In this document: piece by piece, positions 1 through 59,654 of the stretch
How the letters are laid out: each line of letters starts with the position of its first letter
Position numbering within the stretch: position 1 is the first letter of the stretch
DNA from: a virus
Length of the DNA: 59,654 nucleotides
Direction: 5' to 3' (one strand)
IMG/VR virus record: IMGVR_UViG_3300048913_000137
Coordinates: 1 to 59,654 of that record
Position numbers and translations under genes: made by a program
Notes under the pieces: generated by a model
What the model saw: the letters and a program-made list of their open reading frames with translations, nothing else
Database searches by the model: none
Told to the model about the DNA's origin: nothing

Positions 1-127
1 GACAAGCCTGACCATCGGCGTTCGGGTGTGCTTGCCGTTGACGTAGAGCGCGGCCAGGCGGGCGAAGCCGGTGGCGAAGCCGACGATCCCCCAAATCTCT
101 TGCGGCGCTATCGCCAGCAGGCCGGAC
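1..127. repeat. Terminal direct repeat identical to 59528..59654 (circular-assembly overlap or terminal redundancy)
   Basis: Bases 1-127 recur exactly as the last 127 bases of the window, so the unique genome length is 59,527 bp. Confidence 0.95.
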
Positions 128-273
128 CACAAGGCGGCGACTCGGGGATCGGCGAACATGCCAGGGTGGAGGATCACATATGCGCCCCACCCGGTCAGCA
201 GACCGGCGTTGAGCCATTCAAGGGCTCGGGCAGCGAAGTGTTTCCATCCTGGGTGCGACTCGATAAGTAGCAT
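1..273 (-). CDS. N-terminal part of a ~162-aa multi-pass membrane protein whose gene wraps the contig ends (continues 59527..59312)
   Basis: ATG at 273 with AAGGA 7 nt upstream. The minus frame is open to base 1 and in phase with ORF 59312..59542 through the overlap (...HTRTPMVRLVASFF...). Several hydrophobic segments. Confidence 0.6.
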   Translation of the reverse strand, partial: MLLIESHPGWKHFAARALEWLNAGLLTGWGAYVILHPGMFADPRVAALWSGLLAIAPQEIWGIVGFATGFARLAALYVNGKHTRTPMVRLV

Positions 274-363
274 GTCGTGGTCCTTCGTCAACGCCGCCCC
301 CGGAATTCGCAAAATGTCAAGTGTGCCCTGTTAGTCTCTTTCCGGGGGCTTGGCAACCCCTGC

Positions 364-374
364 GAAGTTACTTC
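364..374. repeat. Dispersed palindrome copy GAAGTTACTTC
   Basis: Abuts/overlaps the stop of the tail-fibre gene. Confidence 0.9.
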
Positions 375-1459
375 TATACGAAGTCAGCAATCGCGATCTC
401 CTGTATCTGTCCCGGTGTTTGCGGCGGGAAAGCAGACAAGACTATACCGATCATCTGCGTCTCGTAAGAAACGCCGTCCGCGCTCAAGTAAAGGTCAAAT
501 AGAGTGGGCGCTTGAAGCTGCTCGCCACCACTACCGGCGCGGGCTTGGACTGCCAAGTAGTTTACGGTGTTGCCCGATGTGGGGCTGACAGCATTATACC
601 AAGCCGGGCCTTGGTTCTGTGAACCATTGACCTGGAATTCCCACCAAGTCGCGTCGTTCCCGTCGATTGCCTTGCCAGGCGTATTTCCGCTGCTCGATCC
701 CTGCGCGGTAGCGGTGCCGCCGAGAAGGATATTGGTTCCCCCGGAAGCCGCGCTCGCCTTCAACTCGCCGATGCAATGGGCGAAGTAGCCGACGCTGCGG
801 ATGTAAAGGCCCACCGCCTTGACGTTGGTTTTATCCACGATGCGCGAGGCCGACCAAGGCAGGAACGTGGGATGAAGGCTGTGTGTGAAGGGACCCGCAA
901 AATTGAATGTCTCTTTGCCGTTTCCGCCGTGCATGTAGGCTTCCGGGTAGAAGGCCGGGATCAACCCGGTCATCGTGAAGCCGCCGGTTCCGGCAGTCGG
1001 GTTGCCGCTAACCGTTCCGTTCCTTCCGAACCATACTTTCTTGGCGTCGGCGTCAACATAAACGTCGATGACATCACCAGCGGCCCATGACCCCAGCCCC
1101 GATGTCCCGAAGCCCCCGTTGGTCCCCCAGCGTCCGTCATTGATGAAGTCAACGCCGTGCGTATCTGCGCCAAGGTAGGAGGATGTGATAGCAAACGGTC
1201 CCGAAATGCCGACACCGATCTCGCCGCCGGACATGGGCATGACATCGACGGTCATCTGGAACCGCCATTTGCCGGTGACTTTGCCGTGCTTCGCGCGGAC
1301 ATGGGTGACGCTGTTCGACGCCGACTTGGTTACAGTCAAGTCGCCGTTGCTGAAGGTCACGTTCGCCGCGCCTGCCCCCAACACACCGGCCGGATACAGG
1401 GTCGTCCCGATCACCGGAGCGGCCGAAGCGAATCGGCCGGATTGAACCATCATGCTCAT
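374..1459 (-). CDS. Tail fibre / receptor-binding protein with SPRY(B30.2)-like and F5/8 type C (discoidin)-like domains
   Basis: 361-aa ORF, last gene of the tail module. GKWRFQMTVD...GVGISG...GDVIDVYVDADAKKVWFGRNG resembles the SPRY signature. C-terminal GKAIDGNDATWWEF resembles discoidin. Confidence 0.6.
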   Translation of the reverse strand: MSMMVQSGRFASAAPVIGTTLYPAGVLGAGAANVTFSNGDLTVTKSASNSVTHVRAKHGKVTGKWRFQMTVDVMPMSGGEIGVGISGPFAITSSYLGADTHGVDFINDGRWGTNGGFGTSGLGSWAAGDVIDVYVDADAKKVWFGRNGTVSGNPTAGTGGFTMTGLIPAFYPEAYMHGGNGKETFNFAGPFTHSLHPTFLPWSASRIVDKTNVKAVGLYIRSVGYFAHCIGELKASAASGGTNILLGGTATAQGSSSGNTPGKAIDGNDATWWEFQVNGSQNQGPAWYNAVSPTSGNTVNYLAVQARAGSGGEQLQAPTLFDLYLSADGVSYETQMIGIVLSAFPPQTPGQIQEIAIADFV

Positions 1460-1460
1460 A

Positions 1461-2249
1461 TCACTGGTGCCCGATCAAATAGACCTTCAGCCCGGCAGCG
1501 CCGGTTCCGGCCACGTCGATGTCGATGGTGATCTCCGCATCATCCGCGAGCGCGCTGTCCGAGATGACGGCAGCGGTCGCCGCCGTGGCGGAAGTCTTCT
1601 CGCCCGAGTCGATGGAGAGCTTGGTTGAAAGGATCGTCGCGCCACCCTCATTGATGTCCACGGTAGGGTTGCCGCTCGACGAAGCCGTGGTGAGGCTTGC
1701 CTTCACCGCCGTCAGCGTGAACGCATAGGGCATCCGAAACGTGACCTTGGCCGCGCCCGTCGTGATCGCCGTTGTCTCGTCGCCGACTGCCACGATCAGC
1801 GATTCGGTGACGGTGCCACCGCCGCCTCCGCTTTCCGCCACCCAGGCTCCATCCTTGCGGACGTAGCCGGTGCCATCCTCCGGCGCTTCGGGGACGCCGA
1901 CCGCCGCTGCAACCGATTCCCAGGCCACGCCGTCGAAGCGATAGTCCTCTTCCTCGTCGAGCACGAAGACCTTCCAGCCCTCATGCGGTGTGATGTAAAC
2001 CCAGGCTTCCTCGCCCGTCTCGCCATCCCAAACGATGATCTCATTCGCGTGCGTGGCGTGCGCCTCGTCGAGAAGATGCACGTCGCCGAGCGCCGGGGTC
2101 GCAGGCTCCGCCGCTTCGATGGAGAGCACGACGGGCTGCACCAGGACGGAGAGCTTCAGCAGCCCCAGGTCTTGATCGTCCTTCCAGCCGTCTTGGCCGA
2201 GATCATAGAAAGCCCGAAGGCCGAGATTTGGTAGGTCACGCGCTGCCAT
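1461..2249 (-). CDS. Tail-associated protein, DUF2793-like N-terminus
   Basis: 262 aa. N-terminal LGLRAFYDLGQDGWKDDQDLGLLKLSVLVQ...GWKVFVLDEE..FDGVAWE matches my memory of DUF2793 proteins that follow GTA/J-like tail genes. Confidence 0.55.
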   Translation of the reverse strand: MAARDLPNLGLRAFYDLGQDGWKDDQDLGLLKLSVLVQPVVLSIEAAEPATPALGDVHLLDEAHATHANEIIVWDGETGEEAWVYITPHEGWKVFVLDEEEDYRFDGVAWESVAAAVGVPEAPEDGTGYVRKDGAWVAESGGGGGTVTESLIVAVGDETTAITTGAAKVTFRMPYAFTLTAVKASLTTASSSGNPTVDINEGGATILSTKLSIDSGEKTSATAATAAVISDSALADDAEITIDIDVAGTGAAGLKVYLIGHQ

Positions 2250-2260
2250 TTGCTGTCTCC

Positions 2261-2271
2261 GAAGTTACTTC
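2261..2271. repeat. Dispersed palindrome copy GAAGTTACTTC
   Basis: Intergenic, 12 nt upstream of the start at 2249. Confidence 0.9.
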
Positions 2272-2276
2272 CGCTA

Positions 2277-4592
2277 TCATGCTCCGCCCCAATTCAGACC
2301 CCAGCCGTAGCCCCAGCCGGAGCGAAGGATAACGCGGAAGCTGGCAACTTGCCAGGATTCCAATTCATCCCTGACGCTGACGATCTCCATCCGCACGGTC
2401 GAAGGCGGGTTGTCCTCCGCCTGCATGGTGCCATCATAGGTCCACGTCAAGTCGGTGATGCCCTCCACGGTGCGGAGCGGCGTCGTGTCGTCGGCGGGAT
2501 CATAGACGCGGATGGTGTAGGTCTGCCCCGTTTCCCCCAGCACGCTCGACTCGAAATAGCCGACCAGGTGATCCGCCTGGGTGATGCGGTTGCGGCTCGC
2601 CCATGTGATAACCGGCTCGCTGTTCTCGCCCGTCACCCCATAGATGGAGATGCCATTGACCCGGACATCGGCAGGCGGATATGGGCGAGCCTGGCGGCCG
2701 ACCAATTCCAGGGTGTTGGGATCGGCATCGGCCATGTCGAGCACGCCGGATGAGATGCGGGTGAGCACCTTGGACTGCACTGTCTCGCCCGTCGTGTAGG
2801 CGATGGTGTCGTTGACGAGATCGTCGTCATAGGTCCACATGCGGGTGCCAGCCGCGTGCTCGGCAGGCAGGGTATCGGCCACGCCGCGCTTCACAGTCGC
2901 GGTCAGCGTCTCGTCGTCGAAGTCCACGATCTCGACAAGCTCATTGCCGATCAACATGGCGTCGCCGATGGCACCGGATTCCAGCGCGTTCGGATCGACG
3001 ACATCGAACACAGTCTGCGTCGCGGTGATGTCGGTATCCAGCCGCGCATAGCCGGTGAAGCTGCCGGTGGCGCGCACGACAAATTCGGCCTCGCCGTCCG
3101 CCTTGGTGGCGAGATCGTATTGATAGCTTGTCATGTTCGGCGCGGCGGCAAGCTGCCCCATATAGGCGGCGTCGAGCGGCGCAGCAGCGGCGTCACCAGC
3201 ACCCATGATGCGGTAGATGTCGCGGTAGCCCGCTTCGATCAGGCGTTGATCCGGCGAAGGCACCGGCTCCGAAGGCGGCGGGAACCAGCCGCCAGGCGCG
3301 GGCGTGACGTAGCTGGTGGACGGGAGCCCGAAGACATCCTGGATCGCTTTGATGCTGATTTGCCCGTTGAGCATGTTGCCATCGTCGATCTCGCCCGAGC
3401 GCAGCACGACGTTGTTGATGCCCCGCTTCGGATCGGAGATGCGGAAGGGCATTCCAGGGGCGACGCGCCAGCCCCGGCGATCCAGGACAACGGTGTATTT
3501 CTTCAGGCCGCCAGCATTGGCGCGGAGATCGCGGAGCACCACCCTGGACAGCAGGGTCTTGGTGGGGATGCCGCGATAGTCCTGGTCAAGCGATGCCACC
3601 GCCTGCTGCGACTGGAACGCGGCGATGTTCTGCGCCCGCATCTGGAAGTCTTGATTGGTGACGGGATCGCGGCCGGTGCCGATCACTTCGTTGAAGGACG
3701 AATCGGCCGTGGCCGAATCATCGTCGATGATGTCGAGCAAGCCGGTGTCCGGCGTGAAGAGCGGAAGGTCATCGACGAAGTAATCATCGCGGACTAGGCG
3801 GAGAACGATCAGGCCAGTCTCGCGATCCGTATAGAGCACCGCTCCGATGAGATCGCAAATCTTCTGGATGAAAACGTCGATGTCTTCCTTGCGATACCAG
3901 GCCAGGCAAAGGCCGAATGCCTCATTGCAAAGCTGGTTGGCCGCGTAGATGAAGGAGCTTTCGTCCAGGCGATTGGCGGGCAAGCCCCGGCCCCATTGCG
4001 GATTGGTGCAAGCCTCATAGATGATGTGCGCGCCATTCATCGACCGGATAGCGCCGTTCTCCAAAGAGATCAGCGCCTTCTCGGGATACCAGGGCACACC
4101 GCCATACCACCCCTTGCGGTAGCGGCGAACGCGGAAGCTCCATTCTTTGATGTAGGGATTCATGCACGACACAAGGCCGTTGAACCACAGCGTCACGACG
4201 CCGCGAAACTCCGACACCGTGCCGGTCGCGATGGATTCCTTGACGGACGGCAGGAAGAATTCGCGGGTGCCACCAAGCAGCGCGCGGAAGATGCCATTCT
4301 TGCCGCCGCTGCTGCCGACGCCGCCGTAATTCTGCCCGCCGGGAAGCACCTGGTTCGGCTCGCCCATCCAGACCGCGAACGGCCCCTGGATGCCACCTTC
4401 CTTCTTCTCGCCGCCGAACAGGTCTGGCTTATTGATGTAGCCGAACGTGATCGGATCGACGATCTGCCCGGTGAAGACATCCTTGTCGGCCGCTTCCCAT
4501 CCCACGAATTCATCCACAGGTCCACGGCACAAGCCGGACAGGATGCTCATGTAGTAGCGATAGCCGATAGTCTGTTTCTTACTGCTGCCCAT
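2277..4592 (-). CDS. Central tail fibre / host-specificity protein (lambda gpJ-like)
   Basis: Large ORF after the gpL-like gene. NGAHIIYEACTNPQWGRGLP..LDESSF resembles the gpJ block NMAWCLWDMLTHPRYGMG. Start chosen at MGSSKK (GGAG 5 nt upstream) rather than 4610. Confidence 0.7.
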   Translation of the reverse strand: MGSSKKQTIGYRYYMSILSGLCRGPVDEFVGWEAADKDVFTGQIVDPITFGYINKPDLFGGEKKEGGIQGPFAVWMGEPNQVLPGGQNYGGVGSSGGKNGIFRALLGGTREFFLPSVKESIATGTVSEFRGVVTLWFNGLVSCMNPYIKEWSFRVRRYRKGWYGGVPWYPEKALISLENGAIRSMNGAHIIYEACTNPQWGRGLPANRLDESSFIYAANQLCNEAFGLCLAWYRKEDIDVFIQKICDLIGAVLYTDRETGLIVLRLVRDDYFVDDLPLFTPDTGLLDIIDDDSATADSSFNEVIGTGRDPVTNQDFQMRAQNIAAFQSQQAVASLDQDYRGIPTKTLLSRVVLRDLRANAGGLKKYTVVLDRRGWRVAPGMPFRISDPKRGINNVVLRSGEIDDGNMLNGQISIKAIQDVFGLPSTSYVTPAPGGWFPPPSEPVPSPDQRLIEAGYRDIYRIMGAGDAAAAPLDAAYMGQLAAAPNMTSYQYDLATKADGEAEFVVRATGSFTGYARLDTDITATQTVFDVVDPNALESGAIGDAMLIGNELVEIVDFDDETLTATVKRGVADTLPAEHAAGTRMWTYDDDLVNDTIAYTTGETVQSKVLTRISSGVLDMADADPNTLELVGRQARPYPPADVRVNGISIYGVTGENSEPVITWASRNRITQADHLVGYFESSVLGETGQTYTIRVYDPADDTTPLRTVEGITDLTWTYDGTMQAEDNPPSTVRMEIVSVRDELESWQVASFRVILRSGWGYGWGLNWGGA

Positions 4593-4800
4593 CTCGCTCC
4601 GCCCTTGCAATCTCGACCACGCGCTTAGCGAACGGGTCGCCTGTCTCTAACAGCTTTTCCCCAGGGATGCCACCCGCAAGAAACTCGTTCCAGGCCAAGC
4701 CGTTGTGCTTCCACCAGTCGCGAGCGCCACCCGAGCAAATCTTAGCCATGCGGATGTGGCGCATGAAGACTTGCGGTTCGGAAGTTACTTCCTCGCTCAT
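4579..4800 (-). CDS. Small tail-module protein (hypothetical)
   Basis: Internal start MSEEVTSEPQ of ORF 4579..5151, coupled to the stop of the upstream gene. The longer N-terminal extension overlaps ORF 4800..5033. Confidence 0.5.
   Translation of the reverse strand: MSEEVTSEPQVFMRHIRMAKICSGGARDWWKHNGLAWNEFLAGGIPGEKLLETGDPFAKRVVEIARAERDGQQ
4781..4791. repeat. Dispersed palindrome copy GAAGTTACTTC
   Basis: In CDS 4579..4800, read as EVTS. Confidence 0.9.
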
Positions 4801-5033
4801 CACTTCTTGCCCTTCGACTGGATTTTGCTGGTGCGGTAGTTGCCGAACCACAGCACTTGCCAGCCGTCCAGCCAGACATCGCCGAACACAACCGCATGAG
4901 GCGTGCCCTCGTCCACCTGGGGGATGTCGAAGTCCTCCAACGTGGCCGCCTGTTGGTTCTGCGTTTTCATGGTCAGCATCGTGATCGCGTAGCTCGCGAC
5001 AAGCAGGACAAGAGCCCAAGCGAAAAGTGGCAT
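4800..5033 (-). CDS. Small membrane-anchored tail-module protein (gpI-position)
   Basis: 77 aa, N-terminal hydrophobic helix FAWALVLLVASYAITML, sits between the gpL-like and gpJ-like genes. Confidence 0.5.
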   Translation of the reverse strand: MPLFAWALVLLVASYAITMLTMKTQNQQAATLEDFDIPQVDEGTPHAVVFGDVWLDGWQVLWFGNYRTSKIQSKGKK

Positions 5034-5042
5034 GTGGTCCTC

Positions 5043-5867
5043 CTAGAAAATCAGGGTGCCAAAAGGCGTCTCGCCCGGCATGAAGTCGAAGCCGCCATAG
5101 TTGGGGTTGTTGTTGAATTTGTCTTTGCATGTGATCGGCCGCCGGTCGCACCCAGGATAGCAGGCCACCGTCAGCCCGACTTCCAGGCCATCGGTGATCC
5201 CGAAGACCGTCAGGACGTTCCCCGCGTGCTTTTCGATCATGCGACGCTCAATCGTGCCGTCGTCGTTGATCTCCCAGGCGATGAATCCCCCGGTGAAGTA
5301 TCCCTCCGGCTTGCTGCCATCGTCTTCCAGGGTGATGGTGTTGCCGGTCATGGAGTCGATCACGACGTTGACCCGATACGCTTCCGGGTTGACCTTGCAC
5401 CCAGCGTCATAGAGGAAGTGCGGGCACTCGCGCGTCCAGCACAGCCGAAGCCCGGTGCGCTTGAAGCTGGCGGTGAGCGGCTTGCCGATGATCTGCGCCG
5501 ACGACAAGGAGAGGCGCTTGACGTTGTTGACCGTGCCCGTCCAGTAGATCGGTGCGTCCGGCTCGCCGAAATGCTGGCGGCGCACCGTCAGCCAAATCGT
5601 CTCGCTTGGAGGCGTGCCACGAAACAGGCCGACGATGGGTAGGTCAGCCGGGCAATCAACCGTGAAGTCGTTCGCCGACGATCCGCCCTGCACCATGCCG
5701 CCATCGGACACAGCCTTGGCGAGAAACAGGTTGCCCGATCCCACCGGATATTCGATGTCCCGATCCGCCGACGTGTAGCGCCAGATGGTGTTGCCCCATT
5801 CCAGCGTATAGAGGGCAATCGGCCGACCGTCTTCGTTGGAAATTTCTGCCGAGTTGTAGGACATCAC
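5043..5867 (-). CDS. Tail tip protein, gpL-like (DUF2163 / BR0599-type C-terminal Cys motif)
   Basis: 274 aa. C-terminal CYPGCDRRPITCKDKFNNNPNYGGFDFMP resembles the gpL/BR0599 Cys cluster. Position is upstream of the J-like gene. Confidence 0.65.
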   Translation of the reverse strand: MMSYNSAEISNEDGRPIALYTLEWGNTIWRYTSADRDIEYPVGSGNLFLAKAVSDGGMVQGGSSANDFTVDCPADLPIVGLFRGTPPSETIWLTVRRQHFGEPDAPIYWTGTVNNVKRLSLSSAQIIGKPLTASFKRTGLRLCWTRECPHFLYDAGCKVNPEAYRVNVVIDSMTGNTITLEDDGSKPEGYFTGGFIAWEINDDGTIERRMIEKHAGNVLTVFGITDGLEVGLTVACYPGCDRRPITCKDKFNNNPNYGGFDFMPGETPFGTLIF

Positions 5868-7564
5868 ACCGTTCCAATCTGTGCGATAAGCGAGATACCG
5901 CCACGGTTATCGCTCGGGTTGTTGTCGAAGGGCGACGTGACCCGATACTGCGTGTAGCCGGTCAAGACCACCGGCATGAGATCGGCAGCTTCAGCGAAGG
6001 CGGCGGCCTCCGTAGGCTGCAACAGGTTCGACATGCCGTGCTGGTATGGGTCATAAATCAGCACTTCCGCGCCGCCGTAGAGCTTGCCATAGACGTAGAA
6101 GCGATTCGTCCAGGTCTGACCGGGGACCGGGGAGTTGCCGCCGCCGATGCCCGCGTCATTGTTCCAGGCCGACCAGCCATCCCACATGAGCCCCGGATCG
6201 TTCGCGACGGAGGGCTTGGTCACATAGAGGAATTGGTCTGGCAGGGCGTTGACATAGACCGATCCGCCCGCGCCGCCGAACGCCTTTGCATCCACGTTGA
6301 GATATTGCGGCTCGCCGAAGTCGATGCCGCACGGCAGGATGTTCTTCACGCCGACCGGGATGGGGACGTAGATCACGCCGCCGGGGTTGCGCGTGTCGCT
6401 GAAGGTCTTCCAGGTGACGGAGCACTCCATCGCGCCATCGGTGTCGGCGTGGTGCTGAATCTCGACGGCATCCTGATTGAGCCTGGCCGGGGCCATGAAG
6501 CTCCCACGGCGGCCCACAGGGATCGCGGCACCCAAGCCTGCCCCGATCCTCAATCGCTCTTCCTGGGGCGACTGCGGGGCTCCCAGGTCAGTGATTCGTG
6601 CCGAGACGCCGTTGACCCGGATCACGTCGCGGCCGGGGATGATCTCGCCCTGGCCCGCATAGCTCATGCCGATCTTCTGGATGTCGAGATTCAGCGCCCC
6701 GTTGAGCGCCGCGCGACTGGTCACGAAGTCCTCATTGTAGGAGGGAATCCAGACCGACCGCTGCCGACCGCGAAGCCAGTAGAGCATTGACCGAAACTCG
6801 GACTGCGCTTGTCGGCCGTGGCGCATGTAGCTATGCGACTGGACCTGAAAGGCGCGATCCACCGGGTCGATCCGATAGGGGATGCCGGTGGTGTTGTCTC
6901 GATCTTCGGACAGGCGGGTGTGGTTGACGGTGATGTCCGACGAGCGGTTCGGCGCGTCCACCAGGACCGGCCGCCCCTCGAAGTGATTGCCGGGCATGAC
7001 CGCGAAATACTCGTTCGCCTCCACCATCGTCCACAGCAGCACGGACTCGCCGACGCGCGAGGACAGCGCGCGAAGCTCCGTCTCGTTCTGAAGCCGGGCG
7101 TGGCGGAGCGGATAGACCGACGTGCCTTTGGGCCAGTCACCGTCGAGCGGCACGTCCAGGTCCAGGCCGTTGACATCCTGCCCGCCGATGGAGATCACTT
7201 CCCAGGTCCAGGCGTCTTTGTAGAGGATCGCCAGCCCGCCCACGCCATGCTCGCGGTAGGTGTTGTCGAAGTTGATCCGCTCGTCGCCCTCGTCGGCGCT
7301 GGCGGACAGCCGAGCCTTGTCGAACCAGATGGGGAAGAGCCAATCGCTGCTGCCCTGCCGGTGAAGCAGGAGATCGACGAAGGACCGCTCATTGTGAGTC
7401 GGGTTGATCGTGATCTCCAAGGAGCGGCGCGGGGATACGCGGAGTGACCGGCGCTGCTCGGCCCCGCTCGACGACGTGAGCACGTCCGTCAGCCATTCCA
7501 GGCGTTCCAGGATGCCACCCTTCCAGTTAGGACGGATGCTCCACACAGGCAGAGTCGGTTCCAT
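5864..7564 (-). CDS. Distal tail / tail tip protein (gpM-position)
   Basis: 566-aa ORF immediately downstream of the tape measure gene, ATGATG-coupled to the next gene. Confidence 0.5.
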   Translation of the reverse strand: MEPTLPVWSIRPNWKGGILERLEWLTDVLTSSSGAEQRRSLRVSPRRSLEITINPTHNERSFVDLLLHRQGSSDWLFPIWFDKARLSASADEGDERINFDNTYREHGVGGLAILYKDAWTWEVISIGGQDVNGLDLDVPLDGDWPKGTSVYPLRHARLQNETELRALSSRVGESVLLWTMVEANEYFAVMPGNHFEGRPVLVDAPNRSSDITVNHTRLSEDRDNTTGIPYRIDPVDRAFQVQSHSYMRHGRQAQSEFRSMLYWLRGRQRSVWIPSYNEDFVTSRAALNGALNLDIQKIGMSYAGQGEIIPGRDVIRVNGVSARITDLGAPQSPQEERLRIGAGLGAAIPVGRRGSFMAPARLNQDAVEIQHHADTDGAMECSVTWKTFSDTRNPGGVIYVPIPVGVKNILPCGIDFGEPQYLNVDAKAFGGAGGSVYVNALPDQFLYVTKPSVANDPGLMWDGWSAWNNDAGIGGGNSPVPGQTWTNRFYVYGKLYGGAEVLIYDPYQHGMSNLLQPTEAAAFAEAADLMPVVLTGYTQYRVTSPFDNNPSDNRGGISLIAQIGTV

Positions 7565-7565
7565 A

Positions 7566-10500
7566 TCAGTCCTTCAGCAATTGCTTAATCAGCGGCACAT
7601 TACGACGAAGATGCGTCACTGTCACCTTCTCTCCTGCCATGCCCTGCATCGCCGCCGCAACCTGGTCATCACCGAACGCGAGCACCTGGCGCAAGCCGGT
7701 GGCCGACTCGCCGGAACCGGCCGCCCGCTTGGCCTCCGCCCGCTGCTGCTCTTCGGTCAAGACCTTCTCGCCGCGTTCCAGGACCGCCACCATCTCATTG
7801 TTCTTCAGGCCCGCGCCCTGGGTGCCCTCATGATAGCGGGGCACGGCGGCCAACATCGACGGGTGAAGGTCGAAGCTCGACCGGGTGCGACGCGACGAGC
7901 CGCCGCCGACGCCGCCAGGGCCGGTGCCGCTATGGAAGAAGAAACCACCCAGGCCACCGCCACCGCCCGGCAGGCCGAGCGCCGACTGGATCGCCTTCAG
8001 GATGAGCGCCTGGATAATCATCTTCGCGATCTCGGCCAGGAATGTGGCCGCGAAGTTGAGGAAGGTATCAAGCAGTCCGTTGAATGCGTCGCCCACGCTC
8101 ATCGTGCCGGTGGCAAGACCGGCAAGACCCTTCGCGAAGGAGTCGAACATATTCATGCCGCCCTGAAGCAACTGGTTCTGCACCAGGTTGTTGAGCTTCA
8201 GCACGTTCTCATTCGTGTAGGTCGATTGCGCGGTCACGGCCTGCAACTTCGCGATCCATGCGTCATAGACCTGGGGCTGGATCACCCCAAGCTGGCGCAT
8301 GAGATCAAGGGTCTGCTGGATGACCCGCACTTGCTCGGCAATCATCGGCTGGCTTGTGGCGAAAGCTGCCGCCGTGTCACGCTGCGCGTCGGCCTGGGTC
8401 TTCAGCCCAAGCTCGACGAGGGTGTTGTTCGCCGAGATCAGGTTGTTCCGCTCGGCGATGATTTGGTTGAGCTTGGCTTCCTCCGCGCCGAGCCGGGTGT
8501 TGGCGGTCTTGGCGACATCCGACTGCATCGGACCCTGCTGCGCCTGCCCGCTGATACGCTCCATCTTATCGAGGAACGCCTGAAGCTCGGGCGAGGGCGT
8601 AGCACCAGCGATAGACGTGGCGAATTGACCGGCCGCACCCGCGAGTTGCTGGATGACCGGGTTGAGGCGCGAAGTTACTTCCGACGATTCTTTGATCGCC
8701 TGCGCCGAAGTGATAGCACCACGGTTAGCACGCTCTTCAATGTCGGCGAGAAGCTGTTTGCGCTGGTTGAGGACATCGTTGACCTGATCCTCATAGACCT
8801 TCAACTGCGCCTGCTGCGTCAGGATCGTCTTGTTCGCGTCAAGCTGCGCGCGGTAGGCGTCGATGGTGAGCCCACCGATGGTGCCCTTGCCCTGCGTCAG
8901 CTTGGCGAAGTCGTCGAGCTTCCGGTAGAGCCGGTCATACTGCTTGTCCACGGCGGTCGAAGCATTGGCCAGGGCTTCGGTGATGCCGCCGGTCGCAACC
9001 TTCGCCACCTTTGCATCCATGCCGTCAAGGCCGGACTGAAGGGATTCCTCCGCCGACTCGATCCGGTTCTGAAGCGCAGCGGCTTCGCGCGCCGCCTTGT
9101 CCCGCTCGGACTGTGCCTTCTTCGCCGCGCTCGCGCCCTTCTTGCGCCCCTCTTCGGCGAGCGCATTGGACTCCTTCTGCCGGGCAAGCGCCGCCAACTG
9201 GTCACGCTCTTCATCCGACGCGCCGGACGGTGCCTTGCGGCGGGCTTCGATCTCGGCATTGCGGAGTCGCTCTTCGCGCGTCAGCAGCTTGCGGGCCTTC
9301 AACTCCCGCTGTGCATCGGCGATGGCGTCCTGGCCTTCCTTCGTCGGGCCGGTGGTGCGGCCACCCCTGGGGTCGCCCTGGGGCCGCTGTGGTGCCTGCG
9401 GAGCCCGACCTTGACCGTTGACCGCCGCATTGCCCGCTTGCTCATGAGAGAAGCCCCTGGCGCGCAGCAGCAGATAGTTGAGGCCGACCAGGGCGTTGTT
9501 CACGTCGGCGATGAAGTCTTTCACCACCGTCGTCGAGCCGAGATAATCCAGGAAGGAGCGGAAGGCACCCTTGAAATTGTCAACCGCGTTCTTCCACGGC
9601 CCATTCATCTTCGACGCGCCTTCGTCCATCGACGCATAGAAGCGGTCGAAGACGATCCGGCGAGCTTCGGACTCCTGCCCGCTGTCATACATGGCGCGGA
9701 TGTGCTCGCGCTCCGACACCGTGAGGAAGTTGAATTGCTCGTCGAGCTTCACCACCTGGTCATAGCCGCCGGAGAGCGCGTCGGTCAGCAGTTGTGCCGC
9801 CTCCGGCATTTCCACGCCGGTCGCGTCGCTGGCATTCTTGATCGCCACGGTGAAGGCGTCGATGTATTGCGGGTCAAGCCCGGCTTCGTTGAGATTCTGA
9901 AGGATCGTCATCGCGTCTTCGGCCGAGACGCCGAAGTCCTGCAATGCGATACTGGCGTTCGCCATCTGCTGCGCGGTGATGTCGCCGCCGTCGCCGATCC
10001 GCGCGATGTAGGCTTCGGCCGACTTCAGGGCTTCCGCGCGATCCCCGGCGCGCGAGATCGCCGCCGCCAGGGTGCCGACCGCAACCGCTGCCGCCGCGAC
10101 GAGGGGGATGAAGACCGCGAACCGGGCGATGAGATTCTGCATCGCCGGGATTTGGTAAATCTGACCGAACTGCTGCGCGAACGCCTGGGTGATCGGGGTC
10201 CCGGATGCAACCTGGGTGATGAGATCGTTGACCTGGTAGCCAAGGTTCTGCATGTCCTGAAGGCTGAAGCCGAAAGGAGTCGACGCTCCCCCGGTCTTGC
10301 CCGCGATCTCGTTCTGCGCCGCTGCCGCTTCCTTGGCGGCCTGGGTCAACCGCTGCTCGGCCTGGGTGAGATCGTTGACATCCACGCCTGCCTTGCGGAG
10401 CTTGCCACCCATCTGCTCGGCCAGGTTGCCGTCGCGCTGCATCTCGCGCCCGGCCGCTTCCAGCGCCGCCTCCGCACGCGACAACGCCTTCGCCATCTCG

Positions 10501-11765
10501 TCGGTTGGCGTGTCGGCCGTAGCCAGGTCCGCCGCGAGCCGCTTGACTTCCGCCTGCGCCGCCTGGAAGGCCGCCGTGGAGCGCGCAAGGGCCTCCTGCT
10601 GCGTCCGGTAGCCGTCAACATCCTTCGCGATCCGCATGGCCGCTGCATTGGCCGCCGCAAGCTCGCCCATCGCCACGTTGTATTGCTGAAGCGAGCGGTT
10701 GCCCTCGCCATCCAGGATCGACGCGGCCTGCTTGACCGATTCTTCCAGGCCGTCGATAGACTGGTTGGCGGCCGACGCCGGAGCCGTGATCGCCAGGATC
10801 GCATCGGCCAGGCGCGTGGCGCTCGCCGACGTGGTATCGGCCGTGGTGCCGAAGCGCGAAACATCGGTCGCGGCGGCGTTTGCATCTGCCGCGATGGTGC
10901 GGAAAGCGTTGACCTGTTCGATCCGCTGCTGCTCGGCCGCCGTCGCCTCGAAAGCGGCGCGGAGGCGGTTCACATTGTCCGCGCCCTCCTTCGCCTCCTG
11001 CGCGCGGAGCGCCTGATCGAACGCCGCGTTCTGCTGCGTCAACTCGCGCTTGGCCTGGTTCAATAGCTCGACGCGGTTCTCGAATTGCGAGATGTAGTCG
11101 ATCTGCGATTGCAGGAGCCCGGCGTCCTGGCCCTGCTTCTGGAAGCTGGCATCGGCGTTGGTCTTCGACTGCTGCGCGTCCAGGGCGGCGAGCTTGGCCT
11201 TGAAGTCGTCCGACGCTGCACCGGCCACGGCAAGGCCGCGCGCGATCTCACGCGACGTGTCGGCGATGGTCTTGAAGGACTCGCCGAAGTTGGTGACGGG
11301 ACCGATGATCCCTTCAATCTGTGCGCGGGTCTGCGCGACTTCAGCGCCGATCCGCTCGACCGATTCAGCGGCGGCCGATTGCGCCCGGCCAGCGGCTTCC
11401 ATCGAATTCGTCAGGCGCTTCGTCGGCTTCTCGGCCGCATCGACCTGGTTCTTCAGGTCGTTGTATTTCGCACTGGCGGCTTCGAGCTTCTGTTCCGCCT
11501 TTTCGAGCGCGGACACCTGACCGTTCAAAGAAGTCAGGAGGGACCGGGCGGTGCCCAATTCCTCCTGCGCCTTCTTCAAATCGCGGGTGGTGGTGGCGAG
11601 CTTGTCGAGCGAGACTTCTCCCCGCTCGGCCGTCTTGATTTGATCTTCCAGCGCCGACCGGAGCGTCTTCACGTCGCGGGTCAATTCACCGATAGGACGA
11701 GTTGCCTTGTCCGTCTCGGCGCGGAAGATCATTTCAATGTCGCGGCGATTAAGTGCTCCCGCCAT
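7566..11765 (-). CDS. Tape measure protein
   Basis: 1399 aa, long Ala/Gln/Glu-rich coiled-coil stretches, Gly-rich hydrophobic segment near the C-terminus, follows the G/G-T chaperone. Confidence 0.85.
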   Translation of the reverse strand: MAGALNRRDIEMIFRAETDKATRPIGELTRDVKTLRSALEDQIKTAERGEVSLDKLATTTRDLKKAQEELGTARSLLTSLNGQVSALEKAEQKLEAASAKYNDLKNQVDAAEKPTKRLTNSMEAAGRAQSAAAESVERIGAEVAQTRAQIEGIIGPVTNFGESFKTIADTSREIARGLAVAGAASDDFKAKLAALDAQQSKTNADASFQKQGQDAGLLQSQIDYISQFENRVELLNQAKRELTQQNAAFDQALRAQEAKEGADNVNRLRAAFEATAAEQQRIEQVNAFRTIAADANAAATDVSRFGTTADTTSASATRLADAILAITAPASAANQSIDGLEESVKQAASILDGEGNRSLQQYNVAMGELAAANAAAMRIAKDVDGYRTQQEALARSTAAFQAAQAEVKRLAADLATADTPTDEMAKALSRAEAALEAAGREMQRDGNLAEQMGGKLRKAGVDVNDLTQAEQRLTQAAKEAAAAQNEIAGKTGGASTPFGFSLQDMQNLGYQVNDLITQVASGTPITQAFAQQFGQIYQIPAMQNLIARFAVFIPLVAAAAVAVGTLAAAISRAGDRAEALKSAEAYIARIGDGGDITAQQMANASIALQDFGVSAEDAMTILQNLNEAGLDPQYIDAFTVAIKNASDATGVEMPEAAQLLTDALSGGYDQVVKLDEQFNFLTVSEREHIRAMYDSGQESEARRIVFDRFYASMDEGASKMNGPWKNAVDNFKGAFRSFLDYLGSTTVVKDFIADVNNALVGLNYLLLRARGFSHEQAGNAAVNGQGRAPQAPQRPQGDPRGGRTTGPTKEGQDAIADAQRELKARKLLTREERLRNAEIEARRKAPSGASDEERDQLAALARQKESNALAEEGRKKGASAAKKAQSERDKAAREAAALQNRIESAEESLQSGLDGMDAKVAKVATGGITEALANASTAVDKQYDRLYRKLDDFAKLTQGKGTIGGLTIDAYRAQLDANKTILTQQAQLKVYEDQVNDVLNQRKQLLADIEERANRGAITSAQAIKESSEVTSRLNPVIQQLAGAAGQFATSIAGATPSPELQAFLDKMERISGQAQQGPMQSDVAKTANTRLGAEEAKLNQIIAERNNLISANNTLVELGLKTQADAQRDTAAAFATSQPMIAEQVRVIQQTLDLMRQLGVIQPQVYDAWIAKLQAVTAQSTYTNENVLKLNNLVQNQLLQGGMNMFDSFAKGLAGLATGTMSVGDAFNGLLDTFLNFAATFLAEIAKMIIQALILKAIQSALGLPGGGGGLGGFFFHSGTGPGGVGGGSSRRTRSSFDLHPSMLAAVPRYHEGTQGAGLKNNEMVAVLERGEKVLTEEQQRAEAKRAAGSGESATGLRQVLAFGDDQVAAAMQGMAGEKVTVTHLRRNVPLIKQLLKD
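8671..8681. repeat. Dispersed palindrome copy GAAGTTACTTC
   Basis: In the tape measure gene, read as EVTS. Confidence 0.9.
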
Positions 11766-12081
11766 CTGCCAACTCCTTAATCTGCTGCTTGAAGAGAGCC
11801 TGGCCCTTCTTCCCGCCGTGGACTGCGACCTGGACTAGCTTGTCGATGCCAGCCTGGAACGCGATTTGTTCGTTGACCCTTCGCCTCGCCGTATCGCATT
11901 CCGACCACACCTTCGCCAGCGGGTAGCGGTTGGCCTGGGAGTGGCCTAGCGAGTGCAGGAAGCTAACGTCCTCCCTTATTCCCCAATAGAACCGCGCGAC
12001 CGGGTTGCTTGCTGCGACATCTCGCTCGCGTTTTGAAGCGCGCCCCTTGCGAGCGCGGCGAGTGACGCGAAAAGGTTTCCC
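11749..12081 (-). CDS. -1 frame extension of the tail chaperone (gpG-T analogue, about 229 aa fused product)
   Basis: From the slip site the -1 frame (no ATG, absent from the ORF track) stays open for ~110 codons. It ends at TAA 11749-11751, just inside the tape measure gene. Confidence 0.55.
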   Translation of the reverse strand, partial: GKPFRVTRRARKGRASKRERDVAASNPVARFYWGIREDVSFLHSLGHSQANRYPLAKVWSECDTARRRVNEQIAFQAGIDKLVQVAVHGGKKGQALFKQQIKELADGGST

Positions 12082-12437
12082 AGGCCACCGGCTTCTTCCA
12101 GCGTGAGCTTCGAGATCGCGGCGATAGCGGAAGTCTGGAAACCGAGCCCGAGTTTCACCTTCTTGGCGTCGGGCTCATCGGCGGCGATGGAAATAACTTC
12201 CGTCACCAGACCGGGGAAGTCTTTGATGATCGACATGAGGAAGCCCTGCATGTTCTTCGACGTGTAGATGTCCTGCTTCGACTGCTGCCAAAGCTGCACC
12301 GCCTTGGAGATCGGCTCCAAGTGATCCTGAAGCAGAAGTGCGAAGTCATCCAGGTTGAGGCCCCGAAGAGACACCACCTGGTCTTGCCCCAACGGCACAT
12401 CTACTCGGGGGGTTTGATATTCTGAAAGCACGCCCAT
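11976..12437 (-). CDS. Tail assembly chaperone (gpG analogue)
   Basis: 153-aa acidic ORF between the major tail and tape measure genes. Contains the slippery heptamer GGGAAAC. Confidence 0.7.
   Translation of the reverse strand: MGVLSEYQTPRVDVPLGQDQVVSLRGLNLDDFALLLQDHLEPISKAVQLWQQSKQDIYTSKNMQGFLMSIIKDFPGLVTEVISIAADEPDAKKVKLGLGFQTSAIAAISKLTLEEAGGLGNLFASLAALARGALQNASEMSQQATRSRGSIGE
12075..12081 (-). promoter_or_regulatory. Programmed -1 ribosomal frameshift site G_GGA_AAC
   Basis: Zero-frame codons read CTG GGA AAC (L-G-N of GGLGNLF). The heptamer has X_XXY_YYZ form, and lambda G/T uses GGGAAAG. Confidence 0.55.
12190..12200. repeat. One-mismatch variant GAAaTAACTTC
   Basis: In the chaperone gene, read as EVIS. 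Confidence 0.5.
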
Positions 12438-12449
12438 TGATCGGTCCTC

Positions 12450-12486
12450 AATAAGAAAGGGGCGACACCCGGATAGGTGCCGCCCC
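12450..12486 (-). terminator. Intrinsic terminator between the major tail and chaperone genes
   Basis: Minus strand reads GGGGCGGCACC-tatccg-GGTGTCGCCCC followed by TTTCTTATT. Confidence 0.55.
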
Positions 12487-12516
12487 CTCTATGCAACAAT
12501 CGGGCCTGAAGATCAA

Positions 12517-13620
12517 TCAGGCAACATTGCTGGCGGCGCGCTTCGTGATATACTGGCGCTCGACCGTTTCGTCGCGCAGCAGAATCTCGAAGTTGAACGT
12601 CATGTTCTGCCAGTCATCGCCCTTCAGCGCGAAGTCGCCATCGGGGGTCAGCTTGACATACGGCCAGAAATAATCGCGGTTGGTGCCTGCGGCGTTGTTG
12701 GCGATGAAGCGCATGGCCCCTTCGATAGTTTCGCCCTTCGCGATCACGATGTCTTCGACACCGGCCGATACACCATAGGAGATCACGGCGTCGGTGACGC
12801 CATCCACGATGTCTTCCGCATCCGGCTTGAAGTAGATGCGGCCGGTCGTCATCTCGACGACGTAGCTGTCCTCCGAGATGTCGTCGATCTCGACGGTGCC
12901 GATGCCGCGAACGCCCTGGGGCGTGTCGGCGGTCGCGCCAAGCTGATACCACAGACCGCGTTCGATGGCCGTGATCGTCTCGGTCACGTCCGCACCACCG
13001 GCCAGGGCAGCGCCGCCGACCGTGATGTTGGCGGGCGTGGCGGCAGTCTTCGCGAGCGTGATGCCGTTGCCCCCGGTGCCGGGTGCGATGGCCTTGATCG
13101 TGACGACTGCCCCGGCGACGGTAGCGGTGACACCCAGCGACGGCGTGGCGTTGATGTAGTTGGCCAGGGCCGTTGCCTGCGCGCCGATGGTCGCCGCGAT
13201 GTCAACTTCGTTCGGAGCCGGATCGGCCGAGAAAACGATGTCCTCGCCACCGATCGTCACCTTGTCGCCTTCGGCCGGAACCGCCGTCGAGAAGGTGATC
13301 GTGCTGGACGCCGATGCGGAGCCCGCCTCGACGCGACGCTCGATCACGCCACGGAACCACAGCGCCAGGTTGGCGTCCGAGATGTTGTCGCACTGGAACG
13401 ATCCGCTCGAATCGTTCTGAAGCGTGACGCTCGCATCCTTGACGCGAACGCCAGCATCCGAGTTGTAGTGGTCCAGGGTTTCCTCGTCCTGTGCCAGCGA
13501 CAGCGCCGGGGTGTTACCGAAGTAACGCTCGCCCTTCGCGGTGCGGGTGCCGGGCTTGAACTGCCCAAAGAACAGTCGGCCACGGCCGACGACATAATCA
13601 TTAGGATCGGCCATCTTCAT
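12517..13620 (-). CDS. Major tail (tube) protein with an inserted ~105-aa surface domain
   Basis: 367 aa, placed just upstream of the chaperone/TMP genes. Residues ~105-210 are homologous to residues ~78-185 of the head decoration protein. Confidence 0.6.
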   Translation of the reverse strand: MKMADPNDYVVGRGRLFFGQFKPGTRTAKGERYFGNTPALSLAQDEETLDHYNSDAGVRVKDASVTLQNDSSGSFQCDNISDANLALWFRGVIERRVEAGSASASSTITFSTAVPAEGDKVTIGGEDIVFSADPAPNEVDIAATIGAQATALANYINATPSLGVTATVAGAVVTIKAIAPGTGGNGITLAKTAATPANITVGGAALAGGADVTETITAIERGLWYQLGATADTPQGVRGIGTVEIDDISEDSYVVEMTTGRIYFKPDAEDIVDGVTDAVISYGVSAGVEDIVIAKGETIEGAMRFIANNAAGTNRDYFWPYVKLTPDGDFALKGDDWQNMTFNFEILLRDETVERQYITKRAASNVA

Positions 13621-13635
13621 TCTCCCTTCAAGAGA

Positions 13636-14196
13636 TCAAGCGTAGGGGTTGCGGACATCTGTAGTGATCTCCAAGATCAACGGCAGATAGAACATGGCAA
13701 GACGCGACGCCGCTTCCTCGCTAGGCGGCCTTACCACGCCCTGCCCAATGGTTAAAGACCCAATATCACCACCGAGTCGGTAGAGCTTATCGGTGCGTTC
13801 CCGGCCATCGGGAAACTCGAAAGTGATGAGCGCAAGCTGCTGCTCGACTGCCGCTTTCATCCAGTAAGCGGGCGCGCTCGGCTCTTCGTGGTTGTCTTTC
13901 GGCCAGCCCTGCACCAGCAGCGTCCACGCCTCATTGCGGTTGAAGCCTGCCTCGCCTGCCGGGGAGCCGATGATCGGGCGCGGTGCTTCCAGGATCGAAA
14001 GCGTGTCGATCACTTCCTTGGCGGTGATGACCGACTTGCCGATCCAGCACTTGATTCCCTCATAGCCGGAAGTGACTTCCAGGTGAGCGGCGAGCTTGCG
14101 AATCACTCGAAGCTGCTTCGGCGGGGGCGAAGGATCGTCCTCCCGATTCACGGCAGCGTCGAGATAGCTGAAGTCGAAGGTGTTGAAGTCAAGCAT
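13636..14196 (-). CDS. Tail terminator-like protein (gpU-position)
   Basis: Start taken at MLDFNTF. Call rests on gene order only. Confidence 0.4.
   Translation of the reverse strand: MLDFNTFDFSYLDAAVNREDDPSPPPKQLRVIRKLAAHLEVTSGYEGIKCWIGKSVITAKEVIDTLSILEAPRPIIGSPAGEAGFNRNEAWTLLVQGWPKDNHEEPSAPAYWMKAAVEQQLALITFEFPDGRERTDKLYRLGGDIGSLTIGQGVVRPPSEEAASRLAMFYLPLILEITTDVRNPYA
14069..14079. repeat. Dispersed palindrome copy GAAGTGACTTC
   Basis: In CDS 13636..14196, read as EVTS. Confidence 0.85.
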
Positions 14197-14803
14197 CGCC
14201 TTGGAGCCTCGCAAACTGACGGTAGAATTCGGTCGCGGTGGCGTCGAGCACTTCGGGCGTTTCCGCTTCCGCTACCGAGTTGTTGAGCACCTGGTCAATC
14301 GACGGCCCGTAAAGCAGCACGACGTTCGCGTCCAGGTGGACCATGCGGGACTGATCGCGCTTGTCGAGTTGCTGACCCGGCTTCAGGCGCACGGCCAGGC
14401 CGATGTTGCCGCCCTCTAGGCTGGTGCCCGCGCGCAGTCGGACCAGGAAGGCCCCTTTCATGAGCGTGGAGCCGCCTCCGCGCTTCACCTGGACCGAAAC
14501 CCCGCCTTTGGCTCCCACGGCACCGCTGGTGCTGAATCGGGCCAGGCTGGTGGGCCGCTGGCGAGCGACGAGCGATGCGACCAGGCGGGACGGCGACGCC
14601 TTCTGATCGACGCCGAACCGATCATCGTTGAGATAGCCTGCCGGGAAGTTGACTTGATCGGAGATCGCGCGACGATACCGGGCAAGACCGACGCCGCCGA
14701 TAACATCGTTCATTGCCATCGAAGCGGCCCGCCGGGTGTTCTCCGGTGCCGCTTCAAGGTAGTCTTCCATGCCGATCAGTGAGGCTAGGTCATATTGGAT
14801 CAT
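14189..14803 (-). CDS. Tail completion protein (gpZ-like)
   Basis: Start MIQYDLASL is ATGA-coupled to the upstream stop. LLYGPSIDQVL and overall length resemble gpZ-family proteins. Confidence 0.45.
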   Translation of the reverse strand: MIQYDLASLIGMEDYLEAAPENTRRAASMAMNDVIGGVGLARYRRAISDQVNFPAGYLNDDRFGVDQKASPSRLVASLVARQRPTSLARFSTSGAVGAKGGVSVQVKRGGGSTLMKGAFLVRLRAGTSLEGGNIGLAVRLKPGQQLDKRDQSRMVHLDANVVLLYGPSIDQVLNNSVAEAETPEVLDATATEFYRQFARLQGDA

Positions 14804-15162
14804 ACGGCCCTCACCACGGTCCAATAGACGTTGACCGGGCCGTCAGGGTCTATCTGCTGATCTAGCTCAAAGGCGATCCCGTATCCGGGGAAGGTGACAA
14901 TGCCGCCGTGGTCAAGCTCCAACTCTAGGGCGTCCAACTGCGGCTGATTGAAAATGAGGCGTTCGATGTTCTCCATGATGGAGACTGCATCGGATTCTGC
15001 GGATGCGATCTTCGTCTTGCTGGCGAACCGCGCCGACAGGGAAAGCCCCACCGCCAATTGCTCGGCGGTGGGGGTAGCAGGCGTGCCGCGATCCGCGTAG
15101 CTGCACGGCTCGGCCAATTCGGCGTGGAGCGCGTTGCGAGCATCGGTCTTGATCTCGGCCAT
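14800..15162 (-). CDS. Head-tail connector protein (gpFII-position)
   Basis: Internal start MAEIKTDARN of ORF 14800..15243. The longer N-terminus overlaps the upstream gene. Confidence 0.4.
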   Translation of the reverse strand: MAEIKTDARNALHAELAEPCSYADRGTPATPTAEQLAVGLSLSARFASKTKIASAESDAVSIMENIERLIFNQPQLDALELELDHGGIVTFPGYGIAFELDQQIDPDGPVNVYWTVVRAV

Positions 15163-15169
15163 CGTCACG

Positions 15170-15544
15170 TTAGATGTCCTCGTCTTCGTCGGCATCGTCG
15201 GACGAGTCTTCGTCCTGGTTCTGCTCTTCGTCATCGACGACATCTTCGTCCTTGGCCTTCGTGGCCCCGGCCGCCTTCTTGCCCTTGGCGGCGGTCGCCT
15301 TCTTCGAGCCGTCCGGCGCTGCCTTCGACGGGGCCTTGCCCGCTTCGGCGTCGTCGCTGGTGTGGCCCTTGCCGCTCGGCTCTTCGGTCGATTCGTTGAT
15401 CGGCTTGCGGAGTGCGCGGGGGTCGATGGCGGTGATCTGTGCGATCTCGTCTTCGGTGAAGTTGAAGCCCTTGTTCAAGGGCGGCGATACCCGCTTGCCT
15501 TCGCGGATCACGATGACACTGGCGGTAGGAACGCGCTTCGGCAT
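15170..15544 (-). CDS. Hypothetical head-module protein with Lys/Ala-rich tract and acidic C-terminal tail (DEDEDI)
   Basis: 124-aa ORF directly downstream of the capsid gene. Confidence 0.5.
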   Translation of the reverse strand: MPKRVPTASVIVIREGKRVSPPLNKGFNFTEDEIAQITAIDPRALRKPINESTEEPSGKGHTSDDAEAGKAPSKAAPDGSKKATAAKGKKAAGATKAKDEDVVDDEEQNQDEDSSDDADEDEDI

Positions 15545-15565
15545 GATGCTAGTCCTCTTCGTTTG

Positions 15566-15576
15566 GAAGTTACTTC
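15566..15576. repeat. Dispersed palindrome copy GAAGTTACTTC
   Basis: Intergenic, next to the capsid hairpin. Confidence 0.9.
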
Positions 15577-15578
15577 GA

Positions 15579-15602
15579 GGGGAGAGGCCGAAACCCCTCC
15601 CC
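15579..15602 (-). terminator. Hairpin downstream of the capsid gene (weak terminator or attenuator)
   Basis: GGGGAGAGG-ccgaaa-CCCCTCCCC, one mismatch, no clear T-run. Followed on the transcript by a palindrome copy. Confidence 0.3.
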
Positions 15603-15612
15603 GCCGGAGCCC

Positions 15613-16680
15613 TTACTGCCCGTCAGTCGCGACGATGCGGAAGGAGTTGTCGATGTTGGCGGGCACCATGAGCGGAGCGGACTGGCTCATGGTGTAGGTG
15701 AGGCTCGGGTCCTCCTGGTCCCACATCTTCGGGAAGATGGGGATCGCCTGCAACCCGGCCCGCTTATCGCGGATCGCGCCGAAGCAGCGAACGCCCTGGA
15801 TGCCGGGGCCGGTGCCGACGACATCATAGGGGCTCATGTAGTCCACCGTTTCACCAGCAGCATTCTCATACTGCTCGTTATAGGTATAGACTTCGACGCG
15901 GCCCTGGCCGTTCGCGCCCTGAAGCACGCCGCGATATTCATACGGCGTATCCGTCGAACCGAAGGCCGACAGGGTGGAGTCGCTGGTGCGCGCCACATTG
16001 CCGATCTCCTGGCCCTTCAGGAGCTTCTGGACTTCCTCGTCCGCATAGAAGCGGTCGAAGGCTTCGATGCCCATCGTCAGGCGGGTGATGACCGAGCCCG
16101 ATTCCTGGAAGGACAGGCGACGGAGATCGGCGATGTCCTGAAGCGGTGCAGCGTTCGCCTCGCCCCAGCGGGCGGTGCCTGCCAGGATGCGGGTCAGACC
16201 CGCGTTGCGAGCGAAGTCAACGACCTGGGTGGGATAGTCCTCCCCGGTGATCGTGACGCGGCCATAGATGACCGCCATGCCCGCCATCCAGTTGAACAGG
16301 CGTTGGAGCATCGTGCGCTCTTCGGCCATGTTCTCGGCGACGGCGGCGTTCCACCGCTGCGCCGGGGTGGACGAGCCGCCCAGGTCTTCACCGGCCAGGC
16401 GCGAGAACACCCGGTTCGGATCGACGATGTGCTTGGGCTTCGAGTAGGCGGGCCGGAAGGCGCGCGTCTCGTAACCCTGGCTGCGGATCACGCGGCCCTG
16501 CACGACGGGGCTGACGAACGGTGCCAGGCGGCGGTTCGTCTTGATCCGGTCGAACATGATCTCTTCGGTGTCGAAGGTCATCTGACGCGGGAAGAAGTTG
16601 TCCAGCCAGTAGGAGGACTCGATGGGGGTGACGCGGATCACACCCAGGAGCGCCGCCGTGCTGTAGAGATCGAAAGCCAT
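15613..16680 (-). CDS. Major capsid protein, lambda gpE-like
   Basis: 355 aa. The N-terminus MAFDLYSTAALLGVIRV...YWLDNFFPRQMTFDTEEIMFD is typical of the gpE family. Confidence 0.8.
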   Translation of the reverse strand: MAFDLYSTAALLGVIRVTPIESSYWLDNFFPRQMTFDTEEIMFDRIKTNRRLAPFVSPVVQGRVIRSQGYETRAFRPAYSKPKHIVDPNRVFSRLAGEDLGGSSTPAQRWNAAVAENMAEERTMLQRLFNWMAGMAVIYGRVTITGEDYPTQVVDFARNAGLTRILAGTARWGEANAAPLQDIADLRRLSFQESGSVITRLTMGIEAFDRFYADEEVQKLLKGQEIGNVARTSDSTLSAFGSTDTPYEYRGVLQGANGQGRVEVYTYNEQYENAAGETVDYMSPYDVVGTGPGIQGVRCFGAIRDKRAGLQAIPIFPKMWDQEDPSLTYTMSQSAPLMVPANIDNSFRIVATDGQ

Positions 16681-16745
16681 TTTGATATTCCCTTCTTGGT
16701 CTTTGTGAAGGCTAGTCGGTCCCTAGCGTTTCAGCAGGCGGCTAT

Positions 16746-17519
16746 TCAGTAGAGGCGTTGCACGTTAATCATGGTGCCCGCGAAGGCCGCCTTGATCTCG
16801 GCATAGGTGGTGCCCACCGGAAGATCGAGCGCCTCGAAATTCGGGTGGCCGGAGATGAACACCGGGGTATCCACGTCGGCGTTGTAGCCGGTCGCGGAGG
16901 CGTCCAGGGCGTGCGGCAGAATGCCATAGGGCTTCGCGGCCCCACCGGCTTCGGCGTCGGAGTCCGTGCCCCCGGCCAGGTTCGCACCCGACGCGGCGAT
17001 GTTGGCACCGGCTTCCGCCAGCGTGACGGCATTGCCCGCCGTGCCCGGCGAACGGACGGTGGTGACACCGGCCGCGCTGGTGGCGGTGACGCCCCCGGCG
17101 ACGCCGAAGTCATTCCGGTGTTCGTTGATGAAGGCCGCCAGGTTTGCAGCGGTCGCGGCAATCGTGGCACCGATGGTCACTTCGTCTTCGTCGGGATCGG
17201 CCGCCGCGCGGAAGGTGATGACCTTGCCCGCGATGGTGACAGTCTCGCCAGCGGTGGGAACCGCGACCGAGAAGGTCAGGGTGCCGGTGGCATAGTCGTC
17301 ATAGTTGTCGGACGCCAGCGGGTCCCACTTGACGAGCTTGCCGCCGACGAGCGCGACGACAGGAAACTTGTAGGTTTCCTCCCGATCATTCAGCAGGCCG
17401 ACCTTCTGGCCCGCTGCGAGCGTGCCCTGCGTGGTCTGCCCGTTGGGCTCGCCAGCCCACAGTTGGATAGGTGCGAAAGTGCCGACCGTGCGATAGCCAG
17501 CGAGGATGCGATCACCCAT
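16746..17519 (-). CDS. Head decoration protein (gpD-like N-terminus) with an inserted surface domain
   Basis: 257 aa, between the protease and capsid genes. Residues ~78-185 are shared with the major tail protein. Confidence 0.6.
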   Translation of the reverse strand: MGDRILAGYRTVGTFAPIQLWAGEPNGQTTQGTLAAGQKVGLLNDREETYKFPVVALVGGKLVKWDPLASDNYDDYATGTLTFSVAVPTAGETVTIAGKVITFRAAADPDEDEVTIGATIAATAANLAAFINEHRNDFGVAGGVTATSAAGVTTVRSPGTAGNAVTLAEAGANIAASGANLAGGTDSDAEAGGAAKPYGILPHALDASATGYNADVDTPVFISGHPNFEALDLPVGTTYAEIKAAFAGTMINVQRLY

Positions 17520-17578
17520 GATGTTTACTCCCTATTCTCGCCGGGTATCGGCGTCAGTTGGATGGTGGCTTTCGCCGG

Positions 17579-18214
17579 TTACGCGGCCTTGGACTTCTTG
17601 GCCTTCTTCATGTCCGACCAGGAGGCCCCGGCCACGCGGCTGTGATCGCCCAGGATCATCGCCGCCTGCGCTTCCGGGGAGTCGTCATCGTCGTCCTCGC
17701 CCTCGTCGCCTGCGCCGACGTTGGGCTGGCGGGTGCCACCCATCGCGCGATCCAGGTGGTTCACGTTGTCGCGGCTCCGGTTGCCCTTCACCTTCGACTT
17801 GCCCTTGACGCGGCGCTTGCGGGCGGCGTCGGCGGCTTCTTCGCCGTCATCGTCGTCCGAGTCGCCATCGTCTTCGTCCGAGTCGTCGCCGTCCTCGTCA
17901 TCATCGTCCTCGTCGCCGGGGCCGTCGTTGTCGGCCGAAACCGACTGCTTGCCCTTGCCCTTGCCCTTGGCGGGCTTGGCGGCATTTCCGGCGGCGGCGT
18001 CGATCATGCCGATGGCATCTTCTTCGGTGATCGCGACGTTGGCGATCAGCTTGGCACCAAGGGCAACCTGGCCCTTTGCTGCGGCGTGATCCTTGATCGC
18101 GGCGTTGCGCGCCATCATGGTCGCCACGCCATTGACGGCGGTGGAGATCATGCCCTGCACTTCGTCGCGGGTGAGGCCGGAAGCAACTTCCGAGCCAGCC
18201 TTCTTGTCAGTCAT
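17579..18214 (-). CDS. Possible nested in-frame scaffold protein (Nu3 analogue)
   Basis: Internal ATG at 18214 (MTDKKAG) preceded by GAGGAAGAAG. By analogy with lambda C/Nu3. Confidence 0.35.
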   Translation of the reverse strand: MTDKKAGSEVASGLTRDEVQGMISTAVNGVATMMARNAAIKDHAAAKGQVALGAKLIANVAITEEDAIGMIDAAAGNAAKPAKGKGKGKQSVSADNDGPGDEDDDDEDGDDSDEDDGDSDDDDGEEAADAARKRRVKGKSKVKGNRSRDNVNHLDRAMGGTRQPNVGAGDEGEDDDDDSPEAQAAMILGDHSRVAGASWSDMKKAKKSKAA

Positions 18215-19156
18215 TGCTTCTTCCTCTTCATCCGTGGAGGGGTCCCCGTCCGCCAATTCAGCCAACCAGGCATCAATGGCTTCCGTGGTGGTCTTTACTG
18301 CATCAATTAACCCTTTGTCTAGGGCTTCATCGGCGCGGTAAATTCGGGCCTGGGTTGCCCGCACGTCGGCTTCGCTCATCTCGCGAGCTTCGGCCACCAA
18401 CGCAATGAAGTCATCCCAGGTCTTTCCGGCGCTCTCCGTCCACTCGTCGAGCACCGACTGCGGCAAATCCTTATAGGGATTGCCGTCAATTTTGTGTTCG
18501 CCCGCCGTCGCGAAAGTGACCTTGATCCCTTCCTGCTTCAGCGCGCCTTCATATGAAATGTGCATCCGATAGACGCCGATGCTGCCGATCCGCGCGCTCG
18601 GGATGGCATACATCGTCGTGGCGCAGCAGGCGAGGGCGATGCCACCGGAGGCCGCCAGCGAATCGACCATCGCCAGGCTCGGCTTCAGTTTGCGCGACAT
18701 CATGATCTCGCGGGCAAGCTCGAAGCAGCCGGAGGCTTCGCCGCCGGGACTGTCAACGTCGAAAACGATTTGCTCAACGTCGTCGTCATCCAGCGCCAGG
18801 TTGAGCATCCGGCGGACGTAGTTGTAGCCGGTCACGAATCCCCAGGACCCGTTGAACCGATTGATGAGCGTGCCGTGGATCGGGATCACCGCGACGCCAT
18901 CGACATAGACGAAGGGCTTGCGCTCGGAGCCTTCTTCGTGATCGTATCCGTAGGCAAGCTCCAAGGCTTCCCTGGAAGCAACTTCCGCCGCCACGCCTTC
19001 GGTCGCCGCATCGGTTTCGCCATAGCGGGTCAGGTCCGCCATGACGCGATCCGTCGTCTCTCCCACAATGAGCATGTCCTTCAGCGACATGCGCTGAAGG
19101 ACGGAGATCATGCCGGAGAGATTGCTGTTACTCGTCGTCTTCTTGGCCATTGTCAT
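17579..19156 (-). CDS. Head maturation protease (S49/ClpP family, gpC-like) fused to a scaffold-like C-terminal half
   Basis: VIPIHGTLI...IVFDVDSPGGEASG is the S49 motif. The C-terminal half is Ala-rich and then carries poly-acidic and basic blocks. Start uncertain (19150-19183). Confidence 0.8.
   Translation of the reverse strand: MTMAKKTTSNSNLSGMISVLQRMSLKDMLIVGETTDRVMADLTRYGETDAATEGVAAEVASREALELAYGYDHEEGSERKPFVYVDGVAVIPIHGTLINRFNGSWGFVTGYNYVRRMLNLALDDDDVEQIVFDVDSPGGEASGCFELAREIMMSRKLKPSLAMVDSLAASGGIALACCATTMYAIPSARIGSIGVYRMHISYEGALKQEGIKVTFATAGEHKIDGNPYKDLPQSVLDEWTESAGKTWDDFIALVAEAREMSEADVRATQARIYRADEALDKGLIDAVKTTTEAIDAWLAELADGDPSTDEEEEAMTDKKAGSEVASGLTRDEVQGMISTAVNGVATMMARNAAIKDHAAAKGQVALGAKLIANVAITEEDAIGMIDAAAGNAAKPAKGKGKGKQSVSADNDGPGDEDDDDEDGDDSDEDDGDSDDDDGEEAADAARKRRVKGKSKVKGNRSRDNVNHLDRAMGGTRQPNVGAGDEGEDDDDDSPEAQAAMILGDHSRVAGASWSDMKKAKKSKAA
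18180..18190. repeat. One-mismatch variant GAAGcAACTTC
   Basis: In the protease/scaffold gene, read as EVAS. Confidence 0.6.
18975..18985. repeat. One-mismatch variant GAAGcAACTTC
   Basis: In the protease gene, read as EVAS. Confidence 0.6.
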
Positions 19157-20804
19157 TCCCCGCGTTGGAGTTGCCGCGTTCATTCTGGTTGCCGCCGTTG
19201 CCAGCGCCGGTCGCTGAAGGCGTCGTCGAGAAGGAGAAGGTCACACCCGCGTCCTTCATCATCCGGTTCTCCTTGCGGCGCTGCGCGATGATCTCGCGGA
19301 AGTCTTCGCCGACGCGCGCCGCTTCCTTTTCATAGGTGGAGAGGCCGCCAGCAATGCGGAGAAGCGCGGCCTGGGTTTCCTTCATCTCGTCGATCTGGCC
19401 ACGGCCCGAGCCGATCCAGGTGCAACGGGTGTAGGCGTCCTTCATGAGCGGCCGATAGAAGTCGGTGCGATTCCGGCCGGGAGGCAGCGGCAGATTGCCA
19501 GCAGCCATCTCTTCCTCAAACCACAGGCGATAGACGCCGGTTGCCCAGCGATCCGCCCATGCCTGCTTCTTGACCGACGTGTCACGCTCGGCCAGGGCAA
19601 GCTCGCCCTTCAGGCCGGAGTAGTTGACGCGGGCGAAGTCGCGGGAAAGATCGGCCGGGCTCACGCCAAGCGCCGCTGCGGTGTGGCGGAGAAGAGCGGC
19701 TTGGAAGTCACTTCCGACACCACCCGGCGTGCCCATCGGCGTCAGCTTCATGGACGAGCCGGGGAACAGGTGCGGCATCTTCGCGCCGTCGATGTGGATG
19801 TTGTCGCTGTTGGCCATGTAGCCCTGCAACATCATCATGTATTGACCGATGGCGTTCATCCAGCCTTCGGTGCCGCCACCCATCGCAGCGACGACATCGG
19901 CGCTCGGAAGCTCCGATTCAATCGACGCAGCATAGCTCGCGTTGACGACGGCGTTCTGAAGGGTGATCTCCGAGAACCGCTTCGTCATGCGGATGTGCGA
20001 AAGCGCGGCCACCATCTCGGACAGCCCGCGCGTTTGGTCGATTTGCAGGGCTTCGCGGATGAAGATCATCTGCTTGCGGCCCCACTTGGTTTCGGCTGGC
20101 ACCGTATCCCAATAGGAGTTGGTCACGTCATACCACTCGGACGGGTGCCCGCGCCGAATCTCAAACGCCTTCGGCTTGCCGCGACGATTGGTGATGATCC
20201 CCCGGCGACGGCGCGTGTCCGGCCCCAGGTTGTCGTCCGGCATCCCGTCCTTATTGCAGATGCGAGCCGGAGCGATCATCTGGATCGCGGTCTTGAACGG
20301 GCGGCCGGGATCGCTGTCCAGCCATTCGGACGAGCCGAACGCTTCGCCGGTCAAGGCGGCAGACCCGACGACGAGCCGCACCTGATCGGTGAAGGTCATC
20401 ATGCCGCCAGCATCGAACCAGCAATCCTCCGACTGCGCGGCCAGGTTGAAGCGCGCTTCGGCCACCGCCGCAAGCTCTTCGCCATACTCGCTCGCCGCTT
20501 CGCTGTCCTCGCCATAGATCACCCGATAGTCGGGCTTGGCGTTGAGCCGGAATTGCGAGCCGACGACGCTGTTCCGCTGGATGCGGATCGCGTGCTGCGT
20601 GTAGCCGTCGTTGACGGCCATGTCCGTCGAGCGCGCGTCGGCTTCCGGCTTGATCGTATTGATCGCCTGGTCCGGCGATAGACGGCTTGGTTGCCAAGTC
20701 ATCGTCTCGCGCATGTTGCGTTCGGCACCTTCGACACCGCCGCCCATCGCGGCTTCGCGGGGCGGCGTGGGGCCGAGCACAACGATTTCCCTACCGCGTG
20801 CCAT
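19128..20804 (-). CDS. Portal protein (lambda gpB-like)
   Basis: About 558 aa between the gpW-like and protease genes. Start taken at the ATG overlapping the gpW stop (TGATG); alternatives lie up to 20840. Confidence 0.75.
   Translation of the reverse strand: MARGREIVVLGPTPPREAAMGGGVEGAERNMRETMTWQPSRLSPDQAINTIKPEADARSTDMAVNDGYTQHAIRIQRNSVVGSQFRLNAKPDYRVIYGEDSEAASEYGEELAAVAEARFNLAAQSEDCWFDAGGMMTFTDQVRLVVGSAALTGEAFGSSEWLDSDPGRPFKTAIQMIAPARICNKDGMPDDNLGPDTRRRRGIITNRRGKPKAFEIRRGHPSEWYDVTNSYWDTVPAETKWGRKQMIFIREALQIDQTRGLSEMVAALSHIRMTKRFSEITLQNAVVNASYAASIESELPSADVVAAMGGGTEGWMNAIGQYMMMLQGYMANSDNIHIDGAKMPHLFPGSSMKLTPMGTPGGVGSDFQAALLRHTAAALGVSPADLSRDFARVNYSGLKGELALAERDTSVKKQAWADRWATGVYRLWFEEEMAAGNLPLPPGRNRTDFYRPLMKDAYTRCTWIGSGRGQIDEMKETQAALLRIAGGLSTYEKEAARVGEDFREIIAQRRKENRMMKDAGVTFSFSTTPSATGAGNGGNQNERGNSNAGNDNGQEDDE
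19704..19714. repeat. Dispersed palindrome copy GAAGTCACTTC
   Basis: In the portal gene, read as GSDF. Confidence 0.85.
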
Positions 20805-21055
20805 CAGAAGATAAACCCTATTGCTCGGGGACGACGGCACAAGGCCGCCATCGGGTTGAGAAGGTCTTTGAGGGACTGGATGTAGGCTTCCAGCTTGGCG
20901 ATGTTGGTGGTGTTATATTCCACCGTCTCGCCGTTCTGATCGACGAACCGCTTGACCGACTTGCCGGTCAGGATCGCGTCATAGGCGGCTTCGGCTTTGG
21001 TGAGCCGCGCCCGGTAAAGCGCCCGCTCGGCGTCCGTAAGCTGTGGCGTCATCAT
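20804..21055 (-). CDS. Head-tail joining protein (gpW-like)
   Basis: 83 aa. LYRARLTKAEAAYDAILTGKSVKRFVDQNGETVEYNTTNIAKLEAYI resembles gpW. Confidence 0.65.
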   Translation of the reverse strand: MMTPQLTDAERALYRARLTKAEAAYDAILTGKSVKRFVDQNGETVEYNTTNIAKLEAYIQSLKDLLNPMAALCRRPRAIGFIF

Positions 21056-21064
21056 GGTCCGGTC

Positions 21065-23179
21065 TTACCCCATCGCTTTACCGAATGCGCCCCAATCGAA
21101 GTTACTTCGCTGCATTGCATCCGCCGTTCCGGTCGCCTCCGCCTCAATGACCAGGGGGTTGTCGTTCGCCGCTGCTGCCCAAGGAGGGGGTTTGTCCCAA
21201 TCCAGCTTCTCTACATTGAGAAGCGAAGACGCGCAAGCCCCAATAGCGTAGTAGAACAAATCCCAGGCTTCATTGCGTTTCGCGATCTTTTCCCAGCCTT
21301 TTCCTGGGGTCCTAGTCTCGGCGCAAAGCTCTCCGAAGAACCAAGACATATCCTCACTTCGATCCGCCGAGATCAACCAGTCGGGGAGATGGATCATACC
21401 ATAGCCCGGCACCATGACATCTAGGCGGTCGTTGAGATTGTCTTTGTTGATCGTCGGATTTAGTAGCAGGACCGGAATTTCGCCAGCAGCACCAGCGCGG
21501 CTCTTCTTGTCCGCATCTGGATAGGTGATGCGAGCGCGCGGTGCGCCAGGCACAGCGTCACCCTTCACCAGATGGAATTTGCCGAGCCAGCCTTCCTTCC
21601 TGATCTTCCGGTAGAAGTTGTAGGCATTGGTGGTCACGCCCGCTTTACCGCCGGAGTCGCACAGGGTCAGCTTCACCATCATGCGGCGGCCCGAGTCGTC
21701 GTCGATCTCATAGCTGGCCTTCATGACCTGTTCGGTGATCTTATCCCAATCTTCGAGATACGCACCCGGCTTCACCCAAAGGAAGGACTCCTTCCCTTCA
21801 GGCGCGGACGGGTCCTGCCGATCCGAGTATTTGATGGTGAAACGATCCACCAGATACATATCATACGGCTTGCCCGGCGCGACGCCGACAATCTGCACGA
21901 CGAAGCTGTTCTTCTGCACGTCAACCAGGCCCAACAGGAAGCGGACCTTCGGCGGCACCTTCTTCTTCGTCCAGGGCTCGACGCGCCCGATCAAGTCTTC
22001 GAGCGTGCGGCTGTTGTCGTTGGCGATGTTCTTCGGGATGTAGGGGACACCGATGTCGGTGTTGAAGAATTTCGCCAGCGGCCCTTCATCGCTCGATTCG
22101 AGATATGCGTCCTCCGCGTCGAGATAGCTCTTGACGAGATTCTGCCAGGTGGTGAGGCCAGCGGCCACGCCCATGAGCCAGAAGCTCGCGATGTTAGACC
22201 GGCGGCCCTTGCCGACAATGCGGTCCCCGACAATCTGCTGCCCGTCCTTCAGCCAGCAGCCATCGCGATTCATGTCATACCGCTCGTCCGGCTGAATCTC
22301 ATAGGCGCAATGCGGGCACTCCATGTAGGCGGTTTCCGCCTTATCCAGATTCGATTCGAGCGCGTGGTTCCACTTCATGTGCTCCCACCGGCCCTCGAAG
22401 TAACTTCCGCAATCGGGGCACGGCCAATACCAGCGGCGACGGTCGCCACGATTGTAGAGCGCCAGGATGCCGGTCGTCGGCGGAGCCGCATGGCCCTTGA
22501 CGACTTTCTTGTAATCGGTGATCTCGCGCGACGGGCTGGACTCGGCCAGGGTCATGGCGAAGCTGCCGTAGGTGGTGGTGCGCTTCGACGCGAGATCGAA
22601 AGCGTTGCCGTCGCCGCCGATGTCATCGGGGATGCGGTCATAGTCGGTGATGCCGACGCGGCCTACCGGCTTGCCCGCCATTTCGGTGACGGACGGGTAG
22701 GACAGCGTGAGAAGCATCCCGTTCTCATAGTGCTTGTCGAATTTGTTATCGCTGTCTTTGTTCTTCACCAGCGCAGCGCCGACTTCTTCGGTGTGGCGAT
22801 GAAGGCGATCCACGCGACGCATGGAGAAGTCGCGGGCCGCCGTGAAAGTCGGCGAGTAGATAATCATGTCCTGGGGATCGGTCGTGGCGCTGTAGCCGAT
22901 CCAGTTGACAATGAGGGCGTCGGTCTTGGCGCACTGTGCGGGACCGGCGAACACCATCCCCTTGAAGAGCGGGGACGTGAGGGTGTCCTGCGGCTCCACC
23001 ATGTAGGGGGTGGTTTCGTTGTTCCAGTCACCGACGAAAGCGCCAGGCTGGTTGATGAAGCGATACTCGTCAGCCCATTCGCTGACCGTCATGCGCCGTG
23101 GCGGGACAAATACCTTCGCGGCGGTCTTGGCGATTAGATCGCCGAGATCGTCATATGTAGTCGTCCTCTTCCTCGTCAT
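21065..23179 (-). CDS. terL: Terminase large subunit (lambda gpA-like)
   Basis: PPRRMTVSEWADEYRFI near the N-terminus and overall size match the gpA family. The start at 23179 (MTRKRTTTYDD) overlaps terS by 29 nt; 23221 and 23311 are alternatives. Confidence 0.8.
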   Translation of the reverse strand: MTRKRTTTYDDLGDLIAKTAAKVFVPPRRMTVSEWADEYRFINQPGAFVGDWNNETTPYMVEPQDTLTSPLFKGMVFAGPAQCAKTDALIVNWIGYSATTDPQDMIIYSPTFTAARDFSMRRVDRLHRHTEEVGAALVKNKDSDNKFDKHYENGMLLTLSYPSVTEMAGKPVGRVGITDYDRIPDDIGGDGNAFDLASKRTTTYGSFAMTLAESSPSREITDYKKVVKGHAAPPTTGILALYNRGDRRRWYWPCPDCGSYFEGRWEHMKWNHALESNLDKAETAYMECPHCAYEIQPDERYDMNRDGCWLKDGQQIVGDRIVGKGRRSNIASFWLMGVAAGLTTWQNLVKSYLDAEDAYLESSDEGPLAKFFNTDIGVPYIPKNIANDNSRTLEDLIGRVEPWTKKKVPPKVRFLLGLVDVQKNSFVVQIVGVAPGKPYDMYLVDRFTIKYSDRQDPSAPEGKESFLWVKPGAYLEDWDKITEQVMKASYEIDDDSGRRMMVKLTLCDSGGKAGVTTNAYNFYRKIRKEGWLGKFHLVKGDAVPGAPRARITYPDADKKSRAGAAGEIPVLLLNPTINKDNLNDRLDVMVPGYGMIHLPDWLISADRSEDMSWFFGELCAETRTPGKGWEKIAKRNEAWDLFYYAIGACASSLLNVEKLDWDKPPPWAAAANDNPLVIEAEATGTADAMQRSNFDWGAFGKAMG
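21098..21108. repeat. Dispersed palindrome copy GAAGTTACTTC
   Basis: In terL, read as RSNF. Confidence 0.9.
22397..22407. repeat. Dispersed palindrome copy GAAGTAACTTC
   Basis: In terL, read as GSYF. Confidence 0.9.
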
Positions 23180-23897
23180 CCTCGGCTGCAAGAAGATTTC
23201 CGTCGTCCTCTTCCTCGTCATCCTCCGCCGTGATGTTCTCATCGTCGGCATCGTCGTCGAGATCGTCTTCGTCGGATCGAAGCGGGAATCCAGTTGGGGC
23301 GCGGTTAGCATGATATTCCTTGAATTTGTCGGTTATGTCTTGGCCGAGCTTCACGATCATACCGTCCATAATACGCCGAATAATTAACCTTTGTCCAGGT
23401 GTCAGGCCACTCTCACGGTCAACGTCGTCCGCGACCAGTAAAACCGCCATTCGGACGACGTTCAATATCTCGCCGAAGGCCGCCACAACATCGTCAGTCG
23501 GCCAAAGGTTCCCCAGGCTCTTCTCATAGTTGAGCCGGGCATTCTGGCCGTTCCAGAATTCCTTTGACAGCAGGGGCGGAAGCTCCTGGGGCGACATCTG
23601 CCGGATGAAGTCTTCAATCTCATAGCCGGGCGTCACCAGATACTCGGCCGCTTCGCGGATCGAATAGACCTTGTAGCCGGATCGGGTGCCCTTCGGAATC
23701 ACACCCTTCAGGCGCTTCGGCAGGGTCTTGGCATCCGTCTCGAATAGCTGCGCGATCTGCGCGAAGGTCGCTTGCCCGGTGGCGAGCAGCGTGGAAGTAA
23801 CTTCGTCCTTTGCGCCAGGCGGACGGCCACGCTTCGGCACGATGTCGTCGAGCGCCGGGCTGGTCTTGCGCCTGCGGTTTACCCCTGTTTTCGCCAC
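23151..23897 (-). CDS. terS: Terminase small subunit (putative, HTH N-terminus, acidic C-terminal tail)
   Basis: 248 aa immediately upstream of terL. TFAQIAQLFETDAKTLPKRLK looks like an HTH. The C-terminus carries a duplicated EDDEEEDD. Confidence 0.5.
   Translation of the reverse strand: MAKTGVNRRRKTSPALDDIVPKRGRPPGAKDEVTSTLLATGQATFAQIAQLFETDAKTLPKRLKGVIPKGTRSGYKVYSIREAAEYLVTPGYEIEDFIRQMSPQELPPLLSKEFWNGQNARLNYEKSLGNLWPTDDVVAAFGEILNVVRMAVLLVADDVDRESGLTPGQRLIIRRIMDGMIVKLGQDITDKFKEYHANRAPTGFPLRSDEDDLDDDADDENITAEDDEEEDDGNLLAAEDDEEEDDYI
23794..23804. repeat. Dispersed palindrome copy GAAGTAACTTC
   Basis: In terS, read as EVTS. Confidence 0.9.
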
Positions 23898-24088
23898 GTC
23901 TCAATCCTTTCATGTCGTTCGCGCTCGGCCTCCATGCGGTGCTGCGCTTCTGCGCTGCGGCTCGCGATGGCTAGGCCGTTGTGATAGATGGCGGCTTCTC
24001 GCGGAGTCATCCGCTGGTGTCGCATAACCCAGCCGGTATATGCGAAAGCCTTCTCTAAGTCGAGCAGGGCTATTTCAAGGCGCGACAT
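23879..24088 (-). CDS. Hypothetical protein
   Basis: Start MSRLEIALL with GGAGA 5 nt upstream. Overlaps neighbouring genes by ~19 nt on each side. Confidence 0.4.
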   Translation of the reverse strand: MSRLEIALLDLEKAFAYTGWVMRHQRMTPREAAIYHNGLAIASRSAEAQHRMEAERERHERIETWRKQG

Positions 24089-24435
24089 AGGTTCTCCATC
24101 TCCCCCTCGCACCGCGCCAGGGCTCCCAGGAGCCCCAGGGGGCCGTTATCCGGCACTCCGGCTAGTCCGCACGCCGCGCCACGCGCCATCGACGGATACA
24201 GCGTGCTTAGGCGGGTCCCTGCGGACAGGTCATCTCGGTCCACCCATCCCTTGTGCATGTGTTCCAGGTCATCCCACTCTTCATCGAGCATGACGCATAT
24301 CTCGTCGAACGTCGCGTCCGACAAGACCGGGGTGTCGAGCACATAGTAGGCGTAGGCTCCGATGAGATACCAAGGGATGAGCATGTTGCGGCTCGCCCCT
24401 ATCGCGGTCATCGCCTTGGCGTCATGGTCGCGCAC
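24070..24435 (-). CDS. Hypothetical protein
   Basis: 121-aa ORF in operon phase; no motif recognised. Confidence 0.4.
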   Translation of the reverse strand: MRDHDAKAMTAIGASRNMLIPWYLIGAYAYYVLDTPVLSDATFDEICVMLDEEWDDLEHMHKGWVDRDDLSAGTRLSTLYPSMARGAACGLAGVPDNGPLGLLGALARCEGEMENLCRALK

Positions 24436-24796
24436 GGACCATCACCGTCATCGAAAGCTCGTCCAGGGCTTCGCCAAGGCTCGCCATCTTGGACAGCAGG
24501 CCCGGCGGCTTCATGGCCGCCAGCGCGTTCTCGATAGCCTCCCGCAACGTCTCGCCGCGAACCTGGATCACCGTCGAGCCATCGGCCCATATTACGCGGT
24601 CGTTGCGCCGGAGCACGACATGCCAGGGATCGTCATCACGCGGGACGTTCGGCAGCTTGCGTGGCGGGTCCTTCTTGAACCAGCCCACCGGCTGATAGCA
24701 ACTGGCGTTGACGCCGAAATGATTCAACTGCGCCCGCAAGTCGGCGGGTATCTTAGGCTGCGACACGGTAGGTCCTCCGTTCATTGTCATTCGCAT
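24422..24796 (-). CDS. Hypothetical protein
   Basis: Internal start (MRMTMNGG) of ORF 24422..24892. The longer form would overlap the SNF2 gene by 140 nt. Confidence 0.4.
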   Translation of the reverse strand: MRMTMNGGPTVSQPKIPADLRAQLNHFGVNASCYQPVGWFKKDPPRKLPNVPRDDDPWHVVLRRNDRVIWADGSTVIQVRGETLREAIENALAAMKPPGLLSKMASLGEALDELSMTVMVRARP

Positions 24797-26393
24797 ACCG
24801 CGCCCTCGCTGCGCGGATATACTTGAACAAGCGTTCCTGCCCGGCACCCTTGTCCTGTAGGCAGTCATAGACGATTTCGTCGGCGGTGCCAACGCACATG
24901 AGATGATGGGATCGCACCACCTGGCGCTGCCCCTGGCGGGCGAGGCGGCCGATCAATTGCTCGTAAAGCTCGCGGCTCCAACACAGGTCGAACCAGGCCA
25001 CGTCATGACCGGGACCCTTCTGCATGTTGAGGCCGTGCGCCGCGCCGCCGGGCTGCATGAACAGCAGCGGAATCTTGCCTGCGTTCCAGTCGGGGATGCA
25101 GCGCCCGGCCTTATCCATGACGGTCGCGCCGGGGAATGCTTTGCGAAGTCGGGCAAGGCTGCTTTTGAACCAGTAGCTCACCATCAACGGCTCGCCCTGC
25201 ATCTCGTCGATCAACTCGCGGAGGGCTTCGATCTTCTCGTCATGCACCGGCACGACGGTCTTCTCTTCGGTATAGACCGCGCCACTCGTCATCTGAAGCA
25301 GCTTATTGAAGAGTGCCGCGCCGTTGACCGCCTCGATCCGCATGTCGTCGAGCTTCAGGATCATGGTCTTCTCGAAGTCGTGATAGCGCGCCATCATGTC
25401 TTCGTTGAGACGGATCGGTCGCTTGACTGGCAACCATTCTTCGACGCCTAGCTCTTCTCGATAATCGGCGGCCTTCATGACCAGGCAGATGTCCGCCATC
25501 TTCGCCGCGATCTTCTGTTCGCTGCCTTTCTTGATAACCCATTTCTTCGCCTGCTTGATCTCGGTGAAGTAGCGTTGCAGAAAATGGGTGACATAGCGGC
25601 CGAACCGGCGTCCGCGATCCAGGAGGAAAATCTGCGCGAAGATGTGCTGGAACGACTCGGCCGCCGGGCTGGCGGTCAAGGTGTGCAGGCGGGTGATCCG
25701 GGGCAGGCACTTCTTCAGCGCCCGATACCGCTTCGTGGTGTAGTCCTTAAACTTCGACGACTCATCGACGATCACGGTGTCATAGGGCCACTTCAGCCCA
25801 TACTCCCGGCCCATGCGCTCCCAAAAAGCGACGAGCCATTCCAGCCGTTCGATGTTGATGATGTGAAGCTGCGCGTCGCTCATGGCCTGCTTCTGGCGCT
25901 GAAGCTCCTTGGCGGCCTGGCGGTAGGGCGCAGCAGCCCGGCGGGCATATCCAGCGGCCACGGCTGGCGTCTCGCCGACTGCACGCTGCCGAGCATACTC
26001 CTGGTCATAGTGGAGCTTGTAGAGCCGCTTGATCTCGTCATCATCGTCTTCTGCGCGGATCAAGCTGTAGTCGATTCCGGCCGCCTGCTTCCACTCCTTG
26101 ATCTCTTCCGGCCAGGTTGCCTTGGCGACGCGGAGCGGAGCGATGACGAGCGCCTTGCCCTCCCATCCCTCTTTGATGAGATCGGCGAGCAGGGTGAGGC
26201 AGATGACCGACTTCCCCATCCCCAAGTCGATGAAGAGTGCGGAGAACGGCGTCTCGTAAAGGAAGCGAACCGCCTTGCGCTGATACTTGTGAAGGTCTTT
26301 GCGCGTGCGGACGACGCCGCCATAGGTCTTCTCATACCAGGCGGCGACATCGAATCGTTCTTCCAGGCGCTCATTATGCAGCATGAAGCTCAA
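24753..26393 (-). CDS. SNF2/DEAD-like helicase
   Basis: DLGMGKS (Walker A), VIVDESSKF (DExx) and C-terminal helicase motifs. Typical partner of VRR-NUC in phage replication modules. Confidence 0.8.
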   Translation of the reverse strand: MSFMLHNERLEERFDVAAWYEKTYGGVVRTRKDLHKYQRKAVRFLYETPFSALFIDLGMGKSVICLTLLADLIKEGWEGKALVIAPLRVAKATWPEEIKEWKQAAGIDYSLIRAEDDDDEIKRLYKLHYDQEYARQRAVGETPAVAAGYARRAAAPYRQAAKELQRQKQAMSDAQLHIINIERLEWLVAFWERMGREYGLKWPYDTVIVDESSKFKDYTTKRYRALKKCLPRITRLHTLTASPAAESFQHIFAQIFLLDRGRRFGRYVTHFLQRYFTEIKQAKKWVIKKGSEQKIAAKMADICLVMKAADYREELGVEEWLPVKRPIRLNEDMMARYHDFEKTMILKLDDMRIEAVNGAALFNKLLQMTSGAVYTEEKTVVPVHDEKIEALRELIDEMQGEPLMVSYWFKSSLARLRKAFPGATVMDKAGRCIPDWNAGKIPLLFMQPGGAAHGLNMQKGPGHDVAWFDLCWSRELYEQLIGRLARQGQRQVVRSHHLMCVGTADEIVYDCLQDKGAGQERLFKYIRAARARYANDNERRTYRVAA

Positions 26394-26727
26394 TCACCTT
26401 CAGGGCTCGCGGCGTATATTCGACCTTGTATCCACCGGGGTCCAGGCCCACCAGGCGGCGATAGGTTTCCACGCTATCCGCCCACCAGGCTTCGATCCCT
26501 TGCTCGCGCAACTCATAGATGCGGAGCCATTGCTGTTCTTCCGGCTCTTTGCCAGGAACCTTAAACTCGATAAAAATGACGCCCCCGGATACCTTGCTCG
26601 CCAGGGTATCGGGGACGCCGCCAATCGACTTGCCCTCTATGTTCCAGAAGATCAAACCGTTGGGCTTAGCGTGCTTGTTCCGGCACTCGCTCTTGATCTT
26701 CCCTTCTGGTTGCTTCTGCGCCATCAT
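26374..26727 (-). CDS. VRR-NUC domain nuclease
   Basis: Start MMAQKQ is ATGA-coupled to the methyltransferase stop. PDTLA...IFIEFKVPG fits the D...ExK nuclease motif. Confidence 0.65.
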   Translation of the reverse strand: MMAQKQPEGKIKSECRNKHAKPNGLIFWNIEGKSIGGVPDTLASKVSGGVIFIEFKVPGKEPEEQQWLRIYELREQGIEAWWADSVETYRRLVGLDPGGYKVEYTPRALKVIELHAA

Positions 26728-27422
26728 CCTATCTCCGACGCTAGGCATTCGAGTTGATATTCGAGATACCACAGGACCGAACGAAGCGAAGCGCCTCCCC
26801 AATAGCGGGCTTTTGCAGCGGCCAGTCCGGCGTAGGTGATGCTGCGTTCCAGCCAACGATCATCACTCGGCCCAAGCCGGTTCTGCCCGGTGTCGGTCTG
26901 GTTCGCCCACCGTTCCATGACACGGCCGATCTTCGGATCATACACCATCCGGCCGTTCTTCCGCATGGTCGGCACCAAGCGTTGATAGTCGGTTTCGTCG
27001 CCCGGCCAGTAGCACGTTTTCTTCGAGGCGTCGTGTCCGAATTCATACGGCTGCACAATCTGCGCCGGTTTGCGAATGCGCGATGAGATGCAGCCTACCG
27101 GATTCTCGACGTAAACGCGCTTGCACGGCAGGCGAAGTAACTTCCCGAAATTCTCTATCGCATCTTCGGTCTTCTGCTGGCGCTCGGGGTTGCCCTTGTT
27201 CCGGTGCAAGCCGGAGACAGTCAGGTATGTGCATTCCGGGTGTGCTATGATCTCGTCGAAACTCTCCGCTGGAAACCGGCGAAGAAAATCCCACACATCG
27301 CCTTGCCAATGCGGGCCGGGTCGCATCGTCGGCAACAGGTCAACCGAGATCGCATCATGCCCGGCGGCAATGAATGCGTCTCGCACTGTCCCGCTGCACT
27401 CGTAAAGAACCACCACCCGCAT
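26724..27422 (-). CDS. DNA cytosine-C5 methyltransferase-like protein (short phage type)
   Basis: LYECSGTV (motif I-like), HPECTYLT (Pro-Cys motif IV-like), YVENPVG (ENV motif VI-like). 232 aa, so the target-recognition region is short. Confidence 0.55.
   Translation of the reverse strand: MRVVVLYECSGTVRDAFIAAGHDAISVDLLPTMRPGPHWQGDVWDFLRRFPAESFDEIIAHPECTYLTVSGLHRNKGNPERQQKTEDAIENFGKLLRLPCKRVYVENPVGCISSRIRKPAQIVQPYEFGHDASKKTCYWPGDETDYQRLVPTMRKNGRMVYDPKIGRVMERWANQTDTGQNRLGPSDDRWLERSITYAGLAAAKARYWGGASLRSVLWYLEYQLECLASEIG
27134..27144. repeat. Dispersed palindrome copy GAAGTAACTTC
   Basis: In the C5-MTase-like gene, read as KLL. Confidence 0.9.
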
Positions 27423-27511
27423 GTTACATATCCTACCAGTAAATCGCTTTTACACCCCGGATATGTCACATATCCTGTGTCTGATCTATTCCAGACCCAT
27501 GACTTGTGACA

Positions 27512-28201
27512 TCAGGACCGGAGCGCAATCAGGAGCTTTGCCAATTCGTCCACGGCTTCGGTGAGGCCCGCCTGCGCGCCGACGAGCCCCTTGCCGTGGT
27601 AGCCGGGATAGACGCGCTTCCGCACCGGCTCGAAGAAGCACTCGTCTCCCATGCCGTCGATCCAGACACACCAGGCGCAATCCATGAGCGGGCTGTTGCC
27701 ACGCTCGGCTTTCAGGAACGCCAGTCGCCAGGTGATCGGCAAGAAGAACGTCGGCCGCGTCTCCGGGTCATCCCACAGGTCAAGCCGCCCCTTGGTGTTC
27801 CAGTAGTTTTGCTTCAGCAGGAAGATCACGACGGGGGCGTGCTTCCGCGCCTGGATCAAAAATTCCTTGGCATGGCTGAAAGGCGGGTTGGTGATGATCG
27901 CATCATACTGGAAACAACCCTCAACGCTCGGCTTCAGGAAGTCCACGCCGGGGTTGCCGTAGCCGGGGAATTCACGGAGATCGCTGGAAGTAACTTCCAT
28001 GCCATGCCATTCGAGCACGCGGCTCAACCGGCCGTCGCCGCACGCCGGTTCCCACACCCGTTTGATAGGATGACGGTTCTCGCCGATGCTTTCGAGCAAG
28101 GGGATGATGCTCTCCGTCGCATCGACCGGAGTCGGATATAGGTCGGCAGGCTTGCGCTCCCACCGCTTATAGGATTCGACGATTGCGTCAGCCATGCTCA
28201 T
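27512..28201 (-). CDS. DNA N6-adenine methyltransferase
   Basis: EPACGDG (SAM motif I) and ITNPPF (NPPF catalytic motif). Start ATGA-coupled at 28201. Confidence 0.75.
   Translation of the reverse strand: MSMADAIVESYKRWERKPADLYPTPVDATESIIPLLESIGENRHPIKRVWEPACGDGRLSRVLEWHGMEVTSSDLREFPGYGNPGVDFLKPSVEGCFQYDAIITNPPFSHAKEFLIQARKHAPVVIFLLKQNYWNTKGRLDLWDDPETRPTFFLPITWRLAFLKAERGNSPLMDCAWCVWIDGMGDECFFEPVRKRVYPGYHGKGLVGAQAGLTEAVDELAKLLIALRS
27987..27997. repeat. Dispersed palindrome copy GAAGTAACTTC
   Basis: In the N6-MTase gene, read as EVTS. Confidence 0.9.
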
Positions 28202-28452
28202 TTGTGAATCTTCCCGTCTCGAATTACAGGGCGGCCCAAGTGGAACCACACCCCCATGTCATAATCAAGCTCGCCCTTGCAGACTAGCTCTTTCTCTTCT
28301 TCCGTCATCGGTCGGCCAGGGCACTCGGTCGGTATCTGACACTCGCCGGTCTTGCACGTCTTGCAGATAGCCAGGCCGAAGTCGCACACCGCACATCGGT
28401 TGGTCTGTCCGCCGCAATTGCAGTCCGCCGGTTGCATGTATTTGTGCTTCAT
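28198..28452 (-). CDS. Cys-rich small protein (probable zinc-binding)
   Basis: 84 aa with 11 Cys, including CNCGG..C..C and C..C..GEC. Confidence 0.5.
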   Translation of the reverse strand: MKHKYMQPADCNCGGQTNRCAVCDFGLAICKTCKTGECQIPTECPGRPMTEEEKELVCKGELDYDMGVWFHLGRPVIRDGKIHK

Positions 28453-28454
28453 CG

Positions 28455-30620
28455 TCAGTCCTTCCGGTATATCTTGCCCTCATGCCCGGCGGCGTTGAGA
28501 GGCATTCCCTTGGCCCACCTGATCTTGCGGATCATCGCCTCGCGCAATGCCGCCAAGGTGTGCTCGTTATCGTTGACGGCTTCTTCACAGATGATTTCGT
28601 CGTGGACGTGCCCGACGATGGTGAAGCCCATCTTGTGCGCGATCAGGAGCCCTTCGCGTAGGATGTCGCGAGCGACGGCCTGGACGATGTTCTCGATGAA
28701 TTTGCCGCCGTGCGAATAGACGCGAACCCAACCGGACCCGTTCTGCTGCTTCCCCATGTAGGAGATCGTGTCCTTCATGGTCACGACTTCCTCGCCGGTA
28801 TCCTTGTCGATATACCGGAAAGGCCGCTTGGTCACGCGGGGCTTCAGATAGTAGATGTTGCGGCCGGACGGCAGATGGCAGACCAGGTAGGGCTTCGCAT
28901 AGCTGAAGCGGATCGGCCCGACTTTGGTGTTGCGATGGTGGAGGATCGTGCTCTTGATCGCGTCTTCCAGCGCATACCACATCTGCGGGATTTCTTTATA
29001 GACGCGGCGGAAAGTCGCCACGCCCCGATGAGCTTCCTTGCGGCTCATCTCGATACCCATGTTCTCGGCGTATCCCCACAGGCCGGTCTTCTTGCCATCC
29101 ATGATGTTGCCGCCGCCAAGGCGGTAGCCCGCACCCAGGGTGGCAGGCTTTGCCATCTTGCGCTGATAGGAAGTTACTTCGGCATAGGGGATGCCATAAA
29201 GCTCGGTCGCAAAATCCTTGTATGCGTCGCGGCCTTCGCGGAAGACGTTCAACAGGCGCTCACATCCAGACACCCAGCCGATCACCACCGACTCGATAGA
29301 GGACAAGTCGCACACCACCAGCTTCTTGTTCTTCTTGGCGCGCACGCTCGACCGCACCAGCCCGGCCAAGGCATCCATCGGCTCCTTCACCATGAAGGCG
29401 AGGCCGTCAGCATCATCTTCGCGGATGAGATCGGTTAGCTGCGTCAGGACGGACAGGTGCGTGCTGTCATCGCCACCCATCCGCATCGTTGTCAGGTTTT
29501 GCGGCTGGAAGCGGCGGCCCGCGAATCGAGCGGTGCGGCTGGCACCGGCAAACTGGAAGACGAACCGCATCCGGTTGCCCTCGCCCATTGCCTTCAACAG
29601 CGCGGCATACTTCGTCGGCGTCGTGCGCGCCTGCTGCTGGCGGAGCTTCAGGCCGGTGACGCAATCGTCAGTCAGCGTCGGGTAAAGCTCGCCCTTCTTC
29701 TTTTTCAACTCGCCGCTGATACGCCCGGCGTTCGCGGTCAAGACCTTCTTCACCGAGTCCTTGCGGAGATCGTCGAAGGGGTAGCCGCGCTCCTTCAGCC
29801 AGGGGAGAAACTGCGGCACCGATCCGGGGTTGAGCAAGCCGGTGAGCTTCCGCATCCGGTTGAGCAGATACTCTTTCCGCTCCAACGCCATCGCATAAGC
29901 ACGCTCGACGAACGTCCGGTCGATGGGGAGCCCACGGTCATTGATCCGCTGGTCCAGCGCATAGAACCGCCACTCGCGCTCGGGGATCGGATACTCGGGC
30001 TTATCGAGCCGCTTCTTGACGGCTTGCTCCGCGATCACGTCCTGGACGTTATACTCGCAAAACTCCGCCCACTCGGCTGGATGTGTCTCGGACGTGAAGC
30101 GGACATGGCTGTTCGTCTTCGTGAGCTTTTGCGGCCCACAGAACATCTTGATTAGCTTCTTGCCAGTGTCGAGCTTCTGCTTCTCAATCGGCAGGCCGCA
30201 TTGGCGCGCGACTTGATCCAGACCGCCGACGAAGCTGTGCATGTAGGACAGAACCATCGTGCAGCGCCAGCGCGACATGACGGGCCAAATGTCGAGCACG
30301 CGGTTGAGGATCGTCCGCTCGAATTGCGCGTTGAATGCCCACAGTTGCACGCGCTCATCCATGAGGGCATCACGGAGATCGCGGGGCATACGGGGGTTGG
30401 CTGTGCGATCCCAATGCAGGACTTCGCCGCCGTCAATCTGGTAGGCGCACATCAGCACTTCGCATGATGGGTGCGCGGAATAGAGATCGAGCCCGACTTG
30501 CTTCAAGTCGAGATCGCAGTAGGTTTCAAAGTCGAAGGCTAGAGTGCGAACGCGCTGCTTCGGCGGAGCATAATCATACTCGCCGAATTTGTCGTCTAAA
30601 CTGCCGCGCCGCAATGCCAT
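28455..30620 (-). CDS. DNA polymerase, family A, with 3'-5' exonuclease domain
   Basis: AFDFETY (Exo I), VVCDLSSIE (motif A), RKMAKPATLGAGYRLG (motif B), VGHVHDEI (motif C). Confidence 0.9.
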   Translation of the reverse strand: MALRRGSLDDKFGEYDYAPPKQRVRTLAFDFETYCDLDLKQVGLDLYSAHPSCEVLMCAYQIDGGEVLHWDRTANPRMPRDLRDALMDERVQLWAFNAQFERTILNRVLDIWPVMSRWRCTMVLSYMHSFVGGLDQVARQCGLPIEKQKLDTGKKLIKMFCGPQKLTKTNSHVRFTSETHPAEWAEFCEYNVQDVIAEQAVKKRLDKPEYPIPEREWRFYALDQRINDRGLPIDRTFVERAYAMALERKEYLLNRMRKLTGLLNPGSVPQFLPWLKERGYPFDDLRKDSVKKVLTANAGRISGELKKKKGELYPTLTDDCVTGLKLRQQQARTTPTKYAALLKAMGEGNRMRFVFQFAGASRTARFAGRRFQPQNLTTMRMGGDDSTHLSVLTQLTDLIREDDADGLAFMVKEPMDALAGLVRSSVRAKKNKKLVVCDLSSIESVVIGWVSGCERLLNVFREGRDAYKDFATELYGIPYAEVTSYQRKMAKPATLGAGYRLGGGNIMDGKKTGLWGYAENMGIEMSRKEAHRGVATFRRVYKEIPQMWYALEDAIKSTILHHRNTKVGPIRFSYAKPYLVCHLPSGRNIYYLKPRVTKRPFRYIDKDTGEEVVTMKDTISYMGKQQNGSGWVRVYSHGGKFIENIVQAVARDILREGLLIAHKMGFTIVGHVHDEIICEEAVNDNEHTLAALREAMIRKIRWAKGMPLNAAGHEGKIYRKD
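29169..29179. repeat. Dispersed palindrome copy GAAGTTACTTC
   Basis: In the polymerase gene, read as EVTS. Confidence 0.9.
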
Positions 30621-30622
30621 TA

Positions 30623-30633
30623 GAAGTTACTTC
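30623..30633. repeat. Dispersed palindrome copy GAAGTTACTTC
   Basis: Intergenic, 2 nt upstream of the polymerase ATG (30620). Confidence 0.9.
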
Positions 30634-30645
30634 CGCAAATGATGT

Positions 30646-30711
30646 GGGGGTGGTTGCAGCCGGAGCCATATAGGCCCGTAGCCAGCGAGGCGCGCGGAGC
30701 GAACCACCCCC
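30646..30711. other. 10-bp perfect inverted repeat GGGGGTGGTT / AACCACCCCC with a 46-nt loop, between the SSB-like and polymerase genes
   Basis: Arms at 30646-30655 and 30702-30711, each flanked by GATGT. Confidence 0.5.
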
Positions 30712-30722
30712 GATGTCAACGA

Positions 30723-31541
30723 TTAGATGTCGTCATCGTCATCGTCGTCATCGTCATCATCGCGGCTGCGACGCTTCGGCTTTGCCTTCGCCTTGGATTT
30801 GCGGCGTGCAGGCCGCTCATCCTCATCGTCGTCATCGTCGTCGTCATCGCTGTAGTCGTCGTCATCGTCGTCATCGTCGTCGCGCGAACGCTTCGACTTT
30901 GCCTTCGACTTCGACTTCCGGCGCGGCGTGTCGTCATCGTCCTCATCGAACGAATCGTCATCGTCGTCGGGATCACCGTAATCCTCGAAGGTATCGTCCA
31001 GGTCCTCATCGGACAGACGGCCCTCGCCGAACACTTCATCCTTCTTGACGAATTGGATCGACGACAGACCCGCGTTGACGCGCTTGCCGAATTTGTTGTT
31101 CTGATACCAAGGGCGAATGAGGATGTCTCCCCAATACCCCGGCTGGAACACTTCATCGGCATCCTCCGGCTCCACAACCGAGTTGTCGCGGTTGCGGAGA
31201 GGCGGACGGCGCGACTCGCGGGCCGACACGGTGTAGTGCCCCTCATGCTCGGCCTTGCCCGACTGGTCGCCGTCACGGAGAAACTTCTTGTCGGAGGCGA
31301 GGCTTTTGACCTTGTTCTCCTTCAGAAGCTCTTCGATCCGCTCCTTAATCAAGTCCTTCGCCGCGCGATGGGTCTTCTTGGGCAGGAGCCCGACGACGCC
31401 AAACTTGGCCTCGCCCTGATCGCCATCGCCCTTGTAGGGCTTTTTCAGATGCGGGTAGCTGAATCGGACACCGCTGATACGGATCGTTCCATCCGTATAG
31501 AGGATAGCATTCTTCACCTTCTTCTTTATTTCGCGTGCCAT
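30723..31541 (-). CDS. DUF2815-type single-stranded DNA-binding protein with repeated basic/poly-Asp C-terminal blocks
   Basis: VRFSYPHLKKPYKG...FGVVGLLPKK resembles DUF2815. The C-terminus carries two RRKSK(A/S)KAK.KR + poly-D units and ends DDDDDI. Confidence 0.65.
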   Translation of the reverse strand: MAREIKKKVKNAILYTDGTIRISGVRFSYPHLKKPYKGDGDQGEAKFGVVGLLPKKTHRAAKDLIKERIEELLKENKVKSLASDKKFLRDGDQSGKAEHEGHYTVSARESRRPPLRNRDNSVVEPEDADEVFQPGYWGDILIRPWYQNNKFGKRVNAGLSSIQFVKKDEVFGEGRLSDEDLDDTFEDYGDPDDDDDSFDEDDDDTPRRKSKSKAKSKRSRDDDDDDDDDYSDDDDDDDDEDERPARRKSKAKAKPKRRSRDDDDDDDDDDDI

Positions 31542-31582
31542 CGGCTTATCGCTTTCACTGTTTGACGGCCGGAGCCGTGGGC

Positions 31583-32971
31583 CTAGATGTCGTCGTCATC
31601 CATGAGATCATAGTTGTCGAAAACATCACCATCCTTGGGCGCGGCAAGACGGGGATCGTCCACCGCCGCCAAGGTCTTTTGCCCTGGGGGTTTCACCGTA
31701 AAGCCACCGTCATCCAGCAGCTTCTTGGCCTTCCCCAAGGTCATCTTCAGCTTCGCATGGAGCGTTCGCTCTAGCTCGGCCGGAGACTTCATTTTGGTGA
31801 CGAAGAGATCAGAACGCTTCAGGCCGTGCGCCATCAGCGACTCGATGATCCAATCTTCGTCCTCCACCAGCTTGCGGCGGGTGCGGCTCTCCACCACCTT
31901 CCACCACAGCAATTCTTCTTCCTTGCTGACGGCGCGATTCAGCAACTCGGCTCGCACCGCGTTGAAGAATGACTCCATCATCTTTTGATACCGAAGTAAC
32001 TTCGAGAGCGCCATCGTCGAAAGCTCGGGCGGCTTCGGCATGTCAGGGAACGGCGACGTGGCAAATTCGTCCAGGATCACATCGTTGGCGGCGTCCATGC
32101 GCTCGCGGGAGATGTGGACCGGCACCACGTCGATAATCATGTCCTTCGCTTCGATGGCGTCGTAATTCTCGAAGACATCCGTCTCTTCGGCAAGGAAGAT
32201 GTAGGCGGCCGGGCATGTCGCTCGCACCTTGCACCACCGGCAACCCTTGGTGCTCGGCGTGCGGGTGAGTTGATCGCGGGGCTTCCAAGACCGACGCCAG
32301 GCGTCCTTCGCTTCTTCGGCGAATTCCAGAAGCTCTTCGCGGGTCATCGTCCAGGAAGTCATACCCCCGGCCACTCGCGGCTGCGCGATGCAGATTTCGA
32401 TGGTCTGGAAGTTGTAGAGCCAATCCCACTCATAGAAGACGCCGAGCGCGTAGATGCGAAGCTGCTTGTTCCCGCGAGCGAACACCGGGTCCTTCCCATA
32501 CTTCAGGTCGATGATCCGCATCCATTGCCAGCGGAAGGCGATGAAGTCGCCAGTGCCGCCTTGGCCGGGGATCGGCGTTAGTGGGGAGATGTCAACGTAG
32601 CCTTCGACGAGATAGTGCTCGCACTCTTCCATCGTCGCCTGGCACCACTCGACATAATCCTCAACATAGTCGAGCATTTCTTCGGTGATCTCAATCTCGA
32701 AGCCGTTGACGATCTCGACGAAGCCAACCCATTTGTCGGGGCGCTCGCCGGTCTTCAGCCACTCTTCGCCACAGCTATGCCCCACGGTGCCTTCGGCCGC
32801 TTCATAGGTGGCGTGATCCTCCGCGAGCACGTTGAGCACCAGGCTCTCTTCGCACGTCATTGTCATCTCGGACGCGGACGGCGAGAAGACCGAGTGGCCG
32901 GTCGCCATCTGCGCCTTGATTTGATCGGGCGTCAAAGGCCCGAGAAGGGCGGGCAGCTTATGCTCGCTCAA
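31583..32971 (-). CDS. PD-(D/E)XK nuclease, DUF2800 / Cas4-like with Fe-S Cys cluster
   Basis: IIDLKYGK nuclease motif and CRWCKVRATC (C-x2-C-x5-C). Standard neighbour of DUF2815 and PolA. Ends MDDDDI. Confidence 0.7.
   Translation of the reverse strand: MSEHKLPALLGPLTPDQIKAQMATGHSVFSPSASEMTMTCEESLVLNVLAEDHATYEAAEGTVGHSCGEEWLKTGERPDKWVGFVEIVNGFEIEITEEMLDYVEDYVEWCQATMEECEHYLVEGYVDISPLTPIPGQGGTGDFIAFRWQWMRIIDLKYGKDPVFARGNKQLRIYALGVFYEWDWLYNFQTIEICIAQPRVAGGMTSWTMTREELLEFAEEAKDAWRRSWKPRDQLTRTPSTKGCRWCKVRATCPAAYIFLAEETDVFENYDAIEAKDMIIDVVPVHISRERMDAANDVILDEFATSPFPDMPKPPELSTMALSKLLRYQKMMESFFNAVRAELLNRAVSKEEELLWWKVVESRTRRKLVEDEDWIIESLMAHGLKRSDLFVTKMKSPAELERTLHAKLKMTLGKAKKLLDDGGFTVKPPGQKTLAAVDDPRLAAPKDGDVFDNYDLMDDDDI
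31993..32003. repeat. Dispersed palindrome copy GAAGTAACTTC
   Basis: In the DUF2800 nuclease gene, read as KLL. Confidence 0.9.
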
Positions 32972-33507
32972 AGGTCATCATCCTCATCATAGGCGGGCGG
33001 AACGCCAGGGGCGACACACCCTTGGCTCATGCAGTAGCAACCGTGCTCCCGCATACCGATGCAGTCTTCACAGACATAGGGAACATTAACGGAACGGATG
33101 AGTCCGGTCAAGTCTTCGAGCGCCGTTTCCAGTTTACCGATGGTCTTTACGGACTGGCGGAGATAGTAGGTTTCGATCTCCAAGTAGATCGCCTGCATGT
33201 GTGGATCGTTGAGCCCCACAAGCTGATAGCCGTTCATGGCGGCAATCGTCGGCGTCCGGCCGGTGCCGAGCGCCAGGTTCGGCCGACACAAGCCGCTGTA
33301 GGGCGGGCGGCCCTCCCAGGTGTGTTGTCCGACTTCGGCGTAGTAGGTGCCGCGCTGGATATGACTGCGCTTCGGCGAGCAATAGAATCCACGCTTGCCC
33401 GCCTCGCGGTGGAGCACCTTGCTTATATCGAGTTTGAATTCGGCATCGGCCAGGGGGTCCGGCTTCCACATGATCGTCTTAGGGGCGTCGGTCATAGTCG
33501 TCACCAT
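32968..33507 (-). CDS. Hypothetical protein with C-terminal Cys cluster and acidic tail (YDEDDDL)
   Basis: 179-aa ORF in the replication operon. Confidence 0.5.
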   Translation of the reverse strand: MVTTMTDAPKTIMWKPDPLADAEFKLDISKVLHREAGKRGFYCSPKRSHIQRGTYYAEVGQHTWEGRPPYSGLCRPNLALGTGRTPTIAAMNGYQLVGLNDPHMQAIYLEIETYYLRQSVKTIGKLETALEDLTGLIRSVNVPYVCEDCIGMREHGCYCMSQGCVAPGVPPAYDEDDDL

Positions 33508-33730
33508 GATAAATGATTTCGGTGCAAGCGCGGCATTGCGACACCCATCCGTCTTGCGACCAACAGATTTCGGTCTGATCGTGGTGCTGGCAATGGCCGC
33601 ACTCGCAACGGTGGACTGGATAGCAGCAGGAAGGACAGGCTTCGACCGTCAGATATTTCCACCAGGCGAACAGGAGCATCAGCCCCAGCATACCCAAGAT
33701 CACATAGATCGGAACCGCCCAACTACCCAT
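33479..33730 (-). CDS. Small membrane-anchored Cys/His-rich protein
   Basis: 83 aa. N-terminal TM helix followed by CPSCCYPVHRCECGHCQHH...C..C. Confidence 0.5.
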   Translation of the reverse strand: MGSWAVPIYVILGMLGLMLLFAWWKYLTVEACPSCCYPVHRCECGHCQHHDQTEICWSQDGWVSQCRACTEIIYHGDDYDRRP

Positions 33731-34711
33731 TTATTCCTCCTGTTTGTCCTCATCGTCAAACCGATCACGCGCCGTGTCGGGATCACGATTAAGCATGGAA
33801 GTTACTTCCGGCCAACGCTTGCCGGTTTCCATCAGCAGTCGATACGGCTCTTTCTCGGCCGCGATGTCGCGATCCCAAAGCTCATGATCGACGAGAAGCC
33901 TGATCTCTTCTTCCACCAGCGCGTCGATCACGGACGGCTGCATGGAGTCAAGCTCCCAGGACGACTTGGTGTTGTAGGTGGCGCAGTAGGTCCGATAGCG
34001 GCTGTCCGTCTCCTTGGCGGGATTCGGCGGCGGCGCATAGCGATTGATTTGCTCCATCGTGAGCGCGATCCGGTTGACTTCGATCCCTTCGATCTCGCGG
34101 GACAGCAGGGCCAGGCGCTCGGCGATGTTCTCGGTCATCTGCGTGCCGGAGGGGTCATGATCCCCCAGGTGGATGACGGTGCAGGATTGACCGGCGTCGG
34201 CAAAGCCCGCCAGCCGATTCGCTGCGTCATACATCTCGGACGCCGAGACGTAGCCCTTGCAGGCGAAGTAGGGAACGCGCCAACGACGGCAGGGACGTTC
34301 GATGACGCCGACAAGCGCCTCTTTCTCGATCCACACTTCGACGTAGTTGGGCTGGTTGACCCAGGGGTCATTCTTGAAGTGGCGGCCCCAATCCAGGATG
34401 AATTCGGCCGGGCTGTTCGGATCGCCGGGGTCGCCCCACATCGGCGTCGGAGCCAGGTTGCGCCCGCGATCCTCAATGGCATCCCAATCGACCAAACCGG
34501 CGAGGCGAGCGTCGTTGAGGATTTCCCCCAGGCGCTTATACTCGGTCTGTTTGTTGACGAGCCAATTCCGCTGCACAAACTGGTAGTATAGCTGGCGGAG
34601 GGTGAGCTTGTAGCCCTGCGCCTGGTAGTCGGCGATCAGGGTGTTGGCTTTCCGAATGATCGCCCGCGTTCCAGCGCGGAAGTCTTTCGGGACAAAACAT
34701 TCGGTAGGCAT
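33731..34711 (-). CDS. Spo11 / topoisomerase VI subunit A-like protein (5Y-CAP + Toprim; 'Topo mini-A'-like)
   Basis: LTLRQLYYQFV (catalytic-Tyr winged-helix motif), VEVWIEKEALVGV (Toprim Glu, EKEA motif), VIHLGDHDPSG (DxDPxG). 326 aa, with no Top6B partner nearby. Confidence 0.6.
   Translation of the reverse strand: MPTECFVPKDFRAGTRAIIRKANTLIADYQAQGYKLTLRQLYYQFVQRNWLVNKQTEYKRLGEILNDARLAGLVDWDAIEDRGRNLAPTPMWGDPGDPNSPAEFILDWGRHFKNDPWVNQPNYVEVWIEKEALVGVIERPCRRWRVPYFACKGYVSASEMYDAANRLAGFADAGQSCTVIHLGDHDPSGTQMTENIAERLALLSREIEGIEVNRIALTMEQINRYAPPPNPAKETDSRYRTYCATYNTKSSWELDSMQPSVIDALVEEEIRLLVDHELWDRDIAAEKEPYRLLMETGKRWPEVTSMLNRDPDTARDRFDDEDKQEE
33798..33808. repeat. Dispersed palindrome copy GAAGTTACTTC
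   Basis: In the Spo11-like gene, read as EVTS. Confidence 0.9.
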
Positions 34712-34748
34712 ACGGCCCTCCTTTTTCAGTGTGTCGCCTGGCTACCCA

Positions 34749-34787
34749 GGAACGAACCCCGCCTGCCGTGGGAATAACAGGCGGGGC
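34749..34787 (-). terminator. Hairpin CCCCGCCTG...CAGGCGGGG between two minus-strand genes
   Basis: 9-bp perfect stem seen in the 34712-34811 spacer; weak T-run. Confidence 0.35.
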
Positions 34788-34811
34788 TCGGCGCTAATCG
34801 GCTAGAGCCGA

Positions 34812-35186
34812 TCAGACTTCATCGTCATCGTCGTCGGCGTCGTCGTCATCGCCTTCGAGCAGCGTCTCGGCGAATTCATAGGCGGCGTCGAAAAGCTCGG
34901 GCTGCGTCAGAAGCTCGGCGAGATCGGCACAGCCGACGCTCTTCAGATACTTCCGGCACGCGGGCTTGTCTTCCTTGGCGGCCTTGCGGAAGATCGCGCC
35001 GGTTTCGTCGGCGTCATGCTCCGGCTCGACGGCCTTCTTCTTGGCGGGTGCCTTCTTGGCTGCGGCCTTCTCGGCCGGAGCCTTGTCGGTCGCCGCCTTG
35101 GCGGTGGAACCAGTGCCGTTCTTTTCGATGGCCTGGCGCAACGCGACGACTTCCTTCGTCAGCGTCTCGATTTTCTCTTCGAGCAT
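34812..35186 (-). CDS. Hypothetical protein, coiled-coil N-terminus, Lys/Ala-rich tract, poly-acidic C-terminus (DDDDDEV)
   Basis: Start MLEEK with GGAGGA 4 nt upstream (alternative 35198). First gene of the leftward replication operon. Confidence 0.5.
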   Translation of the reverse strand: MLEEKIETLTKEVVALRQAIEKNGTGSTAKAATDKAPAEKAAAKKAPAKKKAVEPEHDADETGAIFRKAAKEDKPACRKYLKSVGCADLAELLTQPELFDAAYEFAETLLEGDDDDADDDDDEV

Positions 35187-35226
35187 TCGATCCTCCATAT
35201 GGATGTTTCCCGATTGGGAGGCCCAG

Positions 35227-35255
35227 CTTCTAGGGATCGCGGTTTTTGCTGTCAA
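35227..35255 (-). promoter_or_regulatory. Candidate leftward promoter TTGACA-N17-TAGAAG
   Basis: Minus strand reads TTGACAgcaaaaaccgcgatcccTAGAAG, ~30 nt upstream of the 34812 gene start. Hexamers are identical to the 46537 promoter. Confidence 0.4.
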
Positions 35256-35328
35256 CAACAAAAATAACTTGTGTCAGATAGGGTCTTATTGCTACGCCCA
35301 CGGCACGACCGATCCGCCGGGGTAAATC

Positions 35329-35625
35329 ATGACCGAGAAATTTCAGTGGCCTATGCCTTCATGGCTAGGCGATCTACCAGATATAGATGCTAAGGTCGCC
35401 AAGACCCGCATCCTGTTGTGTCTCGCCAGCGCATATTGCGGTGAGCGGGGCAACCTTTCCCGACTCGCGCGGCGCATGAATGTGCCCGAGCAGACCGTCC
35501 ATAGTGCGGCGGATCGCGGCCAGGTGTCGCCCGAGATGGCGATTGCCCTGGAAACCTTGCTCGGCCGCGAGCACTTTCCCCGAGAGCTTTTCCGCCCTGA
35601 TCTCTTCACTCTTCCGGCGGAGTAA
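35329..35625 (+). CDS. Cro/YdaS-like helix-turn-helix regulator
   Basis: 98 aa. GNLSRLARRMNVPEQTVHSAADRGQVSPEMA looks like an HTH. Divergent from the replication operon. Confidence 0.5.
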   Translation: MTEKFQWPMPSWLGDLPDIDAKVAKTRILLCLASAYCGERGNLSRLARRMNVPEQTVHSAADRGQVSPEMAIALETLLGREHFPRELFRPDLFTLPAE

Positions 35626-35631
35626 TCGCGG

Positions 35632-38103
35632 GTGGTCGAATATCTCAAGAAATACGGCGAGTCGGTCCTCGAAAACGGCTACGCAATCTGTTTCATCCGG
35701 CCGGGCGAAAAGCGTCCGTTCGGCAAGGAGTGGGAAGAGAAGGTTCACGGCCCGAAGCTGCTGGCTAAATTCGTCGAGTCGGGCAAGGGTGACTTCGGCG
35801 TCGGAGTGAAGACCGCCAAGACCCCGCTGGTGGACATCGACTGCTATGACGCCGATCTCGTCGAGCACATGCGGGCATTCGTCGAAGACTTGTGCGGTGA
35901 GACGCTAGAGCGCACCGGCCTGGCTCCGAAACTCGGCATGGTCTATCGCGCCAAGAAGGCTTTCCCCAAAACGCAGTCCAAGGTCTTCATCGACGATGAA
36001 GGCCGCCAGGTGAAGCTCGAAGTGTTGGCGGACGGCCAGCAATTCGTGGCGCTGCACATCCACCCTGACACCGGCAAGCCCTATCGCTGGAAGAACAAGA
36101 AGCACGTCGGCAATACGCCTCGCGCCGATCTCCCCGAGATCACCCGCGACGACGCGCTAGAGATCGTCGCCGAATTCGAGCGGGAGGCTCGGGATCGCGG
36201 ATGGGTGGAGAAGAGCACTGTCAAGCGGATGGAGGGCAAGTCCTCCGGCAGCTATGATTGGGATGATCCCTTCATCACCGACAAGCAGAAGGTCGAGATC
36301 ACCACCGACGATCTACGCGCCAAGCTGCAAATGGTTCCTAACTGTGACGATTATGATACTTGGTTTCATGTCGGCATGGCGCTGCACCACCAATTCGACG
36401 GCTCGGACGAAGGTCTGACGCTGTGGCATGAGTGGTCTGCGGACGCTGCGAATTACGATCAAGACGCGCTCGACGAGAAGTGGCCCACCTTCGCTATCGA
36501 AGGCAAGAAGCGCGAGCCGCTGACTGCCCGTTTCATTCTGAAGCAGGCGATAGCTGAAGAAGAGCGCGTCGCCGTCGAAGAGGCGGAGGAAGTGCGCGAG
36601 CAGCTTGCCGACGCCTCCGATCTCCCGTCCGTCCGCAAGGTGTGCGACCGGATCAAGCACATCGCCTTCGATTCCATCATGCGCGAGCAGATGGTCAAGC
36701 TGGTGCAGGACAAGATCAAGAAGGTCGGCGGCACCACCATGTCGATCTCGTCGATCCGTGCGCTGTGCCGCTATGAGAATCCCGAGAACCACTCGACGCC
36801 GCCCTGGCTGACGCACTTCGTCTATGTCCAGCAGGACGAAACCTTCTACTCGACGCGCACGCGGCAAGTCCTGTCCACCAAGGCTTTCGACCAGTCGTTC
36901 GGGCGCTACATGATGACGAAGAAGGATCGGCTGGAAGGTCGCTCGGCTCCCGAGCATACCGCTTCGCACGTCGCCCTCTACCGCTATCAGATTCCCACCG
37001 TCGCCAACCGCATGTATCTCCCGCAATTCGAGGATGAGATCGTGTCGGTCAACGGCCTGGATTACGTCAACAGCTATAGCCAAGACTCGATCCCCGAGAC
37101 GCCGGAAAAGCTCAACCGGAAAGGCCGCCGGGCGGTCGAAGTTGTGCTGCGCCACATGGAGCACCTGTTCGCCGATGAGCGTGATCGGAAGTTACTTCTT
37201 AGCTGGCTCGCACATATCGTGCAGACCGGCGGCCGGTCCAACTGGTCCCCGGTGATCCAGGGCGTGCAGGGCGACGGCAAGACCTTCTTCCACCTGTTGA
37301 TGGGGGCTGTGCTCGGCGGGGCCAACGTCAGGACGATCAACGGCGACATGCTCGCCGAGAAATACACGCCTTGGGCCGAAGGCTCGCAATTCTGCTTCAT
37401 TGAGGAAGTCCGGCTGCACGGCAAGGATCGCTATGCGATCATCAACAAAGTGAAGCCCTACATCACCAACGTCATGGCTCCGGTTCGGCGCATGAACGTC
37501 GATGTCTATGACGTGCTCAACACCGTGAGCTATATGCTGACGACGAACCATAAGGACGGTGTGCCGGTCGATGCGAACGACACCCGCTTCTTCCCGATGT
37601 TCTCGCGGTGGCAGATTAAGGCCAAGCTGGACCGCTTCAATGCGGCTCATCCTGACTATTACGTCGAGCTTCACGCTGTCTTGGAGCACGCTGGCGAGCT
37701 TCGCCGCTGGCTGCTGGACTATGAGCTTCACGAAGACTTCAACCCCGAGCGCCGTGCGCCAATCTCCACCGCCAAGGCCGAGATGATCTATCTCAACCAG
37801 ACCGATGAAGAGGAAGCCCTGGAAACCGCCCTGGACGAGTCGGAAGACCCTGGCTTCAGCCGGTCGATCCTGGATAGCGCCCTGGTGGCCGATGCGATGA
37901 TCGAATATGGCGCTGCGGCACCATACGGCCGGGCGCTGAAGATGCTCCTATCCGAGCACGGCTTCACCTTCCTGGGGCAAGTCAAGGTCGATGGGAAGAA
38001 CCGCAAATTCTGGACCCAGGAGCCCGAGCGGTTCCTTGGATCGAACGGCAAAGTCAATGCTATCGCGGTTCGCACTCACCTGGAAGACGACGATCCGATC
38101 TAA
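35632..38103 (+). CDS. Bifunctional primase-polymerase (prim-pol) / D5-P4-type helicase
   Basis: GTG start. N-terminal prim-pol block (ICFIRPGEKRPFGKEW...DIDCYD), PriCT-like DTWFHVGMALHH, Walker A GVQGDGKT. Ends EDDDPI. Confidence 0.8.
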   Translation: MVEYLKKYGESVLENGYAICFIRPGEKRPFGKEWEEKVHGPKLLAKFVESGKGDFGVGVKTAKTPLVDIDCYDADLVEHMRAFVEDLCGETLERTGLAPKLGMVYRAKKAFPKTQSKVFIDDEGRQVKLEVLADGQQFVALHIHPDTGKPYRWKNKKHVGNTPRADLPEITRDDALEIVAEFEREARDRGWVEKSTVKRMEGKSSGSYDWDDPFITDKQKVEITTDDLRAKLQMVPNCDDYDTWFHVGMALHHQFDGSDEGLTLWHEWSADAANYDQDALDEKWPTFAIEGKKREPLTARFILKQAIAEEERVAVEEAEEVREQLADASDLPSVRKVCDRIKHIAFDSIMREQMVKLVQDKIKKVGGTTMSISSIRALCRYENPENHSTPPWLTHFVYVQQDETFYSTRTRQVLSTKAFDQSFGRYMMTKKDRLEGRSAPEHTASHVALYRYQIPTVANRMYLPQFEDEIVSVNGLDYVNSYSQDSIPETPEKLNRKGRRAVEVVLRHMEHLFADERDRKLLLSWLAHIVQTGGRSNWSPVIQGVQGDGKTFFHLLMGAVLGGANVRTINGDMLAEKYTPWAEGSQFCFIEEVRLHGKDRYAIINKVKPYITNVMAPVRRMNVDVYDVLNTVSYMLTTNHKDGVPVDANDTRFFPMFSRWQIKAKLDRFNAAHPDYYVELHAVLEHAGELRRWLLDYELHEDFNPERRAPISTAKAEMIYLNQTDEEEALETALDESEDPGFSRSILDSALVADAMIEYGAAAPYGRALKMLLSEHGFTFLGQVKVDGKNRKFWTQEPERFLGSNGKVNAIAVRTHLEDDDPI
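37188..37198. repeat. Dispersed palindrome copy GAAGTTACTTC
   Basis: In the primase gene (+), read as KLL. Confidence 0.9.
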
Positions 38104-38408
38104 CGGATCGTGGTCTTCTGCACGACGACACCGCTGCATTCGACTACCAGCCAAGGGCCGTAGCGGATAAGCTCGAAGACGAATTCCTCGCCGGTCGGAT
38201 CGGTCTGGACCGCCAGCTTGCCATTGACGCTCGACTCGGCCCACATCTCGCTCACCATGCTCCACAGGGCGTGAATTGTCTCCGTCCGGCTAGGCGGTGG
38301 AGCCAGCAAACCGTTCTCGGCGATCAGGTCGCGGAGCCAGTGGCTATAGACCGCGTTGGCCCAATCCTGCATGTCGCGGTGCCGTTCGGCCCAATCCTTG
38401 ACGCTCAT
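38100..38408 (-). CDS. Hypothetical protein
   Basis: 102-aa ORF, convergent with the primase gene. Confidence 0.45.
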   Translation of the reverse strand: MSVKDWAERHRDMQDWANAVYSHWLRDLIAENGLLAPPPSRTETIHALWSMVSEMWAESSVNGKLAVQTDPTGEEFVFELIRYGPWLVVECSGVVVQKTTIR

Positions 38409-39184
38409 TTGCCCTTCCTCCGGCGCTTGTGGCGCTTCGTGGGATCGTGCTGAAGGTAGGCCGGTGGTGCCTTCTTGGCAACCCCCTTGGCCTCCGGCTT
38501 CGCGTGTATGAACGCCTGGCTGTAGAGATCAAGCTGCGGATTGATTATCTCGCCGCCAGCCGATTCGATGTCCAGGATCACGCCGCGCACGCGCTTGTCG
38601 GACATGGCGGCGAGCACGCGGGCTTCGATCATGCCGAAGTCCAGCCCGGCCATTGCGATCACCGCGACCTTGTGCTGCGGACGCCGGATCGGCGCGACAA
38701 AGGGTGCCAGGCGGCGGCCGGTCGGCGTGCCCTCGAATTGGATCGTCTCGTCGTCGAGATCGAAGGTGCCCGGCGGCTGCATGTCGAAGTGCCCGCCTTC
38801 GATATAGTAGCGACGGGGCTTGGCGGGTTTCGGCATCATCGCCTCGAAGTCCGACGCCATCCGCTCATAGCTGGTTCCCATGAGATCGCCGAGCGACGCC
38901 AGCAGCGTCTCGGTATCCCACAGGCTCATCGGCCGGTTGAACGGCGAGGGCGCTGGCAGCAGCTTTTGCGGATCGTGGCCGACGATGGCGCGGGTGGCGG
39001 GAATCATCCCTCCCATGAGGGCGCTCCACAGATATGCGTGCGCCAGGGGGCTATATTTCGTCGGGATCGTCACGGTGAAGCTCGGCCCGCGAGGCTGCAT
39101 CAGGTCGATGCTGTCTGCCGGGCGGCGGATGCTCGGGTAGGAGAGCCTGACGTTCTTCAGGACGATTGGCTTCTTCTCGGTCAC
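38405..39184 (-). CDS. Hypothetical protein; C-terminal region resembles the N-terminal strand of S49/ClpP peptidases
   Basis: KVAVIAMAGLDFGMIE...VRGVILDIESAGGEI resembles the protease motif IVFDVDSPGGEA, but no catalytic region follows. Confidence 0.45.
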   Translation of the reverse strand: MTEKKPIVLKNVRLSYPSIRRPADSIDLMQPRGPSFTVTIPTKYSPLAHAYLWSALMGGMIPATRAIVGHDPQKLLPAPSPFNRPMSLWDTETLLASLGDLMGTSYERMASDFEAMMPKPAKPRRYYIEGGHFDMQPPGTFDLDDETIQFEGTPTGRRLAPFVAPIRRPQHKVAVIAMAGLDFGMIEARVLAAMSDKRVRGVILDIESAGGEIINPQLDLYSQAFIHAKPEAKGVAKKAPPAYLQHDPTKRHKRRRKGK

Positions 39185-39187
39185 GAC

Positions 39188-39823
39188 TCACTCCATTGAC
39201 GGGGGCAATGGCAGATTAGTATCATAATCGTCGCGGTTAGCAAGAAGGTTTCTCTTCTTCCGGCGTTTCTTGCTGGTCCTGGTTTCCCCGGCTCGCGTGA
39301 ATTCGGTGTCGCAGTCAACACAGGCCCACGATGTCGCCTCGCCGCCGTGATCCGTCAGCACCATGCGACGGCCGGTGTGGCACGTCGGGCAAGGTGGCGC
39401 TGGTGGCGGCGGTGGGGGCGCAAGACGATACTGGCGATCCCACTCTTCGTCGGTGAGCATGTAATCCATCGTCGAGCCAACCGCGTGCGTCCGGCCGTAG
39501 ATCACCGGCAGCGGAGTGTCGCCATATTCGTCGCGCTTGGGCGGGAATAGGCGCTCGCGCCAGTTGGGATCGTCGCCGAAGAAGTTGGGGTCCAGCCAGA
39601 ATGCGGTCGGGCAGTCGATGAAGGCTTGCGCCTGCCGCCGGTCGTCCTCAATCGTCCACAGTGAGACGGCCAGGGTTGGCTCGGGGGCAGGCAGCGGATC
39701 GGGCTTGAAGAAATTCCGAGTGTCATATCCCCGCCGCGCGAGAAAGACGTTCTCGATCTTGTGGGCCGCATAGCCCGCTGCGATCAGCGTGGCGACGGTG
39801 GATATGACAGACTCGAAGATCAT
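39188..39823 (-). CDS. Hypothetical membrane-anchored protein with poly-Pro tract and CxxC...CxxC zinc ribbon
   Basis: N-terminal TM helix, PPPPPPAPPCPTC...CVDC. Confidence 0.45.
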   Translation of the reverse strand: MIFESVISTVATLIAAGYAAHKIENVFLARRGYDTRNFFKPDPLPAPEPTLAVSLWTIEDDRRQAQAFIDCPTAFWLDPNFFGDDPNWRERLFPPKRDEYGDTPLPVIYGRTHAVGSTMDYMLTDEEWDRQYRLAPPPPPPAPPCPTCHTGRRMVLTDHGGEATSWACVDCDTEFTRAGETRTSKKRRKKRNLLANRDDYDTNLPLPPSME

Positions 39824-40188
39824 GATTTGCTCGCATACTCTTCAGGGGTGATGCCGAAGACGGCAGCACGGCCGACGCCCATCTTGCCGGTGCGATCAAC
39901 ACTGAAGGCTCCTGTGCCGAAACCCGCATGGACGTTGAATTCCATCAGGCAGGCGTCGCAACCGACATTCATGCTCATACCACCGCTCGGCCCGGCGAGC
40001 AACGTGCCGTGCTTGCGGCAGTCAGGGCAATTCCCGCTGTTTACGGCGAGCACATCGCGGTCGATGCCTGCATCGGCTGGCGGCCGGTCGCGATCCGCCG
40101 GGCGCGATGGGGTGTTGCGGGGGCGGACGAAAATCGCTCCGCCGATGAAGATCGCCAAGATGATGGCAATGAGAATGATCGTTTCCAT
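39820..40188 (-). CDS. Hypothetical membrane-anchored protein with CxxC...C..C motif
   Basis: Internal start METIILIAIIL (GGAAGGA upstream) of ORF 39820..40443. Confidence 0.45.
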   Translation of the reverse strand: METIILIAIILAIFIGGAIFVRPRNTPSRPADRDRPPADAGIDRDVLAVNSGNCPDCRKHGTLLAGPSGGMSMNVGCDACLMEFNVHAGFGTGAFSVDRTGKMGVGRAAVFGITPEEYASKS

Positions 40189-40189
40189 G

Positions 40190-40549
40190 TCAGTCCTTCC
40201 GGTATTGTTCGGCGTTGAAGTAGGTCGGGCCGCGATAAGGCTTCCCGAATTCACCCATATTGGGGGTGGGCGGCAGAAGCTCGCCGTCATCTTCGACGGG
40301 AGTGGTTGCGATCCGCATCGCTTCAGCCTGGCGCTCGGCAAGCGTTCGCGGGATGAAGGTGGGAAGGATAGGAGGGGGAGCCCTCTCGGAAGTGACTTCC
40401 GGCTCGGTCGGGCGGGTGAAACGAAGGGCGAGAAGGCCGCCAATCGCTACTGCGGAGCCCAGGATTGCCGTGGCGGCCGGGTCCCCGGTGAGGGCGTAGG
40501 TGGCAACAACCGTCGCGGTTATCACCAGCAGGATCACGAATTTCGTCAT
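40190..40549 (-). CDS. Hypothetical membrane protein
   Basis: 119 aa, two hydrophobic helices. First gene leftward of the iteron region, GGAGG upstream. Confidence 0.5.
   Translation of the reverse strand: MTKFVILLVITATVVATYALTGDPAATAILGSAVAIGGLLALRFTRPTEPEVTSERAPPPILPTFIPRTLAERQAEAMRIATTPVEDDGELLPPTPNMGEFGKPYRGPTYFNAEQYRKD
40389..40399. repeat. Dispersed palindrome copy GAAGTGACTTC
   Basis: In CDS 40190..40549, read as EVTS. Confidence 0.85.
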
Positions 40550-40615
40550 TTGAGCCTCCGATTCGCATATAACTAAGTGTCACGCTTAGGGGCTATTTCG
40601 AGGGCCGTCAAGCCA

Positions 40616-40966
40616 GGTAACGATAGCGAGGTAACGATAAGGTAGCGATAGTGGTTTCAGCCCTGTTTTTGGCCGATTTGGGGGTGTCGTGATCCCGACC
40701 ACCAACGGCGGCGGTTAGCGACTCACCTGTTTAACCATGACGCTTAGCACGATTCCGTTATCGCTACCTTATCGCTACCTCACTATCGCTACCTGAAGAA
40801 ACCCATAGAATCCAGTCCTTTAACCCCCAAAGGTAACGATAGTAACGATAGTAACGATAGTTGGTAGTCCCGTATAGGAGAAAACACTATTCATTTTTTC
40901 CAGAAGGGGGAGGGTGCCTATTCGGCCTACTATCGCTACCTGGGGGTCTATGCGCTAATCGCTACG
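40616..40966. repeat. Iteron cluster: 11 copies of GGTA(A/G)CGATAG in 3 direct / 3 inverted / 3 direct / 2 inverted blocks (candidate origin or centromere-like site)
   Basis: Units at 40616, 40630, 40641 (+); 40758, 40769, 40783 (-); 40832, 40843, 40852 (+); 40930, 40956 (-). AT-rich tract gaaaacactattcattttttcc at ~40880-40905. Confidence 0.75.
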
Positions 40967-41022
40967 CATATACGGGCTGCATCGCAACCCCTTATTTCCG
41001 ATATACCGCGACGGTTAGCACG

Positions 41023-41033
41023 GAAGGCACTTC
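41023..41033. repeat. One-mismatch variant GAAGgCACTTC
   Basis: Non-coding DNA right of the iterons. Confidence 0.5.
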
Positions 41034-41143
41034 CAAAGGGTCAAAAACTAGAGGGGCCATGACGAATTTCGGACAAAACGGGTTTAAGCGGCTCAGCGCC
41101 CCCGCTCGACCCCGACTCGGGCCAGGAGGGACCCGCTCCTTCA

Positions 41144-41154
41144 CAAGTAACTTC
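41144..41154. repeat. One-mismatch variant cAAGTAACTTC
   Basis: Non-coding DNA. Confidence 0.45.
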
Positions 41155-41420
41155 ATATGTCAAGCGGTTAGTGGCGCTCGCGCACAATCTCAATATGCGT
41201 GACGCATATGCAACACATGCACTAATCGTTATCATTAGCATTAAGGGGGCAGGGCTTGCCCATAGTGCCCCCTATGTCCGCCCCCTCGCTAGGCCGCTAT
41301 CCCGCTATGCGCCCTGCCCTGCCCTGCCCCTTGCCAGGAAGGCCGCCTATAGGCCGCCCCTCATAGGGGGCACGCGGAAAGGCCGCCTAGAGGGGCTTCC
41401 CCTAGACGGCCGATCAAGGC

Positions 41421-41431
41421 GAAGTTACTTC
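41421..41431. repeat. Dispersed palindrome copy GAAGTTACTTC
   Basis: Non-coding; flanks extend the dyad (GGCGAAGTTACTTCCGCC). Confidence 0.9.
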
Positions 41432-41501
41432 CGCCGCACGCAACAGAAAGGCCGCTAGAGCTTTCCCTAGCGGCCTATATGCCTTGCCTATGATCTAGGC
41501 G

Positions 41502-41648
41502 CTATCCATCGCGCCCATTGTCCAGCGTGCGCCAGTATCGCCACGCGCCGCCCTTAGATTGCGTCCTGAATAGATCAGGATTGGAAAGGCCGCCTAGCTT
41601 CCTGAATTCGGCTTTGCTCAATCCTTCCTTGCGGATGCGTTGGCACAT
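41502..41648 (-). CDS. Small hypothetical protein (48 aa, below the ORF-track cutoff)
   Basis: My own translation is MCQRIRKEGLSKAEFRKLGGLSNPDLFRTQSKGGAWRYWRTLDNGRDG. The ATG lies 2 nt downstream of the upstream gene's stop. Confidence 0.3.
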   Translation of the reverse strand: MCQRIRKEGLSKAEFRKLGGLSNPDLFRTQSKGGAWRYWRTLDNGRDG

Positions 41649-41649
41649 A

Positions 41650-41835
41650 TCATTTGTTCCTTTCGATTGCATAGCAGGGCGGAAAGTCGCTTTCTTCCAT
41701 CGCCCATATGTCGCCCCCTGTCATAGCGCACTCATGCCCTATCAATCGGGGGACAGGGGGAAGGGCAAGCGCCACTAAGCCAAGCGTGGCCAGTGCGCCC
41801 GCAAGAGCCCCTAGCAGGACATCCCGCGCCCTCAT
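41650..41835 (-). CDS. Small membrane protein (hypothetical)
   Basis: 61 aa, hydrophobic N-terminus, ATGA-coupled to the upstream gene. Confidence 0.4.
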   Translation of the reverse strand: MRARDVLLGALAGALATLGLVALALPPVPRLIGHECAMTGGDIWAMEESDFPPCYAIERNK

Positions 41836-42944
41836 GCGCCGCCCTCGCCATAGGCCGCCGCACGCACCCTTGCATCGGCATAGGCGAACATAGGGCGCGC
41901 TTCGCTATATTCGGACGCCAGGGAAGCCCCATAAGCGCCTTTCGGAAGCATGGATAGGGTAAGGCCGCCTAGCTCATTCATGAGCGGCCGAGTCGCCATA
42001 TCTAGCGCCTCATGCGCCAGCCGTTCGGCTTTCCATTGCCTATCGCTGGAATCGAATTGCCGCGCCAGATTTGCCGCGCGTGCCCCTTCCGCGTCGCGTT
42101 GCTCGCGATAGGCCGCAATATCGGCCGCTTGCTTGCGGATAGTGTCGCGAGCGGCCACGCCATCGGCCCTAAGCCGGTTAAGCTCTAAGCACGCTTCGCG
42201 ATACTTGGACTCGGCATTGTCCGCCCTCGCCTTCCACAAGGGCAGGGCTTCGCGCGCTTCCGTCAATTCTTCGTCCCGCGCCGTCGATTGGCGATAGATC
42301 GCGCCAAGCGCCTTAGCGAGCGAGTCGCCGATATGTCGCCCGCATTCATCGGAAAGAGCGTCCGCTAGGGACATGAACGAGTCGATATTGTCGGACGTGC
42401 GAGCACGCGCCAGGACTTCGCGGCCTAGCTCCATATCGGCCAGGAAGCCAAGGCGGATAGCGTCAAGCTCATAGGCGCGGCCAGGGGTAGGGGGCTTGTG
42501 CCAAATGCGATCATTTGCGCCCGCAATCTCTTGCGCCGTGCGGGCGCTTTCCGTCGTTCGCGCGTCCTGCCCTTGCGCGTCGATCAGGACGAAGCCGGGC
42601 AAAGCGTCCGCCACAACGCGGCGAGTCCGCTCCTTAAAAACCGCGTCCATTTCAGTGAGGCGCACGCCCTCGCTCGCGACAATCGCGGCAAGTTGCCATT
42701 CCGCCAGGGACGATAAAACTTCCGTATCTTCCGCGCCGACGCCATCCATCGAATCGCGAAGCTCATAGGTCCAGCCGCGAGTCAGATTGCCAGCGTTCAA
42801 GCGGTCCCGCTCGACTTCGCCCGCGTGGAAGTTGTTTCCGTCATAGTCGGGCACGCGCGCCAGCATGGCCGAGTCGTCCGAATAGACTCCGCCCTCGCAA
42901 AGCGCGGCGCGGTCGCCGTTAGTCGCCACAAGAAACTTGAACAT
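41832..42944 (-). CDS. Hypothetical protein (coiled-coil C-terminal half)
   Basis: 370-aa ORF with AAGGAG 8 nt upstream. Uses CTA/ATA codons that are rare elsewhere in the genome. Confidence 0.55.
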   Translation of the reverse strand: MFKFLVATNGDRAALCEGGVYSDDSAMLARVPDYDGNNFHAGEVERDRLNAGNLTRGWTYELRDSMDGVGAEDTEVLSSLAEWQLAAIVASEGVRLTEMDAVFKERTRRVVADALPGFVLIDAQGQDARTTESARTAQEIAGANDRIWHKPPTPGRAYELDAIRLGFLADMELGREVLARARTSDNIDSFMSLADALSDECGRHIGDSLAKALGAIYRQSTARDEELTEAREALPLWKARADNAESKYREACLELNRLRADGVAARDTIRKQAADIAAYREQRDAEGARAANLARQFDSSDRQWKAERLAHEALDMATRPLMNELGGLTLSMLPKGAYGASLASEYSEARPMFAYADARVRAAAYGEGGA

Positions 42945-42976
42945 GAAACCGACTCCTTGATTGCTATGCGTAACGC

Positions 42977-43153
42977 TTAGCGCCGATGCGTGCGGCGATC
43001 AAGCGCCTTTATGGCTTGCGTGCGGATACGCGCCAGCCGCTTGGCTTCCTCATAGGCCGCGATATGCTGGAATGCGTATCCCTCAAAATAGGACGCTTCC
43101 GAATAGCTGCAATGCAAGAGGGGCAGGGCAGGGCGGATAGGGGCGTAAAACAT
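42977..43153 (-). CDS. Small hypothetical protein
   Basis: Internal start MFYAPIRP (GAGGA upstream) of ORF 42977..43333. Confidence 0.35.
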   Translation of the reverse strand: MFYAPIRPALPLLHCSYSEASYFEGYAFQHIAAYEEAKRLARIRTQAIKALDRRTHRR

Positions 43154-43157
43154 GCGA

Positions 43158-43340
43158 TCAATCCTCGCCAGGGCGGTTAACGAAGCGTTCGGGCGCGGCG
43201 CGAAACGAGCGGCCATGAACGGGGCGGACGGCGCGGGCGATACGGTCGCGAGCTTCCGCGCGGTCCCGCATAAGCTCCAAAGCGACGCAAGCGGCAAAGC
43301 CAAGCGCCAGGATGGAAACCAAAGCCAAAACATAAGCCAT
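43158..43340 (-). CDS. Small membrane protein (hypothetical)
   Basis: 60 aa, N-terminal TM helix, AAGGAG upstream. Confidence 0.45.
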   Translation of the reverse strand: MAYVLALVSILALGFAACVALELMRDRAEARDRIARAVRPVHGRSFRAAPERFVNRPGED

Positions 43341-43390
43341 AGAAACGACTCCTTTCGTGCGCCCCTTATGGCGGATAAGCCTTAACAGGA

Positions 43391-43430
43391 CGTAAAAATA
43401 GAGCGGCGCGGAAGTAACTTCCGGCCGCCC
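43391..43430 (-). terminator. Candidate intrinsic terminator built around a palindrome copy
   Basis: Minus strand reads GGCGGCCGGAAGTTACTTCCGCGCC (imperfect extended stem) followed by gctctaTTTTT. Confidence 0.35.
43411..43421. repeat. Dispersed palindrome copy GAAGTAACTTC
   Basis: Intergenic, core of a hairpin followed by a T-run. Confidence 0.9.
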
Positions 43431-43471
43431 CTAGTTATGCCAAGCGCGGAGTCGAAACGCGCCCGGCTAGA

Positions 43472-43675
43472 TCAATGCGAGATGCGGGCGAGTCCGTCCA
43501 TCAATCCGACGGCATAGCCGCACTGATAGATGACATAGGCCACGCCTAGAACGATAGGCGACACAAGCAATTTGAAGCCAAGCCGGGCGCGCTTATAGCT
43601 TCGCTTCCGCATGGCCGCCGCTTCCTCGCGTGCAAGCCGTGCGGCTTCGCGAGCGTCCGCTAGGGGCGTGCTCAT
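43472..43675 (-). CDS. Small membrane protein (hypothetical)
   Basis: 67 aa, C-terminal TM helix, ATGA-coupled. Confidence 0.45.
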   Translation of the reverse strand: MSTPLADAREAARLAREEAAAMRKRSYKRARLGFKLLVSPIVLGVAYVIYQCGYAVGLMDGLARISH

Positions 43676-43935
43676 GCCGTGCCCCCTTCCACGAGTCCGA
43701 CATATTCAACGCAAGTTGCGCCCCCTACGCCAAACCGAGTCGCGTCATGCGTCCAGGCGAAGAATTCCGAGTCGCCGCACGATATGGAGTCGCCGCGCCA
43801 GGGGCGGCCTAGAAGCCAATCGGCGAAGGCTTCCGCGTTGTCCGCTTCGTCCGGCTCTAGCTCGCTTCCATCGCCGTTGACTAGGTAGCAAGCCCAATGC
43901 GCGGGCGCGGTTCCAGTGACAGGGATAAGCGCCAT
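43672..43935 (-). CDS. Hypothetical protein
   Basis: Internal start MALIPVTG of ORF 43672..44133, coupled to the upstream stop at 43935. Confidence 0.45.
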   Translation of the reverse strand: MALIPVTGTAPAHWACYLVNGDGSELEPDEADNAEAFADWLLGRPWRGDSISCGDSEFFAWTHDATRFGVGGATCVEYVGLVEGGTA

Positions 43936-44567
43936 TAGATCGCCCTCACTGACTGATAGGGGGCACCATAGGCAGGGCTTCCCCCGTTCGCCCTTGGCTC
44001 TAGCTCCAAATGGACGGGAATCCATCCGGTTGACTTGCCAACGCGGAAGCGCCGCCGCTCGCCATAGGAGTCGACAACTTCCACCGTGCGCCCCTCTAGT
44101 CCGATCAGTTGCGGCACTAGATCGACTTCGCAACGCTCGCGAGTCGCGTTGTGCCGCGCATGAATAGCGGACGTTATCGCCTGATATTGCTCATAGCTCG
44201 CGAGCGTGCCCGGCGCTTCCACGCCATGAGGGCAAATCGCCCAATAGTCGGACGGCGCACGCTCTAAAAGCCAAGCGCCATAACGAGTCGCCCTTTCGTG
44301 GCAAATGTCAAAGCCAAGGCAAGTAAAGCCTTCGCCGCAACGGATAACGAATAAGCGCCTTTCTTCGTTAAGCGTGACAGGGGGCGCGCAAGTTTCCAGG
44401 GAGTCGCCCCCCTTGTAAAACTTGAACGTCCGGCCGCTCCTTTCGCCCTTGGCGTGAATCCATTTGCGGCCGATGGAAGTTACTTCCGCGAAGCGTTCGC
44501 CCATCATAAAAATATCGGAATGCGGGGCAATCTTGACTCGGTCGCCCTTGTGAATTGGATTTGCCAT
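43935..44567 (-). CDS. Hypothetical protein
   Basis: 210-aa ORF, AAAGGAG upstream. Confidence 0.55.
   Translation of the reverse strand: MANPIHKGDRVKIAPHSDIFMMGERFAEVTSIGRKWIHAKGERSGRTFKFYKGGDSLETCAPPVTLNEERRLFVIRCGEGFTCLGFDICHERATRYGAWLLERAPSDYWAICPHGVEAPGTLASYEQYQAITSAIHARHNATRERCEVDLVPQLIGLEGRTVEVVDSYGERRRFRVGKSTGWIPVHLELEPRANGGSPAYGAPYQSVRAI
44476..44486. repeat. Dispersed palindrome copy GAAGTTACTTC
   Basis: In CDS 43935..44567, read as EVTS. Confidence 0.9.
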
Positions 44568-44590
44568 GTCTCTAGCTCCTTTCCGTTCGC

Positions 44591-46117
44591 TTAGGCCGCC
44601 GCGCTCGACACAACGGCCGAGTCGTCCGCTTCCGCGTCCAGGACGCCAGCCAAGGCCGCCGCGCGCTCAATTTCCGGCCATGTGAAATTGTGACATCCGG
44701 CCACAAATCCGCCATCCGAAAAGATGCGATCAATCTGGAAATGGCCGACTCGGATAGTCTTTCCGTTGCGTTCCCATACTTTCACAATGCTATGGCTTGC
44801 CGCGTCATAGTGTTTTGTCCGCATGAGCTTGACGAAGCGGAAAGCCTTGACGGCATGAGCGAGGGGCACGCTTGCGCCGTGCGAAGTTTCCAGCATATCG
44901 CCGCGAATGCGAAGCGCCGCGCCGCCGCTTTCCGCGTCAAACGTGACTCGCACGTCCGCCCCGTCCAGCCATGCCGCGACTCGTTCCTCTTGCGCCAGCC
45001 GGTTAAGGCGCTGGCGTTCCTCATATTCGCGTTGCTCGCGTTCCCGCTCGACAAGCCGGAAAGCGTCAAGCTCGCTTTGCAGCGCGGGCAAGAGCGAGTC
45101 CAGCCGTGCCGACTCTGCCCTCATGCGGAAGCGAGCGGCGGACGGGAAGGCCGCCACATTGGACAGATAGGCCAGCGAGCTAGACGCTTTGCGAGTCGCT
45201 TCCGTGCGGGCGCTAATGCCGTGCGGTCCCGCCCCATCGGTCGCAATGCCGCTTAGAATGCGCTGGCATGACCGGACCATAGCAATCTGATAGCGGACGG
45301 GATTCCACCGCTGATAAGACTTTTCCGCGCCATGATAACCGGCCTTGCGCCGCAATGCGTCCGCACGGCGCGACTTGATCGCCGCTTGACGCTTGGCGCT
45401 AAAGCCTTCCGCCTTGGCGAGTCGCGCCGCATGATAAAGCGCCTTCGCTTCGCGATCATAGAACGACTCATATTTGCTGGAGTCCTTCCGCATATGGTCG
45501 CGCCATTCGGAGTCGCTCATGGTCGCATAGCGAACCGCCAAAGCGTGCGCCGCCTTGTCCGCCTTGCGCTTGTCCGCTTTTGCCTTCGCCGCGTCCAGTC
45601 GCTCGCGCTCGCGCTTGATCGCCGCCCATGACGCGGCGGGAAGTCCGACGCGCCGCGCCAGATATGCCCCTGCCTCTTCCGCGTCGCCTTCCGTTGCATT
45701 CCAGCGATAGGCGTTCCGGCGGCCGGTCAAGGCGCTGGCGCGTTCAAGCAAGAGCTTCCGCGCGGCGGCCTTGCGGCGCTTCGCATATTCAGGATTGCGC
45801 GAGTCCTTGCCCGCGTCGCGCCAGTCGGCGAATTCCAGGACATCGCGGAAGGCGGTTAGGTCGCTGATATAGAAATGATCGCGATGCGATACGGCGCGCG
45901 CCGCGTAGGATTGATGGCGGGACGTGCTGATAGAGTAGCTATCGGAATTCAGGAAGGCGACGCCAGCCGAGTCGATATAACCGGCCAGGAAGTGACTTCC
46001 ATAGGAATAGAGGCGCGCGCCAGTGAAATAGAAATTGCCGTTGCCGCTCTTTCCTTCGTCCTGCCGCATTTGCGCCCAAACGTGCGCCACCATGTCATTA
46101 GCGAAAACTTTTGCCAT
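44591..46117 (-). CDS. Hypothetical protein (508 aa)
   Basis: Longest ORF of the island, GGAG upstream. N-terminal FYFTGARLYSYGSHFLAGY and C-terminal GCHNFTWPEIE blocks; function not recognised. Confidence 0.6.
   Translation of the reverse strand: MAKVFANDMVAHVWAQMRQDEGKSGNGNFYFTGARLYSYGSHFLAGYIDSAGVAFLNSDSYSISTSRHQSYAARAVSHRDHFYISDLTAFRDVLEFADWRDAGKDSRNPEYAKRRKAAARKLLLERASALTGRRNAYRWNATEGDAEEAGAYLARRVGLPAASWAAIKRERERLDAAKAKADKRKADKAAHALAVRYATMSDSEWRDHMRKDSSKYESFYDREAKALYHAARLAKAEGFSAKRQAAIKSRRADALRRKAGYHGAEKSYQRWNPVRYQIAMVRSCQRILSGIATDGAGPHGISARTEATRKASSSLAYLSNVAAFPSAARFRMRAESARLDSLLPALQSELDAFRLVEREREQREYEERQRLNRLAQEERVAAWLDGADVRVTFDAESGGAALRIRGDMLETSHGASVPLAHAVKAFRFVKLMRTKHYDAASHSIVKVWERNGKTIRVGHFQIDRIFSDGGFVAGCHNFTWPEIERAAALAGVLDAEADDSAVVSSAAA
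45989..45999. repeat. Dispersed palindrome copy GAAGTGACTTC
   Basis: In CDS 44591..46117, read as GSHF. Confidence 0.85.
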
Positions 46118-46171
46118 TTGCTCGACTCCATTTGTGGAAGGCCGGACGCTTTGCGACTCGGCCCTGCCCCC

Positions 46172-46200
46172 TCTCTAGCGATAACCGCCACGCTTAGCAA
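46172..46200 (-). promoter_or_regulatory. Candidate leftward promoter TTGCTA-N17-TAGAGA
   Basis: Minus strand reads TTGCTAagcgtggcggttatcgcTAGAGA, ~55 nt upstream of the 46117 start. Overlaps a CACGCTTAGC box. Confidence 0.4.
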
Positions 46201-46283
46201 GCGTTCCCTAGATCGCCGCGCCGTCCGGCCGCCCTAGCTCGCATCCGCCCCCATAAGGACTCGCGCGCTCGCGTCATGCGCGG

Positions 46284-46314
46284 GCGCACGCACATGCGCG
46301 CACGCGCACGCGCG
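46284..46314. other. 31-nt perfectly alternating purine-pyrimidine tract (Z-DNA-prone)
   Basis: gcgcacgcacatgcgcgcacgcgcacgcgcg, in the 480-bp divergent intergenic region. Confidence 0.6.
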
Positions 46315-46536
46315 AGAAACTTTTCCACGATCTGCCGGAGCACCAACGATCCGCAATGCCGGAGCGAGATCGCCGCCGACCAGGCCAAACCGAAAGACCC
46401 CCCTACCCCCGGTTTATGGGAGCAAAAATAGACGAGCCGAAATTCCTGTGTGTCCTCCATGCGAATCAAAGAGGGCACCCCCTCCCTCGCCGATTAACCA
46501 GAATTTTCCAGCGCAAAGCCTGACGCATAGGACCTG

Positions 46537-46565
46537 TTGACAACCATCACGCTTAGCCGTAGAAG
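46537..46565 (+). promoter_or_regulatory. Candidate rightward promoter TTGACA-N17-TAGAAG
   Basis: TTGACAaccatcacgcttagccgTAGAAG, ~33 nt upstream of the ATG at 46598. The spacer contains a CACGCTTAGC box. Confidence 0.45.
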
Positions 46566-46597
46566 CGGGGCTCCAACCAATCAAACAAGAGGGCGCT

Positions 46598-46894
46598 ATG
46601 GCGACGAAATCTGAATCCGCTTTGAGCTTCCCGGCACAGGTCAAGGCCCTCGCCATCGGGGAGAGCACCAGCAAGACCAAGCGGGTGCCGGTAGGCGGCA
46701 AGGAGGCCCGCGACCTGGCCGGTGTCCTGGCCAAGCTCCGCAACGTCTGCAATCAGGCCGTGAGCAAGGTCCGCACCGAAACCGGAAGTAACTTCCGCGT
46801 CGAAAGCGGCATCTGCCTGACCGATGACAAGGCCGCACATCTTGCGACTGTGGCCGTCACCCGCTTCGAGGACGAAGACGCGGTTGACATCTGA
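46598..46894 (+). CDS. Hypothetical protein, first gene of the rightward operon (ends EDEDAVDI)
   Basis: 98-aa ORF, AGAGGG upstream. Confidence 0.55.
   Translation: MATKSESALSFPAQVKALAIGESTSKTKRVPVGGKEARDLAGVLAKLRNVCNQAVSKVRTETGSNFRVESGICLTDDKAAHLATVAVTRFEDEDAVDI
46785..46795. repeat. Dispersed palindrome copy GAAGTAACTTC
   Basis: In CDS 46598..46894 (+), read as GSNF. Confidence 0.9.
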
Positions 46895-46921
46895 CGAGCT
46901 TACCCCGGAGGACCATCCGAC

Positions 46922-47209
46922 ATGAATGTGCATGAAGCCCTCGCCGCTAAGCGCGCCGAGCGTGAACAGGAAAAGCCCGAGCCCAAGTGGGGCCGCGAAC
47001 GCCGTGCGCGGATCACCGTCGCAATGGTGGACCCGAACAAGCGGCACCAGCGCCACGAAGTCATCACCTTCACCCGCAAGGTCATGCGTGCCGTCGATCT
47101 CCGGCACTTCTTCAATCACATTGCCACCGAGCACGACATAATTCATGTCGAAAAGCTCCTTGGACTTTCGCCCTACCACCCTATTTCCCAGGAGGACCCG
47201 CGTGCCTGA
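46922..47209 (+). CDS. Hypothetical protein
   Basis: 95-aa ORF in operon phase. Confidence 0.5.
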   Translation: MNVHEALAAKRAEREQEKPEPKWGRERRARITVAMVDPNKRHQRHEVITFTRKVMRAVDLRHFFNHIATEHDIIHVEKLLGLSPYHPISQEDPRA

Positions 47210-48536
47210 CGAATCCTTGATTGCCGCCGCCGAGCCGGATCGCTTCACTCACGAGTCGCCGATCCGCGCCTTCACCGAATTCCGCGTCGCTGGCACATGG
47301 GCCATCGGCAAGGGCTTCCGGCCGTCGCTCGCCCATCTGCACACCTATCTGGATGCGATGCAGCAGAAGGAAGGCTGGCACATGGTCCAGATAATCGACG
47401 GGATCACGCTTGACCCGACGCTGATCTTCCAGCGCGACCGCATCATGTCGATGACGATCCCCGAGCGCAGCTACACGGTCGAAGGGCCGAAGAAGCCGCT
47501 GACGATGGAAGAGATCGACGAGCACTTCCGGTCCATCGGCTTCGCCCTGATCGCTACGCCGGAGGGACATCTGCGCTATGAGCCCGAGCGGAAGGTCAGC
47601 AAGCATCCTGCCCTGGGTGCGCCCTACACCCCGAGCGAGGACAAGACGCCGGGCTGGATGCGGCATGGCAGCGACGAAGAGATTCCCGAAGAGCACCGCC
47701 TGAAGGCCGCCGAGATGGTCATCACGCGGGCGCTCAACTCGAAGGACTCCGGCCACGCTATCGAGCCGACGCTTCGCGAATTCAAGAAGCGGTTCATGAG
47801 CAAGAAGACCCGCCAGGTGACGCACAAGACGCTCGCCAGCCAGTTGCACTTCCTCATGAGCGGCATCCCCATCGTGCGGATCAAGCAGTTGATCGACGGC
47901 TTCCGCGAAGAGCACCGCCTTGGCTTCCGCGAGCCCTATAAGGACTTCGCCAAGTCGGTGATGGACTCGCCGGAGATGCAGCCGATCATCACCAACGCCG
48001 CCTTGTCCGTCTTCATCGACGATGTGGACCCGGCCAGTCGCGACCTGGATGGTTTCGGCGAACCGGCGATGCCGGATACCCGCGTCCCCAATGTTGGCGA
48101 CGATCCGATCAACCCCGCCTACTATGACGGCACCGCCTGCGCCGAGATCATCGAACACATGCCCACCAACGTCGGCATCGCGGCCAAGTATGGCTGGCGG
48201 CTCGGCGAGAAGGACGCGGAAGTGCAGGAGTGCGGCAAGGCGGCCTGGTATCTGAAGCGTGAGCTTGCGCTGTATGACGACACCGTGGCCATCGGCCCCG
48301 GCCGCGCCCGGTTTGGCTTCGCGACGCCGAGCGACGCACAATGGTATCGCGGCTATGCGGATCGCCGGATCGACGCGGCACGCAAGGCGGGCAAGCTGTC
48401 CGACGAGCGGGCGCTGTTCCTGACACACCTGGTCAGCTACACGATCACCGGCCACGTCTCCCTGCTGCACCAGGCCATTGGCTTCCTCGAAAGCCCTGGC
48501 TGCTTCACCGAATATGGAAGGGGTCTTGAACCATGA
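47202..48536 (+). CDS. Hypothetical protein with C-terminal DUF3310-like domain
   Basis: GTG start with GGAGGA 5 nt upstream. DDPINPAYYDG..CAEIIEHM...AAKYGWRLGEKD...ECGKAAWYLKRE resembles DUF3310. Confidence 0.55.
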   Translation: MPDESLIAAAEPDRFTHESPIRAFTEFRVAGTWAIGKGFRPSLAHLHTYLDAMQQKEGWHMVQIIDGITLDPTLIFQRDRIMSMTIPERSYTVEGPKKPLTMEEIDEHFRSIGFALIATPEGHLRYEPERKVSKHPALGAPYTPSEDKTPGWMRHGSDEEIPEEHRLKAAEMVITRALNSKDSGHAIEPTLREFKKRFMSKKTRQVTHKTLASQLHFLMSGIPIVRIKQLIDGFREEHRLGFREPYKDFAKSVMDSPEMQPIITNAALSVFIDDVDPASRDLDGFGEPAMPDTRVPNVGDDPINPAYYDGTACAEIIEHMPTNVGIAAKYGWRLGEKDAEVQECGKAAWYLKRELALYDDTVAIGPGRARFGFATPSDAQWYRGYADRRIDAARKAGKLSDERALFLTHLVSYTITGHVSLLHQAIGFLESPGCFTEYGRGLEP

Positions 48537-48790
48537 GCGGCACTGTCATCAACTGGACGCGCGAGAAGGCGCAGTCGCTTCAGGAAGCCTATAACGATGC
48601 GGTCGCGCGCCGGGATACGGAATTCACCTGGACCGAGATGAATGGCAACGGCTTCATGGCCCGCAAGATCGCGGATCACCCCATGCACACCGCCTACGCC
48701 AAGCATCTGCTCGACTACCTGGCCGAGCAATTCCTGAAGACGCCGGACCAGCCGAAGCGTCCCTACAACGAAGGGGAGGAAGGCCAGTGA
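48533..48790 (+). CDS. Hypothetical protein
   Basis: 85 aa, ATGA-coupled. Confidence 0.5.
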   Translation: MSGTVINWTREKAQSLQEAYNDAVARRDTEFTWTEMNGNGFMARKIADHPMHTAYAKHLLDYLAEQFLKTPDQPKRPYNEGEEGQ

Positions 48791-49086
48791 GCAAGCAGTA
48801 TGCCGGGGTCTGCATCGGTGGGCCGATGGCAGGACAAGCCGCCGTCGCCAGCACGCCGACGCTGAAGGCCGAAGTCCGCCCGCCGCTGAAGACGATGCTA
48901 GAGGAATCGCTGCGCGAGCCCGAGTCGTCGATGGACGTGATCGAGCACACCACGGTAATCTACAACTGGCTCCACACTGGCGGCCTGGGTCTGTGGATCG
49001 TCTCGGGCATGAACATGAACGACGCGATCACGGCAATGGTAAAAGCCTATGTCGAGCAACAGACTGCGAAGAGGATCAAGCGATGA
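48787..49086 (+). CDS. Hypothetical protein
   Basis: GTG start with GGAGGAAGG upstream; 99 aa. Confidence 0.5.
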   Translation: MSKQYAGVCIGGPMAGQAAVASTPTLKAEVRPPLKTMLEESLREPESSMDVIEHTTVIYNWLHTGGLGLWIVSGMNMNDAITAMVKAYVEQQTAKRIKR

Positions 49087-49466
49087 TGTTCTACACCGGA
49101 TGGGGCTTGACCGAACAAGCCAAGGAGATGGTGCTGGATCGCCTGCCCGCGACCTACCCCGTCCTCCGCTGCGATCACGTCACGCAAGACCTGTGCCGCG
49201 TCGAACAGGAGCCGCCGCTGCCTGCCAGCATTCGGGCCTATGGCGTGCTCGATTGGGAGGGGTATCAAATCCTCGCCGTGACCGTGGACGGGGCGCTCTA
49301 CCAGCCGCGCAAGGAGCGGATGTATCACGTCACGATCTCGCGGGAGGAAGGTCTGCCGTCCAGCCATGCGGGCCTGGTGTTGAAGGAGCGCCAGTGCATC
49401 ATCCGGCCGATCACCAGCTTCATGCTGCCCACGGTTCCTTTCATCCGAGCGTTCGGTGGGGTGTAA
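49083..49466 (+). CDS. Hypothetical protein with two H-V-T motifs (possible small 2H-phosphoesterase fold)
   Basis: Start MMFYTG is ATGA-coupled. CDHVTQDL and YHVTISRE lie ~60 aa apart. Confidence 0.35.
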   Translation: MMFYTGWGLTEQAKEMVLDRLPATYPVLRCDHVTQDLCRVEQEPPLPASIRAYGVLDWEGYQILAVTVDGALYQPRKERMYHVTISREEGLPSSHAGLVLKERQCIIRPITSFMLPTVPFIRAFGGV

Positions 49467-49585
49467 GCCGCCTAACCGGCGGGCGATAGATCGCTTGTCG
49501 GCATCGAAAGCCTACCCGATCCGCTGTCCTGGGTGCGGATGCCATTTTGCCACCCAGGCACGGCTCGCGGACCACAGGAGGGCGT

Positions 49586-49816
49586 ATGAAGACAAAGGAA
49601 GCGCGGAGCCTGGCTAAAGGCATCATCGTCGATCTCGACGGTGCGATAGCTGGCGATCCGCGCGACGAGGAAGCCCGGCACAGCGCCGCCGCTTCCGCCG
49701 CTATCTTGGGAGCCCGGCTCCTTGGCGGCATGGCGGTCAACCTGGCGAGGATCGCATATGCCTTGGAACGAATCGCCGACAACACCGAACCGGAGGACCC
49801 CGAAGATGAGCCTTGA
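49586..49816 (+). CDS. Hypothetical protein
   Basis: Start MKTKEARS with GGAGG 5 nt upstream. Confidence 0.45.
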   Translation: MKTKEARSLAKGIIVDLDGAIAGDPRDEEARHSAAASAAILGARLLGGMAVNLARIAYALERIADNTEPEDPEDEP

Positions 49817-50507
49817 CCTACACACCGCGACGCTGAAGCACATGACGCCGGACGCGGACAAGCTGATCGCCGAGATCGCGCGCGTCAGCAACCCGGCCAA
49901 TGAGAAGAACGAAGAGACGGCACCGCGCCTGATTCGCTATCTCATAGCCAACAACCATTGGTCGCCGTTCCAGATGGCTTCCATGTGCATCGACATCGAC
50001 ACCACCCGGCCAATCGGTCGCCAGATACTCCGGCATCTGTCCGCCATCGGCTATCAGGAATTCTCCGGCCGCTATGCCGTCTATGGGGCGCTGCACGATC
50101 AGCTTGAATGCCGGTTCCAGCACCCGAAGAATCGTCAGCTATCGCGCCTGCCCGAGACGCCGGAAGAGCACGCCATCGCCCGCGAATGGAACATCTACAT
50201 CCGCGAGAAGGCGCAGCGCGACGACGCCGACTATCGCTACTGGCTCGACAAGGGCGTGGCCAAGGAACAGGTGCGCGGCATTCTGCCCGAAGGTCTGGTG
50301 CCGACGCGGATGTATCTGCACTTCAGCATTCGCACCTGGATTCACTATATCGAAGAACGCACCAAGCAGGGCGTGCAGCGGGAACACCGCTGGCTCGGCT
50401 ATCAGTGCCGTAATATCTTCGTGCAGAACCTACCCGAAACCGCTAAGGCGGTGGGCTTCGCGGGGATCGCAACGCCGTCCTGGCTCGACGAGGAAATCGA
50501 CGGATGA
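49806..50507 (+). CDS. thyX: ThyX-like flavin-dependent thymidylate synthase (divergent signature)
   Basis: RQILRHLSAIGYQEFSGRY compares with the canonical RHR..S....S.RY, and FSIRTWIHYIEER...QREHRW is the ThyX C-terminal block. The second Arg of RHR is Leu. Confidence 0.6.
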   Translation: MSLDLHTATLKHMTPDADKLIAEIARVSNPANEKNEETAPRLIRYLIANNHWSPFQMASMCIDIDTTRPIGRQILRHLSAIGYQEFSGRYAVYGALHDQLECRFQHPKNRQLSRLPETPEEHAIAREWNIYIREKAQRDDADYRYWLDKGVAKEQVRGILPEGLVPTRMYLHFSIRTWIHYIEERTKQGVQREHRWLGYQCRNIFVQNLPETAKAVGFAGIATPSWLDEEIDG

Positions 50508-50722
50508 GAATCTTCGACAACCCTAACCATCCGCAATATGGCCCGGTGCGCCGTATGTGGATTATCCTGGTGCAACTCGACTTGCTCGGGAGTGCCGAAA
50601 ATTATCGCAACTTGGGCGGCAACGTGACATGGGATGAAGCCATCGCACATCGCGTCGCTCGCGGCATGGCCGAATCCACGGCGCAGCGCCAAGTGCTGAC
50701 GATCATCATGGGAGACTGTTGA
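50504..50722 (+). CDS. Hypothetical protein
   Basis: 72 aa, ATGA-coupled. Confidence 0.45.
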   Translation: MRIFDNPNHPQYGPVRRMWIILVQLDLLGSAENYRNLGGNVTWDEAIAHRVARGMAESTAQRQVLTIIMGDC

Positions 50723-50723
50723 G

Positions 50724-51482
50724 ATGACCAGCGTTCCTCGCCTCGCAATGAAGCGCAACGACACCCGCACCTACAGCAAGTGGGAGTGGTTCCGCGCCTA
50801 CTTCGTGCTGTTCAATCTGCTGCCGCTCATGCTGCTGTTCTGGCTGCTCGACGGCCGGACCCTGCCGCCCCGGATCGTCGCGAAGTTACTTCGCGAGCAT
50901 GAGTATTATCGGGCGACGCACACAATGGACTTCCGCATCCCGCCGAACACCGATGTCCCGGCCTACATGCACCGCTGGTGGAGGATCGCCCGCAATTGGG
51001 CCTTCAACATCTACTACCATGTGGTGCTGCGAAGCGACGATGACCGGGCGCTGCATGACCATCCTTGGTTCTCCTTCAGCATCGTGCTCGACGGCGGCTA
51101 CTTCGAGCACACAATCCAGGCAGGCGGCATTCACCGCAAGGTCTGGAAGGGACCCGGCAGCATGACCTTCCGGTGGACCGGCAGCAAGGCGCACCGGCTC
51201 GAATTGAAGCGGATGCCACTCATGGAAGCACCACTTCATGCGCTCATGAACCGCCAGGTCGAGATCAGCGCGGCCACCGACCAGAAGGTCGAAGTCCCCG
51301 CCACCACGATCTTCATCACAGGGCCGGTGCTCCGGCGCTGGGGCTTCCATCACGAGTCGGGATGGGTGGACGCCTATGATTGGGATACCTTCTGCGAGGC
51401 GAACGGTATCCACCAGAACATGAAAATGGACGGCGGTTCCGACGCTGCCGTCTCGCCTCGCAACCTTCACAACGCAAATTGA
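50724..51482 (+). CDS. Hypothetical membrane-anchored protein with an HDHPW-containing cupin-like block
   Basis: N-terminal TM helix, LHDHPWFSFSIVLDGGYFEH. Confidence 0.45.
   Translation: MTSVPRLAMKRNDTRTYSKWEWFRAYFVLFNLLPLMLLFWLLDGRTLPPRIVAKLLREHEYYRATHTMDFRIPPNTDVPAYMHRWWRIARNWAFNIYYHVVLRSDDDRALHDHPWFSFSIVLDGGYFEHTIQAGGIHRKVWKGPGSMTFRWTGSKAHRLELKRMPLMEAPLHALMNRQVEISAATDQKVEVPATTIFITGPVLRRWGFHHESGWVDAYDWDTFCEANGIHQNMKMDGGSDAAVSPRNLHNAN
50882..50892. repeat. Dispersed palindrome copy GAAGTTACTTC
   Basis: In CDS 50724..51482 (+), read as KLL. Confidence 0.9.
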
Positions 51483-51492
51483 GGACCGACCA

Positions 51493-52701
51493 ATGGGCAA
51501 GCTCCAAGATGACATCCAGGAATTGATCTCCGCCAGCTACGGCCGGGGGATTGACGGCAAGAAGATCGCCAAGCGGCTGATCGAAGCCGGGCTGACGATG
51601 ATGGACGAAGAAGGCGATCTCTCGCCGGAAAGTCGCGTCGTTCCGATCTTCGACAAATATCAAGACTTCGACACCTTCCACATTGCCAAGCGCGTCGAGC
51701 TTACTGCGCCGTTCGCCACATCCGAGATGGCGGAAGTGATCGAGATCGCCGGGCAGCAATTCCTTTTCTATGCGTTCCAGCACAATGAGAAGGGCACCCC
51801 GGCGTCGGCGCTGAAGGCCGAAGTCAATGTCCGCCTCGCCGATATGTGCTTCAACGCCATCGGCGCGACGACACAGCGGCGGCCGGTCCAATTGGCGGCC
51901 GGTGTGCCCGTTTCGGCCCATTTCCCGCACGCGGCTGGCATCTCGGGGGGTGGTATCCCTGCCGATGTGCTCGAAAACGCCGCCAGGGAGCCCCAGGAGA
52001 GCGTTTCCAAGGCTCGAAGCTCCGATGGCACCCCGGCGCTGTCCGTAGCGCCCTCACGCTCGGAAATCGTCGCCTGGGTGATGTCCAAGGCCGACAAGGC
52101 GAAGAAGGAGGGCGACGAGCACGTCTTCTTCGTGCTTCAGGCCATCGCCGGGGAGCTTGAACAGCATCTCGAAGAGCGCCAGGTCAACGTCGCGTATGCC
52201 CTCCGCGAATTCTATGCGGATTGCCATGCGCGCAACGTCAAGGCGGGCTGGTGGACCGACCTGGCAACCGGGATCGCGAAGAAGCGGAGCGTCGGCGAAT
52301 TGTTCATGCTCTTCGTCACCGAGATCGAAGAAGCCTACCGCGCCTACGTCGAAGGATCGCAGGACGACAAGCTCCCGCAATATCCCGGCCTGGGTGTCGA
52401 GCTTGGCGATCTTCAGATTCGCCTCGCCGACTTCGCGGGCGCGATGCTCGCCGGTTCGCTGGTGTCTCACGATCCCGATGTCAGCAACCCCGGCGATCAG
52501 ATGTTCCAGGAAGTTTGCGAGATCGCCCGCCGCTATGAGGCGATTCGCAAGACCGACGCCGCCGTGGGCGATCCCGAGACTGGCGACTTCATCCCGGCCA
52601 CCGATGTCGGCGAGATGGTTGTCGCGAAGCTCGAATTCAACGCGAACCGGGCGGATCACAAGATCGAGAACCGGATGAAGGAAGACGGGAAGCGCACTTG
52701 A
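51493..52701 (+). CDS. Protein with C-terminal MazG-like nucleotide pyrophosphohydrolase domain
   Basis: LFVTEIEEAYRA...GVELGDLQIRLADF fits the MazG EExxE...ExxD pattern. GAGGA upstream. Confidence 0.55.
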   Translation: MGKLQDDIQELISASYGRGIDGKKIAKRLIEAGLTMMDEEGDLSPESRVVPIFDKYQDFDTFHIAKRVELTAPFATSEMAEVIEIAGQQFLFYAFQHNEKGTPASALKAEVNVRLADMCFNAIGATTQRRPVQLAAGVPVSAHFPHAAGISGGGIPADVLENAAREPQESVSKARSSDGTPALSVAPSRSEIVAWVMSKADKAKKEGDEHVFFVLQAIAGELEQHLEERQVNVAYALREFYADCHARNVKAGWWTDLATGIAKKRSVGELFMLFVTEIEEAYRAYVEGSQDDKLPQYPGLGVELGDLQIRLADFAGAMLAGSLVSHDPDVSNPGDQMFQEVCEIARRYEAIRKTDAAVGDPETGDFIPATDVGEMVVAKLEFNANRADHKIENRMKEDGKRT

Positions 52702-52729
52702 CACCCCGCTAACCGTCGTGCATAGGGAA

Positions 52730-52763
52730 GGCATCGGAAGTTACTTCCGGTGCCTTTTCTTTT
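52730..52763 (+). terminator. Intrinsic terminator whose stem is an extended palindrome copy
   Basis: GGCATCGGAAG-tta-CTTCCGGTGCC (11 bp including one G-U) followed by TTTTCTTTT. Confidence 0.7.
52737..52747. repeat. Dispersed palindrome copy GAAGTTACTTC
   Basis: Intergenic, core of the terminator at 52730..52763. Confidence 0.9.
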
Positions 52764-52776
52764 GGAGGACCGTCCA

Positions 52777-53337
52777 ATGCTCAACAGCTTCTTTCGCCCG
52801 CTCGTCCCGGTAACGCTGCCCGCCTGGCAGGGCCGCCAGCACTACATGCACGAATTCAACCTGGCCGATCCGAGCGTGCCGGTGGGCTTCGATGATTACC
52901 TGGCCCCGGTGACGGCGCTGTGCGAGGCGGCAGGCGCGACGACCGGCACCGCCTATCTGACCGTGGACGAGAAGATCGTCCTCCCCGGCATGAGCCAGCG
53001 TAAGCCCGGCCCGCACGTTGACGGCTGCTTCATGCCGGAGATGAATCGCTGGGGTGGCGGTGGATGGAACCACTTCTGTAACAATGTGCCTTTCGCCCGT
53101 ATGCCGGTCATCGTTGCGTCCGACTTCGCCGCGTGCCGGGCCTGGGAGGGCACCTTCGACGCCGTTCCAGCCGAAGACGGCGATCTCTCCCACCTTGATC
53201 TCGACGAGGGCGCACTGGTTCCGGCCAATGTCGGCTATCTGCTCTCCCCTGACTGCGTTCACGAGTCGTTGCGGATGAGCGAGCCCACGCCGCGCGTCTT
53301 CATGCGGATCGCCCTGCCCACGGGCTTCCGGGTGTGA
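52777..53337 (+). CDS. Possible 2OG/Fe(II)-dioxygenase-fold protein (HxD...H...R)
   Basis: ATG with GGAGGA 7 nt upstream. KPGPHVDG, later DCVHES, then RVFMRIAL. The assignment rests on motif spacing only. Confidence 0.4.
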   Translation: MLNSFFRPLVPVTLPAWQGRQHYMHEFNLADPSVPVGFDDYLAPVTALCEAAGATTGTAYLTVDEKIVLPGMSQRKPGPHVDGCFMPEMNRWGGGGWNHFCNNVPFARMPVIVASDFAACRAWEGTFDAVPAEDGDLSHLDLDEGALVPANVGYLLSPDCVHESLRMSEPTPRVFMRIALPTGFRV

Positions 53338-53543
53338 TGACCGACCGCGAGACGCTAGAGGCGGTTGCCAAGGGCTATCATGACCTGGTAGAGCTTCAGC
53401 GGAAGCAGAAGGTCACGACCGCCCTTATGCTGCGCGCCTGCGTAGCCCAACTCAATTCCCCCGATTCGCGGAAGCGCCGGGAGGCCATTACCAGCCTCAC
53501 CCAGCTTGCCGATTTGCTTGACCCCAAGGAGGACCCGAAATGA
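53337..53543 (+). CDS. Hypothetical protein
   Basis: 68 aa, TGATG-coupled. Confidence 0.45.
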   Translation: MTDRETLEAVAKGYHDLVELQRKQKVTTALMLRACVAQLNSPDSRKRREAITSLTQLADLLDPKEDPK

Positions 53544-53932
53544 ACGACACCCAACTGCCCAAGGCCGTCATGGAGACTGCGCCTTTCATCATCTCGAAGA
53601 TCACCCTGTTGCCGGAGGATGTCGTCGGATGCCCGCTCGGCGACGTGCTCTTCGTCGGCTTCTCGGGCATGACGGCCTTCGCCTGGGTGAAACACCACCC
53701 CGACGAACAGGGCGTGATGAATCTGGCAACGCTGCCGACCGGCGGCCCCTTCACCCTTCAGGTCGCGGAAGGCTTCAAGCAGCCCGTCCATGTCGGCAGC
53801 TTCGGCAAGAAGGGCAAGGTGGCGATCCAGGGCTCCGACCAGGGGCTTCTCACCGCCTGGCACGTCTTCGCGTGGCACCCGATCCAGGGCAGCGCCACCT
53901 TCAACAGCCTGCCGAGCCTGCTGCTCAACTAA
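53540..53932 (+). CDS. Hypothetical protein
   Basis: 130 aa, ATGA-coupled. Confidence 0.5.
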   Translation: MNDTQLPKAVMETAPFIISKITLLPEDVVGCPLGDVLFVGFSGMTAFAWVKHHPDEQGVMNLATLPTGGPFTLQVAEGFKQPVHVGSFGKKGKVAIQGSDQGLLTAWHVFAWHPIQGSATFNSLPSLLLN

Positions 53933-53965
53933 GAACAGGGGCCATGCCTCATAAGGAGAAAGAAG

Positions 53966-54667
53966 ATGACGAAAACGCCGCACGAAGAAGCGCAGGCTCG
54001 TTTGTTTGCGCGCTATGGCATGGGCAACCAGGCCGTCGAAGAGCATTTGCGGACGGACCCCATCACGAAGGCGATGCACGACTGCGCCGTCGAAGTGATC
54101 GCCGGGCTGCTCGGCGAGCCGATCCACGGCACACACGTCTTCGACATGATTGCCGAGATCGAGAAGGGGAACGTCGCGACAACCGAGACGCTTATCCACA
54201 TGGTTGCGGGCACGGTCCTCGCCAAGCTCATCGAAGACGAAGGTGGCGGCCGGTCGAATGTGTCGTTCTCGCCTGCCGACATGGACGCTATGCACCGCGA
54301 TTATGAGCTTCAGACTAACCGTGACGGTTTGATTACCACGGTCAAGCTAATCCCGCGTGGCGACAAGATGCAGACCCATCACATCGTCGATGAGCCTTTT
54401 ATCTCGCCGGAAGCGTTCGAGTCGCTCATGGCACAGGACGAGGACACCACCGATGCGCTGCCCCAGGTCGAACAGTCCCCCGCCAAGCCCTATTTCTTCT
54501 ACCGGGATGGCGGCGGGCGGCAGGGTCCGATGGAGAAGCAGGAGGCACAGGACTTGGTGTTCAAGTCGGTCGATCCCACGGCGCACGTCGAGAATCGGAT
54601 GTGCGGCCGGGCGGAGTGTCCCAATTCGGACATGCAGGGTGCTTGCCCGGCCTGCAATCCGGTCTAG
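53966..54667 (+). CDS. Hypothetical protein with C-terminal Cys4 ribbon
   Basis: AAGGAGAAAG upstream; CGRAECPNSDMQGACPAC. Confidence 0.5.
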   Translation: MTKTPHEEAQARLFARYGMGNQAVEEHLRTDPITKAMHDCAVEVIAGLLGEPIHGTHVFDMIAEIEKGNVATTETLIHMVAGTVLAKLIEDEGGGRSNVSFSPADMDAMHRDYELQTNRDGLITTVKLIPRGDKMQTHHIVDEPFISPEAFESLMAQDEDTTDALPQVEQSPAKPYFFYRDGGGRQGPMEKQEAQDLVFKSVDPTAHVENRMCGRAECPNSDMQGACPACNPV

Positions 54668-54674
54668 GAGCGCG

Positions 54675-54685
54675 GAAGTTACTTC
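54675..54685. repeat. Dispersed palindrome copy GAAGTTACTTC
   Basis: Intergenic, 7 nt upstream of a TTGACA hexamer. Confidence 0.9.
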
Positions 54686-54692
54686 GGCGGTG

Positions 54693-54721
54693 TTGACAAC
54701 CGTGGCGATTGGGATCATAGC
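54693..54721 (+). promoter_or_regulatory. Possible internal promoter TTGACA-N17-CATAGC
   Basis: Perfect -35 hexamer in the 54668-54757 spacer, 7 nt after a palindrome copy; the -10 is weak. Confidence 0.3.
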
Positions 54722-54757
54722 CTGATTCGTCACAAGCGAGGAAAGGTGACAGGACCA

Positions 54758-55045
54758 ATGGCTAAGAAACCGAAACGCGAGTTGGATGTCGATGACGATC
54801 CCCAATTCCAGACCACCCGCGAGGGCGCGAACAGCGTTCTTCGGATGCACCTTGAACGCGCGCTGCGCCTAGAGGAAGAGAAGAAGGGCATCGCAGATGA
54901 CATCAAGGACATCTTCACCGAGTTGAAGGCGTCCGGTTATGACGGCAAGATGTCTCGTCGCATGATGGCTGAAATGAAGATGAAGCCTGAAGACCGCGAA
55001 GAGATGTTGATGCTGGAACAAACCTATCGCGATGAAGTTTTCTGA
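54758..55045 (+). CDS. GapR-like nucleoid-associated protein (DUF2312)
   Basis: LRMHLERALRLEEEKKGIADDIKDIFTELKASGYDGKMSRRMMAEMKMKPEDREEMLMLEQTY matches my memory of DUF2312/GapR. Confidence 0.7.
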   Translation: MAKKPKRELDVDDDPQFQTTREGANSVLRMHLERALRLEEEKKGIADDIKDIFTELKASGYDGKMSRRMMAEMKMKPEDREEMLMLEQTYRDEVF

Positions 55046-55082
55046 CCCATCAATCCGCGAAACCGTGAAAAGGAAATTCGAC

Positions 55083-56324
55083 ATGGCTAAGACCCCGAAG
55101 AAGACTGCGATGGCGATCCCGTCGTCGAAGGTTGACATCAAGCTCACCGCTGGTTCGGTCGAGCCTGCGATGAAGGCCGCCGAAGCGAAGAGCACCAAGC
55201 TCTACCGCGTGCCGGTTGCGTCGATCAAGACGATCCCCGGCTTCAACGTCCGCGTCCAGTCGGCCGACTATATCGCACACCGCGACATGATCGCCGATTC
55301 GATCCGCACCAATGGCTTCGACCAGACCAAGCCGCTCGCCGGTTACGTCGCCAAGGAAGGCGATAAGAACGTCATCTATGTGACGGACGGCCACACCCGA
55401 CTCGATGCGGTCGAGAAGCTGAACGCCGACGACACCGACGCGGTGATCCAGACCCTCCCGGTCCTGGTGCATCCGGCCGATAAATCGCTGACCGACCTGA
55501 CCGTGGCGCTGCACACCAGCAACACCGGCCGCCCGCTGACGCCCTTCGAGCTTGGCGTCGTCGTCAAGCGTCTCATGAAGGATGAAGGCGCGGACAAGGC
55601 GGAGATCGCGAGCCGCCTGGCCGTGACCCCGCGCTATCTCGACGACGTGCTGCTGCTCGTCAACGGCCCGAAGGAAGTGCGGACTGCCGTGCTCGAAGGC
55701 CAGGTGTCTTCGACGCTCGCGATCCAGGAGCTTCGGAAGGACCCGGAAAAGGCGGTCGAGAAGATCACCGCTGCCGTGGCCAAGTCGGGCGGCTCCAAGG
55801 TCACGAAGAAGGCGCTCGGCCCCAAGATGCAGAAGGTGAAGTCCACCGTCAGCATCGCGACCGGCACCGACATGAAGGAGATCGTCAAGGCGGTCGCCGC
55901 CCTGGTCCGCAAGGCGATCCCTGCCTCCACGCCGGAGGACGAGGACGCGATCAAGGAAGCCCTGGTCGATGGCACCATCAACCTGGTGATCGAAGTCCCG
56001 GCTCCCGAGAAGCCCGCCGCCAAGCCGAAGGCGAAGCCTGCTGCCAAGAAGGCCGCTGCGAAGAAGGCTCCGGCGAAGAAGGCGGCCGAGCCCGCTGCCG
56101 ACAAGCCCGAGAAGGCCCCGGCCAAAAAGAAGGGCAGCGCCAAGCCGAAGGCCGAGAAGCCGCCGGTCGAGGAAGACGACGACAACCTGACGGCGGAAGA
56201 TGACGATGATCTCGGCATCGACGGCGCGGAAGTTGCTTCCGATGGCGAGGACGACGAGATCGCGATCATCCCTCCGGCCGTGAAAAACGGCGAGGGTGTC
56301 GATGACGACGCCGACGAAATCTAA
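55083..56324 (+). CDS. ParB/Srx-domain protein fused to a histone H1-like Lys/Ala/Pro tract and an acidic tail
   Basis: VASIKTIPGFNVR...VTDGHTRLDAV (ParB N-terminal domain); AAKPKAKPAAKKAAAKKAPAKKAA...KKKGSAKPKAEKP; ends DDDADEI. Confidence 0.7.
   Translation: MAKTPKKTAMAIPSSKVDIKLTAGSVEPAMKAAEAKSTKLYRVPVASIKTIPGFNVRVQSADYIAHRDMIADSIRTNGFDQTKPLAGYVAKEGDKNVIYVTDGHTRLDAVEKLNADDTDAVIQTLPVLVHPADKSLTDLTVALHTSNTGRPLTPFELGVVVKRLMKDEGADKAEIASRLAVTPRYLDDVLLLVNGPKEVRTAVLEGQVSSTLAIQELRKDPEKAVEKITAAVAKSGGSKVTKKALGPKMQKVKSTVSIATGTDMKEIVKAVAALVRKAIPASTPEDEDAIKEALVDGTINLVIEVPAPEKPAAKPKAKPAAKKAAAKKAPAKKAAEPAADKPEKAPAKKKGSAKPKAEKPPVEEDDDNLTAEDDDDLGIDGAEVASDGEDDEIAIIPPAVKNGEGVDDDADEI
56229..56239. repeat. One-mismatch variant GAAGTTgCTTC
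   Basis: In the ParB-like gene, read as EVAS. Confidence 0.6.
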
Positions 56325-56392
56325 GAGCTAGGCGGGGAGTGCTGTCCCTGCTCTCGCCAGCAGGGAACAGGGGAATACGCTACCCCGTCTAA

Positions 56393-56440
56393 CCCCCGCC
56401 TCTCCTTCGGGTCGCACCGTGGAGGCGGGGGTTTTCTTTT
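56393..56440 (+). terminator. Intrinsic terminator after the ParB-like gene
   Basis: CCCCCGCCTC...GAGGCGGGGG followed by TTTTCTTTT. Preceded by a second hairpin at 56342-56370. Confidence 0.7.
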
Positions 56441-56458
56441 GCAGCAAGGAGAGTGACT

Positions 56459-56611
56459 ATGGACGACCGTGAGATCAAGATGTTCTGGCAACTGGTGTTC
56501 GCTGCGACCATCGCAGCGGGAAGCAATCTTCAGAAGGCGACAAACAATGCGAACAGCGCGGCGCAAGCATACAAAGAGCGGTTCGCCGAAGCGCCGACCG
56601 ACGACGATTGA
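56459..56611 (+). CDS. Small hypothetical protein (50 aa, below the ORF-track cutoff)
   Basis: AAGGAGAG 6 nt upstream of the ATG. My own translation is MDDREIKMFWQLVFAATIAAGSNLQKATNNANSAAQAYKERFAEAPTDDD. Confidence 0.4.
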   Translation: MDDREIKMFWQLVFAATIAAGSNLQKATNNANSAAQAYKERFAEAPTDDD

Positions 56612-56716
56612 ATCCTGCCGGACCTACCGGCAGCAGGAGCAAGTCTTCTGCTCGACATGCGAGCGGCGGTGGGATATAGCAGACGGCCCACCCCCTTGCG
56701 GATTAAGGAGGACAGA

Positions 56717-56872
56717 ATGAAGCGCGAGAACGACACTACCCTGCGACGGGTCGAAGAGATCGCCAAGACCCATGACGTGATCTCGCGGGCCAAGGCCGCG
56801 TCGCCCGTCCAGGGCGGCAAGGATCGCCTGGATCGCCTGGACCCCGGCTTCCAGCGGCTCAACGGTCTGTGA
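56717..56872 (+). CDS. Small hypothetical protein (51 aa)
   Basis: AAGGAGG 6 nt upstream of an internal ATG in ORF 56657..56872. Confidence 0.4.
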   Translation: MKRENDTTLRRVEEIAKTHDVISRAKAASPVQGGKDRLDRLDPGFQRLNGL

Positions 56873-56880
56873 AACGAGAA

Positions 56881-56915
56881 GAGCCCGCCAGCTTCTTGCG
56901 AGGGCTGGCGGGCTC
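56881..56915. terminator. Bidirectional hairpin between convergent operons
   Basis: 12-bp perfect stem GAGCCCGCCAGC / GCTGGCGGGCTC with an 11-nt loop. Confidence 0.55.
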
Positions 56916-56975
56916 CTATCACCCCGGAGGACCGATCCGAGACAGCGCGGAAGCGCGAATCGGGTATTAACCCAA

Positions 56976-57287
56976 TCACGATCCAGGGGCAAGCCCCTCC
57001 AACTGACAGCGATCCAGCGCCGCTTCCACCTGGTCAGCCCATCCGCCTTCCGCCTCGAAGCGCCCAAGCTGTGCGGCCTGGCGAGCAACCCGTTCCTCCG
57101 CCGTGCCCGGCATCGGTTGATTGCGAAGCGGCACCGGCCGCCCCTTCTTCAGCTTCTCATATGCCGGTCTTGCCGGACAAGGCGCGGGCACCGGCACCTT
57201 GACCGTCTCGACGCGCACTTCGGTCGCAGCGGTGGCACCACAACCGGCGAGGGCGAGCGCCCCCAACATCACCAGGATCGTCTTCAT
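56976..57287 (-). CDS. Outer-membrane spanin (o-spanin lipoprotein)
   Basis: MKTILVMLGALALAGC carries a lipobox. ATGA-coupled to the i-spanin stop, with GGGAGGG upstream. Confidence 0.7.
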   Translation of the reverse strand: MKTILVMLGALALAGCGATAATEVRVETVKVPVPAPCPARPAYEKLKKGRPVPLRNQPMPGTAEERVARQAAQLGRFEAEGGWADQVEAALDRCQLEGLAPGS

Positions 57288-57775
57288 TTCCATCCCTCCC
57301 ATGCGGCCTTGCTGTCACCCTGGATCGCGGCGCATTGCTCGGCCACGGTCTTGCCTGGCGTCTTCTTGTCGAGCGCGCCGATCCGCTTCTCGGCCGACGC
57401 ATACCGCTGCTCGAAGACGACCGTGGCATTGGCCAGGGCCTTGTCGGCGTTGTCGGCGCGCTGCTTGGCCTCCACAGCCTGCGAAGAGATCAGCAGGAGG
57501 GCACCCCTGGCGCTCACCAGGCCGCGATTCAGTCCGTTGATGGCTCCGACTACCTGTTCCGGCTTCAGGGGCTTACGGATGCCCTTCGCGTCGGCCTCCA
57601 CGGTGGCGTCGGTGGTCGCGAGCACGACCTGGTTCTGCCAGTCGTTCAACCGGGCGATCTCCTGCCCACGGCCCATCCATGACATCGCCAGGACCACGAC
57701 CGCCACGACGGCGATCCCGATCCCGGCGAGCTTCACAGCCATGCCGTAGGGATTGAGTTTATCAAGCAAGCTCAT
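57284..57775 (-). CDS. Inner-membrane spanin (i-spanin)
   Basis: Start MSLLDK with AGGAGA upstream. One N-terminal TM helix, then a coiled coil. Sits between the endolysin and o-spanin. Confidence 0.65.
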   Translation of the reverse strand: MSLLDKLNPYGMAVKLAGIGIAVVAVVVLAMSWMGRGQEIARLNDWQNQVVLATTDATVEADAKGIRKPLKPEQVVGAINGLNRGLVSARGALLLISSQAVEAKQRADNADKALANATVVFEQRYASAEKRIGALDKKTPGKTVAEQCAAIQGDSKAAWEGWK

Positions 57776-57783
57776 GTGATCTC

Positions 57784-58509
57784 CTATGCTTCGTTGGTTG
57801 AGACGGCCCCGCCAGTTGTCACCTGATAGGGCTTCCAGCTTGCAAGAGGATTCTTGTAGGCCGGACGGCGGGCACCCTTCAGTCGGCTCTTCGCGAGCCG
57901 TGCGATTGTTACCTTGTCGGAAGTGTTGCCTCCGAGCACATGATAGTAGCCGGAGTCCTCGCCGACGTAGAGCCCGACATGCCCGCCGCCGTCGCGCACG
58001 AAGCACAGCACGTCGCCGAGCGAGGGGACTTCAGCCTTGACCCCGAAGTTGAGCCAGTTGAGCGCCCACAGGGGACCGGCGGGCACCGTGTAACCGGCGC
58101 GCTTCGTGACCACGGCCATCGCCAGGCCGCACCATGCGATGCTGTCTGCCGTGTAGGTCTTTTCCAGGCCCGTCTCCTTGGCCCAGGCCATGATCGTCGG
58201 GTTGTTGCCCGAGCCCGGCGTCTCGACGACACCGTAGATGTCGATGAATTCCTGAAGGATGCGCGGCAGCGTGCCGATCTTGCCGAGCCAGGCATACTTG
58301 GAATCGAAGCCCTTCGGCAGCGGGTAGTTGCCAGCGACGGCGGGGGCAACCGGGATCACCGGGGCAGGCACGATGCCTTGCGCCTTCTCAACCAGGTCCA
58401 GGAGCTTCAGCACGCCCGCCAGGGTGCCTTCGCCGGGATCGTTGTCGATCCGTCCGCTGTAATAGCCGAGCGCCACCATGCGGCGCTGTGCGTCAGACCA
58501 CTCGCTCAT
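57784..58509 (-). CDS. Endolysin: peptidoglycan-binding domain + NlpC/P60 (TIGR02594-like) peptidase
   Basis: ALGYYSGRIDNDPGEGT resembles PG_binding_1. IAWCGLAMA...GHVGLYVG...YHVLGGN are Cys/His catalytic blocks. Confidence 0.7.
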   Translation of the reverse strand: MSEWSDAQRRMVALGYYSGRIDNDPGEGTLAGVLKLLDLVEKAQGIVPAPVIPVAPAVAGNYPLPKGFDSKYAWLGKIGTLPRILQEFIDIYGVVETPGSGNNPTIMAWAKETGLEKTYTADSIAWCGLAMAVVTKRAGYTVPAGPLWALNWLNFGVKAEVPSLGDVLCFVRDGGGHVGLYVGEDSGYYHVLGGNTSDKVTIARLAKSRLKGARRPAYKNPLASWKPYQVTTGGAVSTNEA

Positions 58510-59015
58510 TCCAGAATCTCCGTCTCTTTCTTGGGTGGCACCGGGGGCTCCGGCGCTGCCGTTGCGGCAGGCGGCACCTGTGGCGTGGGCGGGATGCCCG
58601 TCGTGGAAGCAACTTCCGTCGTCCCCTTCTTCTCATCGACCACGGTGCGCGTGGCCGTGCCGACGCCGCCTTTCAGCAGCGAGACGGCACCGATCATCTT
58701 GGCAATCTGCTCGGCGGACGGCGCGACCATGTAGTAGGTCACGACCACCAGCAGGGACCAATACATCCAGCCGAACATGCGCTCGATAACCCCGAGCGCG
58801 CGGATGGTGATACTGGCCACGGCCTGCGCGCTCATCCCGTCGATCCGCGCCACGACGCCACCGACGATCTTGTCAGTCGCGTAGGCAAGCCAGGCCATGA
58901 GGCCGAAGATGATGAGGATAGCCAGAAACGTCAAAACCCGCCGCCAAAGCCAGTTGGACTCGGGCAGCGGGTCTTGCATGTCAGCCAGGACTTGCGGTGT
59001 CGGTGTGTCGGTCAT
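58506..59015 (-). CDS. Holin-like membrane protein (two TM helices, Pro/Thr-rich tail)
   Basis: Start MTDTPTP lies 1 nt after the upstream stop. The TM segments are VLTFLAILIIFGLMAWLAY and WMYWSLLVVVTYYMV. Confidence 0.45.
   Translation of the reverse strand: MTDTPTPQVLADMQDPLPESNWLWRRVLTFLAILIIFGLMAWLAYATDKIVGGVVARIDGMSAQAVASITIRALGVIERMFGWMYWSLLVVVTYYMVAPSAEQIAKMIGAVSLLKGGVGTATRTVVDEKKGTTEVASTTGIPPTPQVPPAATAAPEPPVPPKKETEILE
58606..58616. repeat. One-mismatch variant GAAGcAACTTC
   Basis: In the holin-like gene, read as EVAS. Confidence 0.6.
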
Positions 59016-59016
59016 C

Positions 59017-59340
59017 TTATCTGCCCCCAATCGCCCTCTGTATCTCAAGCTCATGACGAAGGGCGGTGATCTCTACTTTCAGTGCTTGCATACATTCACA
59101 GACATCTCGGTTCGACTCGGACCACATTAAGAGCGTTGTCGTCTCGATGATTGAGGCGGAAGCAACGGTGTGGGAGGACCCGGTTTTATCTGTGGACTTC
59201 AGCGTTTCTATCCAGCTTTCCTTGATCTTCTTTACTGCCGACATCGCCCCCGCAACTGCTGCCGCTATGGCGGCCAGGAAGACGACGACGTTAGCGGCAA
59301 AAGTGGTGACATCAGGCACGTTTGCCAATACTTGTGACAT
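59017..59340 (-). CDS. Membrane protein with one TM helix and a coiled coil (holin/antiholin-like)
   Basis: Internal start MSQVLANV of ORF 59017..59397; TM helix FAANVVVFLAAIAAAVAGAMSAV. Confidence 0.4.
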   Translation of the reverse strand: MSQVLANVPDVTTFAANVVVFLAAIAAAVAGAMSAVKKIKESWIETLKSTDKTGSSHTVASASIIETTTLLMWSESNRDVCECMQALKVEITALRHELEIQRAIGGR

Positions 59341-59654
59341 TGCTACCCGACTCCGTCTTATCCTGTTGCTGTCGAGCGACGAATGTAACGTCGGCACTCG
59401 CCCTAAATGCTGAATAAATATCAGCTAGAACAAGTCCCGTATAGACCACTAATCCGGTATTAGGCACGCCGGAATTTGCCATGCCAAGGACAACTTGCGT
59501 CCAAACGAATGCGCTGAAGAAGCTGGCGACAAGCCTGACCATCGGCGTTCGGGTGTGCTTGCCGTTGACGTAGAGCGCGGCCAGGCGGGCGAAGCCGGTG
59601 GCGAAGCCGACGATCCCCCAAATCTCTTGCGGCGCTATCGCCAGCAGGCCGGAC
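59312..59654 (-). CDS. C-terminal part of the wrap-around ~162-aa membrane protein (N-terminus at 273..1)
   Basis: The frame of ORF 59312..59542 stays open to the window end and joins the frame starting at 273. Confidence 0.6.
   Translation of the reverse strand, partial: SGLLAIAPQEIWGIVGFATGFARLAALYVNGKHTRTPMVRLVASFFSAFVWTQVVLGMANSGVPNTGLVVYTGLVLADIYSAFRASADVTFVARQQQDKTESGSNVTSIGKRA
59528..59654. repeat. Second copy of the 127-bp terminal direct repeat
   Basis: Identical to 1..127 by direct comparison. Confidence 0.95.

Follow-up and report, generated by a model that had tools for sequence, protein, structure and literature searches.

The window, as we call the whole 59,654-nt stretch of viral DNA analysed here, is punctuated by a short palindrome that recurs in structural, packaging and replication genes as well as between genes (Table 1). 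An exact search of the window found 26 exact copies of GAAGTNACTTC, and allowing one mismatch added exactly seven near copies, the same seven that the first-pass annotation had listed; its coordinates for the exact copies were also right for all but one, which starts at 29170 rather than 29169. The array is real, since only 0.02–0.5 exact copies are expected overall: dinucleotide shuffles gave a mean of 0.02 (1.08 copies at ≤1 mismatch), while the two comparisons proposed beforehand gave 0.03–0.41 (Markov models of order 1–4) and a mean of 0.47 with a maximum of 4 (300 shuffles preserving each protein sequence and per-gene codon usage). W occupies the centre of 22 of the 26 exact copies and the flanks are S on both sides (position -1, G16/C9/A1; position +11, C17/G7/T2), so that the consensus is a 13-bp odd palindrome, S-GAAGT-W-ACTTC-S. 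Four of the seven near copies share one variant, which reads GAAGTTGCTTC on the coding strand.

Table 1. Palindrome sites and candidate DNA-binding genes in the window. Strand of genes in brackets; R22L, Erythrobacter phage; Carli, Sphingomonas phage; L numbers, other compared loci.
Positions	Feature	Context	Reading	Counterparts
364-374	exact, GAAGTTACTTC	non-coding, 3' edge of gene 374-1414(-)		
2261-2271	exact	intergenic, 1461-2249(-) / 2277-4592(-)		ortholog R22L 20439
4781-4791	exact	4579-4800(-)	E-V-T-S	ortholog R22L 23000
8671-8681	exact	tape-measure gene 7566-11765(-)	EVTS	orthologs R22L 26920, Carli variant site 29963
12190-12200	near copy, GAAATAACTTC, hybrid half-sites	11976-12398(-)	EVIS	identical near copy in R22L; full variant site Carli 26357
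14069-14079	exact	13636-14196(-)	EVTS	
15566-15576	exact	intergenic, downstream of major capsid gene 15613-16680(-)		junction shared with R22L 33641
18180-18190	near copy, GAAGCAACTTC	17579-19150(-)	EVAS	exact in R22L, L088, L030
18975-18985	near copy, GAAGCAACTTC	17579-19150(-)	EVAS	
19704-19714	exact	portal gene 19128-20780(-)	GSDF	
21098-21108	exact	large terminase gene 21065-23092(-)	RSNF	
22397-22407	exact	large terminase gene	GSYF	orthologs R22L 40047, Carli near-variant 16716
23794-23804	exact	DUF1441 gene 23151-23897(-)	EVTS	
27134-27144	exact	26724-27209(-)	KLL	
27987-27997	exact	methyltransferase-like gene 27512-28201(-)	EVTS	
29170-29180	exact	DNA polymerase A (PolA) gene 28455-30620(-)	EVTS	
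30623-30633	exact	intergenic, 2 nt upstream of PolA start codon		junction shared with R22L 47538
31993-32003	exact	DUF2800 nuclease gene 31583-32971(-)	KLL	ortholog R22L 48641
33798-33808	exact	33731-34711(-)	EVTS	
37188-37198	exact	primase-helicase gene 35632-38103(+)	KLL	ortholog R22L 52784
40389-40399	exact	40190-40549(-)	EVTS	
41023-41033	near copy, GAAGGCACTTC	non-coding		
41144-41154	near copy, CAAGTAACTTC	non-coding		
41421-41431	exact	non-coding		
43411-43421	exact	non-coding (gene calls of this analysis)		
44476-44486	exact	non-coding (gene calls of this analysis)		
45989-45999	exact	44591-46117(-)	GSHF	
46785-46795	exact	DUF7609 gene 46598-46894(+)	GSNF	kept in L131, L132, L025
50882-50892	exact	50724-51482(+)	KLL	kept in L007, near R22L 11012
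52737-52747	exact	intergenic, upstream of 52777-53337(+)		
54675-54685	exact	73 bp upstream of gapR-like/parB-like operon		equivalents R22L 13356, Carli 44645
54758-55045	GapR-like DNA-binding protein (PF10073)	(+), co-transcribed parB-like neighbour in close relatives		
55083-56324	candidate binder, orphan ParB/Noc/KorB-family protein, 413 aa	(+), by profile and AF2 model		
56229-56239	near copy, GAAGTTGCTTC	3' part of parB-like gene	EVAS	
58606-58616	near copy, GAAGCAACTTC	58506-59030(-)	EVAS	

About two thirds of the 33 sites are intragenic, using all three phases, and intergenic DNA is used as well. By the gene calls of this analysis, 13 are read as E-V-x-S, five as (G/R)-S-x-F and four as K-L-L, and 11 are non-coding; the earlier split was 14, 5, 4 and 10. 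Reading the motif in phase 0 forces rare codons (GTA/GTT, 13% of Val codons; ACT, 8% of Thr codons), and all eight EVTS peptides of the proteome are motif-encoded, with 0.22 expected (36-fold enrichment). Together with the use of all phases and of intergenic DNA, this establishes that selection acts on the DNA of the site and not on a peptide, as previously argued, and the site resembles one that a protein dimer would recognise on double-stranded DNA. Action as RNA, through a GGAAG-NNN-CUUCC hairpin for processing, termination or translational control, is extremely improbable. Some of the 11 non-coding sites do lie just 5' of start codons, and in one related array (contig L164) several lie between the Shine-Dalgarno sequence and the ATG; however, the hairpin energies are only 0 to -4.2 kcal/mol, native-context folds are no better than shuffles, and the near copies break pairs without compensation, with no G-U or double changes. 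Moreover, 20 of 39 sites in Sphingomonas phage Carli have asymmetric half-sites (GAAAC/GAAAT), unpairable at that position, and the intragenic location of most sites in three phases likewise speaks against a hairpin.

Spacing between sites is more regular than chance would give, and significantly so. The coefficient of variation of the gaps is 0.58 in the window (P=0.0017), 0.59 in Erythrobacter phage R22L (P=0.004) and 0.40 in Carli (P<5e-5), and the window's smallest gap, expected to be 89 bp, measures 796 bp. The largest gap, previously put at about 4 kb, is 4.1 kb with near copies included but 5.4 kb between exact copies. The first-pass annotation had committed to no single function; the spacing statistics and the specificity switch described below were added here.

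A TTGACA -35-like hexamer (54693-54698) follows 7 bp after the site at 54675, ahead of the gapR-like and parB-like genes. The product of the latter combines a ParB-CTPase-fold N-domain, an HTH DNA-binding domain with the recognition helix T-P-R-Y-L-D-D and a possible dimerisation region, and its C-terminal part is a disordered, Ala/Lys/Pro-rich basic tail followed by an acidic C-terminus. Its profile matches Noc 7ng0 (7.6e-7), ParB 6t1f, Spo0J and KorB over the N-domain and HTH, as well as PHROG 1033, and its AF2 model matches Noc 7nfu (2.7e-10), ParB-CTPgammaS 7bnr, KorB-KorA 8qa9 (TM 0.67) and the KorB DBD-operator complex 1r71 (TM ~0.68). The protein is a member of the ParB/Noc/KorB family, although nucleotide binding by it is uncertain because its box II reads GHTR and not GERR. 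The GapR-like protein is probably accessory, as its gene is not in all array-bearing contigs. GapR as the array binder is disfavoured. Phage DSS3-P1, of the same virus family, has a GapR-like gene but no ParB-like gene and no array.

The same array is present in R22L and in many IMG/VR contigs of the same siphovirus clade. A scan of relatives, as had been suggested, found sites kept at orthologous positions in R22L (about ten window sites; TerL amino-acid identity 67%) and in L088 (~75% nucleotide identity), where all six aligned exact sites remain exact; on these alignments, the sites are under purifying selection. Carli has no GAAGTNACTTC and instead carries 38–39 copies of GGAAA-YSR-TTTCC, of which two full variant sites and one near-variant occupy the orthologous positions of window sites 8671, 12190 and 22397. 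Comparison of the sequences shows that motif specificity has switched in concert among relatives.

The scan of presumed host DNA, also suggested earlier, found no copy of GAAGTNACTTC in 80 genome loci, mostly of Sphingomonadales and totalling 1.204 Mb, and only three of the Carli variant in the same ~1.2 Mb. These counts weigh against a host protein reading the sites for the phage to exploit or evade, be it a nucleoid-associated protein, a Chi-like AddAB/RecBCD signal or a defence/restriction component. Such a reading would suit the Sphingomonadales hosts identified for every array-bearing isolate with an identified host, the difference between the Erythrobacter and Sphingomonas phage motifs and, if the sites protected against exonucleases, their even spacing. 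It is nevertheless very doubtful: Chi sites lack symmetry, have an orientation and are enriched in host genomes, whereas the window site is strictly palindromic and its centre is free; related arrays accompany the ParB-like gene into a contig of 41% GC, for which a very different host would be required; and DSS3-P1 and Burkholderia phage AH2, of the same virus family, have no arrays.

The ParB-like protein co-occurs with such arrays, and is the only detected protein common to the window and unrelated sister-array contigs (TAAAGTWACTTTA, CAAAGTNACTTTG). These contigs were fetched by ParB-like homology alone, which in itself ensured that they contain it, and another shared factor could lie farther out, since most were read over ±10 kb only. 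Their palindromes follow the same 5-1-5 design as the window motif: TAAAGT-W-ACTTTA in L273, the 41% GC contig (11 copies in 20.6 kb), CAAAGT-N-ACTTTG in L163, GAGT-N-ACTC in L145 and, flanking the parB-like gene in a further group, AGATAAAT-W-ATTTATCT. Sites flank the parB-like gene in nearly all groups; in the window, R22L, Carli, L164, L273 and the TAAAT group, the gene or its operon is preceded by a site no more than ~110 bp away. Across seven groups the recognition helix covaries with the motif, position 3 being Arg where motif position 1 is G and Gln/Thr where it is non-G, and position 7 being Asp where motif position 4 is G and Asn/Gly/Ser where it is A. L164, with a dense array of one site per 0.5 kb, has a different helix (K-H-V-R-D) and fits this correlation only via a second paralogue (R-W-V-G-D), assigned post hoc. 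In Agrobacterium phage 7-7-1, related palindromes fall on annotated promoters, of which they might simply be elements. ParB-like homologues (40–49% identity) without an array or evident site occur in AH2 and at loci L139, L141 and L157, so the protein is at best necessary, not sufficient.

That finding, and the ±10 kb view of most contigs, leaves room for another phage protein to bind the sites while the ParB-like gene merely co-travels; the candidates are a Cro/YdaS-like HTH protein (35329-35625), DUF7609 (46598-46894) and an unannotated small protein. The first two are kept in the window, R22L and Carli, but array contigs L164, L163, L145 and L273 have no detectable homologue of either, and array-less AH2 likewise has a Cro-annotated gene upstream of its primase gene. 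With ParB favoured by the position of sites beside its gene and by the covariation of helix and motif, we regard a different binder as unlikely.

Rather less likely still are targets of DNA modification or cutting, in which a methyltransferase (26724-27209 or 27512-28201), programmed nicks or the TopoVI-A/Spo11-like protein (33731-34711), perhaps with a ParB-like activator, would set an epigenetic or structural mark. Methyltransferase homologues (phrog_799) are encoded, methyltransferase and motif are common to the window and R22L while Carli has another motif and not that homologue, a stand-alone ligase Ia domain lies at 24070-24435, and activation of phage DNA-modifying enzymes by ParB-like proteins has a precedent in T-dioxygenases (PMC13229309). 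Those ParBs, however, have no DNA-binding domain whereas the window's protein has an HTH, and no TET/JBP domain was found. The methyltransferase and Spo11-like targets, both offered in the first-pass annotation, fare poorly in relatives: homologues of the methyltransferases are missing from Carli and several array contigs (that of 27512-28201 from GAAGT-array loci L071, L080, L017 and L049, which span the PolA-helicase interval), and the Spo11-like gene from R22L and Carli. Double-strand nicking at a palindrome would also break the genome, and a modification enzyme alone would not explain why numerous sites at even intervals are positively selected.

The length of bacterial Okazaki fragments resembles the 1.5–2 kb spacing, which together with its evenness and a palindrome identical on both strands could suggest initiation signals for lagging-strand priming by the primase-helicase (35632-38103) on either strand. 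This is highly improbable, as AH2 has a homologous primase-helicase (42–57% identity) and DSS3-P1 an annotated helicase in the corresponding place, both without an array, and the dense array has a site every 0.5 kb. The primases described to date recognise about 3 nt, which also speaks against priming.

The comparative evidence favours, among the four functions offered earlier, a ParB/Noc-like binding array. We consider it on balance probable, on correlative grounds, that the orphan ParB/Noc/KorB-family candidate encoded by the phage itself specifically binds or loads at S-GAAGT-W-ACTTC-S, its predicted specific target being GGAAGTWACTTCC. In this clade of Sphingomonadales siphoviruses the genome-wide array may have arisen by multiplication of a few operators near the parB-like gene, and selection maintains about one site per 1.5–2 kb. 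The two GAAGT half-sites would be read by the HTH domains of one dimer, which, by analogy with ParB and KorB, might, once bound, form a closed NTP-dependent clamp that slides 1–2 kb from the site. Even spacing would let the clamp cover the entire phage chromosome and no host DNA, and the basic tail could add non-specific DNA binding. The protein would probably thereby coat and organise the replicating genome in a phage-specific manner, control transcription globally as KorB does, or both. Motif binding, CTP binding and sliding by the protein, and the effect of coating, are inferences. If true, phage DNA would be marked throughout by docking sites of a phage-encoded ParB/KorB-like DNA clamp. 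No description of the motif was found in the searchable literature, in line with the first-pass annotation, nor of an evenly spaced array of ParB-type sites in any phage.

The window site would act as parS does for ParB, OB for KorB and NBS for Noc. KorB-CTP did not condense DNA in vitro (PMC11790492), which counts against the proposed reading. KorB-CTP slides up to ~1.5 kb, the core of the KorB operator is a 13-bp odd palindrome, and proximal operators lie 4–10 bp upstream of promoters (PMC11790492); the odd 13-bp palindrome of the window and its site at 54675, 7 bp from TTGACA, parallel these KorB operators.

An exact search of the window recovered the 26 copies of GAAGTNACTTC listed in the first-pass annotation, with a single coordinate slip (29170 rather than 29169), together with its seven one-mismatch copies. 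Dinucleotide shuffles gave an expectation of 0.02 exact copies and 1.08 copies at one mismatch or fewer, and Markov models of order 1-4 predicted 0.03-0.41 exact copies. The motif also lay far above codon-preserving shuffles (n=300), in which synonymous codons were permuted inside each gene so that every protein and the codon usage remained unchanged; these yielded a mean of 0.47 copies and a maximum of 4, compared to the 26 observed. The centre base was A or T in 22 of the 26 exact copies and the flanking bases were G or C in nearly all copies, which defines the consensus as a 13-bp odd palindrome, S-GAAGT-W-ACTTC-S. Four of the seven near copies were the same variant, GAAGTTGCTTC on the coding strand, read as E-V-A-S. 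The array noticed in the sequence is hereby confirmed and extended.

According to our own gene calls, 22 of the 33 copies are intragenic, with 13 read as E-V-x-S, five as (G/R)-S-x-F and four as K-L-L, and 11 are non-coding. The phase-0 reading, GAA-GTW-ACT-TCN, uses rare codons (13% of Val codons are GTA or GTT, and 8% of Thr codons are ACT), and the peptide EVTS occurs eight times compared to 0.22 expected, in all eight cases encoded by the motif. The rare codons and the motif-encoded excess of EVTS indicate that the motif shapes the proteins and not the reverse, and the DNA is the selected entity. An RNA hairpin, which had been among the functions suggested initially, was rejected, as the predicted hairpins were too weak (0 to -4.2 kcal/mol) and in context no better than shuffles, the variants break pairs without compensation, and half of the sites in Sphingomonas phage Carli, which has a variant array, are asymmetric.

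The gaps between sites were much more regular than under random placement, both in the window (CV 0.58, P 0.0017 for the 26 exact sites; CV 0.53, P 1e-4 with near copies included, n=32) and in the arrays of Erythrobacter phage R22L (25 exact sites, CV 0.59, P 0.004) and Carli (n=38, CV 0.40, P <5e-5). The smallest gap between exact sites in the window was 796 bp, compared to 89 expected, and the largest with near copies counted was 4097 bp (P=0.001); in Carli the largest gap was 3035 bp. Such regularity points to selection on coverage, at roughly one site per 1.5-2 kb. A role in priming by the phage primase would suit the observed spacing but is improbable: no array is present in Burkholderia phage AH2, which encodes a homologous primase, or in Ruegeria phage DSS3-P1, where a helicase is annotated in the equivalent position.

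The window represents a roughly 60 kb siphovirus genome of 61.5% GC, Chi/Casjensviridae-like, with a replication module of family A DNA polymerase, Enc34-type ssDNA-binding protein, DUF2800 nuclease, SNF2 helicase, VRR-NUC, primase-polymerase/helicase and ThyX. A cupin 'cysteine dioxygenase'-like protein and a protein with a MazG-like pyrophosphatase C-terminus adjoin ThyX, and together with a protein carrying a nucleotide-kinase-like segment these could form a putative nucleotide-modification module. A small protein elsewhere, which has solely domain Ia of an NAD+-dependent DNA ligase, could modulate the host ligase. Coordinates of these and other features are collected in the table below.

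Coordinates of features in the window and in the compared genomes and loci
Source	Coordinates	Strand	Feature
Window	24070-24435	-	121-aa protein, NAD+-dependent DNA ligase domain Ia (PF22745 Nlig-Ia, E 4.6e-8), without catalytic core
Window	26724-27209		methyltransferase homologue
Window	27512-28201		methyltransferase homologue
Window	30712-30720	-	one-mismatch copy of GTTGACAAC, upstream of PolA gene
Window	33731-34711	-	TopoVI-A/Spo11-like protein; PHROG 6247 'DNA topoisomerase' at 1e-98, no Pfam family
Window	35248-35256	-	one-mismatch copy of GTTGACAAC, upstream of gene 34812-35186
Window	46536-46544	+	GTTGACAAC, upstream of gene 46598-46894
Window	47202-48536		protein with nucleotide-kinase-like segment
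Window	49806-50507		ThyX
Window	50724-52701	+	cupin protein (phrog_4786) and 402-aa MazG-like protein (phrog_5658)
Window	54675		site upstream of gapR-parB operon
Window	54692-54700	+	GTTGACAAC, upstream of gapR-parB operon
Window	54758-55045	+	GapR-like protein
Window	55083-56324	+	ParB-like protein, 413 aa
Window	56229		site inside parB-like gene
R22L	13356		site upstream of parB-like gene or gapR-parB operon
Carli	44645		site upstream of parB-like gene or gapR-parB operon
L164	1-20552		dense array
L164	9759		site upstream of parB-like gene
L273	2159-19953		array
L273	9855		site upstream of parB-like gene
Phage 7-7-1	27270-39105		seven palindromes, early region

The nearest isolates were the Erythrobacter phages vB_EliS-R22L and R16L (67% TerL identity), neither of which is mentioned by name in the literature searched, and Carli and AH2 were more distant relatives. 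De novo scans for enriched palindromes returned 25 exact copies of the window motif in R22L, none of it in Carli, which instead bears 38-39 copies of the variant GGAAA-YSR-TTTCC, and no enriched palindrome in AH2. A pattern scan of IMG/VR with CGGAAGTNACTTCCG gave at least 119 loci, of which 33 (~25 contigs) had three or more copies at a density of 0.3-1.8 per kb, and all of these except one (L116) encode homologues of window phage proteins. Many close homologues of the ParB-like protein were also found on 57-61 kb contigs in the protein database, so that the clade is common in the environment.

Individual sites were conserved in L088, a locus of ~75% nucleotide identity, where six of six aligned exact sites were still exact and changed at the centre base only. 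The near copy at 18180 corresponds to an exact site in L088, R22L and a further locus, L030. About ten window sites were orthologous in R22L by position, including 4781, 8671, 22397, 31993, 37188, roughly 50882, the intergenic junction sites 2261, 15566 and 30623, and the hybrid near copy 12190; other sites had turned over. In Carli, the positions orthologous to 8671, 12190 and 22397 bear the variant motif (GGAAATCGTTTCC, GGAAATCATTTCC, GGAAATCATTTCT), and the peptide at the switched sites changes from EVTS to EI(I/V)S. That the whole array switched together argues for a trans-acting reader whose specificity changed with it.

The motif density of the host, which the first-pass annotation had raised as a point that could count against its reading, was assessed in 1.204 Mb of GTDB genome sequence, made up of 80 loci that were fetched with the GapR-like protein as probe and are almost all from Sphingomonadales, among them Novosphingobium, Sphingomonas, Erythrobacter and Tsuneonella. 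This sample held no copy of GAAGTNACTTC, compared to ~525 expected at phage density, and three copies of the Carli variant. A feature of the host genome was rejected on these grounds, and the absence of host copies also argues against Chi-like and host-nucleoid-protein readings. As a separate observation, GATC was about 2-3.5-fold over-represented in all four genomes compared, and CGATCG occurs once in the window despite 515 GATC (about 47 expected from the GATC count), three times in Carli and 148 times in R22L, which also has 49 copies of GCGATCGC compared to 1.8 expected. This looks like restriction-site avoidance in the window phage and a second iterated palindrome in R22L.

Several candidate readers did not follow the array. 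The GapR-like protein has no homologue within 10 kb in five array-bearing loci (L131, L132, L134, L164, L165), and a homologue is present in DSS3-P1, which lacks an array; it was rejected as the specific binder. The two methyltransferase homologues and the TopoVI-A/Spo11-like protein, proposed earlier as modifying or cleaving the sites, do not travel with the array either, which disfavours both proposals. Homologues of the latter protein, previously labelled 'Spo11-like', occur in L085 and L125, and none in R22L or Carli.

The candidate favoured here is a ParB/Noc/KorB family protein. Pfam gave weak matches to HTH_ParB (21.9 bits, just below the cut-off) and to the KorB domain, PHROG 1033 was matched, and its homologues bear PF17762 or PF08535. 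A profile of seven homologues aligned with Noc (7ng0, 7.6e-7), Caulobacter ParB, Spo0J, KorB and M. xanthus ParB over a region that takes in the N-domain and the HTH. The AlphaFold2 model had a pLDDT of 80-93 for most of residues 40-250 (69-71 for residues 131-150), and Foldseek with this model returned Noc 7nfu (2.7e-10), ParB-CTPgammaS 7bnr and ParB-CDP 6sdk at E 1e-8 to 1e-10. The model matched KorB-KorA 8qa9 with a TM of 0.67 and superposed on the KorB DBD-operator complex 1r71 (TM 0.65-0.70, rmsd about 3 A) and on Noc-NBS 6y93. Profile and Foldseek comparisons thus both place an N-terminal ParB-CTPase (ParB/Srx) fold in the protein, followed by a central helix-turn-helix. In the nucleotide-binding region the fold is retained and the Arg patch altered: box II reads D-G-H-T-R-L-D-A (GHTR compared to GERR), where G, H and R are the same throughout the family alignment and some relatives have GHRR, and box III, of ENLQR type in the reference family, reads S-N-T-G-R-P-L-T-P-x-E. 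Residues about 250-305, where the dimerisation domain was sought, are modelled as one helix and short strands (pLDDT 66-83), and residues about 313-413 are disordered, first a basic repeat rich in Ala, Lys and Pro (AKKAAAKKAPAKK...) and then an acidic end (...DDDADEI). Such a basic-then-acidic tail recurs in homologues down to 26-31% identity. No ParA-like protein was found among the Pfam or PHROG matches of the window genes, and the N-terminus lacks the ParA-binding motif (L/F/I)G(K/R)G(L/F/I), as defined in PMC12704722. This identifies an orphan ParB rather than a partition cassette, and a canonical ParABS system was rejected.

The association of this protein with the array was assessed in two IMG/VR scans seeded with ParB-like alignments only, so that loci were ascertained by ParB homology and covered to +-10 kb. 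These scans yielded loci in which the ParB-like protein was the sole detectable protein common with the window, and many of them carried enriched palindromes of the same 5-1-5 design. Loci with a ParB identity of at least 49% all had the GAAGT array, with the exception of L139 (49%), which had two copies only. L273 (IMG/VR contig 3300020576_001287, an unrelated virus of 80 kb and 41% GC) had 11 copies of TAAAG(T/C)-W-(A/G)CTTTA in 20.6 kb, spaced mostly by 1.2-2.6 kb (range 0.14-4.3 kb), L163 had the palindrome CAAAGT-N-ACTTTG, and L145 had GAGT-N-ACTC. In a further group, AGATAAAT-W-ATTTATCT lay on both sides of the parB-like match region, at about 65-80 bp on the upstream side and ~200 bp on the downstream side. 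The ParB-like protein of L273 also has a basic, then strongly acidic tail, and L261-L265 combine TAAAT-N-ATTTA with another enriched palindrome, TTCGC-N3-GCGAA, which occurs 8-9 times per 12-20 kb. A different phage HTH protein may read the sites instead, which is made less attractive by the finding that none is common to the distant array-bearing loci.

Comparison of the recognition helices, aligned to T-P-R-Y-L-D-D of the window protein, gave two rules across seven groups: Arg corresponds to G at motif position 1, and Asp at the last position to G at position 4. Each rule was perfect in 7/7 groups (1 in 35 by permutation), with the rules formulated post hoc and the groups non-independent.

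Recognition helices of ParB-like proteins and the half-sites of the associated palindromes
Group	Helix	Half-site	Site sequence
Window type	R-Y-L-D-D	GAAGT	GGAAGTWACTTCC
L081 paralogue	R-W-V-G-D	GAAGT	
Carli	R-H-L-N-N	GAAAY	GGAAAYSRTTTCC
TAAAT group	Q-Y-V-D-G	TAAAT	
L163	Q-T-V-R-D	AAAGT	
L273	T-H-I-T-D	AAAGT	
Phage 7-7-1	Q-W-I-V-S	CAAAT	

As with parS, OB and NBS sites, copies of the short palindrome adjoin the gene of the candidate binder: in the window, R22L and Carli, as well as in L164, L273 and the TAAAT group, a site precedes the parB-like gene or gapR-parB operon by no more than ~110 bp. DSS3-P1, of the same virus family, has a GapR-like gene and neither a ParB-like gene nor an enriched palindrome. 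In the opposite direction, AH2, L139, L141 and L157 encode ParB-like proteins (40-49% identity) without an array, and no convincing site was found for these proteins or for those of L159 and L160, which makes the protein necessary at best and not sufficient. The protein-site link is correlative throughout.

A dense form of the array was seen in L164 and L165 (IMG/VR contigs 3300044726_000026 and 3300047409_000056), with 1.65 motifs per kb (34 copies in 20.5 kb). On the dense L164 contig, copies often separate the Shine-Dalgarno sequence of small early genes from their ATG, and of its two ParB-like paralogues (410 and 519 aa) the second alone fits the helix rule. Agrobacterium phage 7-7-1 has seven CTACAAAT-S-ATTTGTATA(A/G) palindromes, two of which coincide with promoters annotated in the record; they fit a KorB-like operator role and could equally be promoter elements. 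This phage has contractile-tail sheath and baseplate genes, and has in common with the window the PolA/SSB/DUF2800/helicase/primase module, a ParB-like gene and a DUF2312 (GapR-like) gene. In the window, site 54675 and a TTGACA hexamer downstream of it are 7 bp apart, matching the geometry of proximal KorB operators, which lie 4-10 bp upstream of promoters (PMC11790492). Site 54675 was the only one just upstream of a -35-like hexamer; promoter association showed no consistent geometry, and a consensus scan gave fewer sigma-70-like sites than shuffles. The two upstream regions bearing exact copies of GTTGACAAC are likely rightward promoters.

The most likely explanation, which we consider somewhat better than an even chance, is that the array provides genome-wide loading or operator sites for the orphan ParB/KorB-like protein of the phage. 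Its downstream role may be coating and organisation, global transcription control or protection. A wider reading, speculative and in our estimation rather improbable, is that a ParB/KorB-type clamp marks the genome of the phage as its own: loaded from evenly spaced sites that extend even into coding sequence, a clamp bearing a histone-H1-like tail would be able to coat or condense the whole phage chromosome and nothing else. The outcome would be a phage 'chromatin' or condensate defined by protein, which would keep viral DNA apart from the host nucleoid and its nucleases, or organise replication, the timing of transcription and packaging, with protein-site specificity switching in concert between lineages.

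If the ParB-like protein is the binder, the array would represent whole-genome clamp loading on a virus, whose genome has been rewritten, to the point of rare codons and recurrent EVTS peptides, for one site per 1.5-2 kb. The site sets GAAGT, GAAAY, AAAGT and TAAAT, paired with variant recognition helices and two residue-to-base rules, amount to a natural specificity experiment. This touches on the question of how phage genomes tell themselves from host DNA in infection. The arrays also offer a sequence signature for spotting an abundant Sphingomonadales phage clade in metagenomes, and a possible source of orthogonal ParB/site pairs for DNA labelling.

Other iterated sites resemble the array to different degrees. 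Chi-type hotspots are asymmetric, strand-oriented and over-represented in the host genome, and were rejected on account of the palindromic site and its zero copies in 1.2 Mb of Sphingomonadales DNA. The stoperators of Cluster A mycobacteriophages comprise a few dozen copies of one 13-bp site over a ~50 kb genome, which is silenced when a single phage-encoded protein, the immunity repressor of a temperate phage, binds them; they are asymmetric, oriented with transcription and mostly intergenic. The likeness lies in dozens of copies of one 13-bp site spread through a phage genome, whereas the window sites are palindromic, mostly intragenic (22/33), evenly spaced and associated with a ParB-family protein. 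The window also showed no integrase or repressor cassette, and a stoperator array was rejected. Cluster O mycobacteriophages carry a 17-bp dyad-symmetric repeat in more than 30 copies throughout the genome, for which the abstract gives no function (PMC4351075); it is alike in copy number, palindromy and genome-wide distribution, and differs in sequence, host phylum and phage type.

Phage-encoded orphan ParB homologues in a non-partition use are known as activators of phage thymine dioxygenases, where they have a TET/JBP enzyme as partner and no DNA-binding domain of their own (PMC13229309). The window protein, in contrast, has an HTH, and such a partner was rejected, as no TET/JBP gene was found in the window. 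A survey of proteins with the ParB-CTPase fold records numerous orphan phage ParBs and, in the part consulted, describes no such arrays (PMC12704722). In line with the initial remark that no phage system with this motif had been described, literature searches for the motif gave nothing relevant, only incidental sequence matches.

On plasmid RK2/RP4, KorB has 12 operators around a ~60 kb replicon. The operator core is a 13-bp odd palindrome, TTTAGC-G-GCTAAA, from which KorB-CTP slides by as much as about 1.5 kb (PMC11790492). The phage system thereby resembles KorB/OB in its ~13-bp odd palindromic site, in the dispersal of multiple sites around the replicon, in a spacing close to the sliding distance, and in the match of the modelled protein to 8qa9 and 1r71. 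It differs in having 26-39 sites, two thirds of them intragenic and constraining proteins, in its even spacing, and in its setting, which is a virulent-looking siphovirus and not a plasmid; the window gave no sign of an IncC/ParA or KorA partner, and the protein has an extra Ala/Lys/Pro-rich basic tail and 15-21% identity to KorB. Noc is likewise an orphan ParB paralogue without ParA and with many dispersed palindromic sites, about 70 NBS on the B. subtilis chromosome (Wu et al. 2009, Jalal et al. 2021, cited in PMC12704722), and it is the best match of the phage protein in both sequence and structure. However, the density on the phage, put at about 1000-fold higher, is 1 per 2 kb compared to ~1 per 60 kb. 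The 14-bp NBS palindrome is even, and its half-sites run in the reverse order; no N-terminal helix for membrane targeting was identified in the phage protein, and the element is viral. The sites described for ParB-family clamps are few and centromeric (ParB), number a dozen on a plasmid (KorB) or are sparse on the chromosome (Noc). What is new here is the density and even spacing of the sites, their occurrence on phage genomes, their presence inside coding sequence, where they restrict the choice of codons and peptides, and the lineage-specific switches of site and helix.

Follow-up and report, generated by a model that had tools for sequence, protein, structure and literature searches.

With good confidence, the gene at 33731..34711 of the viral DNA analysed here is a Topo Mini-A gene with an accessory role, whose product probably has a Top6A-like action, and the dispersed palindrome GAAGT-N-ACTTC of the same genome does not depend on it as a reader or cutter. 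Throughout, the window denotes the whole analysed stretch of 59,654 nucleotides, IMG/VR record IMGVR_UViG_3300048913_000137. Topo Mini-A is an already described subfamily of type IIB topoisomerase A subunits with thousands of members, defined by Takahashi, Da Cunha, Forterre et al. (NAR Genom Bioinform 2019/2020, PMC7671362), and the protein studied here adds no new architecture to it. The family is very large and phage-borne (>8000 homologues, 7230 clusters at 50% identity) and is kin to the meiotic recombination initiator; a literature search found no report of biochemical activity for any Mini-A, and any tractable member is of some value. Furthermore, the palindrome can be uncoupled from Mini-A, and the more unusual feature of the genome, a 13-bp palindrome in 25-30 copies, is thereby redirected to a pair of ParB/KorB-like and GapR-like proteins.

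The 326-aa open reading frame proposed in the initial annotation proved to be real and is encoded on the minus strand, as supported by its translation, the PHROG 6247 match, an AF2 model and the fold match. It begins with ATG, 5 nt ahead of which lies a strong ribosome-binding site, AAGGAGG (34717..34723, minus strand); the same interval read on the plus strand gives no sensible protein. Its neighbours, a helicase, polA, a DUF2815 protein and a DUF2800 exonuclease, form a tightly packed minus-strand run, in concordance with the placement in a replication operon claimed earlier. The protein is predicted to be composed of a truncated winged-helix 5Y-CAP domain, followed by Toprim and a C-terminal helical region.

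Assignment to the stand-alone Top6A/Spo11-like Topo Mini-A proteins is supported at the sequence level by a match to PHROG 6247 (“DNA topoisomerase”, E = 1.3e-98, residues 4-305) and by 39-49% identity to phage proteins named DNA topoisomerase in RefSeq, including those of Chi-like Salmonella phages. Homologues occur in 84 phage records, many of them labelled DNA topoisomerase; proteins of the Chi-like phages SPN19 and BP12C are 42% identical to Mini-A (E about 1e-65), and Salmonella-infecting viruses with Mini-A were noted by Takahashi et al., who cited the Chi-like group (PMC7671362). The published signature of the family comprises RxxY/FY, the Toprim glutamate, DxDxxG and a T2BI box of the xWELDAL type, the last of which sets Mini-A apart from Topo VI and Topo VIII (PMC7671362). 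All of these were recovered here: R-x-x-(Y/F)-Y, the Toprim glutamate followed by DxDxxG, and the WELD box. Viral encoding, a length of ~300 aa, the missing first half of 5Y-CAP and the lack of a B subunit nearby are likewise shared with the subfamily. Nothing essential differs from it: the T2BI box reads SWELDSM instead of the consensus xWELDAL, the last two positions being variable, and the gene is optional and position-shifting in this clade. Searches against Pfam gave no match to Mini-A even at E <= 1, and NCBIfam returned a spurious weak match only.

The three hallmark blocks named in the initial annotation were all found at the residues assigned to them. The catalytic tyrosine block LTLRQLYYQFV (residues 36-46, 34574..34606, minus strand) holds R39-x-x-Y42-Y43 and fits the RxxY/FY rule of Mini-A and Topo VI. 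The Toprim glutamate block VEVWIEKEALVGV (residues 124-136, 34304..34342, minus strand) contains the metal-site glutamate E129, and the DxDxxG metal site is VIHLGDHDPSG (residues 179-189, 34145..34177, minus strand). To these should be added WELD (residues 252-255, 33947..33958, minus strand), belonging to the Mini-A-specific T2BI box. Across an alignment of 62 sequences R39, Y43, E129, K130, D184, H185, D186 and G189 are invariant, as are W252, E253, L254 and D255. Y42 is only ~90% conserved, and of the glutamates in E129-E131 only E129 is invariant. The catalytic tyrosine is residue 43 here versus residues 103-106 in archaeal Top6A; R39, Y43, E129, D184/D186 and E253 follow the same order as R102, Y106, E202, D254/D256 and E342 of Methanosarcina mazei Top6A, where E342 is the clasp, or fourth acidic, residue.

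Structural comparison points weakly in the same direction. The AF2 model of Mini-A (pLDDT 91.8) had M. mazei Top6A (9o0g_C) as its top PDB match in Foldseek, with probability 0.99 over 314 columns covering both domains; the match is weak (E = 4.6e-3, whole-model TM-score 0.32). For a domain-only AF2 model (residues 115-306) Top6A gave the highest query TM-score (0.51), but with E = 1.1e-2 and rank 11 by E-value, generic Rossmann-like folds having better E-values. Foldseek against BFVD returned generic Toprim primases and noise only. The predicted order of a tyrosine-bearing winged helix and then Toprim is that of Top6A (M. mazei 9o0g, M. jannaschii 1D3Y) and Spo11, with the arginine, tyrosine, glutamate, DxD and clasp glutamate in line, whereas sequence similarity to them is below HMMER detection: neither phmmer nor a 62-sequence family profile matched any solved Top6A/Spo11 structure among PDB sequences.

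Unlike Top6A, Mini-A is without a GHKL/transducer partner, and it is ~60 residues shorter at the N-terminus, the part that binds Top6B in Top6A. A scan of 20 proteins that have no other annotation gave no Pfam GHKL/HATPase match, and the remaining large proteins have orthologues in phage R22L annotated as structural or replication proteins; the absence of a Top6B-like ATPase reported previously was therefore borne out over this set. Moreover, no neighbouring gene family was common to more than 7 of 60 Mini-A loci. With the GHKL partner not found and the N-terminal Top6B-binding segment of 5Y-CAP absent, the protein does not correspond to topoisomerase VI (A2B2). Plasmid-borne Topo VIII, also of type IIB, shares with it encoding by a mobile element and an equally truncated 5Y-CAP, but differs in its RVELNAM box and in a B-type ATPase that is either fused to it or encoded next to it, both of which Mini-A lacks.

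By analogy with Top6A, the most likely activity of Mini-A is the cleavage and religation of DNA by a dimer that uses tyrosine and Mg2+. It would act as a homodimer, in which Tyr43, placed by Arg39 on the winged helix of one protomer, would attack DNA at the Toprim domain of the partner, at the Mg2+ site predicted to be formed by E129, D184 and D186. The product would be a resealable 5'-phosphotyrosyl intermediate, and Glu253 of the WELD box may keep Arg39/Tyr43 auto-inhibited until the geometry of DNA is right. Since the ATPase subunit is missing, ATP-gated strand passage would not be expected; ATP-independent cleavage-religation or break-making appears more likely, with bent or supercoiled DNA, not a sequence, being read. 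In contrast to Top6A and Spo11, there is no evidence of strand passage or programmed double-strand breaks for Mini-A.

The window is gene-for-gene syntenic with Erythrobacter siphophage vB_EliS-R22L in terminase, portal, capsid, tail and lysis genes. Mini-A is absent from R22L and from Sphingomonas phage Carli, both of them syntenic phages with complete GenBank genomes, and a profile search of the six-frame translations of both did not reveal it. It is also missing at the window's slot in six syntenic metagenomic loci (L079-L084), which keep the palindrome, and it occupies a different slot in a further relative, L086. Among other phages, Rhodobacter phage RcRudolph has Mini-A in the same replication context, and in Chi-like phages and Salvo it is located among nucleotide-metabolism genes. 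From this distribution we infer that Mini-A belongs to the early replication/recombination operon as an accessory gene, subject to gain and loss. Being dispensable and mobile within one phage clade, it offers natural plus/minus pairs for experiments.

The palindrome is present in 26 copies in the 59.6 kb window. As judged from the compared loci, it tracks a pair of genes at 54746..56324, coding for ParB/KorB-like and GapR-like proteins, and not Mini-A. The best candidate for its reader is the ParB/KorB-like protein of 430 aa (55032..56324, plus strand; phrog_1033, E = 6.7e-45), directly upstream of which lies the gene of a GapR-like DNA-binding protein of 99 aa (54746..55045, plus strand; Pfam PF10073, E = 1.2e-17; NCBIfam GapR 7.5e-10, below cut-off). 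We consider it rather probable that the ParB/KorB-like protein, possibly together with the GapR-like one, reads the palindrome, and that Mini-A is unrelated to this process.

Several lines of evidence argue for this reader. The ParB-like gene is the main gene common to two palindrome-bearing lineages. Every locus with a ParB-like protein of at least 48% identity has GAAGTNACTTC, except for the short AT-rich L067, and every locus with one at 33% identity has GAAATNATTTC. On a contig at 45% identity GAAAT and GAAGT arms are mixed in 19 copies, most of which have the hybrid form GAAAT-N-ACTTC; another at 41% has eight copies of GAGTNACTC, and Carli, at 39%, has 30 copies of GGAAAYSRTTTCC. The recognition helix of the HTH differs by motif class (RYLDD versus RHIDN), and the N-terminal ParB box GxxRxxA is invariant (G120, R123, A126). 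Among the loci seeded with Mini-A, palindromes can be predicted from the presence of the ParB-like gene (Fisher P = 2e-7). Gene boundaries hold 9 of the 26 sites, an enrichment with P = 5e-4, and one copy (54675..54685, plus strand) occupies the short intergenic space immediately upstream of the GapR-like/ParB-like operon. On the other side, this support is co-occurrence only, and the ParB-seeded loci contain the ParB-like gene by construction. The clade is likewise accompanied by a GapR-like gene, a protein of 182 aa and a methyltransferase, and no dispersed palindrome was evident in Burkholderia phage AH2 (ParB-like at 40%), L037 or L067. It should be added that the Pfam matches are just below curated cut-offs (HTH_ParB with 21.9 bits against 22.6; KorB similarly), and that TIGR00180 gave 4e-7, also below cut-off.

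The nearest known systems to the palindrome, though not to Mini-A, are KorB of plasmid RK2 and Noc, orphan CTPase clamps of the ParB family with dispersed palindromic sites. Shared with them are a ParB-like protein, for which no ParA turned up in the scanned proteins, and a 13-bp site of the 6-1-6 layout seen in the KorB operator OB TTTAGCGGCTAAA, in many dispersed copies located partly at promoters or gene boundaries. The phages differ in the density of sites (25-30 per genome of 57-60 kb), their mostly intragenic location and the GapR-like partner. Following the model of KorB, with its dispersed OB operators on RK2, or of Noc, the sites may serve to load a putative CTP-dependent clamp, by which phage DNA would be silenced or organised.

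With regard to Mini-A itself, two other actions were weighed against cleavage-religation. It could initiate replication or act as a nickase, opening the genome so that it replicates in a rolling-circle or recombination-dependent mode, as proposed for Asgard skuldviruses (bioRxiv 10.1101/2021.07.29.453957); its position in the replication operon beside a Cas4-like exonuclease and the DUF2815 protein, and the same gene context in RcRudolph, agree with such a role. However, close syntenic relatives replicate without Mini-A, a prim-pol/helicase and polA are encoded by the phage itself, and the nucleotide-metabolism setting in Chi-like phages and Salvo also speaks against it, which makes the initiator role unlikely. 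Equally doubtful is the view of Mini-A as a Toprim nuclease that does not reseal DNA or as a selfish gene of the homing kind, directed for example at host or competitor DNA. The sporadic distribution, the insertion slot that varies among close relatives, the missing ATPase partner and the existence of dimeric Toprim nucleases related to Top6A (JetD, GajA) would fit this, but the identity of 40-50% among phages whose hosts are very different would be unusually high if it were a homing endonuclease, and PADLOC returned no match for Mini-A at E <= 0.1. Furthermore, the conserved catalytic tyrosine distinguishes Mini-A from Toprim defence nucleases (JetD/MksG, GajA, OLD); covalent tyrosine chemistry is favoured because the Tyr-Arg pair and the clasp glutamate are strictly conserved in 62 diverse homologues.

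A link between cleavage-religation by Mini-A and the palindrome can be imagined, at long odds: a geometry-sensing, ATP-independent Mini-A free of a B subunit might, in phages with the ParB/KorB-like and GapR-like system, prefer DNA bent or overtwisted at those sites, with the palindromes being facultative and not required targets. For example, Spo11-like breaks could be passed to the Cas4-like exonuclease and DUF2815 protein and enter recombination-dependent replication.

Comparison of the genomes shows that GAAGT-N-ACTTC (GGAAGTNACTTCC) does not depend on Mini-A as its reader or cutter. The initial annotation had pointed to a copy inside the gene itself, and this copy is indeed present (GAAGTTACTTC, 33798..33808, plus strand, within the 3' end of the gene and one of the 26). 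A sequence-specific reader or cutter is nevertheless highly improbable: the predicted dimer would suit a palindromic site, the L085 homologue has a copy in the corresponding position but another frame, and L086 has one just upstream of Mini-A. Against this, the gene is missing from R22L, with 25 copies of the palindrome, and from Carli, with 30 copies of the sister motif; the six loci L079-L084 keep the palindrome and lack the gene at the window's slot; about 49 of 56 Mini-A loci are without any dispersed palindrome (7 of 56 have one); and, given 26 copies in 59.6 kb, chance alone would place at least one of them in a gene of 981 bp with P = 0.35. The co-occurrence of gene and motif across related phages, put forward earlier as a test, did not hold.

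Two other candidates for the palindrome were considered. A hairpin or terminator role was rejected because the arms, separated by one central base, measure just 5-6 bp and the intragenic copies fall in all three frames. The methyltransferase at 27512..28249 is a less likely reader in view of contigs that have homologues 38-43% identical to it and no GAAGT motif. A literature search on the motif strings returned nothing relevant.

Two further features flank the Mini-A gene. A small Cys/His-rich open reading frame of 83 aa (33479..33730, minus strand), identified from the ORF list and from relatives, abuts its stop codon; among the relatives the two genes occur together in the L001/L085 contig only. 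In the 100-bp spacer upstream of Mini-A there is a GC-rich hairpin with a 9-bp stem and a 12-nt loop, followed by TTCGTTCC (34757..34786, minus strand). A simple terminator scan did not detect this hairpin, recognised by reading the sequence; it may represent a weak terminator, an attenuator or a cassette boundary.

The gene at 33731..34711 is a true open reading frame on the minus strand (981 bp, 326 aa), its plus-strand reading being nonsense, and AAGGAGG lies 5 nt ahead of its ATG start. All three blocks quoted in the initial annotation were found at the residues claimed: LTLRQLYYQFV at 36-46, the Toprim block VEVWIEKEALVGV at 124-136 and VIHLGDHDPSG at 179-189. Among 62 aligned homologues, 50-88% identical to the window protein, R39, Y43, E129, K130, D184, H185, D186, G189 and W252-E253-L254-D255 were invariant, and Y42 was conserved in about 90%. 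Of the Toprim glutamates placed at E129-E131, E129 was thus confirmed, but no other glutamate of the block is invariant.

The proposed affiliation with the Topo Mini-A family is firm: the protein matched PHROG 6247 (‘DNA topoisomerase’) over nearly its full length with E = 1.3e-98, and possesses all features defining the virus-encoded ‘Mini-A’ homologues of type IIB topoisomerase A subunits (Takahashi et al., PMC7671362). Those proteins have about 300 aa, with the 5Y-CAP domain reduced to its second half and no B subunit, bear RxxY/FY, Toprim E and DxDxxG, and are set apart from Topo VI and Topo VIII by a C-terminal ‘xWELDAL’ box, which in the window protein reads SWELDSM, with the WELD part invariant. 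No Pfam model matched the protein, and no PDB sequence was reached by phmmer or by the family profile. Homologues were detected by tblastn in 84 phage records at 36-49% identity, including Chi-like Salmonella phages, Xylella phage Salvo and Rhodobacter phage RcRudolph, many being designated DNA topoisomerase in RefSeq; the family is very large, with more than 8000 matches in one database and, in a second, 7230 clusters at 50% identity. As late as December 2024, reviews assign no function to Mini-A, and the window gene is a new member of this already known, uncharacterised family.

In Methanosarcina mazei Top6 structures the catalytic set consists of R102, Y106, E202, D254/D256 and the clasp, or fourth acidic, residue E342; R39, Y43, E129, D184/D186 and E253 of Mini-A show the same order and a similar spacing. 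Fold comparison gave a weak match to Top6A: the AlphaFold model was confident (pLDDT 91.8, pTM 0.83) and its top PDB match was M. mazei Top6A (9o0g_C; 314 columns, probability 0.99), but with an E-value of only 4.6e-3 and a weak TM-score of 0.32, values to be expected if the hinge between the two domains differs. For the Toprim-half model, Top6A gave the highest query TM-score (0.51) and generic Rossmann-like folds the better E-values, while a BFVD search with the Mini-A model was uninformative. Both the literature and the residue pattern support the deeper kinship with Top6A, which the fold searches corroborate only weakly.

The palindrome GAAGT-N-ACTTC occurs 26 times in the window against 0.03 expected, mostly extending to 13 bp, (G/C)GAAGTNACTTC(C/G). 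Its sites run from 364 to 54675 (e.g. 364, 2261, 30623, 33798, 52737, 54675) at distances of 0.8-5.4 kb; intragenic copies fall in all three reading frames, and 9 of 26 lie at gene boundaries, which is an enrichment (P = 5e-4). The copy previously noticed inside Mini-A, at 33798, is present but unremarkable for a 981-bp gene (chance P = 0.35).

A functional link between Mini-A and the palindrome had been suggested; co-occurrence across related phages revealed no coupling and contradicts it. Among 56 Mini-A loci from viral contigs, the window motif was present in a single one, with Mini-A 75% identical; five related loci (Mini-A 46% identical) had the sister motif GGAAAT-S-ATTTCC, one had an AT-rich palindrome, and the other ~49 showed no dispersed palindrome of any such kind. 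Conversely, the complete Erythrobacter phage vB_EliS-R22L (56,415 bp), syntenic gene for gene with the window at 40-73% amino-acid identity, carries GAAGTNACTTC 25 times, and no Mini-A was found in it by tblastn or by --max profile search of the six-frame translation. The complete genome of Sphingomonas phage Carli (57,382 bp), in which GGAAA-YSR-TTTCC occurs 30 times, likewise yielded no Mini-A. In six polA-seeded metagenomic loci (L079-L084) the motif persists, with no Mini-A in the slot corresponding to that of the window gene, and in a further locus (L086) Mini-A lies in another slot, beyond the primase. Mini-A is therefore optional and mobile within the clade, and the palindrome does not require it.

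By co-occurrence, which is not proof, the palindrome appears tied instead to a ParB/KorB-like gene (55032..56324, plus) and the GapR-like gene directly upstream (54746..55045, plus; PF10073 at E = 1e-17), and the palindrome with this pair, rather than Mini-A, is the more unusual feature of the window. Both palindrome-bearing lineages share these two genes and those for a 508-aa and a 182-aa protein; no ParA was found in the window genome. A palindrome copy lies shortly upstream of the pair, at 54675, and the pair is kept in R22L, Carli and most ParB-seeded metagenomic relatives, a GapR-like tblastn match missing in three ParB-seeded loci. The sister motifs of related phages (GGAAAT-S-ATTTCC, hybrid GAAAT-S-ACTTC, GGAAA-YSR-TTTCC and GAGT-N-ACTC) co-vary with the ParB-like protein. 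Among loci seeded with that protein, at 48% identity or above, GAAGTNACTTC was present in every locus except the short AT-rich L067; one contig at 45% had 19 sites mixing GAAAT and GAAGT, most of them the hybrid; one at 41% had GAGTNACTC; and all loci at 33% had GAAATNATTTC. The predicted recognition helix differs by motif class (T-x-RYLDD vs T-x-RHIDN), and the ParB box GxxRxxA is invariant. The KorB operator TTTAGCGGCTAAA has the same 6-1-6 layout as the window palindrome; on RK2, OB sites are scattered in a dozen copies. No dispersed motif was evident in phage AH2 or loci L037 and L067, though ParB-like genes are present. Since temperate Burkholderia phage AH2 (NC_018283.1) has a ParB-like gene 40% identical and its first 50 kb show no obvious dispersed palindrome, the link is not universal.

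Contig IMGVR_UViG_3300022924_000019 (loci L068 and L087) contains 19 copies of an asymmetric site, GGAAAT-S-ACTTCC, joining two half-sites known from other lineages; it resembles an intermediate stage in a switch of site specificity.

Mini-A belongs to a closely packed minus-strand run of genes for a DEAD-box helicase (24753..26393), a methyltransferase-like protein (27512..28249), a family A polymerase (28455..30620), a DUF2815-like protein (30723..31541) and a DUF2800/Cas4-like exonuclease (31583..32971), two small ORFs, Mini-A itself and a Lys/Ala-rich 149-aa protein (34812..35261), with an HTH gene and a prim-pol/helicase diverging on the plus strand (35329..38103). Its description as part of the replication operon is therefore fair. 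RcRudolph has Mini-A in a similar replication module, SPN19 and Salvo amid nucleotide-metabolism genes. The reported absence of a Top6B-like ATPase held, with no GHKL match among the 20 otherwise unannotated window proteins scanned; no neighbouring gene family was common to more than 7 of 60 non-redundant loci, and thus there is no sign of a ‘Mini-B’.

For Mini-A, the analysis shows which catalytic-type residues are present and conserved, that no ATPase partner accompanies it, where it lies in the operon and that relatives dispense with it. By analogy with Top6A/Spo11, it would homodimerise through Toprim with composite active sites, Tyr43 would attack DNA to give 5'-phosphotyrosyl links, and an R39-E253 clasp may prevent cleavage from the ground state as long as the DNA is not suitably bent. 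ATP-gated strand passage is improbable for an enzyme with no B subunit; the most economical reading would be that it cleaves and religates, or breaks, bent or supercoiled replication intermediates independently of ATP.

The 100-bp spacer upstream of Mini-A contains a GC-rich hairpin (34757..34786, minus; 9-bp stem, 12-nt loop, then TTCGTTCC), which could act as an attenuator or mark the edge of an inserted cassette. Adjoining the Mini-A stop codon is an 83-aa Cys/His-rich ORF (33479..33730, minus; …CPSCCYPVHRCECGHCQHH…), seen among relatives only where Mini-A holds the same slot (L001/L085). In the DUF2815-like protein (30723..31541, minus), a Lys/Ser/Arg-rich repeat (…RRKSKSKAKSKRSRDDDDDDDDD…) stands twice, each time ahead of a long poly-Asp run, and the opposite strand harbours a long spurious ORF. 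Acidic tails with a single terminal hydrophobic residue (…DDDDI, …DEDDDL, …EDDDPI, …DDADEI) end 8 of 69 predicted window proteins (minus: 15170..15544, 30723..31541, 31583..32971, 32968..33507, 34812..35261; plus: 35632..38103, 46598..46894, 55032..56324). Five of the eight are in the replication block, Mini-A itself having no hydrophobic tip, and the tails look like a common docking peptide of the SSB or T7 gp2.5 kind.
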